Made by a program: the position numbers and the translations under genes
Notes under the pieces: model-generated
Databases searched by the model: none
The model's input: only the letters and a program-made list of their open reading frames with translations
Told to the model about the DNA's origin: nothing
In this document: one piece after another, positions 1 to 64,000 of the stretch
How positions within the stretch are numbered: the first letter of the stretch is position 1
How the letters are laid out: every line of letters begins with the position of its first letter
Origin: Phoronis australis
Lineage: Eukaryota > Animalia > Phoronida
Length of the DNA stretch: 64,000 nt
NCBI GenBank assembly: GCA_002633005.1
Contig: NMRA01000790.1
Coordinates: forward strand, 36,835-100,834
Reading direction: 5' to 3'

Positions 1-2799
1 TTGAATGGTTTTTGATGCAAAAACCTACCCCTAGCAGACTCAGGGAAAAATTGATATCTTGTCTATGCCATTTTACTGCTTTTGGTAGAATGTTAATACA
101 TGATACGGAATATTCAAATGTTAATGTGTAACAAGGATGAATCATAAATGTATAAGAATTTGTACCGTAACAATAATTAACTAATAAATGGAACACTTGC
201 GGAACCGTTCCGCAGGATGTCAATTTTATATTATAATATTTCCCAGTTAAATGGTTTTCTTACATCAGTGTTAGAGCACATTTTATTTTTCCATGATTTT
301 TGGATACCTCAGAATTGAGCATTTTGCCTTCTATGCAAAAATTTAATCGGAAAAATAAATTTTTAAAAATTTTTTCTTTAATGTCCTGTGTATGTGCAAT
401 GACATGAGCAAAAAAGTAGGGTTTCCCAATTAGTTTTCAAGCTACAGGTATCTTAGCTCAAACAGAAAATTCACTTTCTCAAAAATATGCTAAATTACAC
501 AACTACAGCTGTGATTCACCTCATGATGATTTTGCCCTATCGATGGTAATGTGAAAAACGTTTAAGTTAAAGGGAATAAACTAACGAAACAAATTTCATC
601 GTAAGTGAATTAAAATTTGCTGGTGTACAACGAATTAAGATGTAGTCATGTATAGTGTCTACACTTTTGTTTGTTAAAGAATTTATTTAGGAATGAGTAG
701 AAAGTAAAAATAATAAAGTACCATTTGAATGACCACGTGATTCAACAGCCTAAAGATGGTAAAATATTGTTCTTGTTTAAATAAGTTTGCAAAAATGTGG
801 CTGCCATAGTTTTGGGTTCTCCTTGTTATATCAGCAGATTCCACAATTTAGAACAAAAACAATTGCCAAAGTTGCCATTTTTCCAGTTTAACAAGTAGCG
901 AAGTAAATGTTTTCATTCTTTTTACTTTTGTTGAAAATTTGACAAAATAAAATTTTACTGTTCCACCATATTGCGTTATAAATTGAGGAATCTTTACTTC
1001 AATGTATAGAGACCCTATCACTCTAACCAAGGTGTGGGAAATCTTTCTTAGCCACTGAAGTTAAATTGCCAATCTCCTGTTGTCCTCTGCATGGTAATGT
1101 GATGCAAACAGAGCAATAAATGGTCAATACAGCTTGGAGGTCAACCTGCCAGTGTGTCAACTGGTTTATAAGAGTTGGACTTTGATTCAGAGATTTTGAG
1201 ATTGTACACCCATAAATTAGGAGCCTGGTGAAAAGCAATGGTGTAAAGTAGAGGTTTAAAGATGGTGAAAAGTAAAAGTGAATAGAAAGAAAAGAAAAAA
1301 ATACAAATTTATCAAAGACAGAACAACAAATTTCAGGCCAAAAGAATCCTCAAATATAACACATGAATTGAATGTAGAGAATACAATGCTTTTGTGACAA
1401 ACTTGTTCACTGTTTTGGGTACTACAGTTGCTTATACTGGTATGAAAAATATCCATGAAAACTCCAGCATAGAATGAACTTAAAGTTAATAAGTTATTAT
1501 GCACCTAAAATACTTTAATTCTAAGGTGATTGCATTAGAATTAAATGGTCAAGTTCTAAGAAAAAATGAACAATGACCTAGCAGTGTGCATAAACATTTT
1601 TAGGAATATATGATTAGTTGCTTAAATTTACTATCCCTCTTGGTGAGTGACTGTCTATTCTCAAGCAGTTCTTTAGTAGACCTGGCAAAGCCAACAATGC
1701 AGGGTATTAACTGATGTTATCAGGCTTGGCCTGAGCTAACTAATTCGATTACATAACTGGATACCACTGTGGGGATAGTACTGGTTTTGAAATGAAATGG
1801 GGATGGTCAACCACCATTAGATATGACTGTTGAACTGCATATCTGATCCATATGAAAGTCTAGATTCATCAGCATCAATCAGTTTCACAACAGGCTAGTA
1901 GTTCATTTGTCACTTGCAATGTTAGTTTTTTCACTCTCATTAATGTTTTCACCAGAATTAGTGAAGGTGGTGTGGGGTGCCCTTGCCAGTTCTTGTAGTC
2001 AGTCTTAAATAAACAGAATTTGAGAAATTTCACTCACTCACTCTTACAGACATTCACACACATAATTTGAAAATGGTGATAACAAAGATAATAAAAATAC
2101 CAATAATAATAACACCAATAATAATAACACCTGGTAATTCTGATATTACTAATAGTAATTAGAACAATAAAAAACATGTAGTAACAACTGCTATTATCAC
2201 TATTTAAACGGCAGAGAAAACTGAGACTGTTGGGCTCTGGAAATGAAATAATATTATACCCCTATGGATATGGAATTGTGTGGTATTCAAAAGGCGTGGG
2301 TAATGAGCTTCGATTTTTAAAAGAATTTTGACAGCGTTGTATAGATATAGAAAATCAAATATGGCAAGAAGCTGTAAATTAGATGCATAGCAATTTTTCA
2401 AATTACATCTTAAAAAGGAAAATATTAGACATAGAGAAACCGTGTATGAGGTCTCCACTGGTGCATATTAGATGCACAAATCATTCGCTGATTATAGAAT
2501 GATAAAGCTGGGACAACATTTTGAATGCTGAGAGAAGTTAAACTTCATTCAAGTTGGGACATTCGAAAAATTGAAATCAAGTACCTGACTTTTCAATTGT
2601 GTCCCCAGGCCTTAGAATTAGTTTTGAGATTCCAGTTGTCTCTTGAGAACTGTCCATATATTTTTCAAAAGTTATGCAAGCAAATGAAGAGCCAAGTGAA
2701 AAGAAATGTTGTGAAGTTCATGTTTTTGCTAATACGTGTAAACTGTCTGTACTAAACGATGATCGAATGTGAACATAATAATGGGAATGAGCTCCACAA

Positions 2800-5250
2800 A
2801 GCCATTGGTTCTGGAACCATTCTGCTTGCGGAACAAATCCGAAACAGTAACATTGTTCAACTAATTATTGTTAGGATTGTCACGTTGATACTTTCAAGTG
2901 GTATTGAAAATGGGATGCATTTTAACTTTATTGGGCAAAACAAAAACCCCGAAAAACCATTCTGTGTGGAAAATCGTTCCGCATGCGAAACGGTTCCGCA
3001 ACTCACATTTAGGAAATAATTATTGTTAGGGTAGAAATTCTGATACATTCATGTTTATGCTTTTTGCACACTAAGATTTGAATATTTCCTGTCTTGTGTT
3101 AAACTCTACCATGAGCGGTTAAATGGCATAACCAAATGTCAATTTTTTCCGAGTCAGCTTGAGGTAGGTTTCTACAACACAAACCATTCAGCAAGTTCAT
3201 CACTGATTAATTATGGTTCATGTTGACACATTGATCTGTCCATGTGTTATTGACAATATAATGTATTTAAACTTTAATTCGCAAGCATGAATTTAAAAAA
3301 ATGTGAGCTCCACAAAACCATTGTTTGCGGAACGGTTCAGTAACTGTCATATTGACCACCTAATTATTGTCAGGATTGTCAGATTGATACTTTCAAGTGG
3401 CATTGATAATAGAATGCATTTTAAGTTCATTGGGCAAAACCAATACCAAGCAAAACCATTCTGTTTGGGAAAACGCTCCCCATGCGGAATGATTCCGCTT
3501 GCGGAACGGTTCCGCAGCTGTCGCATTGATCAACTAATTACAGTTAGGATTGTCACATCGATACTTTCAGGTGGCATTGATAATGGAATGCATTTTCAGT
3601 TGATTGGTGAAATAAAAACCCCGCAAAACCATTTTGTTTCGGAAATCGCTCCCCAAGCAGAATTTTTCCGCATGCGGAACAGTTCCCCAACTGTCACTTT
3701 TATTAATTAAATATTGTTGGGATAGAAATTCTGATACTTTGATGTTTAATGCTTGTTCCACATTAAGATTCAAATATTTCGTGGCTTGCGTTAAGGTTCT
3801 ACCAAAAGCGGTAAAATGTCATAGACAATATGTCGATTTTTACCCGAGTCTGCTTGAGGTAGGTTTCTGCATCGCAAATCATTCAGCAAGTTCCCCACTG
3901 ATTAACCGTTGTTCATGCTGACACATTGATATTTCCATATGCTATTGAGAATAAAGTATATTTCAACTGAAATGTGCAAGAAAAATTTTTTAAAACTTGT
4001 GAGGATCACAAAAGTATTGTTTGCGGAACGGTTCCGCAACTGTCACTTTTAATAATTCATTATTGTTAGAGTAGAAATTCTGATACTTTTATGTTTAATG
4101 CTTTTTGTACGTTAAGATTCGAATATTTCATGGCTTGTGTTAAGGTTCTACCAAAAGCGGTAAAATAGCATTAACAAGATGTCAATTTTTCGCCCGAGTC
4201 TGCTTGAGGTAGGCTTCTTCATCACAAACCATTCAGCAAGTTCCCCACTGATCAATCATTGTTCATGTTGACACATTGATATTTCCATATGCTATTGAGA
4301 ATAGATTATATTTGAACTGAAATGCGCAAGAAAATTTTTTTAAAACTTGTGAGAATCACAAAATTATTGTTTGCGGAACGGTTCCGCATGCAGAACGGTT
4401 CTGCAAACGTCACATTTATTAATTATTGTTAGGGTACATATTCTGATACTTTTATGTTTAATGCTTGTTGTACGTTAAGATTTGAATATTTCATGGCTTG
4501 TGTTAAGGTTCTGCTGCCAAAAGCAGTAAAATGTCATAGACAATATGTCGATTTTTCCCCGAGTCTGCTTGAGGTAGGTTTCTGCATCACAAACCATTCA
4601 GCAAGTTCCCCACTGATGAATCATTGCTCATGTTGACACATTGATATTTCCATATGCTATTGAGAATAGAGTATAGTTCAACTGAAATGTGCAAGAAAAT
4701 TGTTTTAAAACTCGTGAGGATCAAAGAAGTATTGTTTGCGGAACGGTTCCGCATGCGGAACGGTTCTGCAACTGTCACATTGATCAACTAATTACTGTTA
4801 GGATTGTCACATCGATACTTTCAAGTGGCATTGATAATGTAATGTATTTTAAGTTGATTGGTGAAATCATATACCCAGCAAAACCATTCTGTTTGGGAAA
4901 TCGCTCCCCATACAGAACCATTCCGCATGCGGAATGGTTCCGCAACTGTCACATTGATCAAGTAATTATTATTAGGATTGTCACATTGATACTTTCAAGT
5001 GGTATTGATTATGGAATGCATTTTAACTTTATTGCTCATGAGAATTAAAAATTTGCAGAACCGTTCCGCATGTGGAAGCCTTCTGCAACCGTCACATTGA
5101 TTAATATATTATTGAGAGTGGGCACATTATACTCTCAAGTACTATTGAGAATGGAATGTAATTTATGTTTATTGGGCCGGGAGAAAATTAAAAATTTTAG
5201 TCCTGTGCTAAACTTTTCTGTTTGTGGAACTCTTCTGGAACTTTCACATT
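2800..5250. repeat. Complex tandem array of ~190-bp and ~360-bp units delimited by the palindrome TGCGGAAC-N-GTTCCGCA
   Basis: Recurrent units (e.g. near 3700, 4050, 4420 and near 3330, 3500, 4760, 4940) with gcggaacggttccgca at the junctions; an isolated copy near position 200. Confidence 0.8.
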
Positions 5251-6108
5251 GATTTTTAAAAATATTCCCATTCTTACAAATTAATAAGATGTTCCCCGGC
5301 ACAGCAGTCACGATATTCTGCCGACAGATCAAGACTGGGTTAAACAGCCTATACATGTAGCAGTTACGTAAATAGCAATGGTAGTTAAATTTCAGAAGAC
5401 TGGAAATGACTTCTTTATTAAAGACATACTTATGCAGTTTTACAATTGTAAAATGAAGAACCCGTTTATTAGGCAATTATGTGAATGAAGCTCTTATTTC
5501 AAAAATAGAATGGAAGGAAGGGCTGGAAGTGGGAGACAGGATGTTGTGGAAGTGGTAACACGCCATTGTTTAAGAATACTGTCTGATGCTGCAATAAAAC
5601 AGAATCTGTATCAAAGGGTGGTCGATGAAATAATTAGTTTCTATGTTTTTTGGGTGTACGTCGTTGTTGTACTGTGGCGGCAAAGTCAATTGAATTTAAG
5701 CGATTAACGTGTTTCTCAGACTGGAATCGCAAAATACACAGAAGGACCTCCTTTTCCACAACAATACATTCTTTCCTTTTTCATTCTTGTTTTTGGTTTC
5801 GTCCCCGTTAGTATGTACACCCTAATTTTAGCAGTCAGTAACCCCTGTTGAAGAAAGTTTTTTGTTTAGAGGGCATTTGATAATGGATTTTTACAACAAG
5901 AATTGTTAAAGAAAACCTAGAACTTGCAGACTGGATTTTTAGAATATTTTTCCTAACTTACAGTGTGTTATTGCGATGTTGGCGCAGAAATCATGTAATT
6001 ACCGTGAGCTAATATCTGTAAATGCAGCACACTCAGCAACGTCCATTAAAATGACTCCTTATTGATTGTAGATCACCCTGACTTGAGCACCTATTTTGTA
6101 ATTCACAG

Positions 6109-6216
6109 CGCGGTCGTACCCCACTTTTCGAAGCAGCAGGAGCAAGCCTTTATTTCACTGAACCCAACATGAAGTTGCTGCTAGAGCACAAAGCCAACGT
6201 GAATGCAGTGAATAAG
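6109..6216 (+). CDS. Ankyrin-repeat exon A1 (RGRTPLFEAAGASLYFTEPNMKLLLEHKANVNAVNK)
   Basis: ttcacag| acceptor, aag|gtagga donor, 108 nt, phase 0-0; matches the ankyrin consensus G.TPL..AA....KLLL...ANVNA. Confidence 0.85.
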
Positions 6217-9200
6217 GTAGGAAACAGTGGTGTGACAGGATTCAAAGTAAAAATGACATACCAGTCTGTTATTTTGATCGATACTTTTTGTTGACGCCTA
6301 TTATTTCAGGACGTTTGATGTTGTGTACAGTGTAGCGTGCCTTTGTAATTAATGTTGGGAGCATTAACATATTACGCCGTGAGTTGAGGGGGATGAATTT
6401 TGGAAAAGTTGACGATTTTTGAATGAAGGAGGTGGGAGGTTAAATTTATGGTGATGTCATCATGTGGTTTATTAGAACATCTCCATCACAGTACATATGG
6501 TTGGAAAACTGGTACACCTGTAGCAGAATCTGTCAATTTTTCGAAACCTACTGTTTCAAGCTTCAAAAAGTTGGTTATTTTTCACTAGGCTTATCTTATA
6601 AACACAGACAAACGGCAGTTTTACTTCATCACTGCCTATCACTGAGAATATTCATAGTGATGAAAAGCATAAGAGCTGGATTAGTTCTTCCAGCATCAGA
6701 CGCGTTCATGTTTTTCGGGTGATGCGATGTACATTGTGACTTTGTTATGCATATACATGTATGCAATGTTACGACAAAATATAATGTATTTCGTTATTCC
6801 ATTATATGACAGAGTTTTTACTGCGCTCTCACGCTATTCCTCAAGTTTCATTGTTTAATGCCAAGTTTGCTCCACTGATGGCTGCTTCAGTTGAGACTGG
6901 GTTGAGAGTAACAGAAGACGATAGTGTTGTAGCATAGTATTGGCGACATATAAAGAGTTGTTATGAATGATCAACAGTAATATTTCACATTTAATAACAT
7001 TTCGCATTAATTGGAAGTTTCGGACCCAATGAATCTTTACACTGGACTTACTACATGTATTGGTCCAAGACCTTAAATTTCAAACAAGTTGTTAAAGTTG
7101 TAATGCTCAAAGGTTATAATTTTGTGTCATAGTGGAACATTCACTATTTGTATTTTTAACTTGATGAAGTGTAAATGAATTCATAGTGAGGTTTCTTGTG
7201 CAAACAATCCCATGAGTGGTCAACAAAGTTAAACTGCGGTTACTCGGACGTTCCAGGACCACCTTCGGGAGAACATAATGTTGATCTTTTTAGCACATAC
7301 TCTTTGTACGCTATGAACTGTATGTTAGGGATTAGAGAGTGGTTTGCATTTCGACTAGACCAGGGATCCGAGTCTTGCATGCTATCGGCGTGAATGCGAG
7401 CTTCAGCATTAAGTACTGTGTAAGTTCCTAACAACTTTTGAATATTGTATAATCACTATTTTATTCTGCTATTTCTACACATTTTATCATGCTGTTGTTT
7501 CCATGTGGTTAGAGGGTGACCTGAGTGAGTGTAACTTGATTTGACGGTCAGTAGAACACTTGGCAACCAACCGCACTGCATCTTACTTGGTACTGTCACG
7601 CACGGGCAGATGACGATACTTTGTTCGTACACCTGTCAACTTCGACACCTTTGCATTTAATTTAATTGCTAAAACTCGCGTTTCGGGAAAACACGTTTCA
7701 TTGATTTGTGTAAAATCAATGGAAGCTGATTAAAAGTCCACCATCACCACCACCACCACCACCAATGTCCACCGTCATCATTATCACCATCATCATCACA
7801 TCATCAACATCACCGTCATCATCACCATCGCCAACATCATCATCGTCATCATCATGATCATCATCATCATCACATCATCAACATCACCGTCATGATCACC
7901 ATCATCATCATCATCATCATAATCATCATTATCATCATCATCACCGTCATCATCATAATCATCATTATCATCATCATCACCGTCATCATCATAATCATCA
8001 TCATCATCATAATTATGATCTTCATCATCGTCATCACAATCATTATTACCATCATCATCACCACCATCATCATAATCATCATCATCATCATCACCATCAT
8101 CACCACAACACCATCACCGCCCTCACCATCACCATCATCATCATCAGCACCATCATCAATGTATTTTAGGCCGTTGCTTTATTGCCACAAGGCTTCGCTA
8201 ATGCGTTGATTCCTATTTCCATGTTTTGCATGACATCGTTTAGATATTTTGGACCTATTCAAATAACTCTGAAATGGCAAAATTAAAAGCAATAAACATT
8301 TATATTAGTTCAAGTTTTTGTAGCGGGGCAATCCTTGGAGGACATAGGAAATTATCACCTGGCTATAATGTACATGGTCGATATTGATACTTCATAACTC
8401 AGCTGGGGCATACAATAGTACAATTATCACTTTTGATACATGTACATAAGAGCACTAACACAAACTAAATCATTTGAGTCCCTTTGCTTAGGAGCTCCCA
8501 GAATGTTTAGAGATTTTGTGGTATGTAAACCACTGCATAATTTGGAGGTTCAAAATCTAGTATCAATCCAGATATCAGTCTAGGTTTTTATAAAGGGAAA
8601 AATTTCTGTACAGTGTAAGCTCATTTAATTTTCCACACGAAAATCAATTTCAGAACCCCAGTAGTTCAAAAGATCACCACTTCTTAGTCCACAAAATATC
8701 AATTTATTTTAGGCTGTTGCTTAATTGCCACAAATCTTCGTTAATTGCTATTTTCATGTTTAGGGTGACATTGTTTTGACATTTTGGACGTATTCAAATA
8801 AATCTGAAATGCCAAAATTAGAAGCAGTAAGCATTTAACATTATTTGAAGTTAAACGCTGCAATCGGCGAAGCGCTGTCTACAAAACACCAGGTCGATAT
8901 TTATACTTCTCAGCTTCGCTGGGGCATACAGTGGGCGCAACTATGGTCAACGTACACTGGATTAACTCAAACGCATATTTTTGTGATCTTTTCACATGCC
9001 AAAATGCCACGTCGTTACCGGAATGTGAAATAATCCAAGCACTGCAGTTTCTTTAAGTGCGTGATGTGGTGGGGTCCTCCAATTGATGAAATAGCGAACA
9101 ATACATCTCAGCATTTTCGATTGCCTGTGCTGCACTGGGACCATCCTCATCAGAGTTTGAGCTGCATGCTCTGCCCTTCTGTTGTGAAATGCTCTACCTA

Positions 9201-12200
9201 TCTTTCCGACCTTTTGTTGAAGTTAGTGCGCAGCCCATTGCACAATAAAAGTCACTCCATCGTTGGATACCTGATTGCATTTTTTCACAATGGGAAATCA
9301 ATGGATGAATATAAATACCTTAAAGTGATGTGCATAACATTTTCTTTGTTCCGCTGGGCACAGCTTGTTCTGAACCCAGTCTAAGCAAGAGATGATTGTG
9401 GAGAGGATAAAGGAGATTTGGAGAAAGTCTTTTACTGCTTTACATTCATTAAAATCATAACTAATGATTAACATGATTTCTACAGCCAAGCCCAATGTAA
9501 ATTGGGAATTATATTTGAAACAGGCGTGATCACTACAATAATGATTGATCGAAAGCCCCCTCGACCCCTGGAAGCCCGCACACCAAAACCCACTGGCACA
9601 CACCTCTATCCACGACGCTCTTGACCCCCTACCCGCAACCCCCTCCACCCAGTCTACAGAAACTCAACTTGATCTAAATATAGAACAAGCGCTAACTTGC
9701 AGTACGAACTAGTTTGGCTGTGAGCAAGGCTAGTTTTTTCCTGTTTTTCAAACTGAGAGAGTTGATTCGTTAAGTTTTTAAGCCAAAAACAGAAAAAAAA
9801 CAACGGTATCAAATCAAATCAAATCAGAGACCTACTGTACCAACATTACATATCGTATCGTTCCGGGCAGGGTGTAATCGTCTCGTCTGCTCTTCGGAGA
9901 ATTCCAGATTCAAGCTATTTTTGGACATGTGTAATAGGATCACGAATACTTATTTTTTTCAGTTTGAAAAAATATGAAGTGGACTAAAAAGCAATCCAGA
10001 GGTATTTTTAGTATTTTGTTAAGGAGTATACTTCACAAAAATATAATGAAAATGACAAACTATGTGTATACACGTTATTATGCTCTCTCCCTAAATTCAG
10101 TGCAACATGGTCTATAGTAGTCACTGTGGAACTATTTCCCAGGCAGCCTGGAAGCTTTATGAAAACTGTCGTCAAAATACAGCTAGATTGTGTGCTGAGC
10201 CCCCTTAGATCCCGAAATTTCATACAGCCCGGGTAGTTCTCGTCAGCTCGTTCTTAAAGTTAAATCGACACATAAATCTAACGACCGGCGGGGGTGCTTG
10301 CAAAATCAAGAAGTCAACCGATACTCCTCTTTGTCGGTGAAGCCGTCTTCAAGTGAAATACAGCTTTGCACCAAACATAACTACTTCCGTGACAACGACA
10401 GTGAACTCACAATCCGCCATTTCTTACGCCACTTTCTGTCTTTACCACCAGTCTAGAGCCAGAGCAGATTTGTGTAGCCAAGTCTTATGCTAAAGTCACC
10501 CAATGGCGATGTATCAAAATTAGGAAATGTGAAGAAAGAGTAAGCATACCTCAATCTCAGCAGGCCGTGGGGTCAAAGGGGTTGTTGGTCATGGTTCATG
10601 GGGTTGTGGAATGTGGAGGTCGAGGGGTGTTGCAATAATCCGCATAATGTCCTAGGTGCCACTTTGGATCTGGCAACTATGAATACTACGTACTTACTCT
10701 TTTAGATTACAATCGACACTTAGTAACCTAGTGTCAGAGATTTTATTACCAGCTTCTTTGAGTTTGGGGAGAAGGGAGCGAAGATAGGGGGCAATGATAA
10801 TCGCTTCGAATTAGCAGCAGTGATTTTTAAGATACTACTCATTTTATTTGTCGCTTAACGTTGACCCTCTTCATTGTTTGAATGGCAAATTTAGTTAACA
10901 ACAAAAGAAGAAAAGGGACATAGGACCCATTGCAACTACTGTCTATTTGTTGAGAGACCTCAACTGCTATTGGATAGCCTGCTTGAGCAACACAATTGAA
11001 CAAAATGACTTGCGTGCACCATTCCTTACCATAGTGGCTTTAATATCCCCGATAATGAAGCAAGAAGTGAACTTCTAGAATCACCTTGATTTTTGCAGAA
11101 GATGAAAAACGAATTGTGCGAAACATCTATAGACGATCAAATTAAACAAATGTATAGTGAATCAAATAAGTCACGGGAATAATTAGTGAAAGAAACGCAC
11201 TGTGAGCCAAAACGATATGTCAGTGGAAAGAATAATTTGACACTCAATATTTTAAGAAAACTGTTTGTTAATACTATTTAATAAAAGATTGGTTTAATGG
11301 GAAGTCAACGCAAATATCCTGTATGAAGTCATGGCGGATTCAGAAAAAAAACACATACCATCGTTGACAGAATTTCACCCTGAATGCAATGTTGGTGAAG
11401 GTTTCGAGTGAAAATGAACCGGCAGTGCTACTGTGCTCATATATATTCAGTTGTTTAAAAACATGGTAAATATCCAATACAAGGCAAAATTCATCAAGTG
11501 AAGACCTTACACTGTATGTATCATTTCCCATTCCCATTATGTGTTTTCTCTCATTGCATGAAACATACCTGCTTTTGATATTCTAAAATTGCTGCTTTCG
11601 GTATGCAAAAACGTGACATTTTCTTCATAAACATTGAAAGCCTATCCATAAGTCCAAAGCGGTTACTTGTGTATGAGAGTCACACTAAGGTCACATACAC
11701 AAAGTTTTAAGCTGAGTCTGAAAGATGACCTCTAGAGATATGTTCTTATTTCTTTTCATTTTCTCGGGAAATAGTCCTTAATAGATAATTTCTGTAGATA
11801 CATATAGTGACTACCACATGTAGGCCTACATGTAGTATGCTTACCGCATGCTGATGATATTGCAGATATTGCAAGTGCACCAAGACAGTTATAACAACGA
11901 AAAAATTGATGAAACGAAATTATGAGGTTCAGAAACTGGGATCCTCTAGAGAGCGTTAAAAGTTGTCACATAATCTCTAAATTGTTTTTAAGATGAGCTC
12001 GAAACAGCAACCTGGGGGACTCATGCTCAACATTTTTTAGGGGCCCAGCATATAGTGAATAATATCGAAGAGTTTCTCTCTATACTAAAATTATGTGCTT
12101 TGCAAAAATGAGAGACAGAGGGAGAGGTAGAGGGAGAGGAAGAAGGAAAGGGAGATATTTGTACTTGCAAGAGAACTTCTTTCAAGCAAGTCTAATTCAA

Positions 12201-15200
12201 CGATAAGCAAATATTTTCTTGATTTGCCGCGCAACACGTCTAGTCCCGCTGTCTAATTCGCACATGAGACTTCCAAAACTCATAACACCAAGTGGAGACA
12301 ACTTCGATTCATAGGTATTAATGTGTGTAACGTTAAGTAAGTATGGATATGTATCGTATATATGTATATAACCCCTTCACAGAGGACCAACATACAGCAG
12401 AGTGAAATACATACACAAAACGTACCGAGAGTGGCATAGATGAATTCTTTGCGGACATTATTCTGCTTATCAAGCGACACAAAACGAAATGAACAAACTT
12501 GACATTTCCTCGGTTTTTAGGCACTTGCATTTACCCATTCAACTATAAAAACCGCTGTCGGGCGATTAGGGCACCTTTCATTCAACAAAAAACGCTATCT
12601 GTACATGTTTGTGTTTTGCAGGGAACATTTCATCTTTAAGAGTGACTCCATATAAAAACCAACAGCTAGAGTCTATATCCAAAATGACAGATTTTTTTAA
12701 ACTTAGCACATTAGTTTGGTTTGTTAAGATGTAGAAAAACCTTACTTTTTAGAATATTCATTTATTATTTCTCTTTTGATGACCTGTAACTACATTTTGC
12801 GTCAAAATTTAGCGTCGAAGTAGGCGTGTTTGAATGCATTTTACTAAGGCGTATGGTAAGGTCAACACAATTGATTGATGCGAATTGAAAGGGTAATGGG
12901 TGAATAATTTAATGGCATAACTTTCAAAATCCATTTTTAAATATGTATGTCTTGATTTTGTAAGGCAAAAATGGCTATGTTGCAGGTTTTCGCTGAAGCC
13001 AGTTTCGGCCAAATTTGGAACTCTGTAGCAGCCATAACGCACCTTTCCAGAAATTGACCTTATAATAATTTGTTCAGTCATTCCTAACCTGTTCATAATC
13101 TAAAATAAAAAATCTTGCCTCTACAGTAGTTTGTGCCTACGAAGCATTACAATCTGTCCTATTTGCATGTTCTCAGTTGTCTCTGCAACCGATAGAGGGC
13201 TCTTGGAACATATAATTAGCTTGCAAAACACGACAGAAAAACCTTGTATTTTGAAGAAAAGGCATACAGCATTACTAAATACCATTCACTGAAAACGACA
13301 TTGATGATTATTGCTTATTACAAAAATATGTACGTAAATCTACTGGCATGCGTGCTTCTTAATGATAGATGACACAGTAACACGAACCGTAACACGAGGA
13401 CCTTGCTTTAATTCAAGACTTCGCGAGATATTGCCCTGCATTTTAAATGTGAACACGTGGTTTTGGATAAATTTTAGAGAGGTTCTAGTGTTACTGAACT
13501 CATCGCTGCCTTACTCTTGTTTTCTATCTGCCTTGTTCAAGCCACAGGCAAAGGAAGGCACCCAAGCTGGATATGGCCCCCTGTTTAGAGCAAAAAATCC
13601 TTCAACTCGTCAATAGTCATTGTAACTTTGAGTTCATATTGTAATGTCCCTGCTGGTTGCTACAAATTTTAGTCGCCACCAGTCGCCATAAATCTGGTGT
13701 TCCCCCCACTCACCGGGCACGCTAACGCTCAATATTTCTGACATTGTCATCATCAGTGGTATAAAAAGGCTGAAACGTTCCCAGTCAATAGAAAATAATT
13801 CACGAGAGACAATTTTATTAATGACTCACTCATGACAGACACGAAGTAAACAGAAGTAACGGTCTCGACTTCATAGCAAACACACTGAGTGACTGACTCT
13901 GTGGCGTAGCAAGGGGTGGTCAGTGGGGCCCAAGGTGCTCGCTATGCCACTGGACTGTCTAGTGTAATTGCATCTCAACTGCAAACTATAATTAACTACG
14001 ATAATACATATAACATATGACGAGCACGGTAAAACTCAAATTTTGATAAAAACAAGCTACTATTAACATATCGATATCTCTGTTCCTCTTTCACTCTCAT
14101 AACTGCTTTTAATTCTGTACAGCCACATTTCCACCCTCGGCTACTAGGACACATTTTGCCCCTGACGTGGCCACCACAATTTCACAATAGACCAGCACCT
14201 GGCAATCCTCAACCACTGCCTCTCACCTAATTTGCACTCGGCCGCCACTGATTTCTGCCCCCTGATGCTACCCATTTGACTCAAGTTGCAACTTACACTT
14301 GTTTCGGCCATGGACCATTCTGTCTCTCACAACCAAACACTAAGGCCCTGGCCACTATTCATTTGGGCCTCAGCAGCCAGTCATTCAGCCCCTGGCCAGC
14401 ATCCATACTGACTTGAACTCTTCCTAGCTACCACTCATTCTCCTTCAGATGCCACCCACTTGTTTCAATTCATCCAAACCCTTATGATGTCGATATTTAT
14501 TTGTGTTTCTAACAGATCACTAATTGTTAAAATGATACCAATACCTAAGAATGAACACATCTTAAGATTTTTCATAACAAGATAATCCAACTAATAACTA
14601 AACTTCAACTTTTGTGCACTCTCAAGCACAGCTACAGACACGTGACAATATATGTACTTCCACTTTTAACTTTCCTGCCCATTTGGTTAAAAAACTTTCG
14701 TAAAAGTATCCTATAAGTTATTACCATATAGTTACTTGAGCTGAGCTGTAGATATTGTCCATTTTATAATTCCGAGTTTTGTTCTAAATTCCCTCACTGA
14801 TCGATGCGAGTGAAACAAAATTAACAATCCAAAACTGCTACAAACCAGCTGCTGACCTTCACCAACCAGTCATAATTACCAGCAACTACACAAGACAAAG
14901 AAAGCACCAATTTCAAGAGCTTCCCATATCTTTGACTGGTTGTTATGCTACAAAACTAGGCTAAACGTTGAGCTCATTTACCACTTCATTCAGTAAATCT
15001 GACGACGTAACAGCATCTTCAGCAGAAATAGAATCATCACCAGCATTGCTGCAGACAACCTCAAAAATCCACCAATTTGCTATTCACTAAACATCACAGG
15101 TAAACATTTTCCCAGTGGGTTTTCGTAATGTTTTCTCCATTTTGGCACTTCCGAGGGTGAACGTTTTTATCTGACTTATCTCCTTCATCGAATATGTTCG

Positions 15201-18200
15201 TCATTCGTCTCATCCACACTGTACTCTGAGGCTGCGTCAATTGACGCTCCGGTTCTTGTATCTGAAAGCATTTCTGACCACTGTCGTGCGATGTGGTCAT
15301 ACGTGGTATTCCTCAGTAAATGTTCGGTGTGGTTATCTAATTCTGCGTCTGTAGCAAAAAAATCGACCAACCTTGCTGGGTACAAGGGAACTTTTGTTGA
15401 GGCTCTTCACTAGATGCAATGCCAACCTTAACTCTTCGTGTTGAAAACCCGCCATGTCTAGAGATGTGTATTTTAGAAAAATAGGTTTCCCATTTTCTCA
15501 GTATTTGTAAGAAATTACCGTCACCTACATGGAATGATTTCCACACGCAAATTCCTTGGGTGGAATAGTGGGAATTGGGGAATGTGCTTATACCAGGAAC
15601 TGAGTGTTTCGGAAAAGACTTTGTTGCATTGACTGAATATGCATACACATACATGTAACATCCCTTCACACGGCCACTGGAAAGTAATGCATCTTTCAAA
15701 TCCAGAAAGTTTATGATATTGTTATCTTCGGCTACAAAGTACTTCGCATGTTGTTTGAGTGGAGCAGTCTTGCGATCACAGAGATTCTTTCCATTCTGAC
15801 TGTCACTAAAGTCATATCTCGAAACAGAAATGCCGGTAGAATGTGACAAGGCAGGAGGAGAGGATCAGAGTGGTAACATCCAGCATAACCTGACTCTTCC
15901 ATCACTGGTCCTGTTCAATCAGAAATTCACCGACTCGGGGTAGTACGAATCCGTACTCTGGCACAGGCCTTGCTTTGTGAGGTACTTTCCTGTATTTCAA
16001 ATGTTCAGTGGTGTCTTTGACATGACTCACTAAAGCCCAAAGCTTTTGTGATAGTATTTTTTGCAGAATAAACTCTAAAGGGACATGAAGTTTGTTCAAA
16101 TGGTCTGTAAACTCTGCTCGTCATTTCCAAACCATTAAAATAAACAGTTTTGCAAGACAATTTTCACTAAAGTGTAAACTTGAGGCAAGATTTTTTATTG
16201 CTCAGTCATCAAGACTAACTCTTTAACTGTATGTTCTAAACGTCCCATAAGGCTACAAGGTGTTTTATGGCATTAAGAAGGTCACAAAAACGGCCACTAA
16301 ATTAGCCCCAAAATGTGGTTTGGGGATTATCTCCCCTGTCTAGCACAACTCTCAGATTTTAATAAATGGCACAAAATTATGCAAGGTATACGTTGGTTAT
16401 TTCAGCCACCAAAATATAGTTTTTGATCTATTTTGTATGTTACTCAATTTTGTTGCTGAAAACAATACGATTTTTGAGACGGCTAATATGCCCAATTGTG
16501 CCACTTTGTGTTCTCATGCTCCAACGGCGAAATTAGGGGTTATTGAGTGCACAGAAATTGGCATTTGGGTTTTTGTTAGGATGCCTACCCATGTACAAAA
16601 ATTAAATTGTTTTGCATTTTGACTTATAGACTGATTTTTGAAAATCTACTGTTTTTTATATGGACTGCCTCTTAACTGATTTGGCTTGGACCCAGATGTC
16701 CAGCTTTGTACCCTCATGACCTGCTTTTAATCCAATTGTCCCGTGCTTTCGTTCTTGAACGTTGACCGTGACAGCTACGCAATAGGTGTCCAAAATAAAA
16801 ATGTCTCTTGTAATAAATATTGTTTTCAAGAGTCCACTTTCTTTAGTACATTGCAATCAAAAAATTAAGTTTTGTTCCACTGGGTCTTGTTTACGCTAGC
16901 ATGCACTACATACATCAGGATCAAAAACATATATTTTCTGATGGAATTAGTTGATTTCTAAGCTTTTTTGAAATACCTGCACTACAAATAGCGTGATGAT
17001 TTATTCACATTACACGTACCTTTCAAAACTACGTGATGGATTCCGCACACTTTCTGTTGTTTAGAAATACTTTAATTCCAAATTCAGGATAGAATCTTGC
17101 AACAGATTATGGTATTTTTCGTAAATATTACTGCATTAAGAATATAATATGGTGTCAAACCGCTCCAAAATGCAATTAGTTATAACATATTAACATGTAT
17201 AATTTTGGATGAATGCCTGACTAAATCATCCATAGCAATGTGACGGATTTATTTTCTTAATCGCTTGTGTTTGTAGGGTAGACATCTTTTGAATCAGGTG
17301 TAATGGCTTTGCTGTTTATTTTTATAAGACCTTTCTGGTTTATTTCCAATTTTATGTTAATATTTCTCGCTGCTATTTTTCATATTTTGGCAACACTCTT
17401 GGTTTTTAGAAATAATAAAAAATAATTTAGTCTCGTACTCAAAATGATAATTTATGAATTAATTTTTGCTTCTGGTATAATCGTCAAAAATGACTATGGG
17501 CTTTCTTGTGATGTGGCAATTTGGTTGAAAAATGATGGAGTTGCAAAAAGTTTTAATGCCACACACAGGAGCAAAGGAATGCAAACAACTCTCACGCAGG
17601 CGCAGCGTGCAACCTCAGCGGCTGTGAGATTGGGGTTGGCATTTCAGGGAAAATTTTCTTTGTATTGCAGTAGCACTATTATAGCAGATTTGATTTTAAC
17701 ATTTGCGTCTAACCGATGCGTGGGCGTTGGTGACCCTGCCTGTCCAAAAAAACAGGATTTTTCGCTAGTAAATAACCATTTGTATGAAATGTATTCATTT
17801 AGTGGTCCCAGTTAAACAAACGTGCTTTTGATACAATAACGATCTAAGTCCCATTGGATGCATGACGCATTATGCCCTACAAGGCATTTTTGAACTGGCA
17901 ACTATAAATATTTCTTTCCCTAATTGGATTACAATCGACACAGTGTCAGGATTTTAATTTTCAACTTCTTTTCTTGAATTATTTTCATTGCTTGAATGGC
18001 AAAATTCATTCGACTACAACACATTGCAACTACTGTATGTTGAGAGGCCTCAACCTCTACTGGTTAACCTTCTTGAGCAACACAATTGGGCAACTTGACT
18101 TACATATACATGTAAGTGGACGTCCAATTACCAGAATGATTTTTATACCCTCTCAGAAAACAGTGAAATTTAGTAGAGCTGGGCTATTGGTAGCCACTTG

Positions 18201-21200
18201 GGAACTGTTTCCGTGACAACCATAGCGGGCTCACAATGCGCCATTTCAGATCACGTTCTCACGCCATTTTCTGTTTTCAATCACCATACTTGAACCAGAG
18301 CAGGCTCGCTTGTAGGTATGTCTTATGGGAAAGTCACTCAGCGAGGTAATAAGATTATAAAATATGAACAAAACAAAAAAATGCCTAAATTGCCACAGGT
18401 CGTGAGTCGAGGGAGCGTGAATCGGGAGGGGGGGTTGTCTAGGGGTGTTGTGGTCGAGGGGGTTGAGGGGACTTTAGAGAACAATCCGTAGAATACATGT
18501 ATGTCCTAAAATACAAATGTCCGGTCATAATTACGCACAAATTTTGTAATCTTAAATGCAGTCCACACACAGGCCTATCCTAGAACAAGTAAATCCTGAA
18601 ACGAGTTGCCGCTATCGTAGCTTGTAAAATGTGTGGACGCTATTTAAAGGCTAATGCCACCCGATTTAATTAGTCTTTTTTACCGTCTTAATCGGTCTGG
18701 GGCCACATCGGCTCGTACACGGTCGACCTTACCTTGTCGAGAGGTGTCGCGTTAGCCTGTGAGGAAGGTAAGAAAGTCCGCAGCGACGTCAGTGGTTCGT
18801 ATGCAGAGTGAATTCCGCCATGGTGTGGTGTGTCGTTCCTGCCTGTTCGAACTATGAAGCGGCGAGGAAAGCGGGTACATCGTTTTTTCGATTTCCTCGA
18901 GAGCCCGAAATGCTTCGGAAGTGGCTCGCGGCAGTGAAAAATGACAAGTACGGAGTTCATACCAAGTACGAGGCCGTGAAACATCTCCGTGTCTGTGGCC
19001 GACATTTCGTGGACAGTGATTTCACTGACGAATTCCGGCTTGCCAAACAGCTCATGCCAGGGCAGAAAAAGCAACCGAGGCTGAAGTCAGATGCTGTGCC
19101 TAGTGTGTTTGCGTTCGGCAGGCAGGAAGCAAAGAAACGTGGATCAGTTGTTTCCATTATGGTGCAGTTAGCGCACTGACACCATGAGACGGTTTTCGGA
19201 ACTATCCATGTGCTCCATTGTTTGTGCACGTTCACGGCGCCTCTCTAATACTTCTTGATCAGTGTACTCTAGCTGGTTCGAACTGATATCCTGAGAAAAC
19301 TAACGATCTACCTGGGAAGTCTTCGTCAGATGAGTACTCCTCCAAGTCGGGATTGCGAGTTGCCATGTTGACGTTTATTACTAAGCGTTCTGTTTCAAAA
19401 TGAATTATTCTCACCCTAACCAATACTTATATATAAAACTGAAAGAAAGTGTGTCCCATTAGATGCAATTTGTAATGCCTTTGGAGTGTTCGTGAGTGCA
19501 AATGATTTGAGAAGCCAGCAATGAATAAATCACTGCGTTACCGGCTTTAGGTGCAATAAAACTAATTTGACCGGACACCGAGGCCGTGTGAGCGCAAGCA
19601 ATTCAGTGTTTGCTGACAGAATCTGTTGTGAAACAATAACTCGATATTCCATCCCACGGCCAGGTGTTAGGGGAATCTTTGTTTACTTATACATTATTCA
19701 AATAATGATTGTCAATGTGCAGCTTCTGCCCTGGCGGTTCTGTGGCCAAACGGGAACCTGAATTCACGGCCCCCGACGAGCAGGCCTTAGTAGATTTGCA
19801 GTTTCGTGGCTTCACCAAAATAATCACGTGCACACTACTTCTTTAGCTCACTAGTATAGTACTTTCTTGACTTCAAGCTTAGTTTCCAACTTTGGCTGGT
19901 TAGTGTTCGTGATGTCTTCAGTCCGGTCGCGACGGGCCTGATTGGGTTCCGAGCCACTGGCCGGGATAACGAGTCAGTCCGGCCGCGACGGGCCTGATCG
20001 GGTTCCGAGACACTGGCCGGGATAACAAGCGTTTTTTGTGTTTAGAACTAAAAACACAAGTCTAAACAACACAGATCTAGGTCCTACTGTCTGTATTTCA
20101 CGGAAAAATACTTAGAATTTATCTCCGAACAGAACAAGAACTCCTGATACGGACCTTGGTAAATTGGACTGCCGAAATTTGTTGGCTACGGTGTGTCCAA
20201 ATATCAATAAATCCGTAACAGTGAAATAAGACAACACGTTTTTATAAGAACTCGGTGTATTTTTAAGGGTTTTACATCGATGTTTGATCATTCATTGGTG
20301 TTAAACGATGAGTTCAAGCGATAAGCTGACACCAGTTACCCGTGTTGTGAACTGCTGAACAGACTGCGTGTGAAACCGATGACGTCAGTGGAAAATTTCA
20401 TCACCTCCGTCTGCCGTCAGGTGTCAGGTAACGCAACCGTACGTGCCGCTATCGAGGAGAACTACTCGATCTAAATTGATACAAATTAGGTTGTTTTTTG
20501 GGTGGCATGCTCCTTTAAACTGTCTAATAAATTACCTCGCTACTTACTCCACGTTTTCGATGTAGGGTAACTAATGCTCCTACGCCGCTTTTAATCGTTT
20601 TGAGGTCGCAAACTATGGTAAAACGTAAGTAATTATTAGTTTCGTATTCTTGTCAGCTGTCCATTGTCATGCACAGTGCGACAACTCAGGTTCCGCCTTA
20701 CCGTTGTTATCGAAAATCTGCGTGAATCTGTTTCTTCTCGGCTTAAAAGTCGGATCAGTTGCACTTGTGCAAATTATTATGGAATATACTGAGTGCAGGT
20801 GAGACTGTATGATCAGCAGATTTTGATACACTTTAAAACGTCAAAGTTTTCATCACGTCGTTATTCTGTTTTTTTAAAGTAAAGACATGCCAACGAAAGG
20901 ATATAGCGCAAGTTATCTACAGTAACTGTGGTCCTAAAATCAGAACATCTCATTCACACGAAAGTTCTCGAGAAATTTGCAGTGCCATTCTATGTGAACT
21001 ACCCATGTTGCGCATACTGTATATTCGTTCATACCATTAGTCATCCGTATTCTTCGGAGACCCAATTGCCCCATGGGTAATGCAATGGCACATGAGAGAA
21101 ATGCGAGAAATAAATTTTACTCGAGAATGCGTTGGATTGTTTTGCTCTATTATGTCTTACATCAGTCACAAATTCAGTGAGGTTCACCTTCTTTCCTCTC

Positions 21201-24200
21201 GTTCAAGTTATTATTTCCATCAAGTGTACTAAAATTACACGTGTAGGTCATGTAACCTCACTTAAATGTGCAGTGATTGCTGCAATTTTTTCAATAGTAC
21301 ATCTAGGTTATAATTCTGTAAAAAATTACTAAACTTCCAAGGAGTTTTGTTCAACGGAGTTGAAATCTTTAATTGTTAATTGCCTCTTCTCCAAGTCTGT
21401 TTTGAGTAGTGTTCATTACAACGGTTTAAACATGTAATTGCCAAGGATTATGTAACTTGTAGATAGCACGATTAAAGTATTGGATTTGGGACTGCATTGA
21501 TCGAGATCACGTGTACATTTTGGATCTTGGCCACACGTCAACATGTTGAAGTGAGGACCTTGTACGGTTTCAGATGTGTCAACAGTTTTTGTTGAATCCA
21601 CAATTTTTACATCAGTATGGGGCGTGCCATTTAGAAAATTAGGACTTTTCGAGTACCATGGGTCATGTTTTTAGCCTTCTAGTGTGAAATCAATCATAGA
21701 TATTTTACGATTTGTATGCAGCAGTGAATCTATGTTTGATGCAAGGGTCCCCTACATTGGGCAATTGCTAATAACCTGCAATCCGTGCAAAAAACGAGCT
21801 TTTTCCTTAAAACATTTACCGCTACAAAATTTGTGACAATTAGTTCTTCTCATCCCGCATGAGAATTGTACACGTATTACAAGCTGAAGGCGTGAACGTA
21901 TCACGAAGCAAAGCCATTCTCTAAGGGCATTACTGACCATTTGATGAGGAGGGACCTTACAAAAGAAAGCATGGACAATACATGGGAATGATGGAGTTGT
22001 GTGCATCATTGCAAATATTTATAGCGAGAGTAAAGTTAATAAAACTTTCGCGTTCAACTCCCAACAAGACAAGGACGTTCTGTAACATGATCTGAAGAGA
22101 TTACAAAATAAATGTTCCGTCCTTGACATTATTGTGCGCCTTTTTATTCCTTCCACGTCCGTCTTATCCCAAGTCTATGCCCATATTACATGATGCACGT
22201 TTCGCTGAAATCTGCCGTTGTTTTCAAATAAACCATCCCGCCGAGAAACTGTTCGTCATGAAGTCTGAACACTATGGGTTACATTATTAGCTTAGAGATT
22301 TTCATTTTGAGAATTTTTAAATAGCATATTTATACGTGATATCAGACCTAATTAACATTTTAAATGTTGAAAACCGATAATAAGCCTGATTTTAAAGGTT
22401 AAGAAGATAGCTTGCTTGAATATAACCCTACTTCATTGATATATTCAAATTAAAAAGTGTTGAACATTAGTTGCACATTTGGCTCTCGACTGTGAAGTAT
22501 CAAAGACAGATGACGACGGTATCGTAAAATTCGTATGAAATTCAATCCGGAAATTTTATCGACAATATTCTCATTCTTACAAATTAACAAGAGGTCCCAC
22601 GACAGATCAAAAATGGGATAAACAATCTAAACATGTAGCAGTTACGTTATTAGCAATGGTAGGTAAATTTCAGCAAACTTGAAATGACTTCTTCATTACT
22701 GTTTTTTGGTATTGTGACGTACTTTTGCAGTGAAGCCTTATTTTTTCAAAAAAAGTGATGGGAATATGGGGCTGAAAGTGAGATGCAGGATGTTGTGAAA
22801 GTGGCAACACGCCATTGTTTAAGAATACTGATACTGTAATAAAACAGAAGCTGTATCAAATGGTTGTTGGTGGAAAATGAAATTTCTATATTTTTTGGGC
22901 GTACGTTGTTATAGTACTGTGGCGGCGAAGTCAAATCAATTTAAGCGATTAACTAACTTCTCAGATTGGAATCGCAAAGTGCAAAGAAGGTCACCCGTTT
23001 CTAAAACAACCCAATCCTTCCTACATGTAATTCATTGTTGTTTTTGGTTTCGTCCTCGTCAGATATTACATCCTACACTTAGCAATCAGTAACACCTGTT
23101 GAAGAAATTTTTCCTTTAGAAGGTGTTTTATTTGTGATTTTTTGCAAAATAAATTGTTTAAGCAAACCTATAACTAGCACATTGGAATTTTTATGAATAT
23201 GTTTGCTAACTTACTGTGTTCTATTGCGATGTTGGCGCAGGAATCGAGTAAATACCGTGAGCTAATATCTGTAAATGCAGCACACCCAGCAACGTCCATT
23301 AAAATGACTCCTTATTGATTGTAGTTCACCCTGACTCAATACCTATTTTCTAATTCACAGAATGGTTGTACCCCACTTCACGCAGCAGCACCAGAGAAAC
23401 CATTCCTGTATTACTACCCAGAACGGGTAAAGTTGCTTCTAGATCACAAAGCTAACGTGAATGCAGTGGATAAGGTAGGAAACAGGTAGTGATGTGACAG
23501 GATTCAAACTAAAAACGACATACCAATCAGCCTGTTATATTTATCAATACTTTTTGTAGACATCAATTATTTTAAGACGCTCTATATTGCTGCACAGTAT
23601 AGTATGCCTTTGTACTTAATATTGGGAGCATTACTATATTACATCATCAGTTTAGATAAGTTTTTGAATGATGGAGGTGGGAGGTTAAATTTATTGTGAC
23701 GTCATCATGTGGTTTATTGGAATATCTCCATCACAGTATATACCATTGGGAAACTGGTTCACCTATAGCAGAATCACTGCTTTTTCAAGCTTGGAATATT
23801 TGGTTATGTTTCACTAGGCTTACCTTATAAACTTGCGTTCAGACAAACGATAGATTTACTTCATCACTGCCTATCACTGGAAATAATCACAGTGATGAAA
23901 AGCATAAGGGCTGGATCAGTTCTTCCAGCGTCAGTCAGACGCGTTCATGTTTTTCAGGTGATGGGATGTCCATTGTGAGCTTGTTATGCATATATATGTA
24001 TGCAGTGGTACGACAAAATATAATGTGTTTCGTTATTCCATTACATGACAGAGTTTTTTACTGTGCTCTGATACTAGTCCTCAAGTTTCATTGTTTAATG
24101 CCAAGTTTGCTCACCTGATGGCTGCTTCAGTGGAGACTGGGTTGAGAGTAACATAAGACAATAGTGTTTTAGCATAGTATTTGCGACATAGAAAGAGTTG

Positions 24201-27200
24201 TTATAAATGATCAACAGTAATATTTCACATATACATGTAATAACATTTCGCATTAATTGGAAATTTCGGTCACAATGGATCTTAACATATGCGTTACTAT
24301 TGGTCCAAAGCCTCAAAGTTCAAACAAGCTGTTCAAGTTGAAATGCTCAAAAGCATAATTTTGCGTCATAGTGGAACATTCACTATTTGTATTTTTAACT
24401 TGATTAAAAGTAAATGAATTCATAGTGGGTTTTCTTGAGCAAACAATCCTATGTGTGGTCAACAAAGTTAAACTGCTGTTATTCGGACGCTGCAGGACCA
24501 CCTTCGTCATATAATGTTGACCTTTTTAGCACATACTCTTTTTACACTATGAAGTGTTCATGTATGTTAGGGATTAGGGAGTGGTTTGTATTTCGACTAA
24601 ACCAGGGATCCGAGTCTTGCATGCTATCAGCGTGAATGCAAGCCTCAGCATTAAGTACAGTGTATGTTCCTAACAACTTTTGAATATTGAATATTCACTA
24701 TTTCATTCTGCTATTTCTACACATTTTATCATGCTGTCGTTTCCATGTGGTTAAAGGGTGACCTGAGTGAGTGTTGTAATGTAACTTGATTATAATGTCA
24801 GTGGAACACTGGGCAACCCATAGCACTGCATCTTACTTAGTATTGTCACGCACTTGGGGAACTGTGTCCGTGACAACGATAGCGGGCACACAATGCGCCA
24901 TTTCAGATCACGTTCTCACTCATTTTCTGTCTTCAATCACCAGACCTGAGCCAGAGCAGGCTAGCCTGTAGGTATGTCTTATTGGAAAGTCACTCAGCGA
25001 GGTAATAAGATTATGAAATATGAACAAAGTGTAAAAAATGCCTGAACTGCCACAGGTCCGTGAGTCGAGGAGGGCATGAATCGGGGAGGGGGTTGTCTAG
25101 GAGTGTTGTGGTCGAGGGGATGAGGTGGCTTTAGAACAATCCGTAGAATAAATGTACAGCACACATCACGAATTTTTGGCCGACCGGTCGGAAATTGGTC
25201 GACGACCGGCCGTCGACCGGTCGGCAAATTAGCCGACCGGTCGGCTAAAAATTAGCCGACCGGCAGCCGCCCGCAGTGCCGACTCATAAAGCGACCCCAC
25301 AGCCGACCCTTCAGCCGACCCTTTAGCCAACCGGCCATCAGGCGACCAGCTGGTCGGCTGCTATTGTTAGGCTAGAGTAGCAGTTGCGTAATAGGTTGTC
25401 AGGCTCATACCACTTTGCGTGTCGATGCATATTCGTCTTAGCACAGGGTCAAATAAATTAACCTAGTTTTGCTGTCTCGGTNNNNNNNNNNNNNNNNNNN
25501 NNNNNNNNNNNNNNNNNNNNNNNNNNNNNNNNNNNNNNNNNNNNNNNNNNNNNNNNNNNNNNNNNNNNNNNNNNNNNNNNNNNNNNNNNNNNNNNNNNNN
25601 NNNNNNNNNNNNNNNNNNNNNNNNNNNNNNNNNNNNNNNNNNNNNNNNNNNNNNNNNNNNNNNNNNNNNNNNNNNNNNNNNNNNNNNNNNNNNNNNNNNN
25701 NNNNNNNNNNNNNNNNNNNNNNNNNNNNNNNNNNNNNNNNNNNNNNNNNNNNNNNNNNNNNNNNNNNNNNNNNNNNNNNNNNNNNNNNNNNNNNNNNNNN
25801 NNNNNNNNNNNNNNNNNNNNNNNNNNNNNNNNNNNNNNNNNNNNNNNNNNNNNNNNNNNNNNNNNNNNNNNNNNNNNNNNNNNNNNNNNNNNNNNNNNNN
25901 NNNNNNNNNNNNNNNNNNNNNNNNNNNNNNNNNNNNNNNNNNNNNNNNNNNNNNNNNNNNNNNNNNNNNNNNNNNNNNNNNNNNNNNNNNNNNNNNNNNN
26001 NNNNNNNNNNNNNNNNNNNNNNNNNNNNNNNNNNNNNNNNNNNNNNNNNNNNNNNNNNNNNNNNNNNNNNNNNNNNNNNNNNNNNNNNNNNNNNNNNNNN
26101 NNNNNNNNNNNNNNNNNNNNNNNNNNNNNNNNNNNNNNNNNNNNNNNNNNNNNNNNNNNNNNNNNNNNNNNNNNNNNNNNNNNNNNNNNNNNNNNNNNNN
26201 NNNNNNNNNNNNNNNNNNNNNNNNNNNNNNNNNNNNNNNNNNNNNNNNNNNNNNNNNNNNNNNNNNNNNNNNNNNNNNNNNNNNNNNNNNNNNNNNNNNN
26301 NNNNNNNNNNNNNNNNNNNNNNNNNNNNNNNNNNNNNNNNNNNNNNNNNNNNNNNNNNNNNNNNNNNNNNNNNNNNNNNNNNNNNNNNCCCCCCTAAATC
26401 CGCCTATGCACTCCAACAAACAAAAATAGGCACATATCTTGAATTTGCACAAAACTAGAAAGGAAAATGTCAAAAGTAAAGTCGAGCTCGATTTCAAGTG
26501 TAAAGATTGTGGCCCGTGTCCTGGTGTTATGTGAGTCACGGACCGCAACGTGACACATGCAATTTTGCACCTTGGATCACGACGAGTCAGGTTGCACATT
26601 CATTATACCATTTGAGCAAGGTTACCAAGAATTTACGTCTTGCGATCGAGTAGATACCGATGTGACTTGTATGATTTGACTATGACAACTGTCACTCAAA
26701 CAGGGGGCATTCAGACGTGGGGTGCCGAAACATTTCCATAAGATTAAAGTGCTTAAGATCACCAATTTCATATGACATAGGCCTACTCAACAACAACCCC
26801 ACCACTCGATCATATGTCAAATTAGAACATCCGCAAACACTAACTGACGACACAGGACAACCAATCACAGTTGTAGTCATCCCTCATTGCGTTCATTGTA
26901 AAAAGTCGTCAGGTATTGCTGCTCGTTTTCTCAGGTTTGTGGTATGACAAAAAATGGCGATCCGAGGTGTTTGTTATTGCTGTGGCACGTCGTGACTCTT
27001 TTCACTTTTACGCGCAACAACAAATCGCGGATATGGCACACGTTTGTACCAGAAACTCGCGCGTTAGTAACATGCGGACACACTGGCTCTGACTGTGTTC
27101 CTACGTCGATCACACTCATGTCCCTGGAGCCAAGAAATTTTAATTTTTCATCTAGGTTTTCGTTCATGGGATATTGAATTCACGGCTGTTTTGCAGTGCT

Positions 27201-29128
27201 ATAAAGAAATTGAAAAAGTAATCACTTGTCAAAACAATTGTAAGTGGCCGTGGAGCACTTTAAAGAGACTGGGCCATCTCCTGTACCTCAATCCAAGTCG
27301 TTTTTATTTCCATTCTTTTCCTGCACGCGACACAGCTTGTCCCAGCTGGAAAGACTGTTTGGAAAGAAAGGTTTCGAAGCACATAATGAACACTGGCAAT
27401 TTATAATGAACATTCACTCTGATCTAAAACGCATACTACACGAGACATAGTCAGGCTTTGTTTGAGTATTCAACCGAAACTAATCTTCAACACGAAGGCT
27501 GTTCCTTTTGTAATACTAACAGAGGTTTGCCGAATATTTTGAAGTTGTTCCAAAATTGGAAATCAGATATATAAATTGTGATTTTCCAACCGTGAGGTAC
27601 AATAGTTCTAGTCAATGTGAAATTCCTACTTTAGACGAGTTTCCATTTGACTTTTCATGTGTATTATGAAACGCGTTTTCTGCAAGTATGTCTCCCGTAT
27701 ATTTCAAAATATTTTACCGCACTATAATATACCGTTCGATGGAATACTAACAACTGTTGCAGTCAACGGTTACTGCATGCGTAAGAAGTCGAATTTAACG
27801 TTAGACACATTCAACTTAAAAAAACAACCGTTAAATATTTCTCTCATTGTTTCGAGATCACTTGTATTTGATGCTATACAAACCTTTCATGCTGCACAAA
27901 CGGAAGTTGTTATAGTGAACTGGTTCAAGTACTTATTCACCTCTTTCACGAACGCGGGGCGCTGCTGTCGTGTTGATCGAAAACGAGGCGCCTTGACAAA
28001 CATGGCANAGTTCTTCCAGCGTCAGACGCGTTCATGTTTTTCAGGTGATGGGATGTCCATTGTGAGCTTGTTATGCATATATATGTATGCAGTGTTACGA
28101 CAAAATATAATGTGTTTCGTTATTCCGTTACATGAGTTTTTTACTGTGCTCTCACTAGTCCTCAAGTTTCATTGTTTAATGCCAAGTTTGCTCACCTGAT
28201 GGCTGCTTCAGTGGAGACTGGGTTGAGAGTAACAGAAGACAATAGTGTTTTAGTATAGTATTTGCGACATAGAAAGAGTTGTTATAAATGATCAACAGTA
28301 ATATTTCACATATAATAACATTTCGCATTAATTGGAAATTTCGGTCACAATGGATCTTAACATATGCGTTACTATTGGTCCAAAGCCTCAAAGTTCAAAC
28401 AAGCTGTTCAAGTTGAAATGCTCAAAACCATAATTTTGCGTCATAGTGGAACATTCACTAGTTGTATTTTTAACCTGATTAAGAGTAAATGAATTCATAG
28501 TGGGTTTTCTTGAGCAAACAATCCTATGTGTGGTCAATAAAGTTAAACTGCTGTTATTCGGACGCTGCAGGACCACCTTCGGCATATAATGTTGACCTTT
28601 TTAGCATATACTCTTTATACACTATGAAGTGTACATGTATGTTAGAGAATAGGGAGCGGTTTGTATTTCGACTTGACCAAGGATCCGAGTCTTGCATGCT
28701 ATCAGCGTGAATGCAAGCCTCGGCATTAAGTACTGTGTATGTTCCTAACAACTTTTGAATATTGAATATTCACTATTTCATTCTGCTATTTCTAAACATT
28801 TTATCATGCTGTTTGTTTCCATGTGGTTAAAGGGTGACCTGAGTGAGTGTTGTAATGTAACTTGATTATAATGTCAGTGGACCACTGGGCAACCCATAGC
28901 ACTGCATCTTACTTAGTATTGTCACGCACGGGCAGTTGACGATACTTTGTTCGTACACCTGTCAACTTACAAATCTTTGCATTTAATTTATTTGCTAAAA
29001 CTCGCGTTTCAGGAAAGCACGTTTCATTAATGTGTGTAAAATCAGTGGAAGCTTATTAAAAGTCCACCATCACCACCACCAATGTCCATCATCATCATTA
29101 TCATCATCATCACATTATCAACAGCACC

Positions 29129-29160
<32 letters not shown>

Positions 29161-32100
29161 CATCATAATCATGATTACAATCACCATCATCATTACCATC
29201 ATCATCATCATCATCATCATCATCGTCATCATTTTTATAATCTTCACCAGCCCCATCATCGTTACGATCATACCTTCACCATTACCATCACTATTATCAA
29301 TCACCACAACAACATCACCGCCCTCACCATCACCATCATCATCATCAGCACCATCATCAATCTATTTCAGGGCGTTTCTTTATTGCCACAAGGCTTTGCT
29401 AATGCGTTGATTCCTATATCCATGTTTTGGATGACATCGTTTCGATATTTTGGACGTATTCAAATAACTCTTAAATGCCAAAATTAAAAACAAAAACATT
29501 CATATTATTCCAGGTTTTTGTAGCGCTGCAATCTGTGAAGGACATAGGAAATTATCACCTGGCTATAATGTACGTGGTCGATATTGATACTTCATAACTC
29601 AGCTGGGGCATACAATAGTAGAATTATCACTTTTGATACATAGGAGCACTAACACTAACTAAATCATTTGAGTTCCTTTGCTTAGGAGCTCCCAGAATTT
29701 TAAGAGGTTTTGTGGTATGTCAACCACTGCATAATTTGGAGGTTCAAAATCTAGTATCAATCCAGATATCAGTCTAGGTGTGTATAAAGGGTAAAAATTC
29801 TGAACAGTGTATGCCCATTTAATTTTCCACACGAAAATCAATTTCAGAACTCCAGTAGTTCAAAAGATCACCACTTCTCAGTCCACGATTTTTTAGATTA
29901 TTACATGGCGAAGTCGTTATCCCCCGTTATCTGGAGCCCGAGTGGATTTTGCAGAATTATCGCCCAAGGAGCGTTATCTCCGAGGGTGATAATTCTACAA
30001 AATCCACGAGGGCTCTAGATAAGGGGGATAACGGCTGATAACATGTAATAATCTATTTATACCATATACTAAACGAGAACCATTGCAATGAATCGATTTA
30101 CCTTTTCTGACTCTCCACGGCTTTGTAACTACTTTCTATGTCAGAGGCCCGGGGTCGGAGGTCGTGACCTTTTAAGAAAAGCCGGGCTATTTTTGTCAAA
30201 TGATGTTTTTACTCAAAACCAAACGAAAACTTAAATATCATAGAAATAAATTGAATTGATAAATTAAGGTTTACCAACTATTATGGCTTAAAACACGTTT
30301 TTTTCACGCTAAGCTTCGACCGGGAAATTATCGACTGCTAAAGTAGGTTACCACTGGTAACTGAATATAATTCTCAAGTCAAAGATCCTGACGACACGAT
30401 AGCCGCATTCAAACTGGAGATCGGTGATTTACAAGTAAGAGGACATGAGAGAAAAATTTCACTGAATTAAGATATCGGTTTTATGGAAATTATGTGTCTT
30501 ATTTTTCGTAGCATATAAGTACATTACAATGCGGTTTGTTGACCATGGGATTGTTGCGCGTGCTCATTAATGTATTCTATTTTCACTCTTGATGACGTCA
30601 GTCGCTGTGTGGTGTAGTGGGAATGTCGGCGACCAGCAATTCCAGGGTTCCGGGTTCGACTCCGTCCTCGGTTTCCCGCCAAAACGTTATCTCATTAGCG
30701 AGATAATTTCATGGATTATTACATCGTTGTATCTGCCATTTGACGCTACTATTGTGGTATAAATCAATTTATATTAGGCCGTTGCATTATTGCCACATGT
30801 CTTCGCTAATACGTTAATTGCTATTTTCATGTTTTCGATGACGTATTCAAATAACTCTGAAATGCCAAAATTAATAAGCAATAAGAATTTAATATTAATT
30901 CAGGTTTCCAACAATATTATTTACCTGATAACATGTAAAATTTTCTATCCATTACGTAGGACAAACTCAACATAATCTACAAACTCAGTTTCGTAATCAT
31001 AGATTGAACGTATACACAAAAACATCAAAATCTTTCTGTACAAATAATAGAAAAACTCCAATACCCCAGTACCGCTCACAGACTGAAAAGGGAACAATTT
31101 TGGATAGACAAGTTCAATACACTAGAACCTCCTGGATTAAACGTAAAAACTTCTTAAGAGGCAGTCCATATAAAAACCAGTAGATTTTCAAAAATCAGTC
31201 TATACGTCAAAATTCAAAACAACTTCATTNGAGTTACAGGTCATAAAAAGAGAAATAATGAATGAAAATTCTTAAAAAATGATTTTTTTCTACATCTCAC
31301 CAAACCGAACTCATGTGCTAAGTTTCAAAAAAATCTGTGATTTTGGGTATAGACTCTACCTGTTGGTTTTTATATGGAGTCGCTCTTAAATTGTATCATT
31401 AGATTTTTTCCGGAACAATGTATCATATTCATTACGCCACATCTTAAATGTCAATTGTCATCATGTGTTATATTTTACTTTATTTCTGTTTCTGTTGACA
31501 AAGGATGGTATTATATCCAAAAATTTCAGTTGATCCATTCTTTTTGTGTTATTCACCTATATATATTAAACAGATACACGGTGTTTCACAATTGAACTGT
31601 CTAGATACTTACAATTTATACTTGGCGACACAGAACGAGTTGTTATAAATGATCAACAGTAATATTTCACATTAATAACATTTCACATTAATTGGAAATT
31701 TCGGTCCCAATGGATCTTTCCACATGGCTTACAATTGGACCAAGGCCTTAGAGTTAAAAAAGTTGTTACAGTTGACTTGCCCAAAAGCCTAATTTTGTGT
31801 CATTAGTGGAACATTCACCATTTTGTGTTCGATTAATGTTAATTTTATGATGTGTAAATAAATTCATAGTGGCTTTCCTGAAGCAAACAACTCCATGTGT
31901 GGTCAACGAACTTAAATTGGGGGCCTTCGGACGCTCCAGGACCACCTAAGGGACAACATCATGTTGATCTTTGTGGGACATACATCTCCTCCTCATACAC
32001 TTTATAGTGCATGTTTGGGATTAGGGAGTAGTTTGTATTTCGACTGGACCAGGGAACAGAGTCTTGCATGCTATTGGCATAAATGCAAGCTTCAACATTC

Positions 32101-35100
32101 TGACAGCGACATACTTCCCCCACAACTCTACTTTTACTTGGCATAACAATGAATAAAAATGATCAGGACTCTTAAAGTAATTGTAGAAACTCAAGTAATT
32201 CACTCATCAGAGTGCGAGTGTTGACAAACAACATCGGCCTTTTCATTGTGGTTGTACCTTTACTGGAGATTTCATTTGAGCTAATTGCAGTAAATTACAA
32301 TATGTTTTACACTAAGTCTTGACTGCAATCTAATGAACTGCAGCGTTTGGAATGCACTGACAGAGAATGTGTTCCAAGGTATAGGTTGTATTATGCTCAA
32401 TGACTTAAGCCTGAAAAAATTCCTCTTTACTAAAAGCCATCTGTCAGTATCAAAATGACTGAACAACATGTGCTAATAAAGTATTTATTTGTCGACATGA
32501 CCCGTAAACGAGTAGGTTACATTTTATCCAAGAATGTTATGTTCATTACACGTATGCATACTGCCTCAGGTCAACCCTCATCACTGTCTTCGCGTTCCTC
32601 AGAAATTTGATTTAGTGAATTGTCACTAGGCACAATCTAGATGTAGATGTACAGGCAAGCCCATTCTTTGTGCAACTGCAAAGAGGCATGCTACCAGCTG
32701 TAGAACAGCTGCAGTGTATCATCTAGAGGAGAGTCTGGTGCAGCAATCGTGGCAGTTATGATGTGTACGAATTGATTGTATTCAAGTTTCCAACCCCAGT
32801 CTAAAGGATTCCGGTCATTTGCTATCTCCATCCAACACATGACCTGGTAGTACACTCGAGACAATGAAACCTGGTGTCTGATTCCGTTGGTGGAAGACGT
32901 TTGGTATTAGCGAAAGACATAGCAGCAACAAGCTTCTTTGTGAATATGTTGTAATGCACTACAAACCAAAGAACGCGNATTTGCCCCCACTACCATTCAG
33001 ACATTGCGCTTGGGTTGCGAATTTGTTACAACAAGAATGTTGTTGTAAGTAATTGATCATGATTTGTTGTGGATGTACCTTACATACCTTTGATATTAAG
33101 AAGTAAACAAACCGTGGCCGTTGGCGACGGCCTTTCCAAAACCAGAATTTTCATTAGAAAACAATCGTTTTGATAATGTTTCATTTATTAAAGTCATTTT
33201 TGTGAATTAAGTAAAGTTGAGCATAACATTAAGTGTCACTGTCCTCAAGAAAGTCAGGTTCCCCTTCCACAGACCGTCAGGGCAAAGGTTGTATAGTAAC
33301 AATGATTTGAATAATGTATTTGTATTTCTAAATAAAAATTCCCCTAACAAGTGACCATAGCATATATTGAAAAACCAAGATTTCCCTTGCCCAGCGTTAA
33401 TCAGGTGACCCCCAGGCCTAAACATCCGTGTATCGACCATTGTTTAAAGATGGCCAATTGCGGGTATCGTGTTTGCTTATCCCAACCCCTTGTTGCGGAG
33501 GAACCCAGTGGCGGATTTGGAGGGGAGCCAATACCCCCCTAAAATTCTCTTAGATTCCATTTGGCAGTTCGTGGGTGCGAAAGTCCGACGGGCAAACTCC
33601 TGTGTAACACATGGGGGCTCGGGGGGCTCATTCGAGCCCCCTCCTCTATTTGACCGAAGGGGCAAAAAGGTCCTTCTTAGAGAAACAAAAAGTCCGAGGA
33701 AACGAGAGAAAAGTCCACACGAATTCGTCGCCAATGCATAATGCACGGGGTTGAACCTATATTACCCCGCTTTTTAGTACTTGTCTTCTCGTTCCAGTAA
33801 ATGATCCACATGTCCGTGAAATTCGAGCCCCCCTCTATATTTTAGGCTGGGTGAGCGCATGTGATCCTTTGCCTTGGCCCCCCTAAATAAAAATTCTGGA
33901 TCCGCCCCTGTAACCGTTGAATAATGACGCGACGGGTTTTCACGGGCGTGAGGTCACATTAAATTTAGACACTGTGACAAAACTAGTCGGAATAATTTTT
34001 CCACTCGGTTTCGATGGAAAATTTTGTATTTTAAGTATAGGTCGGATGCGCAATTCTGTCGCACAGGTTTGATATTTTGTTTCCTATGCACTTTCCATTT
34101 TTTGTGCAAGTTTTGAGTCACAAAACAAAGAGCTCGTAAGCAAGCAGTGCAAATCCACAAAATTCCCAATATCAACTTAAAAATAAGTACAGATTTTGCA
34201 GGGATATGTTTGTTTTAATACAACAGAAGAAATCTGATTTTGGAATACTTATTGAGAAATGAGTTTTTAAAGCAGTATATATTTCATCAGAGAATAAATT
34301 ATTCACTTAGATGTACTGATTTTAATGGCTGGCGAGAAGGTTCTAGGATGTGATTTTTCAGAACAGGTAAAATACATATGGTTGTCATTGATACCAAATA
34401 TTTATTTAAGTACAATTAACAAAAAGCATCGTCATTGGATAGCAGCATATTCTGGTGAACAATTATCTTTTAATTGATCTTATATGATATCAATCACCAA
34501 GACTGATGTGGAAACAACGCATAATCACTCCGCTTAAACTATGGTGGCGGAACATAAAAAAATAGTGGCAGCACCTCTAAACTTCATGACCGAACCAAAA
34601 AACCCACGACTCAAAGGCAGGACCAAAAAACTTAACTCTTTGGCTGCAAGCATAACACTGAGAGCCCCCGATTTTCTGACTGATGCCGTAGGGCTCCCAG
34701 TGTTTTCCGCCATTTTTGTCCTATGTAACACTCTCCAATATGGCATCATATTGACAACGCGAGCTGTGTGTATCTTGAGAGGCGCGTGCCCGCTCTATTC
34801 GATGCCTATGCTTGTATCATTCACCATGAAAATGGCCAGAATGTTGTAATACGAACTGTAGGTTTTCACCCGCAACCAACGCTCTGCATTCGATCACTTT
34901 ATTGGACTCTATGAGATGACATTTGTAAGATAATGTCCACAGATGGCACTGACAACACTGCAGTAATGCACATAATGACTGATTAAATGCTCTTACAGTG
35001 CTAACAGTTGCAATGTTGTTAGTTGCAATATTTACGTATCTGCAGAGCAGAATTTTGCATTGACCCATGGTGTTTGGTTCTGCAGTGTTGGTTTTGGAGG

Positions 35101-38100
35101 AAGCAGTTGGAATCTTTGATGGTTTGAATCAACCCCAAAGCCAAATGTTTGTTCTGAGCAAAAACGGTCTTTGTCGAATTTCTTAACAAAAATCGTCAGA
35201 TTCACTGTGTTCCAAGGTATAGGTTGTATTATGCTCAATGACTTAAGCCTGAAAAAATTCCCCTTTACTAAAAGCCATCTGTCAGTATCAAAATGACTGA
35301 ACAACAGGTGCTAATAAAGTATTTATTTGTCGACATGACCCGTTAACGAGTAGGTTACATTTTATCCAACAATGTTATGTTCATTACACGTATGCATACT
35401 GCCTCAGGTCAACCCTCATCACTGTCTTCGCGTTCCTCAGAAATTTGATTTAGTGAATTGTCACTAGGCACAATCTAGATGTAGATGTACAGGCAAGCCC
35501 ATTCTTTGTGCAACTGCAGAGGCATGCTACCAGCTGTAGAACAGCTGCAGTGTATCATCTAGAGGAGAGTCTGGTGCAGCAATCATGGCAGTTATGATGT
35601 GTACGAATTGATTGTATTCAAGTTTCCAACCCCAGTCTAAAGGATTCCGGTCATTTGCTATCTCCATCCAACACATGACCTGGTAGTACACTCGAGACAA
35701 TGAAACCTGGTGTCTGATTCCGTTGGTGGAAGACGTTTGGTATTAGCGAAAGACATAGCAGCAACAAGCTGCTTTGTGAATATGTTGTTATGCACTACAA
35801 ACCAAAGATCACGTGCTCTCTATACCACACATTACACGCATCGCTTGGCTGCCTAATTTCTTTCAGCGAGGCTCACACCTTTCGTAGTGAATGTATCTGC
35901 GCTTGACTGGAGGACTTGGTCATCTTTCACGGGTTTCCAAGAGACTGAAGTCTTTCCAACGCCACCTACATGAGAAGTTAAGTTGCATACTGTAAAGGAG
36001 GGTAGAAATAGTAGCTGGGTACAAAATTTAATCCTGAGTACACACCTCATGCAATTGATGTCGTATATTTTCAGATTGGTTCTTGACTGGTAGCCAGATC
36101 TGAAAAATGGCATTTTCCCGTCATCCATTCAGTAATGCAGCATAAGCATCAACAAGACAGTGTCCTCGCCGATTACTGTGTCGGAATGCATATTATACTG
36201 TTTACTTCTGTCTTTGCAATGTCCACATCAGCGTCCCATACCAAAAAAGGCCTTCCTGCAAACACTTGCCGCAAGCTTGCCGCAAACATGCAGCAAACTT
36301 TTACCATGCAAATGAAGTTTGCCGCAAGCTTGCAGCAAAACATCTCTATGTCCTTATATGGAACAGTTCCTACAACCCAGCCGCACATATTGCTGCAAGC
36401 TTGCCGCAAACATTTTCATGGGGTTATATAGAAGTGTCTGCGAACCACCAGAAAAAATATTGCTGCAAGACTACAACATACTTGAATACATAATTTTTAT
36501 TGCATGCCCGCGTGTTAAAGCAAGAAAATACACAATCAGCTGCACATTGGATTTAACATGATAATTTTCAATCTAATGTAAAATGACTAGAAATGGAAAC
36601 AAAATCACATGACAATGAATAACAGAAACTATAAAAGTGTCTACTGTGGCAATTAATAATAATACTTGTAAATACAATCACAATTGTGTCTTGAGAGAAG
36701 AACTTGAATGTATGCAAGCTTTAATTACAGTATACCGAGATGTTTTATTCTTAACGCACGACAAAATCTATAATTGCAACAACGATATTATTTACTTGAC
36801 TAAACTAACAACAGCAACACAGAGCATTGAAATGCACCCAACGGGGTGTTTATTAGCATTGAAACTGGCGCAAAATATGTCGAGTGCCAGACGAGTGGAG
36901 AAAACCATGAAATCTGACTTTCCCCCGTGGAAAGGCATGCTTAGAACAGCATGTCGAGCATATTTAAGCATTTTATTTTAAATTACTTCATTATTTGTCA
37001 ACTGAAAAAATCCCTCTTAACAATTATAAACATATTTATTTTTCCCATATTCATCTAAAATACTTGAAAACTGTCGAATACTTCATCGATTACTATTTTT
37101 GCTTCCCAATATGGTTTCATGATCATCATTCTACTGAATGGGCTATCATTGAATTTGTAGGCCTTTGTTGAAATTTGCAATATTTCGACTATAGCGATAT
37201 CATCCAATAACATCATTCATTTATCTAAGGCATCAAACATAAATTATACCTTTCCATTCTACAATATTACTATGGTGTTGAAAAGAACAACTACAGACTG
37301 AGGTTATATCCAGTTATAACCATACTAGTGGACGTTCTAAACACATTTTAGTCCAGACTAATCTGCATTACAGCAATCGGAGGTGTTCCATAGGGTTCGT
37401 ATGGGATGATCGCTAGTGTTTTCATCCATGTTTGTTCGAACCAACTTTGAGATGCTGTGTACGCCATTTATTCCGGTGTTTTCAACTCAAACTTCTTGCC
37501 TCGTAACCTCTGCAGTGTCTCTGGCTTTCATCAAGTACATTATGTCACTCAATATTCACAAACCTAAAATATGAATGCCATTTCACTTTCCACAAAAAAG
37601 GCATTTGTGATAGCATTATTAGAATCTCAATTACAAGTCAAACTTTTGCTCTTCTGCTCATGTATGAACAGACAGTTGAACTACAATGTGTTAGTTTGAC
37701 TGCAGACTAAGAACTGGCGTATGACTGAAGGTGATGGCAGTTAAAACACCTACCAGTAGTTAAATATACAATATGCTAATCTTATTTTGTGCCCAATAGT
37801 TACCTCATTTAACCAAAATGAAAATTTGTTGTTCCTATAGTGAATCAAACAGTCAGAGAGCGATGTGAAAATTGACACAAACTTAAGTTTTACAGTCTCA
37901 GTTAAGTGATTATTTTGAAACACTGGTAACATTTCACTTGACAACGTTTTGGAAACTAGTTGATTCTGGTCTCAACCCCAGTTAACTCATTTGAAATCTG
38001 TGCTGTACTTTTCCCTAACCATTATAACCTCCAATTTGGCTGAATCAGTATGAAAAGCAACATCCTTTTGTTTGTAAGACCAAAACTACTAATTCATGAA

Positions 38101-41100
38101 TGAAGTCTAAGTAGTTTTACTTAACAATCACATCAATATAAATACAATTTTAAATTCAAAACTCACATCCATACAGTTCTTCAGTTATCCATGTAGAGCC
38201 TAGGCTGTACCAAAACCGTTTGAATTTGTTTCAAATGAAAGCTTATAGGTCACTTCCCAGGCATGTAACCTTGACAACCACATGCTTTCCTTGATAACAG
38301 TCCCACCAGATCAGCATGTGGCTGGGCTAGCATAATTTAAATAAACAATCAACAGCCCTAGAGGCATTAAACATATTAATCTATTCCAAGAGGCATTCCT
38401 TGAAAACATTCCTAGCAGTTCAACATGTAGCTGTGCTAGAATGATTAAAATGAACAATAACCCTAGAAGCATAAAACAATAATATAAGGACACTAGCGAA
38501 ATTAAATTTCTTATTTTTTATAAATAATGTGGCAGTACCAAAAGAATCCCGAGTCATATCCAAGTCCGTACCATAGCTGCTGACAGGCAATATTTTGAAA
38601 ATTGTGAGTCTTCACAACAATGCTAAATGTCCTTGAAAAATCAAAATTTTTGGCAATTATTTTTGTCCGAAATAGACAAAATTTTACTGTAGCTACAGTG
38701 GCAGCTACCACCTGATTATGAGATAATTTCAAATGTTGGAAAAGTACAAATTGCTCTAAATGCTAATACTTGCACATTTGGTAAAACTGGATCATATATT
38801 TGTGTATGGTTTGTATTGATATTTATTATGTTTGTTTACACAACATGCAGGTAACACTGCCTTTGTTGTTTTAAAGCAATTGCATTTACACTGTAATATT
38901 TTGCTGTACTGACTGACAGCAATATGAAAGTAAAATAAAAACTTGTTAAGTATAGTGACTGAATAAAAAACAAAGAACATACAAATGCAGTTATATTCTC
39001 TAGTGTTTTAGGTCGCATTTGGTCATCTTTGAGCATATGCTGTTTTTAACAATGTAACTTACCCAACAATACATGTAGGTCACATTTAGGTAAGTAATCT
39101 AAAATAAGTAACTGCCCTGCTTAGGTTCTGGGATTTGAGGCTTCTTTGAAATTTAGAAAATAAAAAACAATTTCACAATTTCTAACATTGTCACAATATT
39201 AATGCTAATACTTTAAACATTGAAGTTTACTGCAAATTTCGTGCAAGCACTTTTTCACCTATTCCTGAGAACACTTTTCACCAATAAAGTTTCCTGCAAC
39301 TTTCCCGCAAACATTTTTTTACCAATAAAGTTTCCTGCAACTTTCCCGCAAACATTTTTTCACCAATAACGTTCCCTGCAACTTTCCCGCAAGCACTTTT
39401 AAACAATAAAGTTTCCTGCAACTTTACCGCCAACGCTTTTCAACAATAAAGTTTCCTGCAACTTTCCCGCAAACACTTTTTCAATCACCAAGTTTGCCGC
39501 AACATTCCTGCAAACTTCAGGTTGCGGCAATGTGTGCGGCTGAGTTGCGGGTAGCGGCAAACTCCTGCAAACTTTGCGGCTGGTTTGCTGCAAACAAAAT
39601 TGTTTGCCGCAAGCTTGCGGCATGTTTGCTGCAAGCTTGCGGCAAACATGGTCTTTTGGTAGGGGTTACCCTTCTGCCTAAACGGCTGTGCATCCCAATT
39701 TCTGCAGCTGAAAACCCATATTCAACCCGCGTTGAATACGGAAGAGTAGTTCTTCCATATCAAATCTCACAATACAACCCGTATTTCATGTCCATATTAT
39801 CACGCGCATAGGATAAGTATGTATATGTATATGTACATGTATATGTATCGTATATATGTATATAACCCCTTCACAGAGGACCAACCTACAGCAGAGTGAA
39901 ATACATACATGTACACAAAACGTACCGAGAGTGGCATAGATGAAATTGTTGCGAGACATTAATCTCCTTATCAATAGACACCAAACTAAAAGACAAGCGG
40001 GACATTTTTAGGCACTTGAATTGACCCATTGAACTATAAAAACCGTTGTCGGGCATTTGGGCATCTTTCATTCAACAAAAACCGCAGTCTGTTCGTCTTT
40101 GTGTGTTTCACCTTCAAATGTTTTGGCTTAGACCGAGATGCCCAGCTTTTTATCCTCATGTACATGTACCGCTTTTGATTCAATTGTCCCGTTTTTGATT
40201 CTTGAACGTTGGCCGCCGTGACAGCTATGCAATAGGTGTCCAAAATAACAATGACTCTTTTAATAGGTATTATTGTTTTCCAGAAAGAAGCCAATTTCTT
40301 TAGAACAGTGCAATCAGAAAAATTAAATTTTGTTCCACTGTGTCTTGGTTACTATAACATATATTACATGCTTCAGGATCAAAAACTTTTATTTTCTGAA
40401 GGAAATAGTTGATGTCTATACTTTTCTGGAAAGACATGCACTGTAACTAGCATGAAGACTTATCCACAGTACATGTACATTTCAAAACTAAGTGATGTAT
40501 GCTGCACCTTTTCTATTGATTAGAAAACCTTTACTTCCAAATTTGAGATAGAAGCTTGGAGTAGCTTATCTTATTTTTGGTAAATATCACTCCTTAAAGA
40601 TTGTAATTGTCAAACCGCACCAAAATTCTAATTAATTATAATAAATAGCAATAATTTTGGAACAATGCCTGAAATATTTATCCATAATGAGTGTGAGAGA
40701 TTCGTATTTTTAATCCTGTGTTTTCATAGGGTAGAAATTTATGAATCAGTCGTAATGGTTTTACTGTTCATTTTTATAACACATTTCTGCTTAATTCCAA
40801 TTTTATGTCAATATTACACGCTGATATTTTTCATATTTTGGTAACACTCTTGGTTTTTAGAAACAATAAAAAATAAACTGAGTAGTTATGCAAAATAAAT
40901 TTTTTTTGCTTCTATTTTAGTCATCAAGAAATGACAATGGGCTTTTTGTGATATGACAATTCGGTTGAAAAACGACAGAGTCCAAAAAAGTTTTAAGTTC
41001 AGTAAATCCCATTAGTTCAGATGATGAAAGTTTTAGAGTTGCTTCCTGTTATTTTCCTGTAGGGTATTGAATCATAAAGTTTAGTGCATGCAACCCACAT

Positions 41101-44100
41101 ATTTGTGACTTGTATATAAATCCGTTCACTTGTCTAATAAAGACAGTCCTCATCTTGCTACTACCAGTTGCTTTACTAGTGTAATTGAGTGAACTACTCT
41201 GTTGTGTTTGCCATATATGGTAATGGTCAGCTGTCTTTAGGCTATGTTTCTGTGAATGACCATTACGCAATCTTGTTTACTACAGAGATCATCAAAACAT
41301 GTGTGGATGCACCGGATGGGTTGGTCGCTGACTCAGCTGACAGCCAAAACAAGTTTCTATAAACAAAAACAATTGTCTAGCAAAGATATAATATCAATAA
41401 GTAATAACACTATCAAACTAATGTGCTAAGGATTATATGCATCATGAATGTCACAGATTTCATGACAGTGTCAGTGACGTGAACGGCGGAGTATCGGCTG
41501 CTTTACACATTCATTGCTTATGTCATATTTGAAGAGTTTACATCGTAATTTATCATTGTATCAATCGTCCTTATTTTTTATTGTTTGCCACAGTGCTGTA
41601 AAAGGTTCGCTATGTCTTTTTGTATGGCATTAGCTGGTTGCTCAAACTCTTCGAAAAAGGCGTTTTCTAAAGGGATGGTCATCGCATACCATCGCCGGGT
41701 TACCCAAGCCTTGGCCCAAAGCTCAGTGTAGATATAGGCCTACAGGTTTAAGCCGATATGGGTAAAAAATGTACAAATAAAATCTGACTCAAATAAATGT
41801 CATTAAAACTAAGTCATCCTTGAGTAAACCTAGGAAACAGGTTCCTAGAGTAAACTAACTTCTGTATTTACCGGTGTTGGAAATGTTAGCGATCGTTCAT
41901 CGGCTGGTGCTAGTAAAATTGTGATGTGTTTTCTTGAGTCGGCTTTTTGCGATTACGTCACCTGACCTTTACCAGTTTCTTTTCCCCCTGATTCTTTTAT
42001 CATGTGTTCGTCGCTGACGGTACCTAGATTGCGTACATGTTATAACAAATTATCGGAGCTTGTTTCATTTTGTTTCAAGTTTTTAGTATTTTTACACCAG
42101 CAAACCGAATTTTAGAACAACCTTGGTGCTGCGAAGCTGTTATGATGTCCCGAAAGACGTCTCAAATTTTTATGAAATGGCGCGTGCGCCGTGTCACGAG
42201 CGTGCTGTTCTTGAAACGGACAACACACTTCTTTGTTAAAAAGGCGGCAAATTATGCTACCAAAGGACGTTTATTTGATTGTTTTCCACTTAAACGGCTG
42301 CAACGAACAATGGAAGTGTCGGGTGACTATATCAGATTTTGCATGCGCCCCCGCCGGTCCGTTAGCTTTATATGTTGATGTAGCCTAAGTTTTACGACGA
42401 GGTGACGAGCATAACTGAGTCAACTATACCCGGGTAGTCAACGGCTGTCTGAAATTTCGGGGTTAACGGAGCTCAACACACAGTGGTACGATAGTCTTCA
42501 TACAGGTACAGTCGGTAACTTACCAACCCTTCAAGTTTACAGAGCTGCCGGAGTATTGGCTGACGACTGGCTGACTGGATGGCTAGAGTCCACATTGCCC
42601 TCGGCACCAGTTGCACCGGCAAAATTTCGTCTGAGGTATCACTTTGTGTTGCCTCGGCTCAAACAGGTATCCCTTGTGACCCGAAATATCACACTAAAAT
42701 TTCTTATTCCGACAATATAAAAAACGATACTTGATTGCACGCTAACACAGGACAGTGACTTTGCCCCCGCCAAATACGTTACGAGACTAAGCAGCGCTCC
42801 AAGCCGGTAATTTTTTGAGCTTTGTTAGAGAATATAAGTTTAATTGTTGGTGTTGAATTATTTGTGAAATTAATCAACAATTCAAAGAAAACTATCCAGA
42901 ATTTATTCAGAATAAAATACAGTTCCCTTTTAATGCTGGGAGTATTAACATATTACGTCATCAGTTGAGGGGGGTGAGTTTTGGAAAAGTTGACGACTTT
43001 TGAATGGGGTAGGTGGGAGGTTAAATTTATGGTGATGTCATCATGTGGTGTATTAGAACATCTCCATCACAGTACACAGGGTCGGGAAACTGGTTCACAT
43101 ATAGCAGAATAAGTCAATTTTTCGAAACCTAGTGTTTGAAGCATCAAAGATTTGATTATATTTCACTAAGCTTATCTTATAAACATGTGCACACTCTCAT
43201 ACATGTATTTTCGCCAAGCCTAGTGTGATCAGATATTTTACTTTCAGAAAATAAAAGTCTTATTCAGTTAAACTATGTAGTTTTGTAAACGATATCTGGA
43301 TAAGTACACGTACTAATCAACAAAGTTCTTTACAAGTCACTTGTTTCGCATACTGCTGGTGTTAATACTGTGGCATTGATGCGTTATCGAGTAAATAAAA
43401 CGACCCCAAAATTTATTGAGAATATCCCTTTCAACTATTTCCCTTAAAGTGGTTTAACCGAATTTGTCAAAAAACATCCATTGTTTTAGATGATTGACTG
43501 ACTATTTTAGCATTTCGATAAAATTCATATTTCAAATAATGTTATTTATGTCGAAAATGTTGTTTTTAGTGGGATTTTTTTGTTATTTTGGCATTTGATA
43601 ATAGCGTGCAACATACAATTATCACATTGATGTCACATTAAATAATTTGCAATTCCAATTTGTAAACATTGGCATTATTGAATTAAATCAAATGGGGATT
43701 TTGAATTGATTATAGACAAATTTGCTAATCCCGGATTGTTACCACCAACTACACCTAACTTGCAACCAAAAACAACATAATCGGCGTGCAAATTCTGAAC
43801 CTTTTCTGAAATATTCAAGGTATCCCTGATCCAAAACTAACATTGGCTACCTGATCAATTGTTCCTTTTGACATAGGTCCTCTATGCATCAGTGTGGCAA
43901 TGTGCCCCTCTGTGATCTTAGATATCATAGTTTGCTACTAATGAAGTGTACTAGGCAGTAGTAAGAGACAAGTTGAATTAGTTTCACAGATATTGAAACA
44001 GTAGCATACACTGCAAACAGAAGATAGTTTGGATTGCAAAATCCAGCCCATTAAAGCCATCCACAGAAAATAAGTGAGCACCGTTACTCCGTAGCTCATA

Positions 44101-47100
44101 TCGCAAAACAGTTGTTTGGTAGAGAAACATATTTTCTTGATGCCTGTGGTCATGTTCACCTCCATGATTGAAAAAATTAAAATGAAAATTTGAAAAGCAT
44201 TGAATATGACTGATTTTGACCTTTTGAGATTTTCACTAATACACAATATTCAGTCATGATTTCACTATCACAATCCGAGAATGAAAACATTACATTGTTC
44301 CAAACTATGCTGATCAAATTTTAATTCATTAACTATTTAATGCATTCTCGTCTTTCATGGTCAGTTACACTGTTGATCTGCCATGCGACTATTAGTTATT
44401 GGGTCATGTGCTTTTTGAAGAAGATGCCTTAGCCAAATATTTAAGTGCTTAAAATTGTCACCCATTGTCCTATCAGTTGCCAAAAAATCTGTTGTGTTGT
44501 ACTCTGAATTGATGTGCATAACTTTTTCTTTATTGGTCTGTACCCAGTGCAAGCCAGAGATGGCTGTTGTGCAGAAAATGTAGACTTGAAACATCTTGTG
44601 TTGCTTTACACTCATAAAAATCCTAAGTGATTCTTAACATTATGGTTCTGACAGGCGAGATAAATTTAGGCAACCACATTGTTGAAATGATCAATGTCCT
44701 GTAGAACTTCTCAAATTCATTACATGTGGCTTTTTTACACTATGATGTTAATTTAAACGTACTTGCAAGCAGAAATTATAGGATATGCTGTCAGTATCTC
44801 ATCATTTGCACAGCATTTAACCGATTAGGGAGATCACCCACATATCCATCTTTGCTCCATACATGATAAACATCGTCCCATTATTTCTCACAGATTAAAA
44901 CAGCTGTTTCGTTTATTGGCAGCTTTGGAAAACACTTCCCAGCTGCTTCAAATCTGCATTTGTCTGCACCACATTGTTTGTATTCCTTTTATTCTGTAGA
45001 ATGGTGAGTCCCCTCTCCACTATGCTTCACGCTCGTGTAATATTGAGGCAGCCAAGTTTCTTGTAGAGAATGGAGCGAGGGTGTCTGTTCTTAACAAGGT
45101 ATGACATACATGTGTATCATCAACAAATAACTTCCCAGTAAAAGCAGAAAAACATCTGAAATAATACGTTATATTATTGGGGCAACAAGAATAATGTATA
45201 TTCTAAGTTGTATTGGGAATTTCAGGGTCACAGATAAATATTTCACAGAAGGAACCAGATGAGTTCCTTAATTACAAGAGATAACACACACATTCCCGAT
45301 ATCCAAAGTATAATTGAGTATCGGATGCTAAGTGGCACAGGTTAGCATAGTACCAAATGGGTACATAATACCAAATGGGTACTGGCCGATTGCCTACCAG
45401 CTGGGTAGAGCAAAACGGCAAATTCAATAACAAGTACCAAGTGGGTACAAACTGCCAAATGGGCTATAACAACCTGCAAAGCAGGGTTCCGGACAAGCTG
45501 AGTGAGCAGACCAGCCGTAGTGATAAAAAGATATTGTAAGGAACGTGGTGTTGTGGCTCAGTATGTGCTGAGAGCTGTGACCGGAGTGGAGAGAAGCAAG
45601 CTACAGTGATGGATGCTCGAGTACAGGTCGGGTCGCTAGCCAATGACGTCGGTTCTTGCCTGACGGTATCACGCTCCGGGCCTGAAGAAGGTACCAGCAG
45701 GGACTGCAAAAACAACAATAACCAACTGAAGATTTTGTTCGACAAAAGGGAGAGAGTGTGGGAAAGGTATGAATCGGTGGATTTTAGATTTCGTGGTACC
45801 CAGGGTAGGGAGGGTGGGGGAAGTATAAAATTGTCTAATTAGGAAAACTTACGAGTGAACGTACTTTTGCTTGAGGCTGGGCCAACAGGAAGCTGGAGAG
45901 AAAGAACAAACAGCACTACCATCGGACTTGGTAGGAACTAACTAGGAGTTGGATATGAAGCATGAAGGACTCTATAATGTTATTTGCCCAAATAATAGGA
46001 TTTATGTCAGAGTGCCATCAATCTCTTTAAATAACCTATGCCTGTGTTGCTGACAGTCTTGCGTCAATGTTAAACATATGTAATCTTTCTTTTTGTGCTT
46101 AGTAAGAGTAACTGCACACAGTATATTATCAACATACATAAAATAATTTGTTTTGTAGGCCGGGGAAAGTGCTGACTGTGTTTGTGGACGTATACCCCAA
46201 TCTTGGCCCTTGAGGGTTTTTAGGCGTGGTGACATTGAGTCAATGAAAGCCTACTTAAAGGTAAAATTATATCAAATAGATCTAATTTACTTCCGTTTTA
46301 GATGTGTAACTCATTTGCTGGACGAACGAATTAGTTTGCTTTGATTCAGATGTCTGTAAACGGTGGTGCATAATGATGCCCTTACTTTACAAATCGAACA
46401 GTGTTACACTGTCAGTTGCATATAAAGTGCATTAATTGTGACATCGGCTTCAACCTCAAGCAAGACTGACCTATCTTGATTCCCCCATTTAAATTGTGAA
46501 TAACCAAGGGCTTCAGTTACTTCAGCTGCTCCCAGGTCCGCAACTTTTCACTCCAGGTAGCCACAATAAGCTACCACTGGATCGCTACATTTTTCGGTCA
46601 ACTGCTTTGGAGACTTTGGATAACCCCATAACGTGAACTTGAGTTTGGTTCGATACGCAAATGCATTGGAATTAGCCTGTTTATAGAAGAACATATTTAT
46701 TGGCATGACATCCAAATATTGTTGTGAGTTCATTTCTCATTCTTCAATCAATTAATGGAAGAAATTATTGGAGAATTGTGTGGAATTCCAGACAGTACTG
46801 CAACGTGAACAGCAAGAGCAACAACAACAACAACAACAACAACAAAAGCTGGAGCACAATCTTGCTGATGCCGCTGAAAAGCTGCTAATGCATAAACGAC
46901 CAGATTGCGATGAAAGAGTTACTCGCGTGAGCTTCTCTTTGGAGCATAGTCAAGGCAACTCTGAATGTAAAGTAAAGAATTTGAAGTTCTTGTCTTCGGG
47001 TAATAATGCGTTATATGTATATTTATTTAACACATTTTCTACCGTTTGAAGTGTTATAATAATCGTTTTTAACACATCGCCGTCCAACCCAAAGCTTGTA

Positions 47101-50100
47101 CTGTGCATGATGAGTATATCCAAAGTGAGTTAAATTTATCCAACATATGTATGAGGACAATAACTGAAAATCTGCATCATTTAATTTAAAAATAGACAAT
47201 TGGAAACTGAGAAATATCACAATGCATAAGATCTAAGAACATATTGAACTTTAGAAATGTGAATTATGACTCAAATGTTGTCAAATGCCTTATATTCCTG
47301 TCCCATTTTTCGAAATAAGGGGAAGTAATGGCGAAACAGTTGGATGACTGTACATTTAATTTTTGTTTTCACTATCAGAGGTACTACAATATTGGTTACA
47401 TGTAATACTACAATTACAAATATTGTCCTCAAGCGTAAAGCAGGGACCAGGCAGTGTAACTTAGGCGGTCATAAATGTTTACTGGAATAAATCTAATACC
47501 GTAAAAATAAAAGAGAAATAATAGTGTATCTACTGTAACAATGATAAATCTTCAGAGAATTAATCTACTACAGTGTATAAGTATAGAACATGAAATGATA
47601 AATCCAGATTTATTTTTGTTATAGTAGATACACAAATACGAATGTTTAAGTTTTAAGTTAGGGTTGCAAGATATGGTAAAGATTAAATAAAACTAACTTA
47701 GTGAGTCGGATTAGTTCGGAAATTGATGTTGAATTTCCTCTTTTTTGTTTTTATTCATTTGCATTACCAGTAAATGTTTGATGAGCTTTAAAACATGATG
47801 ATTACTGTTGATATCAACAATAAGATGTGAATGTCCCGACTGTAGCAAAGGCCGCAAAGTCAAGCTTACATGTATGCGCTCAACCCTAGTTGTAACGGTA
47901 GATTAATGCCTACATGGCTGTCCGATTTGTCTCCGTTTACGGTCACGCCTTTCGAGACCGTAGAGAGACCGGATAAGAAGTCTAAAAATTCGAAGACTGT
48001 AATAGAAAACGTCACAAGTGAACGAGCTCACAATCAAGACGAAGTGATGGGAAGTACATGTATGAAATAGGGAGTGATCAAGTTAATAACTTTAGAGAAA
48101 ATTGAGATGATTGCAACCAAACCTAGTAACGTAACAGTAAAGGGTTCCATTTTAAAGCAGCTGTGCTGGTATTTGGTGTGCCGACAACACACCATTAGAA
48201 GGCGTGCCAACCACGAACATTGAAGCCACGAGTCTCAGAGATGACTCACTCTTAGATTCTATAGTCAGTGTGGCAAAGGACTCCGTAGTGTATAAACCTA
48301 TTTACTATTATTTCCGTATTATATGTAGTTATCATCTTCCTACAAGCAATATACGTGTTATACCAGTTTACTGTGTTACTACCTACACAACAGTATTGGT
48401 GACTTAGTTGTCACAAATGTTTGGTTTGTTTTATCGTGAAATAGTTTGTGATGTATAGTCTGTTTGTTAAAATTCAATGAACTTGAGCTATAATTTTATC
48501 TAACTGTTCAATGTTCCCTCTCATTATTTTGCCAAAGTCCCATGTCCATGCAGTAAAAAAAATCTTTCATATAATTTTTTACCAGTTAAGAAAGCCATTT
48601 TCAGCTCCTTGTTGCTATGCCGTTTGCAAATCAATGACAACGTCTTCTTAAACTATCCACAAAATATTCCAACTGGCGTTGGAAAATTTGGGTATACTTA
48701 TCAGAGGTCACGATAATTCTCCTTGTTGTATAAATCCAAGGAAGTTGATGGGAAGGAAGCAACTACATTCCGTTAATAAAGCTTGGCAGGTGTTTTCATT
48801 CCAGCTCGACCATCAACCGTCATTAGTGGCGGCCCACAGCGTCAACTGGGAAAAGAATCCAACCAAATGTATGCGACGTTTCACGCTTCACTTGTAACTG
48901 AAGCATCAGCCGTGGCCAGAATCAAGTGGTCCAATGGCTTTGTCGGTACTGGTTGGCTTGTTGGAACAAAGCAGAGAAAGTTTCTACTTACAAACTTGCA
49001 TGTTGTAGACGAACCTCCTGCAACTAGCCGAGGTAAAAAGTATTCATAGGTCCTCCACAAGTTCATGACGCTCTTTAGAAGCAACATTAAGCCTGTTTTT
49101 TCATACGTTATGCTGCTTAAATCAAAACTGGCTTTTGTAAGAAAAGATGGGTTAAAAGCCCCTTTAGTAATACAGTAAGAGTACTTTAGCCCGGCGTTCA
49201 ATGTACATGTAAACAAAGTTTGTCAATGTAATATTTATAGGGGCGTATCCTTAGAAATTACAGTTCGAGAATAATAGGACAAATAAGTGTCAGTAACCTT
49301 TCTTTACAATTGCTGGTGCATATCGTCACTAACAGGAGTTCTTCCCTTTCTAATGATTCATTCACAGCTCAAGAACAAACCAGACAAGGAGAACGGTGGG
49401 CGGAGTTTGATTTCAATCGTCCCCAGCGACCAACCGACAGTTTACTAACAGTTAGGTTTAAGCCTCCCTTCTTTGGCTGCCCTGTTCTCGATGTTGCCGT
49501 TCTTGAGCTCGACCTTGCTACTTTGATGTCCCATTCTGGGAAGGCTTTGCCTGCACCCATAACACGATTCAAAGTATTGGACCCCAACCACAAGACGGTC
49601 CACCTGGTAGGCCATCCGAAGGGTGACCCAAAAGTCTTGGATATCCAATGCAAGGTCATTCCGCTAGCGGAAATAAACAGAATCGTGAGTATACCCTAGA
49701 CTATACCAGTGCCAAAACAAAGAGTGTTTATTAGGTGCAATGGGTAAACAGTAATGTAGACTGTTGACACAAACATAAGTTTAACAAATTAAAGTGGATA
49801 GAAAAACGCCTTCCATCACACAAACACCTTTTGGCGTATACCCTGGTTTAATTACTAGTATTAAGAAATTGATCTCAAAATTTTGCTTGGTCAAATTCGA
49901 GATGATATCACGCTTTCAAAAGAACTTGCAGGATGTGACCGCTTGAATCCGAGAGAAAAAGTTGACCTGTCATGGCAGTCTCATGGAACAACTTGTTAAA
50001 ACCCGAGTCTCGTAGTTGGTAACTGATTGGCTGGTCAAATTCTCAAGTTGAACACGCAACGCTTTGCACAAACGAACTGGCGTGAGTGATGGAACAATTG

Positions 50101-53100
50101 TTAATGTGGTCTGTTGTACAGACAAACGGTGCTTAAAATTTATGTTTAGGAAATCTGAATCCCAGAAATTGTGGTTCCGCCTTTTCGGAGTGCATCTTTC
50201 TACTGTCAGTGACTTTTGTTTACGATACTGTTATGTATTCGTACAGTATGAATAACACCGCGCCAGTTAAATCGCCCTTTATGTACATGTATGTGCATCA
50301 AGCACGCGGCTATTAAACATTACTGCAGAAATTACAATTGCTGCTACGTCACTTGTATATAACAAGGCTAAAAATCATTCATAGTCCGACATTTTTTCAC
50401 GTTGGTGTAAAGCTAACCAATGACTGCCGAGGTTACACCCCCCAATGCTAAAGCACGTGCTACGTCTGCGTGATACCTGCGTGCTGGCTAGGCACGTAGG
50501 AAACCAGTGAGCCCCTCGCTGCTGCTGTAACCAGCGCCACCAATGCCACCCCGGTCGACTTCAGTATATTCCAGCGTGCTCTGCGACGGGTGTTTAGGGG
50601 TCGCTATACAGTTATTTAGCGCGATAACATGGGATAAATACGACAAAAATGTGTACTTTTGCCGACAAAATAGGAGCAAAAAACGCCGCATGAAGGTGGA
50701 CTTTCTGTAGGGTAGGCTATGGGTCGACGCATTTGAGGTCCTCGTCGCCAGGTACTCCAGCCCCTCATTACTTAGTGCCTGCGTGGAAGAAGTATAGCAA
50801 TTAGCATGCGCATGTTTCAGGCCCTTAAAGGCTATTATATTCAGGTGAAATTGCCCTGTATCTATATATTTGCATACATCCAAACATGCATCTGATGTTC
50901 TGTCACTAGATCATCTTTGTCTATGGTTGAATCGCTCACCACAATAAGGGTCTGAGGTTGAATGCGTCGGATGTAAATGATGCAGTCCGGCACTAGAGGC
51001 GCTGCTTCAACTGAGTACGAAACCCAGTAAATTCGCCTGTTCACTAACTTATGTGTCAAGTGTTTAAGATTGAATACACCGGATGTAAGTAATGCAGTTG
51101 CTAGAGGTGTTGTTTCAACTAACGACCGATAAAAAGTCTTCGCAGTAATTTAAAACACAGTCAGGTGTTTACACCCGTGCAACTGTAAGACAGAATGCAT
51201 GCATACAAAGGATTTGTTCCCATTAAATTGTTTTTTTTTTGTACTGCAAAAATTGGTCTGCTGGCATTAGTCCTGTGGTTTTCGGTCCTGTTGTTTATAT
51301 ATTTTGTTACAGTTGCCCGTTATTTAGTTGTTACAGCGCCCCTAGCGAGTGAACCGTTTGCATCCGATGCATTCAAATATTTGACCCTGTCCGTCTTACA
51401 TGTTATTTAGGTGATAGAGTATGAGTGCATCATTTACATCCGATGCATCCAAAGTTGAGACCTTGACCATCTTACGAGGCCGCTGATTAGTAGATACAGC
51501 GCTCTAGAGATGATCCTACCGTTACAAAATAGACGACTGCATCGTTTACATAGCTAGAAACTATCACCCATCGGATATATATCACCTTTGAAGATACATG
51601 AACATGTAAAACTGACATTGCCTCTCAAATATGCGGGATCCTGCCCCAAACTCATCGTTCTGTATGTGTTGCTAAACTGCCTGAGAATTCCAATTAATCT
51701 TTAGCCACTACTGTTAAGGGGAATTTCCTTGGCATCAGTGCTCTCAGTTATAAACCGTGAGTGTTCACAGTCCAGATTAATTCTTTATTGGTCCGCCCAA
51801 CTTAGTTGATTGCACAGAACCCTTTTATTACTCGCTCATTAACTTTCTGTTACAAACATCGTGTTGCATAGTCACTATCAATGACTGATTGTATATTTTA
51901 CACAAATAGACCTACAGTACATTCATGTGATAATTGACAGTGAATGAACACGAATACACTGTACCTATAACTCGTCAGTGAGTGGCTGGGGCAGCCTAGG
52001 GGCTGCTTTCACTTTAAAGCATTTGAAAGTGGAAACAAAATGAGAATGGGTTGTTTAATAGTGATTTCATTTTGGTTTTAAAATTAAAACACGTCATATT
52101 TTACAAATTATTTTACTTTCAAAAGTTTCAAAATTGTTTTACATCGGATTTTCTTTTTATATTCATTTTACGTTTAGTTTGTTTTTCCTTTTTAAAAACA
52201 AAACATCTTCAAAATTGTTTTCTATCAGATTTTCCTTTTTTACATATTTTACTTTTAAAATAATTTTCTCTTCGTTCAAGAAAACAAATTGTTTTCTGGG
52301 CAGTTAAATTAAATTAAGCTTGTTAGTGGTGGGCCACAACATAGGTCACGATCAATGCATATCGGTTGTGCTTCAAATTGACTTCTCATGCGTGTCAGTC
52401 AATTGCGTAGCCAAACTCTGCAGTTTTAGCCTTACTTACCAGATAAATTATTTAGTATTATGGACCGTTCCAACAAAACTGACTTAGCTGAAACAAATCT
52501 TAAATTTTGGTAAGTTTTAAGATAAAATTTAAATTTGTCTCATGACCGTTTTGAAAAAGAGATCTTAAGTTTGACGAATTGTTTGATATCGGTTTTGTCT
52601 TAAATTTGATTATCTTTTCCTATGTGGAAGTCTCACAGTTTTTTTATAATCACCTAGGGAAACTATAGGCAAACGTACAAATACTGAATATCACAATTTG
52701 AAAAACGTGCTAATGAGAATTAACTGTCCATCCACAAGAGCACCAAAAGGTCGACTCTAGGGTGACCGACTCAGATCTTGAAAAAGTGTGTTCATACTTC
52801 TCCGTGAGATATGTTCAAAATGTTTGTTTGAAATTTGCTTTCGGGCCATTATTTTTTAAATTCGTGCGTCATGACTATTTTTGCCGTAATTAGTTCAGAA
52901 AGGTTCAGTCAGTGAAGTTATTTTAAAATCAGTCGACCTCGAGTTTTAAAGAATTCGAATACTGCTGGCATCCTGGTGGCAATTTTTATTTCATAGGTGA
53001 AATTTCATGAACTTTGGCCAAGATGTTTCCATCGAGGAAACGGCGGCACCTGCATGCTTGAAAATGACGTTTCGATATTGATATGTTATTCTGTTATGAT

Positions 53101-54173
53101 ATTTTATTTCCTGTCTACTATTGTATTATATCGTGACGTCATTTACATGCTGCATTCTATCATAGATTTTGCTTTCCACTTCTTACTTTTATTTGTTGTA
53201 AAAATGAATATTATTCACATACATGTTTTCGAATTGATTTCTTTTGAAACCATATTTAAGGTAATGGAGTTTCAGAAAACATTCCTTTAAAAAAATGTAG
53301 AAAACGCAATTAATTAAAGAGTATTTTAGAACAAAAATGGAAAATAAGCCCATTCAAGAGATTTGGTTCAAACATCCAAGATCTATCCATTGACATACAT
53401 GTATCTTTCAATGCCCACAGCCCCTCAAACTGGCTTTAATTGTAGAAGTACTTAAATGACACCCACTTTCAGCATTACAAAAAGTGCCCACGGAATTATC
53501 TCCCCTTTTACGTGATAAAAGCAGCGATTTTATTAGCATCACTTATATATGGTAGTCCTTTTGTCGCACTTCCTTATCCGTTATGTGTTTTCCCTCATGG
53601 CATACATATCTACCAGTTTTGTACATTGAAAAATTGCTGTTCTCGATTTGAAAACACGTCTCATTTTCTTTGTGCACCTTTGAATGCCTATACAATAAAA
53701 ATTTAGAGGTCAATAAGTACAAAATTGGTGATTTTTGTGCCAGAACAACACCACGATAATTTATACAAAGTTTGAGCTCAATCTGTAGGATGTCCCCTGA
53801 ATTGACTTTCTAACTTCAATAGTGGTGCATTTATACCTTTCAGTATCCTCAGCTCCAACATTGGTCTAATACCACATTCGGCGCCGACATGTACCCTAAT
53901 GTCAGAGACCACCGCCGGGTGAGTTATAATGCAAGCCAAGATTTTGTACAAGGCTCGTCAGGAGGACCGGGATTTGTCAAAGACATTGACGACCACGCGT
54001 CGGTGGCGCTAATTCACACGATTGCGTATCCTGATGCGCCAGGTCCGCTTCAAGGAGTTCCAGACTCTTATCACTTTGAGCAGGGGACACGTATTGAGTA
54101 CGTTTTTGACTTAATAAATGGCTGGGACCAAACAGTTTGCTTGGAAATATTCCCCAACGGTCGGCCATTCTAA
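6109..54173 (+). CDS. Spliced gene (5'-partial): ankyrin repeats + polyQ linker + FAM111-like trypsin-fold serine protease; join(6109..6216,23361..23474,45000..45098,46159..46260,46792..46999,48790..49032,49368..49684,53844..54173)
   Basis: All internal exons are bounded by AG/GT with compatible intron phases (0,0,0,0,1,1,0). Joined length is 1521 nt = 506 aa + TAA with no internal stop. N-terminal ankyrin motifs (TPLH/SPLH ... LL ... A.VN) and C-terminal protease motifs TNLHVV, LDVAVLEL, HLVGHPKG, GSSGGP. No start codon in the window. Linkage of the two distant ankyrin exons is inferred. Confidence 0.72.
7740..8160. repeat. (CAT/CAC)n microsatellite
   Basis: Direct inspection; source of the spurious poly-I/M ORFs. 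Confidence 0.95.
12640..16671 (-). mobile_element. Sola3-like DNA transposon (~4.0 kb, degenerate)
   Basis: TTAA at 12636-12639 and 16672-16675; GAG…CTC termini with imperfect TIR GAG(tgac/gcag)TCCATATAAAAA; paralogous empty site near 40110; internal transposase remnants. Confidence 0.8.
15100..15900 (-). pseudogene. Sola3-type DDE transposase remnant (frameshifted)
   Basis: Motifs GYAGCYH (~15870-15895) and RYDFSDSQNGKNLCDRKTAPLKQH…LKDALLSSGRVKG, then an FPCTQQG…ELDNH zinc-finger-like segment, in shifting frames. Confidence 0.7.
18820..19179 (+). CDS. THAP zinc-finger domain ORF (5' end of Kolobok transposase, truncated)
   Basis: MVWCVVPACSN…SFFRFP…WLAAV…LRVCGRHF…LKSDAVPSVF: complete C2CH THAP signature with AVPxxF box; ccgccATGG start context. 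Confidence 0.8.
   Translation: MVWCVVPACSNYEAARKAGTSFFRFPREPEMLRKWLAAVKNDKYGVHTKYEAVKHLRVCGRHFVDSDFTDEFRLAKQLMPGQKKQPRLKSDAVPSVFAFGRQEAKKRGSVVSIMVQLAH
19140..19366 (-). pseudogene. KolX-like (P2X7 C-terminal-like, Cys-rich) ORF remnant
   Basis: MATRNPDLEEYSSDEDF…GYQFEP, then across frameshifts TDQEVLERRR…SWCQCANCTIMETT, matching the YxFEP…WCxCxxCxxM pattern. Confidence 0.6.
22563..24855 (+). repeat. Segmental duplication unit, copy 2 (contains ankyrin exon A2)
   Basis: Collinear, high similarity to 5262-7610 including both splice sites. Confidence 0.9.
23361..23474 (+). CDS. Ankyrin-repeat exon A2 (NGCTPLHAAAPEKPFLYYYPERVKLLLDHKANVNAVDK)
   Basis: ttcacag| acceptor, aag|gtagga donor, 114 nt, phase 0-0; canonical TPLHAAA; paralogous to A1 including flanking introns. 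Confidence 0.88.
25162..25481. mobile_element. One end of a probable EnSpm/CACTA-like element with CCGACCGGTCGG subterminal repeats
   Basis: CAC start followed by dense palindromic ccgaccggtcgg repeats; other end lost in the N gap. Confidence 0.45.
25482..26388. other. Assembly gap (N run)
   Basis: 907 N. Confidence 1.
29065..29360. repeat. (CAT/CAC)n microsatellite, paralog of 7740-8160
   Basis: Direct inspection; same flanks as 7740-8160. Confidence 0.95.
29888..30763. mobile_element. Non-autonomous element with long subterminal hairpin and an internal region complementary to both ends (Crypton-like architecture)
   Basis: Absent from the paralogous site near 8693; hairpin 29894-30055; tttataccat at 30056-30065 near-complementary to the right end gtggtataaa (30754-30763); no TSD seen. 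Confidence 0.6.
30601..30672 (+). other. tRNA-derived sequence (Pol III A and B boxes) inside the insertion
   Basis: TGGTGTAGTGG (A box) and GGTTCGACTCC (B box) at tRNA-like spacing; a full cloverleaf could not be confirmed. Confidence 0.5.
31158..31385 (+). mobile_element. Short (or assembly-collapsed) copy of the same Sola3-like family, opposite orientation
   Basis: TTAA|GAGGCAGTCCATATAAAAACC … GGTTTTTATATGGAGTCGCTC|TTAA; both ends match those of 12640-16671; single N at 31230. Confidence 0.8.
31630..32100 (+). repeat. Older, diverged partial copy of the same intron segment (cf. 6940-7410)
   Basis: Shared gagttgttataaatgatcaacagtaatatttcacat…gtggaacattcac…tttcgact-gaccaggga…gagtcttgcatgcta. 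Confidence 0.75.
32368..32975 (-). pseudogene. Academ-like transposase C-terminal remnant (duplicate of 35206-35812)
   Basis: Minus strand RLPPTESDTRFH…PLDWGWKLE…AAPDS…MIHCSCST…CTKNGLACT; near-identical to 35206-35812 and ends at single N 32978. Confidence 0.65.
33507..33910. mobile_element. MITE-like element (CAGTGGCGGAT…ATCCGCCCCTG termini); internal part recurs inverted at ~62767-63025
   Basis: Short TIRs; 33600-33862 is similar to the reverse complement of 62767-63025; TSD not evident. Confidence 0.55.
36235..39664. mobile_element. Non-autonomous EnSpm/CACTA-like element (~3.4 kb)
   Basis: CCCATACCAAAA…TTTTGGTAGGG termini, 2-bp TSD GT (36233-36234, 39665-39666), subterminal TTGCCGCAAGCTTGC repeats; removing it restores the Academ reading. 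Confidence 0.75.
39270..39490. repeat. ~39-bp tandem minisatellite within the EnSpm-like end
   Basis: aataaagtttcctgcaactttcccgcaaacattttt repeated about 5 times. Confidence 0.85.
39815..40995 (+). repeat. Paralog of 12330-12635 + 16676-17560 (uninterrupted, pre-Sola state)
   Basis: Collinear similarity on both sides of the Sola3 insertion point. Confidence 0.85.
42930..43185 (+). repeat. Partial copy of the intron segment following exon A1 (cf. 6350-6605)
   Basis: Shared ggtgggaggttaaatttatggtgatgtcatcatgtgg…cttatcttataaaca; no ankyrin exon immediately upstream. Confidence 0.75.
45000..45098 (+). CDS. Ankyrin-repeat exon A3 (NGESPLHYASRSCNIEAAKFLVENGARVSVLNK)
   Basis: Polypyrimidine tract + tgtag| acceptor, aag|gtatga donor, 99 nt = canonical 33-aa ankyrin repeat, phase 0-0. 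Confidence 0.9.
46159..46260 (+). CDS. Degenerate ankyrin/C-cap exon (AGESADCVCGRIPQSWPLRVFRRGDIESMKAYLK)
   Basis: ttttgtag| acceptor, aag|gtaaaa donor, 102 nt, phase 0-0, open frame; begins xGES like exon A3. Confidence 0.65.
46792..46999 (+). CDS. Linker exon with polyglutamine (TVLQREQQEQQQQQQQQQKLEHNLADAAEKLL...KFLSS)
   Basis: ttccag| acceptor (phase 0); g|gtaata donor after 46999 (phase 1; alternative phase-1 donor after 46966) matches the phase-1 acceptor at 48790; (CAA)9 at 46819-46845. Confidence 0.6.
48790..49032 (+). CDS. Protease exon 1 (…ASAVARIKWSNGFVGTGWLVGTKQRKFLLTNLHVV…), catalytic His
   Basis: ggcag| acceptor, ag|gtaaaa donor, phase 1-1; GTGWLV…LLTNLHVV is the trypsin-like (Trypsin_2) His motif; His codon at 48999-49001. 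Confidence 0.85.
49368..49684 (+). CDS. Protease exon 2 (…LDVAVLEL…VHLVGHPKGDPKVLDIQCKVIP…), catalytic Asp
   Basis: ttcacag| acceptor, atc|gtgagt donor; resembles FAM111A LDYAVLKL and [21 protein letters not shown] (recalled); Asp codon at 49490-49492. Confidence 0.88.
53844..54173 (+). CDS. Protease terminal exon (…VSYNASQDFVQGSSGGPGF…EQGTRIEYVFDLI…EIFPNGRPF*), catalytic Ser
   Basis: tttcag| acceptor, phase 0; G-S-S-G-G-P nucleophile motif (Ser codon 53958-53960); resembles FAM111 ITYDTEFFFGASGSPVF and its C-terminal EFG…EVF helix; stop TAA ends at 54173. Confidence 0.88.
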   Translation, partial: YPQLQHWSNTTFGADMYPNVRDHRRVSYNASQDFVQGSSGGPGFVKDIDDHASVALIHTIAYPDAPGPLQGVPDSYHFEQGTRIEYVFDLINGWDQTVCLEIFPNGRPF

Positions 54174-54543
54174 AATTCAATCCGAGCGGTGGCTACTGTT
54201 AAGAGTACCCCGAAACTGTTGTGCTTAAATTTGTCCTTGCTGCAAACTATTTCGTCAATTGAGCATGTTGATCGGTTATTTGACAATCTTAAACAGTAAT
54301 CTCTGGCGAGATGACTATATTTACTGATTGCGAAATTATGGGCAAGCAATTTCATCATTTATGTATTATCTAGTCAGATTTTGGAGATGATTGAAGGTGT
54401 TCAGCCAGAGTTAGAGACTGACATTTAAAGTAAAATGCAGAAGCACAATTTTTCAAAAATGATGGAAGGCTTACGCTTTAATTCTACGGTTCCGAAGATT
54501 ACAGAACGTCTGTTTTTTGTGTCTTGATCGCGTGGTCACTTGC

Positions 54544-54549
54544 AATAAA
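54544..54549 (+). terminator. Putative polyadenylation signal
   Basis: AATAAA about 370 nt downstream of the stop, followed by a GT-rich region. Confidence 0.4.
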
Positions 54550-54779
54550 TAAACGGGTTTTCACATGTACAATCGGCAATTAGTCAAAGAGGGGATCTCT
54601 GTTGGACCGTCAGCGGCGGCTATTTATATCAATAGTTATGGAGATAGAATAGTGTTTGTGAAAATCGCTATGTTCTTTATAATATATGTTCTTTATATGT
54701 GCGGGCGTGTTGCGTGTGTGGCTGTGGGTGTTTGTGCGTGTGTGAGTGTGTATGTGTGAATGAAAAATGTATATACATG

Positions 54780-54784
<5 letters not shown>

Positions 54785-54852
<68 letters not shown>
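54785..54852. repeat. (CA)n microsatellite
   Basis: Direct inspection. Confidence 0.97.
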
Positions 54853-54856
<4 letters not shown>

Positions 54857-56069
54857 TGCAGGCGTGCGTGCGTGCTTGTTTGTGGTCCCACAAGTGTCGC
54901 TGGCATTCTTTATTACTATACCATGTTATCTGTGAATGCTCTGTCACTGTTAATTTAGTGAGATCGTTAACTATTGGAGATTTGCTGGAACTATATGTTT
55001 GGGGACGATGTATTTGTTTTGAGTTGTATAATCTGCATACATTGTCTTCTGTGTATATTTTGTTTGTGCTGAAAGTATAATTCAATGAATCAGGGGCTGT
55101 TTGCAAAGAAACGTCTAAAGTTAGTACTTTGTCATGTTTGCTTAGCGAACAACCCTTCGATATTGTGACTGCAATTCATCTGCAAGTTTACCATCAATTG
55201 CATTTGAGTTTGAAGTAGGCATCATACCCATTCTGCCGTCACGTGATAGATCTGGGACTTCTCGGAGATACAAATGGCTCCTTGGGTTTTGCCAAAAGTC
55301 AAAATTTTGGCTTAAAATAACCGGCAAAAGTTGATATTTTGACCTTAGTGTCTCTGAAAATATTTCCCCTTCTGTCTACTCGACCAGATCTTACATTTCT
55401 GTCTTTGACATGCCAAGATTTTCTGTTTCTCAGCTTCATCCTGTGTTCGTGAATCAGGATCTCTGTGTACTAAAGACTAAGCAAAAAGACTCTTTGATTA
55501 ACCAAGCACATGGCTGCGTCGATAGACCCAACATGTGATCGAATACGGGTGAGGTGTCTTCGCTTAGGGAACAGAAAAAGTGTAATCTATCCCAAAATTC
55601 AGCAGTATTAACCCACAATGTAACGTTCCAACCTCACTGACCAATAACATTAGAGGTTGCCGACCTTTTCTTAGGTTGCTCCAGCTATATCGATGAAATA
55701 AGTTCCACCCGCACGATTTTGCGAGTATTTGCGTCTACAGAACACTACTCTAGACCCGGTTGAGTAAAGGCTGCATGTGTATACATTGTCACCCCATTAT
55801 TTTATTCAATTCATGTACTTAACACTGGGTGTAGTTTCACTGAAATAGTTTTAATTTTACTATGTTTTTACATAAATGGTAAACAGGGAATTACCCTTAG
55901 GCTAAAGCTAGTAACTGTAAGTCTCCGCTTATACATTAAAAATAATGTTGCTTTCATTTTACTGAAACTCGCGTATGGTGTCCCAGAGTGGCAGCGCCAC
56001 GTTATATGAAAGTGGCATCATGCCTTCATTCCGTGCTAACTATTGTAGAATGTTGCACGATATATATAT

Positions 56070-56975
56070 GTACCTACATATAATGAGAGATCATCTTATT
56101 CTCAAATGTTAATTGGATTAAACAGAATATATTTGTGAACTACTTTGTACGCTACCATCCCTCTTGCTTATTGTATTTGTACATACATGTATAATGTACG
56201 GTGTTTATTTTACTTCATATTCTGTATCTACGTCTATGATGTAGGATTGTGTAAAGACTTTCTGTAGTTTCCTAGTGCAAAGCGTTTTAAAGAGTTAGTT
56301 TTGGTGGCCATACTAATGACCGATGTGCCACTTTTTCGGGGGTAAACGTACATGTAAGTTGTGGGCACTTGTCTCGTGATTAATCGTAGCCTACTAAGTG
56401 TCTGTTGCTGGTGGAAAACAAACTCTAACCTGGGCTTATCACGAAACAAGTAATGAGAGCTCCCTACTGACAATGCTGTAGTGGCAAAATAAGAGGTAAG
56501 TAGGCGCCCAAAGCCCACCGTATTACTTTGAGCCCTGAATGTAACTTGCAGTGCGTACATGTAGGCGCTACTTTTACATTCCAAAAGGTGGTTGGCTGCG
56601 CCTACATGCGCTTACACCCAACTACAGCACTGCCTACTGATCTCAAATGTTGACTGGAATAATCCGAATGTTTTTGTGAACTACTCTGTAAGATATAATG
56701 CCTCTTACTTATTATATTTTGCATACAATGTACGGTACACTACATGTACGTGTATTTCACTGCATATTCAGGATTGACGTCTATTATGCATGATTGTGTA
56801 GTCTACCTGTATAGCTTCCTTCGTGAAATGCATTGGTTTTGGTGGCCGTACTCTTGACCGGTATGCCCTTTTTCGGGGGTAGACATGTATATGTAAAGTG
56901 GTGGGCACTTGTCTCGCAGTTTATCTTAGCCTGGTGGAGGTGGATAAAAAACTTTAGTCAGGGCTTATCACGAAA
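56070..56975. repeat. Diverged local tandem duplication (~530-bp period)
   Basis: tctcaaatgtt…gtgaactact…ttttggtggcc…tttttcgggggta…gtgggcacttgtctcg…gggcttatcacgaaac occurs twice. Confidence 0.75.
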
Positions 56976-58149
56976 CTAGTTTGTGGTTGGATACCGCTTC
57001 ACCTCAACTGAATTACCTTTAGTTGAAATTATCCAAACTATAATGTTTTATGTATGATTATGAGGTACATGTAGGTATTCACATGTACAGCGAACTGTGT
57101 TTTACAGAGGATAATGAGTCGTATTTCACTATTGTTAAAAAACAGGTGTGCCATGTCATTCATTATAGACCTGTCACAAGGGGGATATCGGGGCATGTGG
57201 ACGAAGGTAGAGCAATGTTGCCCGACGCCGAAGACAATCATACTCTCGGAGTCCTTTCTTACTGATATTTCCGAGTGATGGAACAGTACCGGGTATTCGT
57301 TTGTCCGAGGCCGAAAGCAGTCATTACTCTCAGAGCCCTTTCCCACTGACTGGATATGTCCGAGTGATTGACCTGTCTTTATTTCAACTGACGCTTCTTC
57401 CCTCTTTATAATTTGTTTCCTGTTAACCTGATCTTACTTGTGTTAAGATGTACTTCTTCGCTTATTTCGCTAAAAAATAACTGCCTATTTTGAGTTTTCT
57501 GCTTTGGACAAGTTGATTGATTTACTGCAAATAAAAGAAACGTAAGCAATCTCTGTTGTTTCATGGCATATTCACGATACAACAAAGCTAACGATTGCCG
57601 GACCTTTTCTTAATCTATATCTGTAGTGAAAATTTTGGCCAAAAATGCACTCAGCGGTCTCTTCCATGTTGTGGGCAAAGGTGAAGAATTACTGAAAAGG
57701 GTGATATTCCACGCCCAGCTTTGTCGATGTCACGGTAAATCGGAAATTATCATTCCGCGTTTTAACCAAGACAGAATTATTAGTGGTCACATAACAATAG
57801 TATGAATGACAGTGTGATTCTGCTGAATTTATCTGGGTTCGTGAAATACGTCGTCATAGTTTAACTTTAATTTGTTATCACTCAACATTCACGATTTTTG
57901 AAATTCGCTTTAATGGAAAACCCTATACTCACCACATGGTTTCTATTCTCCCCCGATTTCTGATTTTATACGCAGCTGACTGAAGAGAATGGTGTTAACG
58001 ACAGAATACCATGTGTGCATAAGCTTCCGGAGTCTAAACAGGTTAATCCTGCTGCGGTTCATGCGACTATGCCATAGAGGACAACTATTAGCTTGCAGTA
58101 TAACGTGTTTTCAAATGAGCGCGTAATGTAGAAATAAATCCGTGCGAAG

Positions 58150-58960
58150 TATCCAAAAACAGATGGTAGACGTCGGGGAGGTAACGGTCTTGGTTGGCAT
58201 AAGATGAAGATTTCTGCCTAGAACCTGGAGTACCCGGTTCCATATTGCAGAAGAAGCATTTTGTGTATCTGCGCCGCAACAAATCGTCAGCCAGCTATGC
58301 TATTTTACCCTCTTGTAGAAGGTCTCCAACGACGCGGAACATGAGCTCTTCGAGTGCATTTTCGCAAGCGGACAACGGGACATGCATGTACCTCATGGCA
58401 GCGCCGGTGTACACACAAACAATTTTGAACTTGGTAGAAACTCCACAATATTTCATAAAGGGACGGTCCAGTAATATCTAGTAGAAGGGGCCGGTGGGAT
58501 TTGCGACAATTAATGAGTTACGTGTACATTCGTAATGCAGTGGTGCAGAGCGTGGAATCAACATTAGGCATTAACGAAGGTCGTGGCTTGCAGTAACGTC
58601 CAACATCCGCAAAGGCAGTGTCAAAGTGTTTGGCGTCTTCACAAGGAAAATTGATTCAATTGTTAGACCGTAATGCCAAGACCTCCGGGTGGCGAATTAT
58701 ACCCTAGTTGTCTAGATCATCAAACTTGGCTTGCAACACAACAAGCTTCATGTCACGAGAATACCGCAGAACCCGACCTTTCCGTTGGGGAGGTTGAACA
58801 GGACTCATATTCACCAAAGCTTTGAACTGGACGGATGATCCATTGTAGTCAGGAATACTGGGGGTGCACACTCGGTTGCACTCGGACATGACAACACGAA
58901 ACCGCTGACGGGTTGCACATGGTAGTAAAAGGTTAAGATCCGACATAGCGGAACTCGAAA
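58150..58960 (-). pseudogene. Ty3/Gypsy pol (reverse transcriptase) remnant
   Basis: VNMSPVQPPQRKGRV…[58 protein letters not shown]…LADDL across frameshifts and stops. Confidence 0.72.
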
Positions 58961-59079
58961 ACTGGACTGTAGCAAGTTTCGATGGAGTACAAAAACCACT
59001 AATCGTTGGGGTGAAATCTTTGGCTTCCGAATATTTATTTTTCAGATTATTACCCACTTGCAGTAAAGACGCGAAACAC

Positions 59080-62050
59080 ACTTCAATTGGGAAATATTTC
59101 AGACGATTGAAGGTTAATCATATTGATGGTGCAGGGCGACAAATTTTGTTTAAGATGGACAACGATGATTATTTTTATGCTTTATTTATGTAGCCCAGAA
59201 GGGTTGCAACTGTATGACAAACTCGTCAAAGTAAAATGGAGTAACCCTGCTTGCCTGTTAGTTGTTGAATTTGTCGCAGTTGTTTTGTGGATGTCATTTT
59301 GTTATCATGGGTGACTTAAATGCTAGAATCAGAAACGTACAAGACTACATGTATTTTGGACGTCAGTGGAGATTACTTACCGTTGCATCACGTGTACGAT
59401 AGTGCCACATTTTGCTCTCTATTTTGGGGGGCTAAAGATGAGACTGTCAATAATTTTGGCCAAGCTTTAATTATGCTCGGAAATGTGCTGATACTTAATC
59501 ATGCATAATTGGTAAACGGTAGAAATCAGAGTGATAAATATGGCGAGTTTACATTTCAAGAGATTGTAGCACTGAAGACTTTTTGATTGGGTCAACAAAT
59601 CTACGTACATGTATGTAAACACATTTCAGATTTTAGTATAGGCACATTCGATGAGTCTGGCCATTTTCCTATCGTTTGTAACGTTGCAGGTAATTGTGTG
59701 TATGACAGTAGTTGTAGAGTTAGCAAATCAACATCGCAAACGCACACATTTGCCTACATTGGGATACTTGACGAGTGACAGAACTACAGTAGGTGTTCTC
59801 TATTAGTGCTTATCAGAAAGTCTAGATCAAATAGCTGCTCGTGCAGTGCAAACAGATCACAAATCCGTGTAAACAAACAACTATGTTTAAAAAGAAACGC
59901 GCTTATGCTAAACGGCAGAGGAAAAAACCTTCGGTGGGACAAATAATTGCAAACTGCAAAATAACTAAAAAAAGCTAAAAAATCACTCTTTGGTTGTTTT
60001 TGAAGAGATTCCTTCGCTGGAAAATTGGCATGATAGCCTACACAGAATATGCGGAACAATTTTGCACCAATCTAAGTTGTTAGAAAATATTTTGGAGAAA
60101 CAATCCAGTGCAATTCTGGTCCCTGGTTAAATAAAATTTTGAGAATAGTCAGAATAAGAGTGATAACTACGGTATCACGGTACGTTTGTTTCAGTTTGTA
60201 GCACAATGAACGGGTAGAACTGAGCGACACTATATCACATGCGGCTGCTAGACAACAAGAAAATCATGGCAACTGTTGTGATGTTTGTGACGAAAAATTA
60301 CCAAGTGATCTGAACACTTGTTTCTCATGTGAGGAAATTAACCGCGCTTTGCTGGATCTTCCAAACGGCAAAACAGGCAGAATGTTGTGTTTGAAAAGTT
60401 GAAGAGTATAAGGGTAGCTACAGTATTTTTCCTGTGCGAGAACTGCTTTTCAATGGAAATTTCGCTACAGATCACTGCCCACAGGGATGGTGTAACGCAA
60501 TATTTGACCACATATTTAAACAAGATAACACAGCCGGAAAATGAGAACAATTACAGAGTTAAACTTTGTTGTCAGCAGTAGGGCAAAGCTATTCACCAAA
60601 CTTTTAAATAATTTGGGCTGAGGCAAATGACGAACTTCCTTAATCACACTGGGAAGGATTCCGCAAGGACTATTGTAGGCATTGTTTACGCTTCAGTCCA
60701 TGTGCCAAAAATATATCACTAAAACCGGAAGTGTTTTTACTGTGTTTTTGTCGACTTTTCGAAAGCGTTTGACAGAGCTCCTCACATGCCAGTATGGTCC
60801 ATGGTAACGTACCTAAAGTTGTGAAGTATGTGTACAGCAAATTTCGATTATGCCTATGGACTCGAGAACCGTGACAGTTAGCCGACTGTTTGTTCTCTTG
60901 GCACCAGATAATGGTGTACGATCAGCCCACTGTTGTTTATTATGTATCTGAAAAAAATTAAGAAAGTCCTAGAGAATACCCAAATCATTTGAGGGATTTA
61001 ATCAATGAATGAGATGAGCCAGAGCCGCTGTTGTACGCCGATGAGGTGGTTTTGTGTTCGAGCACTTGAATTAATTAACTAAGAACGCTAAGCTATGTCA
61101 CGTTTTTCCTCGTGTGTGGGTGAGCGCAGGTTGTTACAGACCGATGCTAATAGCTTTCGGTGCGACGATTGACTGGAGACTGGTTCGAGTTAACCCTTTA
61201 TTAATCCCGACCGTACGTTCACAAGCCTACTCAAACAAAACGTCCGACGTAGTGTCTGTTTATGCTCCAGCCAATGCTGCGAAACCTTGACTTGTGATGA
61301 ACTTCTGAGACACGTTCAGCAACTGTTACACTCGTCGATTCAATAACCTGCTGTCTCTATAGCTGGCTCTCTAATGACTACCTCTGTAACTGCTGATTCT
61401 CTTCGCTTCAACTCAACTGTAATTCTCCTGATTAACTCGGCTTTATTTAACTGACTTGATCTGACTAACACAAACCCGTGCATGTGTATTTATAGCCTAT
61501 AATGCATTGTTCTGGAACTTTTCATCAATTCAAGCACATTCTAGAACTTTCCTCAATCTACCCAACCATTCTACAAACATATACTAGTCTCTAGAATATT
61601 CCAGACTGCATTAATCACTGACTGTCATGCTAGAGTCTTCTAGAAAGTTCCACACTATACTGCAGCATAAACAAATTACATCATCACTGTTCTGACCTCA
61701 GTCTTCTAGAAAGTTCTCCACACTATTTTGTAGTAAACAAATTACATCATCACTGTACTTAACTCAGAGGTCATGCCAATCAAACAAACTAACAAAACAA
61801 AACAACTAAAAATACTGTCAGACTATATTCTGACAAGCTATTTTACATTGTAAAATAATTACTGTTCTTGAGGCAGGAGTGTACATGTAAATCTGAAAAA
61901 AACTAATATCATTGTTTTATGAAATGGCGGGCCACCCAGAGCGTATGAGAAGTTTAATTGTGGAAATCAAGTTTCCTGGAAGGTGTCAACTAACAGTGGT
62001 AATACATATTTTTCCACGTTACAATTAATTAACTAGTAAACTTTACGCAA
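59080..62050 (+). pseudogene. Degenerate non-LTR retrotransposon ORF2 (APE + RT) remnant
   Basis: LVNGRNQSDKYGEFTF, ESGHFPI (APE end), YCVFVDFSKAFD (~60740-60775), SPLLF, LLYADEVVL (~61030-61055), VNLKKTNIIVF after the LTR. Confidence 0.65.
61096..61835 (-). mobile_element. Solo LTR (740 bp)
   Basis: TGTCA…TGACA termini, exact 5-bp TSD AGCTA (61091-61095, 61836-61840); minus-strand TATAAA (~61490) upstream of AATAAA (~61200). Confidence 0.85.
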
Positions 62051-64000
62051 ATGTATCTAAAAATTGGCTACCCCGCGTATTCTGGCCGGCGTTCCGTACT
62101 ATTGAAAGCATTAACAGCTTCCGGGCCAAAGACTCGTGTATAGGCAATACTTGAAACACAAGGCGGTAAACACGCTCAGCTGAGAACCGAATTGAAGGGC
62201 CTGTGCTCATCTGCAGAATTAGTCATTAGTGGCTTGATCCTTATTACTGCGGGAAGCCCTATTCATATATACTGAGCAACTGGTGAGCACCAATTTTATT
62301 GGAATACGCCGTGACACTTTAAGAATACAAATCTTATAGAGTCTAATTGAAAAGTAAAACAAATGATTTTCAAAGACAGCACAAAGACCCATCGCCGGGT
62401 CTATTTTTCTGAGGTCGAATGGGTTGAATTATATCCTCACGCGTCCCTTAATTAATAGTAAGATTAGATGATACAACTACTCCTGAGCGAACCCTTGTGG
62501 AGTGATTATGGTAGGCATAACATACACTCCACTCGGCTGATTCCAAGACCCAGTCAGTGCTTGATCAGAAGTGCATGCTAACGTACACAGGCACCCGGCC
62601 GGCGGCGCGTTGTCGGAGTGCCGATGATCAGGCCCGCCGTCAGAGACATCAAGATCAAACGGCGGGTATAATTCACATTCTGGGAGTGTTTGTAGTTTTG
62701 TTTTATACTACATGTAGGTACACAACAAAAAACATGAAATCCGACATGGCGACGGGTTACTATAATACACGTGCGCACCCAGCCTAAAATATAGGAGGGC
62801 TCGAATTCTTCGATATGCGGAACTGTTACTGAAAAATATCATCGAGGACAAAAAATATCGTGGCGACTATTGGTTCAGGCCTGGCAATCCTGCATCCCGC
62901 GCCGAATTCCTGTGGACTTTGTGGACTTTTGTCTCGTTTACTCGGACTTTTTGTTTCACTGAGGCGGTGGACCTTTTTGCCCTCTTCGCTAAATTGGGGG
63001 CTTGTTCGAGCGCCCATGTAATACTATTTCACCAGCCGCCGCCCCCGTGAAGGGCAGATCAAATGGAGTAGTAGTTACTATTTTCACCGCTTGGTGCGCA
63101 AGACATCCTCGCCAGGGGGCGAGCAGACCGTGTTCTCAGAAAATAGCGAGTCCACTAAAAACCAAGTCGTTGTTCCCCTGGCTCGTTGCTGTGGTGCTTC
63201 GCGCAAATGTGAAAGTGGCGTCTATTGCTTGATTCGAAGACGTGGAAGTGATGTCTCTGTGTGCTCAATAGGTACGTATACCAATAGTTTGCTGAACTCG
63301 GATAACCCGATACCGGAATCGAAAACCTCACACAGTCCACAGGCACAGGCTTCCGGGCGTAGCTTCTGATCGTCCCCCTCGGCAGTGCACATGTATAATA
63401 CTTAGTATTATCAGGAAGAGATAACCAGGAAGGGACAACTAGCTAAACGGTCGTTTTTTGGCCTCCTTCCCCGGACTAATTTCAGGACTTAAGTTTTGTT
63501 TGAAAGGAAACAGATGATTTTATCAGAGAGATTAAAGCTTTTTCTATAGAAGGATATCAAAAAACTCACTTTGCAAACTTAAACAGTGTTGTAATTGTAC
63601 TTTGAAAATATCGACTTCAGCGCACGCAATCGCAATTTCCCACACGCAGTCACGGGTATTTAAGCTTTTCCGTCTATGTATAGATGGCGCAGTAGTCAAG
63701 TACTCCCTCATTTGCATATCAAATTTGCATGTGGGAGTTTAGGCAATGACCATCGCCTCTGTTGGCCCGAACCAGAGGCGATGTAGAGGCTATAGGCGCT
63801 CTGTACGCCGGAAGCTTTTCGGCGAATTATGCCTCGCACCGACTAAACCATCAAAGCCACGTTGTTATAACTACCTTTTGCGCATAGACGAACACCTTAG
63901 GAGGTTGTCGATGTGTTTAAGTTCTTCGAACTCGAACAAATACTCCCGTTATGAAACTTTTTCTTCGAGCAGTCCCTATTTGAGTTCCCAAAATCGTGAA

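Follow-up and report, generated by a model that had tools for sequence, protein, structure and literature searches.

A family of ankyrin-repeat exon cassettes, variable in a single loop, is likely spliced in series ahead of one FAM111-like protease to form a variable sensor-protease; taken as a complete reading, this stands in our judgement at about an even chance of being right. The main signal, which was missed in the preliminary description of this DNA, is the concentration of divergence in one exon loop. The idea put forward in that description, that variable repeat arrays are carried on a constant protease, gains support from sequencing reads, both through the depth of the cassettes and through the exon versions that the reads reveal.

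The window, by which we mean the whole stretch of 64,000 nucleotides that was analysed, consists of AT-rich eukaryotic DNA that is heavy in repeats and is interrupted by a 907-N gap at 25482-26388 and by single Ns at 28008, 31230, and 32978. One gene model, predicted on the plus strand, spans the window, within which no start exon was identified. Its eight predicted exons have compatible phases and together make one open frame of 495 aa:

6109-6216, plus strand: ankyrin exon A, 108 nt, 36 aa, phase 0-0, Pfam Ank 23.9 bits
23361-23474, plus strand: ankyrin exon B, 114 nt, 38 aa, phase 0-0, Pfam Ank 35.5 bits, with a variable loop at 23391-23430
45000-45098, plus strand: ankyrin exon C, 99 nt, canonical 33 aa, phase 0-0, Pfam Ank 31.2 bits, single-copy depth
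46159-46260, plus strand: candidate exon, phase 0-0, non-ankyrin, AAG/GT end, frame kept whether it is used or not
46792-46966, plus strand: candidate linker exon, phase 0-1, glutamine run, traces of RNA
48790-49032, plus strand: protease exon 1, phase 1-1, putative catalytic His motif
49368-49684, plus strand: protease exon 2, phase 1-0, putative catalytic Asp motif, top PDB match FAM111A
53844-54173 (stop), plus strand: protease exon 3, putative catalytic Ser motif, AATAAA at 54544

Exons A, B, and C all exceed the gathering cut-off of Pfam PF00023 (21.1 bits). The preliminary description held that every ankyrin exon is of phase 0-0 and ends in AAG/GT; this is true of all three (3/3), each of which encodes one repeat and begins after YAG, and since A and B share their ends by descent, only two of the cases are independent. 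The AAG/GT ending, which we take to be the usual donor consensus together with a conserved lysine, is also present on the non-ankyrin candidate exon at 46159-46260. One-repeat phase-0 exons are common in ankyrin genes, and we found nothing in the open-access literature on how frequent they are. An HMM of A, B, and C, run over 2884 six-frame segments of at least 15 aa, found no fourth ankyrin exon in the window (next E 0.28); the anatomy first proposed is therefore partly confirmed, being right but smaller than its title implied, with three ankyrin exons in the window. Compared with exon C, exon A has three additional residues, placed in the helix1-helix2 turn, and exon B differs from canonical ankyrin repeats by a 5-residue insertion between the helices, right after helix 1. 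Presumably these extra residues occupy positions that are randomised in designed ankyrin libraries. The introns around exon C have no homology to the A and B cassettes, save for a short old repeat fragment nearby. As a protein query, exon B recovered five generic ankyrin proteins that are 43-55% identical to it. The cassette motif was absent from the metagenome contigs searched, Rfam had no match anywhere in the window, and no NTPase was seen in the window.

Exons A and B lie within duplicated blocks, and all of the cassette fragments and second shared blocks are on the same strand:

5262-8930, plus strand: cassette unit A, exon-bearing block
22562-24853, plus strand: cassette unit B, exon-bearing block, 86.7% to unit A, multi-copy contig depth
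28009-29886, plus strand: exonless cassette fragment, its first 921 bp 97.3% identical to 23918-24853, beginning right after the single N at 28008
31622-32099, plus strand: exonless older intron fragment, 81-83% to other copies
42930-43185, plus strand: exonless fragment, 88.7% to 6349-6604, holding a high-copy repeat core
12343-12620 and 16674-17556, plus strand: second shared block of unit A, interrupted by a TTAA-flanked TIR element of 4 kb
39837-40996, plus strand: second shared block of unit B, 83-89% to the unit A block and colinear with it, multi-copy depth

In the self-comparison, 5262-7603 matched 22562-24853 at 86.7% identity (ungapped), and the reversed-sequence control gave no matches; the duplication of an exon with its intron context about 17 kb apart, as first described, is thus real and stands at 87% for A and B. 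The homology goes on, with 7604-8692 matching 28930-29886 at 91-93%, and two long units are present, each interrupted by different insertions. Partial copies had also been reported at 28009, 31630, and 42930, and all three exist on the same strand (the second as 31622-32099), but none holds an exon. The fragment at 28009 lies near the 907-N gap and is without the element inserted at 24854; its pattern fits either two haplotypes joined by the scaffolder or a truncated third unit, with the balance between the two about even. The second block, originally placed at 12330-17560 and 39815-40995, is found at 12343-17556 and 39837-40996, but its real homology spans only ~1.2 kb around the TIR element. 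We considered 39837-40996 as a dispersed repeat and dropped this assignment, because the block is colinear with its counterpart, is similarly diverged, and has a depth of 219-393 at three sites in its centre, like that of the cassette (its ends are higher-copy), all of which favour its being part of a duplicated unit.

Several other elements lie in or beside these units. At 2804-5254, abutting the start of cassette A, lies a satellite-like array whose units measure 140-365 bp and carry a short palindromic motif, and one inverted unit of this array is located at the window start (2-214). Degenerate trinucleotide runs of unequal length, at 7775-8158 and 29087-29359, occupy matching places in two cassette copies. 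The cassette intron includes, at 23696-23764, a 70-bp core that is high-copy elsewhere and is transcribed in both directions. The 4-kb TTAA-bounded TIR element extends from 12636 to 16675, and a short inverted copy of its ends is found at 31154-31390 with an N in its middle; a second TTAA-bounded TIR element, at 18643-20519, has an ORF with a THAP domain (Pfam E 1.9e-18), and we presume this element to be Kolobok-like. Colinear with the 42930 fragment is a short match of 73-92% between 9323-9477 and 44507-44643, perhaps decayed LINE pieces, a guess made from the translation. Finally, 32368-32972 and 35206-35808 form a 605-bp pair at 98.8% identity that ends just before the single N at 32978 and is probably an assembly overlap or haplotype.

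Read sets deposited under the same species label comprise four DNA runs of one sample and four RNA-type runs. The DNA run used here, X1, which matched best, is probably from the source sample of the assembly and hence not independent of it. Contigs from this run were aligned to 39700-54600 at 88% likeness and to 22500-24900 at 80% likeness. Over 39700-54600, which includes exon C and the protease, depth was 14.7-28.3 in the 8 listed of 5011 pieces, six of them with 0 differences, and the difference-free matches of these 3' contigs extended to as much as 2.3 kb. Over the cassette at 22500-24900, depth was 118-768 in 26 of 30 bins (median 371), the other 4 bins being left out because they lie over high-copy repeats; summed contig depth is not in itself a copy number, and the two regions are compared at different likeness (80 vs 88). 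Single cassette contigs, however, had depths of 118-158 with 1-17 differences; two of them, differing at 1 and 4 positions, reached 155 and 121, so the lower likeness threshold is not the sole source of the excess. At least 95% likeness to the cassette was found in 89 of 261 cassette contigs, repeats included. We therefore place the cassette at roughly 4-15 copies, compared with one for exon C and the protease, both of which look single-copy. Expansion of the cassettes beyond the copies in the window, on a protease that is apparently single, is accordingly upheld by a cassette contig depth ~4-15x that of exon C and the protease.

Variation among the copies is focused on the loop. The sole contig over exon B (23326-23722, depth 158, 17 letters different) is not B itself: among its differences, 9 of the 14 listed substitutions and all of the gaps (net +3, in frame) fall inside the 40 bp of 23391-23430, leaving at most 8 differences in the remaining 357 bp, and the flanking introns are ~98% alike. 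This clustering in the loop has a Fisher p of 6e-6 and a scan-corrected p of ~3e-4, with 40 of 275 difference rows listed; the contig could itself be an assembly path merged from several copies. RNA reads bear on the same loop. In X7, all four of four reads share several letters and insertions of this contig; in X5, nine reads carry another loop before 23428, which has no counterpart in the window with as many as 3 mismatches allowed and which, read by hand, stays open in the exon frame. The X6 reads are unlike both B and the contig at 23404 and 23418 (0/5 and 5/5), pointing to a possible fifth loop version. Altogether there are at least four loop versions, all with the frame kept, of which at least two are absent from the window and were found in DNA or RNA. 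That further exon versions exist, as a variable array would have it, is borne out by the contig, and the RNA reads indicate that they are expressed. Among the contigs and reads listed for 22500-24900, none carries the loop of exon B itself, and some of the loop versions may be alleles, the RNA being from other individuals.

The same focus is apparent when A is compared with B. These exons are 58% identical in protein and their introns differ by ~13%, yet the differences amount to 21/33 nt in codons 11-23 vs only 4/45 in the 3' half (codons 24-38, pN 0.057); the first ten codons differ at 7/30 positions (p 0.09), which is suggestive only. For the loop, pN is 0.63 and pS 0.65, values that come from two full exons with an unsafe loop alignment; at such near-equality, positive selection is not distinguishable from relaxed constraint or from replacement of tracts.

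The RNA evidence derives from three runs of one study, X5, X6, and X7, of each of which ~18-19% was read, and whose individuals differ from the DNA sample. Exon RNA is confined to one strand throughout, with maxima per site over the family exons of 23 (X5), 19 (X6), and 7 (X7), and the dominant exon version differs among the three samples. Coverage of the protease exons is ~0.3-16 per base, and that of exon C is 0 (X5), 2.3 (X6), and 0.7 (X7). A joint from 23479 back to 23428, found in three reads of X5 (2 starts) and two reads of X6 (1 start), puts two family exons in one molecule without an intron. Among the 15 of 131 joints listed, which are crowded by repeats, none connects A or B to C or the protease; exons B and C were aligned to the RNA in separate regions, and the predicted introns are 17.1 and 21.5 kb long.

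Four other explanations must be weighed against a series of cassettes in one gene. The strongest of these, which we consider a real though distinctly less probable contender, is that several ankyrin genes, with C-termini that are different or more diverged, share the cassettes among them; the gene in the window would then have only two or three ankyrin exons, or A and B would be part of a distinct gene lying upstream. The lack of a listed RNA joint to C or the protease is in keeping with this, as is RNA depth, which for the family is ~5-8 fold above that of exon C in X6 and X7, while in X5 exon C is empty and the family reaches 23 reads; this excess is, however, equally explained by several family exons per transcript. 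Protease paralogues less than 88% alike would have escaped the alignment, yet cassette copies are often at least 95% alike and no C or protease paralogue of that likeness was found; furthermore, A and B are arranged in tandem and in frame, with C on the same strand.

A second alternative, that cells skip or choose ankyrin exons so as to draw many isoforms from a fixed gene, appears unlikely. Skipping would keep the frame because all of the ankyrin exons are of phase 0-0, and the three RNA samples do differ in their dominant version, but genotype explains such differences between samples as well. The skipping or mutually exclusive use suggested at the outset was not seen in the thin RNA coverage: no skipping joint was found, and the only informative joint (5 reads) runs through two consecutive family exons, which argues against strict mutual exclusion for that pair.

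Still less probable is the proposal that haplotypes left uncollapsed, a caveat raised earlier, account for the duplications and that the loop versions represent allelic forms of one or two exons. It may hold for the copy at 28009, given its 97.3% likeness and its start at a single N, and it draws further on the 605-bp pair (98.8%) that ends near another single N and on the missing loop of exon B; it fails for A and B, which are 13% apart and carry different inserted elements. The 0 differences of the X1 3' contigs over up to 2.3 kb also count against it, and single contigs at 4-7x single-copy depth are impossible from two haplotypes. We had ourselves begun from the view that a single old duplication together with haplotypes explained the copies, and gave it up on the strength of the cassette read depth and exon versions. 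Least probable of all is capture and spread of the exon with its introns by a transposon, the loop then drifting without function: TIR elements and high-copy repeats abound here and the cassette is multi-copy, but the loop indels keep the frame, the 3' half is conserved as protein, the exon reads are spliced and on one strand, and self-comparisons revealed no terminal repeats of the cassette.

At the 3' end of the gene model, His, Asp, and Ser motifs, read by inspection, occur in order at 266, 320, and 422 of the predicted 495-aa frame. Protease exon 2 matched FAM111A (8s9k/8s9l) best in the PDB, at E 0.0067 and among five matches up to E 10, and its neighbours in Atlas are trypsin-like (0.86-0.91); exons 1 and 3, each searched singly against the PDB, had no match, and exon 1 alone scored 14.6 bits against Pfam Trypsin_2, below the cut-off of 27.6. 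Single-exon protein searches for protease homologues yielded no accepted candidate (0/107 and 0/29), and two HMMER matches to a protease exon were rejected as repetitive proteins without a protease family. FAM111-like is thus the best label for what appears to be a trypsin-like protease, not a statement of membership, as the likeness is weak and comes from one exon of three. Shared with FAM111A and FAM111B are the C-terminal position of the trypsin-like domain, the His-Asp-Ser order, and the best PDB match of exon 2, whereas vertebrate FAM111 carries UBL domains ahead of the protease and the match here is weak (E 0.007). Antiviral restriction has been reported for FAM111A, relatives lacking the UBL have been recorded in a soft coral and a lancelet, and FAM111 has been suggested to have begun as a restriction factor; the accessible text of this review has 0 mentions of ankyrins (PMC9798293). 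We found no fusion of ankyrin repeats with a FAM111-like protease in the open-access literature.

Given many cassettes and one 3' end, the simplest account is a tandem array in the same gene, and in the preferred reading, a loop-variable cassette series before one protease, most cassette copies would belong to a germline tandem array that is partly collapsed in the assembly or lies upstream. Unequal crossing-over or conversion between the similar introns would add and swap cassettes; unequal exchange can add, remove, or swap symmetric exons that are flanked by similar introns, with the frame kept (PMC3341825, PMC1553488). Across the copies, the repeat's scaffold half would be kept while the loop varies, possibly driven by diversifying selection. 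A protease preceded by a variable binding surface suggests, by analogy with algal and fungal arrays, ligand-gated proteolysis in defence, such that a ligand bound by the array might switch the protease on, and ankyrins have been proposed as invader sensors in marine invertebrates (PMC8195603). A bolder version, which we offer tentatively as possible but doubtful, envisages 5-15 tandem cassettes with hypervariable, length-variable loops swapped between near-identical introns on one FAM111-like protease. Such a polymorphic intracellular receptor would combine a loop-extended, DARPin-like library with an antiviral-type effector, its arrays differing between individuals and possibly isoforms.

Variable repeat-exon receptors have already been described in brown algae (PMC3341825) and fungi (PMC4986451). 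The ROCO LRR and NB-ARC-TPR genes of Ectocarpus likewise encode each repeat on its own phase-0 exon, couple a variable array to an enzymatic module, and have a proposed role in defence; their exon length is uniform, their introns contain inactivated or inverted exons, and selection has been assessed across hundreds of their exons (PMC3341825). Here, by contrast, the repeats are ankyrins, the module is a protease, and repeat lengths range over 33-39 aa through insertion in the loop; the exons are correspondingly unequal (108, 114, and 99 nt, the contig version being B plus 3), and the HMM revealed no inactivated or inverted ankyrin exons in introns on either strand of the window. The ankyrin arrays of Podospora anserina NLRs resemble the present family in that repeats vary in number and at binding-face sites, which is attributed to recombination between repeats; fungal NLR repeats are >85% alike and are located behind a NACHT or NB-ARC domain (PMC4986451). 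Repeat identity of the fungal type, >85% across 100 aa, is not seen here, as A and B are 58% identical in protein and the homology resides in the multi-kb introns that separate the exons. The nank genes of Tuber melanosporum also diversify ankyrin proteins through exon structure, though by alternative splicing of codon-sized microexons (PMC4986451) in place of the whole-repeat exons found here. Internal duplication of exon-bordered repeats by intronic recombination is a known route (PMC1553488) and ankyrin repeat number changes readily in animals (PMC5100051), while the accessible portions of these two sources describe no hypervariability focused on a loop with near-identical introns on either side.

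Should array and protease prove to be joined, the arrangement would provide a testable sensor-effector model for invertebrate defence and would bear on the suggestion that FAM111 was originally a restriction factor. It would also show that ankyrin diversity can arise by lengthening of the inter-helix turn, and short-read assemblies would conceal such arrays.

The intron after exon C contains, at 45172-46029, a high-copy element of ~850 bp with a 14-nt inverted pair. Antisense to the gene, its RNA depth climbs as high as 614; head-to-tail joints from 46029 back to 45183 occur in 127, 101, and 3 reads and in one DNA contig; this is a transcribed tandem or circular element.

Follow-up and report, generated by a model that had tools for sequence, protein, structure and literature searches.

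Single-repeat ankyrin exons with a hypervariable inter-helix segment 5' of a predicted FAM111-like protease in Phoronis australis

In this study, we asked what is indicated by two copies of an ankyrin exon in a 64,000-nucleotide stretch of Phoronis australis DNA (contig NMRA01000790.1; hereafter the window), since the copies differ strongly in one part and a preliminary description had proposed that they encode the diversified recognition surface of an immune receptor. The balance of our analyses tips toward interchangeable one-repeat ankyrin exons with a segment that is rewritten between copies, likely in an intracellular sensor-protease gene. Exon A1 (6109..6216, + strand) has 36 codons and exon A2 (23361..23474, + strand) has 38; each is in phase 0-0, encodes a single ankyrin repeat without a stop and is bordered by cag upstream and gtagga downstream. 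A1, which spans repeat position 3 to position 2 of the next repeat, is three residues longer than the 33-residue consensus and A2 is five residues longer, and their scores against Pfam Ank (PF00023), 23.9 and 35.5 bits, respectively, are above the cut-off of 21.1. Phe replaces the His of TPLH in A1 alone. A profile scan of the window (3430 segments) identified only three ankyrin exons and no inverted or frame-broken copies, and GNTPLF-like words at 5554 and 22803 were ruled out as exons (profile E ~3).

Each exon is part of a duplicated exon-plus-intron unit. The unit with A1 (5322..8692, +) matches 22600-24853 at 81% and 28009-29886 at 84–85%, and the unit with A2 (22600..24853, +) resumes at 28009-29886 past assembly gaps. 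Homology begins at 5322/22600, the upstream contexts of A1 and A2 being different. The 17 kb between the two exons is rich in transposons, and the assembly here has gaps as well as a 95.5% duplicate across one of them.

Global alignment of the 2.3-kb duplicate, from which the exon and intron differences were counted, revealed that the introns differ in 300 of 2088 columns (14.4%) and the whole exon in 31 of 108 (Fisher p = 2.5e-4). The divergence sits in part of the exon, where it exceeds that of the introns, as the preliminary description had led us to expect. A hypervariable segment of 11 codons in A1 (6139..6171, +), reaching from the end of helix 1 to the start of helix 2, differs from A2 at 20 of 33 bases (61%; p = 2e-9 versus introns), and none of 2055 33-column intron windows has 20 differences (maximum 16), the segment having been picked after the data had been seen. 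Its counterpart in A2 is at 23391..23432 (+). Codons 1–10 alone differ at 7 of 30 bases, which is not significantly over the intron rate (p = 0.19). All of the individual codon differences that had been reported are present, namely codon 1 (cgc/aat), codon 3 (R/C), codons 7-8 (FE/HA) and the replacement of GASLYFTEPNM in A1 by PEKPFLYYYPERV in A2 with a two-codon gap, as are the four differences in the last 45 bases (15 codons), two of them silent and the others E/D and N/D. The report of conserved flanks held only in part. The relatively conserved intron stretch 5' of A1 (5979..6108, +) is common to A2 and to many contigs of sample X1, and the ~130 nt said to be near-identical are 92% alike (10 of 129 positions differ, p = 0.027), but the stretch is not unique, a window near 7424 is equally conserved and the introns overall are not near-identical. 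Several X1 contigs of depth 50–100 collapse on 5969-6083, and no exact match to the conserved stretch was found in metagenome contigs. A decaying pseudo-exon was discarded as an explanation of the pattern.

The excess of amino-acid change was evident when nonsynonymous sites were compared with the introns. Between A1 and A2, 22 of the 46 nonsynonymous sites in codons 1–21 differ, with p < 1e-6 at the intron rate of 0.144 and p = 8e-5 at the highest regional intron rate of 0.218. The corresponding count for A1 versus an X1 contig is 15 of 46, which is significant at the rate of 0.144 (p = 0.0014) and not at the highest regional rate (p = 0.06). In the 3' 15 codons the counts are 2/35 and 1/35, respectively. 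Within the exon alone, pN was not significantly greater than pS (Fisher p = 0.09 and 0.15, pairwise counts). Silent sites are also raised in the A1/A2 segment (pS 0.42–0.82), and the alignment of that segment is therefore near saturation. The proposal of diversifying selection is thus upheld insofar as amino-acid change in codons 1–21 exceeds the intron rate and five more versions occur in DNA or RNA, but dN/dS taken from exon sites does not significantly exceed 1 and the suggested targeted diversifying machinery was not established.

The five further segment versions were identified in samples consisting of public raw-read runs, DNA and RNA, under the same species label (X5, X6 and X7 being RNA), which brings the number to at least seven with A1 and A2. 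Where length could be measured, the segments of the further versions have 8 to 14 residues. All seven versions, three of which were hand-read from loose ends, are without a stop as far as they could be read, and the lengths that could be measured preserve the frame. The lack of stops is weak support only, because random change would create a stop in 29–38% of cases. For the X7 version on A2, the indels among those listed sum to +4, and this version may therefore be out of frame. An X1 contig of depth 158 (versus 24, a difference not counted as copy number) differs from the A2 segment by nine letters and four indels (net +3), and by no more than eight letters across its other 355 bases. Counted by codons, it departs from A2 within 14 codons by 16 substituted bases and an additional codon, 13 of the substitutions being at first or second codon positions, versus ~2% change over the remainder of its length (Fisher p = 7.6e-6).

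The versions also differ among samples, the set in X7 being unlike that in X5 and X6. The RNA versions are identical over several reads and two samples, with agreement of 0.92–1.0 for most loose ends. Read depth drops from 24–27 to 3–7 at the A1 segment, and neither A1's nor A2's own segment is present in the X1 contigs. Both were likewise not found in RNA, where the reads at 6127 carry other letters (3/3 and 7/7), as do those at 23391 (4/4, 11/11 and 7/7).

RNA on the A-type exons is in one direction, sense, and confined to the exon, and sense RNA of related versions falls exactly on the A2 exon interval. The A-type exons of such versions are spliced head to tail: a splice joint leads from 6221 back to 6172 (six X5 reads and two X6 reads), the exon end is followed by an ankyrin-exon start (7 + 5 X5 reads and nine X6 reads) and an ankyrin-exon end precedes the A-type exon (three X5 reads and seven X6 reads). 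An A-type exon end joined to A3 was identified in three X7 reads, that is, in only one of the three RNA samples. Possibly, the tandem exons in X5 and X6 derive from paralogous genes without the protease. The upstream exon end seen in X5 and X6 RNA was not found within the window. A putative first exon with its donor at 20798 was discarded, since RNA does not cover that donor and the ATG of the exon is out of frame with A2.

These data bear on whether A1 belongs to the expressed gene. There is an appreciable minority chance that the exon family is variable but that A1 lies outside that gene, as an orphan copy, the tail of a neighboring paralog or a second haplotype mis-tandemed by the assembler. 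The absence of its segment from RNA, the transposon-rich 17 kb before A2, the assembly gaps with the 95.5% duplicate, the Phe in place of His and sense RNA at ~20620-20700, which could mark a start 3' of A1, all point in that direction. However, its splice sites and frame are intact and its 3' codons are constrained. Introns that diverge by 14%, together with an upstream context unlike that of A2, would be much for an allele, no RNA reaches the candidate donor at 20798, and A2's segment is just as absent from the samples. An external A1 is compatible with our best explanation.

The third ankyrin exon, A3 (45000..45098, +; 31.2 bits), is in phase 0-0 and encodes a canonical 33-residue repeat, unlike A1 and A2. 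In a stop-free predicted model, A3 would be spliced on to protease exons. The model comprises a predicted linker exon at 46159..46260 (+, phase 0-0), drawn from sequence and splice sites only, and a second one at 46762..46999 (+) with a Gln/Glu-rich run and an uncertain acceptor (46762, 46774 or 46792). These are followed by a possible extra exon at 48586..48691 (+), which is uncertain, the model being open with or without it. The predicted protease exons are at 48782..49032 (+; acceptor 48782 or 48790, both weak) with a candidate catalytic His at 48999-49001, at 49368..49684 (+) with a candidate catalytic Asp at 49490-49492 or 49511-49513, and at 53844..54173 (+), the predicted last exon, with a candidate catalytic Ser at 53958-53960 (GSSGG) and the stop codon. 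The three motifs occur in the order His, Asp, Ser in one frame, and the open model from A1 to the stop has 516–554 residues, the joints 3' of A3 being predicted.

The product of these downstream exons is predicted to be a trypsin-type protease that is closest to FAM111A, the match being weak. Positions 1-25 of Trypsin_2 (PF13365) match the 48782..49032 exon with E = 0.077 (14.2 bits, below the cut-off of 27.6), and the best PDB match of the 49368..49684 exon is FAM111A (8s9l, 8s9k; E = 0.0065), which is remote. Searched singly, two of the three protease exons had no PDB match, and the single-exon protease fold had a mean pLDDT of 48. Homologue searches with the protease exons gave 0/721 and 0/82 candidates and 0/592 pattern hits, and three hits to long repetitive surface proteins were judged spurious. 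No Pfam match to ubiquitin-like domains was obtained in the linker exons. There is no NACHT or NB-ARC between A3 and the stop of the model, the 5' end of the gene being outside view, and no signal peptide or membrane segment was seen by eye in the same incomplete model.

Because variable ankyrin exons are predicted 5' of a FAM111-like protease, the gene likely encodes a sensor that diversifies rapidly. Potentially, exon copies arise through unequal crossing-over of duplicated units, with selection keeping the segments divergent and recombination or conversion keeping the flanks alike. The hypervariable segment would contact ligand on the rim of the ankyrin groove, and the variable array would capture foreign proteins and direct the predicted serine protease to them or activate it. 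Since FAM111A requires dimerisation for activity (PMC10920703), ligand binding would cluster the protease and could lead to cleavage of the bound target or of the protease itself. FAM111A is an antiviral restriction factor (PMC9798293). FAM111A/B (8s9l, 8s9k; PMC9798293, PMC10920703) resemble the model in their C-terminal trypsin-type domain, His-Asp-Ser order and lack of an evident signal, but carry a PIP box and two ubiquitin-like domains where the model has an ankyrin array and a Gln-rich linker (PMC9798293). The two ubiquitin-like domains are those of vertebrate members, and two invertebrate FAM111-like proteins are without them (PMC9798293).

The preliminary description had equated the variable positions with the target-contacting ones randomised in DARPins. 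The ANK-N5C library randomises six ankyrin positions, 2, 3, 5, 10, 13 and 33 (PMC4308713), and the exons resemble such designed libraries (DARPin, ANK-N5C) in having a consensus-like scaffold and in varying at four of the six (3, 5, 10 and 13). However, positions 2 and 33 do not differ between A1 and A2 and are nearly fixed overall, and the bulk of the change is located between the helices, at positions 13–20 and in 3–6 inserted residues, which are largely framework in those libraries; positions 14–20 are rewritten here and up to six residues are inserted. The location of that change suits a reading that we regard as rather unlikely, in which the segment is a structurally tolerant inter-helix insertion undergoing free drift or forming a local indel or conversion hot spot, the flanks are homogenised by conversion, the array is a scaffold and ligand-driven selection is unneeded. 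The non-significant exon-only dN/dS and raised silent sites agree with it, as does the variable inter-helix linker of a Notch ankyrin repeat (PMC8229355). Nevertheless, relaxation alone cannot raise nonsynonymous change 2–3-fold over the intron rate or give ~20-fold over the flanks of one contig, the changes fall mainly on the first two bases of codons, and positions 3, 5 and 10 vary as well.

Comparable gene architectures are known outside animals. The ROCO (LRR) and NB-ARC-TPR genes of Ectocarpus (PMC3341825, PMC11378527) share with this locus a phase-0 exon for each single repeat, with splicing of these exons in series, as well as duplication of exon units, repeats that vary in sequence and an enzyme module behind the array. 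The Ectocarpus repeats are also under diversifying selection, which is probable here, the pairwise counts giving an excess over the intron rate and not over the silent sites of the exon. The locus differs in having ankyrin in place of LRR or TPR, a protease in place of GTPase or NB-ARC, and an animal host. Ectocarpus exons are equal in length (PMC3341825, PMC11378527), whereas those compared here, versions included, are of 108, 114, 117 and 99 bases. Ectocarpus genes also have non-coding or inverted exon copies in their introns and an exon order shuffled among paralogs, and no inverted copy was found in this window. Fungal NLRs with conserved ANK, TPR or WD repeats (Podospora Pa_3_8560, het-e family; PMC4986451) likewise combine near-identical scaffolds with positions that are hypervariable, probably evolve in concert and differ between individuals. 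They vary at five point positions (PMC4986451), in contrast to the variable-length inter-helix segment here, and our model is without NACHT/NB-ARC and has its repeats on separate exons kilobases apart. Fungal arrays of this type are marked by repeat-number polymorphism and by >85% identity between repeats across 100 residues; A1 and A2, at 57% identity on the protein level, are below that value.

The fungal repeat receptors of this evolutionary pattern include incompatibility genes (PMC4986451), and as with het loci the variability could distinguish self from conspecific non-self, in allorecognition or gamete compatibility, and not be directed at pathogens. Version sets that differ among samples agree with this, and deep segment divergence with young flanks fits balancing selection, but we consider it improbable, the closest protease being an antiviral factor and the model part seen, its 5' end missing, having by eye no signal peptide or membrane segment. 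A somatic mechanism within the individual (programmed exon rearrangement or templated conversion), as proposed for brown-algal receptors (PMC3341825), would suit change so sharply confined to one segment and contig depths of 158 versus 24 between versions, but is very improbable as RNA versions recur identically over reads and two samples, as germline variants would, and the window has no inverted or frame-broken exon copies.

The sensor-protease reading is relevant to the diversification of intracellular pathogen sensors other than NLRs in invertebrates. If it is correct, an exon-built array with a hypervariable insert and a FAM111-like protease would constitute an NTPase-free sensor-effector, it would suggest that FAM111 proteases have an old function against viruses that was coupled to modules of variable recognition, and the inter-helix segment would be a second site at which ankyrin scaffolds tolerate binding diversity, which is useful for binder design. 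More speculatively, and only as a tentative extension, the locus may represent a natural library of ankyrin binders, in which one-repeat exons that can replace one another, and whose insert resembles an antibody loop and varies in length, are wired to a FAM111-type antiviral protease. Under that tentative extension, exons might be reassorted between haplotypes and by splicing, in a germline-diversified intracellular receptor family of a kind not described in animals. Variable ankyrin and trypsin modules occur in conflict systems, but not as an ankyrin-FAM111 fusion in the excerpt of PMC8195603, and the word 'ankyrin' is absent from the FAM111 review text. No ankyrin-FAM111 fusion was found in the literature searched, supplements and most subscription papers being outside its scope, nor was an animal exon-per-repeat hypervariable ankyrin array, although genome-paper supplements, also outside scope, may list such genes. 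The tandem splicing and the downstream protease are additions to the preliminary description of this DNA.

The duplicated one-repeat ankyrin exons A1 (6109-6216, + strand) and A2 (23361-23474, + strand) are both in phase 0 with intact splice sites, and belong to a duplicated unit in which 5322-8692 is 81-85% alike to 22600-24853 and 28009-29886. Every codon difference between them listed in the preliminary description is present in the sequence. Alignment of the two copies revealed that the segment running from the end of helix 1 to the start of helix 2 (6139-6171 in A1, 23391-23432 in A2) differs at 20 of 33 columns, versus 7 of 30 in codons 1-10, 4 of 45 in the last 15 codons, 10 of 129 in the 130 bases upstream of the exon and 300 of 2088 in the introns, where none of 2055 windows of 33 columns had 20 or more differences. 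The proposed contrast between variable exon and conserved introns is real, but it is carried by this segment alone, and the introns are moderately rather than extremely conserved. Pieces of intron from this unit also occur without an exon at 31622-32099 and 42930-43185 (77-79% and 89% alike), where they may be dispersed repeats or what is left of units since lost. Two pairs of duplicates beside N gaps, 23918-24853 with 28009-28929 (95.5%) and 32368-32972 with 35206-35808 (98.5%), probably represent both haplotypes retained by the assembler.

Four of eight public runs of the same species label (RNA samples X5, X6 and X7, using 18-19 in every 100 reads, and DNA contigs X1) were aligned to A2 and A1, and yielded five further versions of the segment. 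One is as long as A1 and aligns to it without gaps but with 13-14 substitutions (X5 and X6; an X1 contig of depth 23.7 is nearly identical), and another is one codon longer than A2 (an X1 contig of depth 158, with a close relative in X7). The other three are read ends overhanging the alignment before 6172, 6176 and 6186 (X5 and X6; that at 6176 in X6 only), two of which, read by hand, apparently have the canonical 8-residue length. None of the five has a stop over its visible part (overhanging ends read by hand), and the frame of the X7 version is doubtful because the indels among its listed differences sum to +4, with a further 94 rows beyond the listing. No read or contig carried A1's or A2's own segment, which neither shows nor rules out use of these exons since the RNA is from other samples and contigs drop variants.

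Pairwise Nei-Gojobori counts, which are no replacement for site models and concern a region chosen after inspection, gave pN 0.49 and pS 0.28 for A1/A2 codons 1-21, and pN 0.06 and pS 0.20 for the 3' codons; the gap-free values for A1 and the depth-23.7 contig were pN 0.34 and pS 0.15, with a 3' pN of 0.03. Diversifying selection, as first suggested, is favored by nonsynonymous change exceeding intron rates of 0.10, 0.144 (duplicate-wide) and 0.218 (highest regional): the A1/A2 value (22/46) is significant at all three, and that for A1 and the contig (15/46) at the two lower rates, falling short at 0.218 (p=0.06). However, pN>pS was not significant in either comparison (p=0.15 and 0.09) because silent sites are few. 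The sharpest case is A2 versus the depth-158 contig, in which 14 codons hold 16 changes, 3 at third positions, plus one extra codon (pN 0.44), and the remaining 355 bases at most 8 differences, as taken from the differences listed, where 7 of 17 letters have no location. Such old, selected segments in young flanks would fit diversifying or balancing selection plus recombination; the main rival explanation is that the segment is a local conversion hot spot.

In X5, X6 and X7 the RNA was restricted to the exon and had a single direction, which fits the + strand. Its depth over the constant 3' part of A1 (24-27 in X5 and X6, 4 in X7) drops over the 5' part and segment to 3, 7 and 0, respectively. 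Reads joined the exon end to the start of another ankyrin exon (7 and 5 in X5, 9 in X6) or the end of another ankyrin exon to an A1/A2-like (A-type) exon (3 in X5, 7 in X6), and others aligned twice with a joint from 6221 to 6172 (6 in X5, 2 in X6). A-type exons are thus spliced in series, and the A1 and A2 types are therefore not mutually exclusive cassettes, although the tandem exons in X5 and X6 could come from paralogous genes. Three X7 reads continue into a third ankyrin exon, A3 (45001-45030, 1 mismatch in 30). At 6217-6219, six X5 and five X6 reads pass from an A-type exon end into sequence that begins with GT and reaches an in-frame stop after four codons. These reads reflect either intron retention in another copy or a short transcript encoding ankyrin repeats only, for which a decoy role would be possible.

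The preliminary description equated the variable codons with the positions randomised in designed ankyrin repeats. In the numbering of ANK-N5C, as given in the available text of its report (PMC4308713), exon codons 1, 3, 8 and 11 are positions 3, 5, 10 and 13, each of which was randomised in the library and varies between the exons; however, library positions 2 and 33 are identical in A1 and A2, and the bulk of the change falls over positions 13-20, where A2 requires a 5-residue gap versus designed repeats. Codon 7, the His of TPLH, is altered in A1 alone. The segment begins where helix 1 ends on the known ankyrin binding face, and would touch ligand.

Scanning 3430 segments from all six frames with a profile identified A3 (45000-45098), which is unlike A1 and A2, as the sole further ankyrin exon. 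Downstream exons predicted on the + strand from reading frame start at 46159, 46762, optionally 48586, 48782 or 48790, 49368 and 53844. Combined with A1, A2 and A3 they give two predicted models, of 516 or 554 residues, in one frame with no internal stops; 3 of 24 splice combinations tried were open, and each of these three omitted the 48586 exon. The stretch 48586-49032 is a single frame throughout with three stops. It may be two weakly spliced exons or a single damaged one, and in the latter case this haplotype would be a pseudogene. The C-terminal end is a predicted trypsin-type domain with a His motif, an Asp motif and GSSGG. The His-motif exon matched Trypsin_2 positions 1-25 below the Pfam cut-off (E=0.077), and the best solved match of the Asp-motif exon among five PDB sequences at E<=10 was human FAM111A (E=0.0065). 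The other two protease exons had no PDB match, and no homologues of the protease exons were found in large sequence collections.

The hypervariable ankyrin exon is a real feature, and for its function we infer, by analogy, a mechanism in which phase-0 units could be gained, lost and exchanged without frame shift. A groove whose rim is variable would be formed by the array, with A3 as its constant cap, and ligand binding would bring the predicted protease to its target or cluster it. FAM111A is virus-restricting and, according to the available part of one report (PMC10920703), requires dimerisation for substrate cleavage and has an N-terminal region that may restrain the protease. The A-type array would work like the exon-per-repeat receptors of Ectocarpus and fungal ankyrin NLRs, yet is a member of neither, as its gene model lacks an NTPase, has exons of unequal length and has a predicted protease as output. 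Potentially, it is a variation on these known receptor designs; no ankyrin array fused to a FAM111-like protease was found in the literature searched.

The window, which is of animal origin, has a GC content of about 37%, spliceosomal introns and N gaps. Divergent sense-strand RNA (5, 5 and 11 reads) lies at 20542-20798, just behind a high-copy repeat, and a strong donor at 20799 is covered by 0 reads; this is a possible first exon of the A1/A2/A3 gene or of a paralog. A THAP domain at 18772-19176 (Pfam, E=1.8e-18) is probably a P-element-type transposon remnant, and a second, transposase-like frame at 15337-15864 (- strand) has no Pfam match. Immediately 5' of the A1 unit, 2800-5250 is a compound tandem array with periods of 173, 365 and 140 and short inverted motifs.
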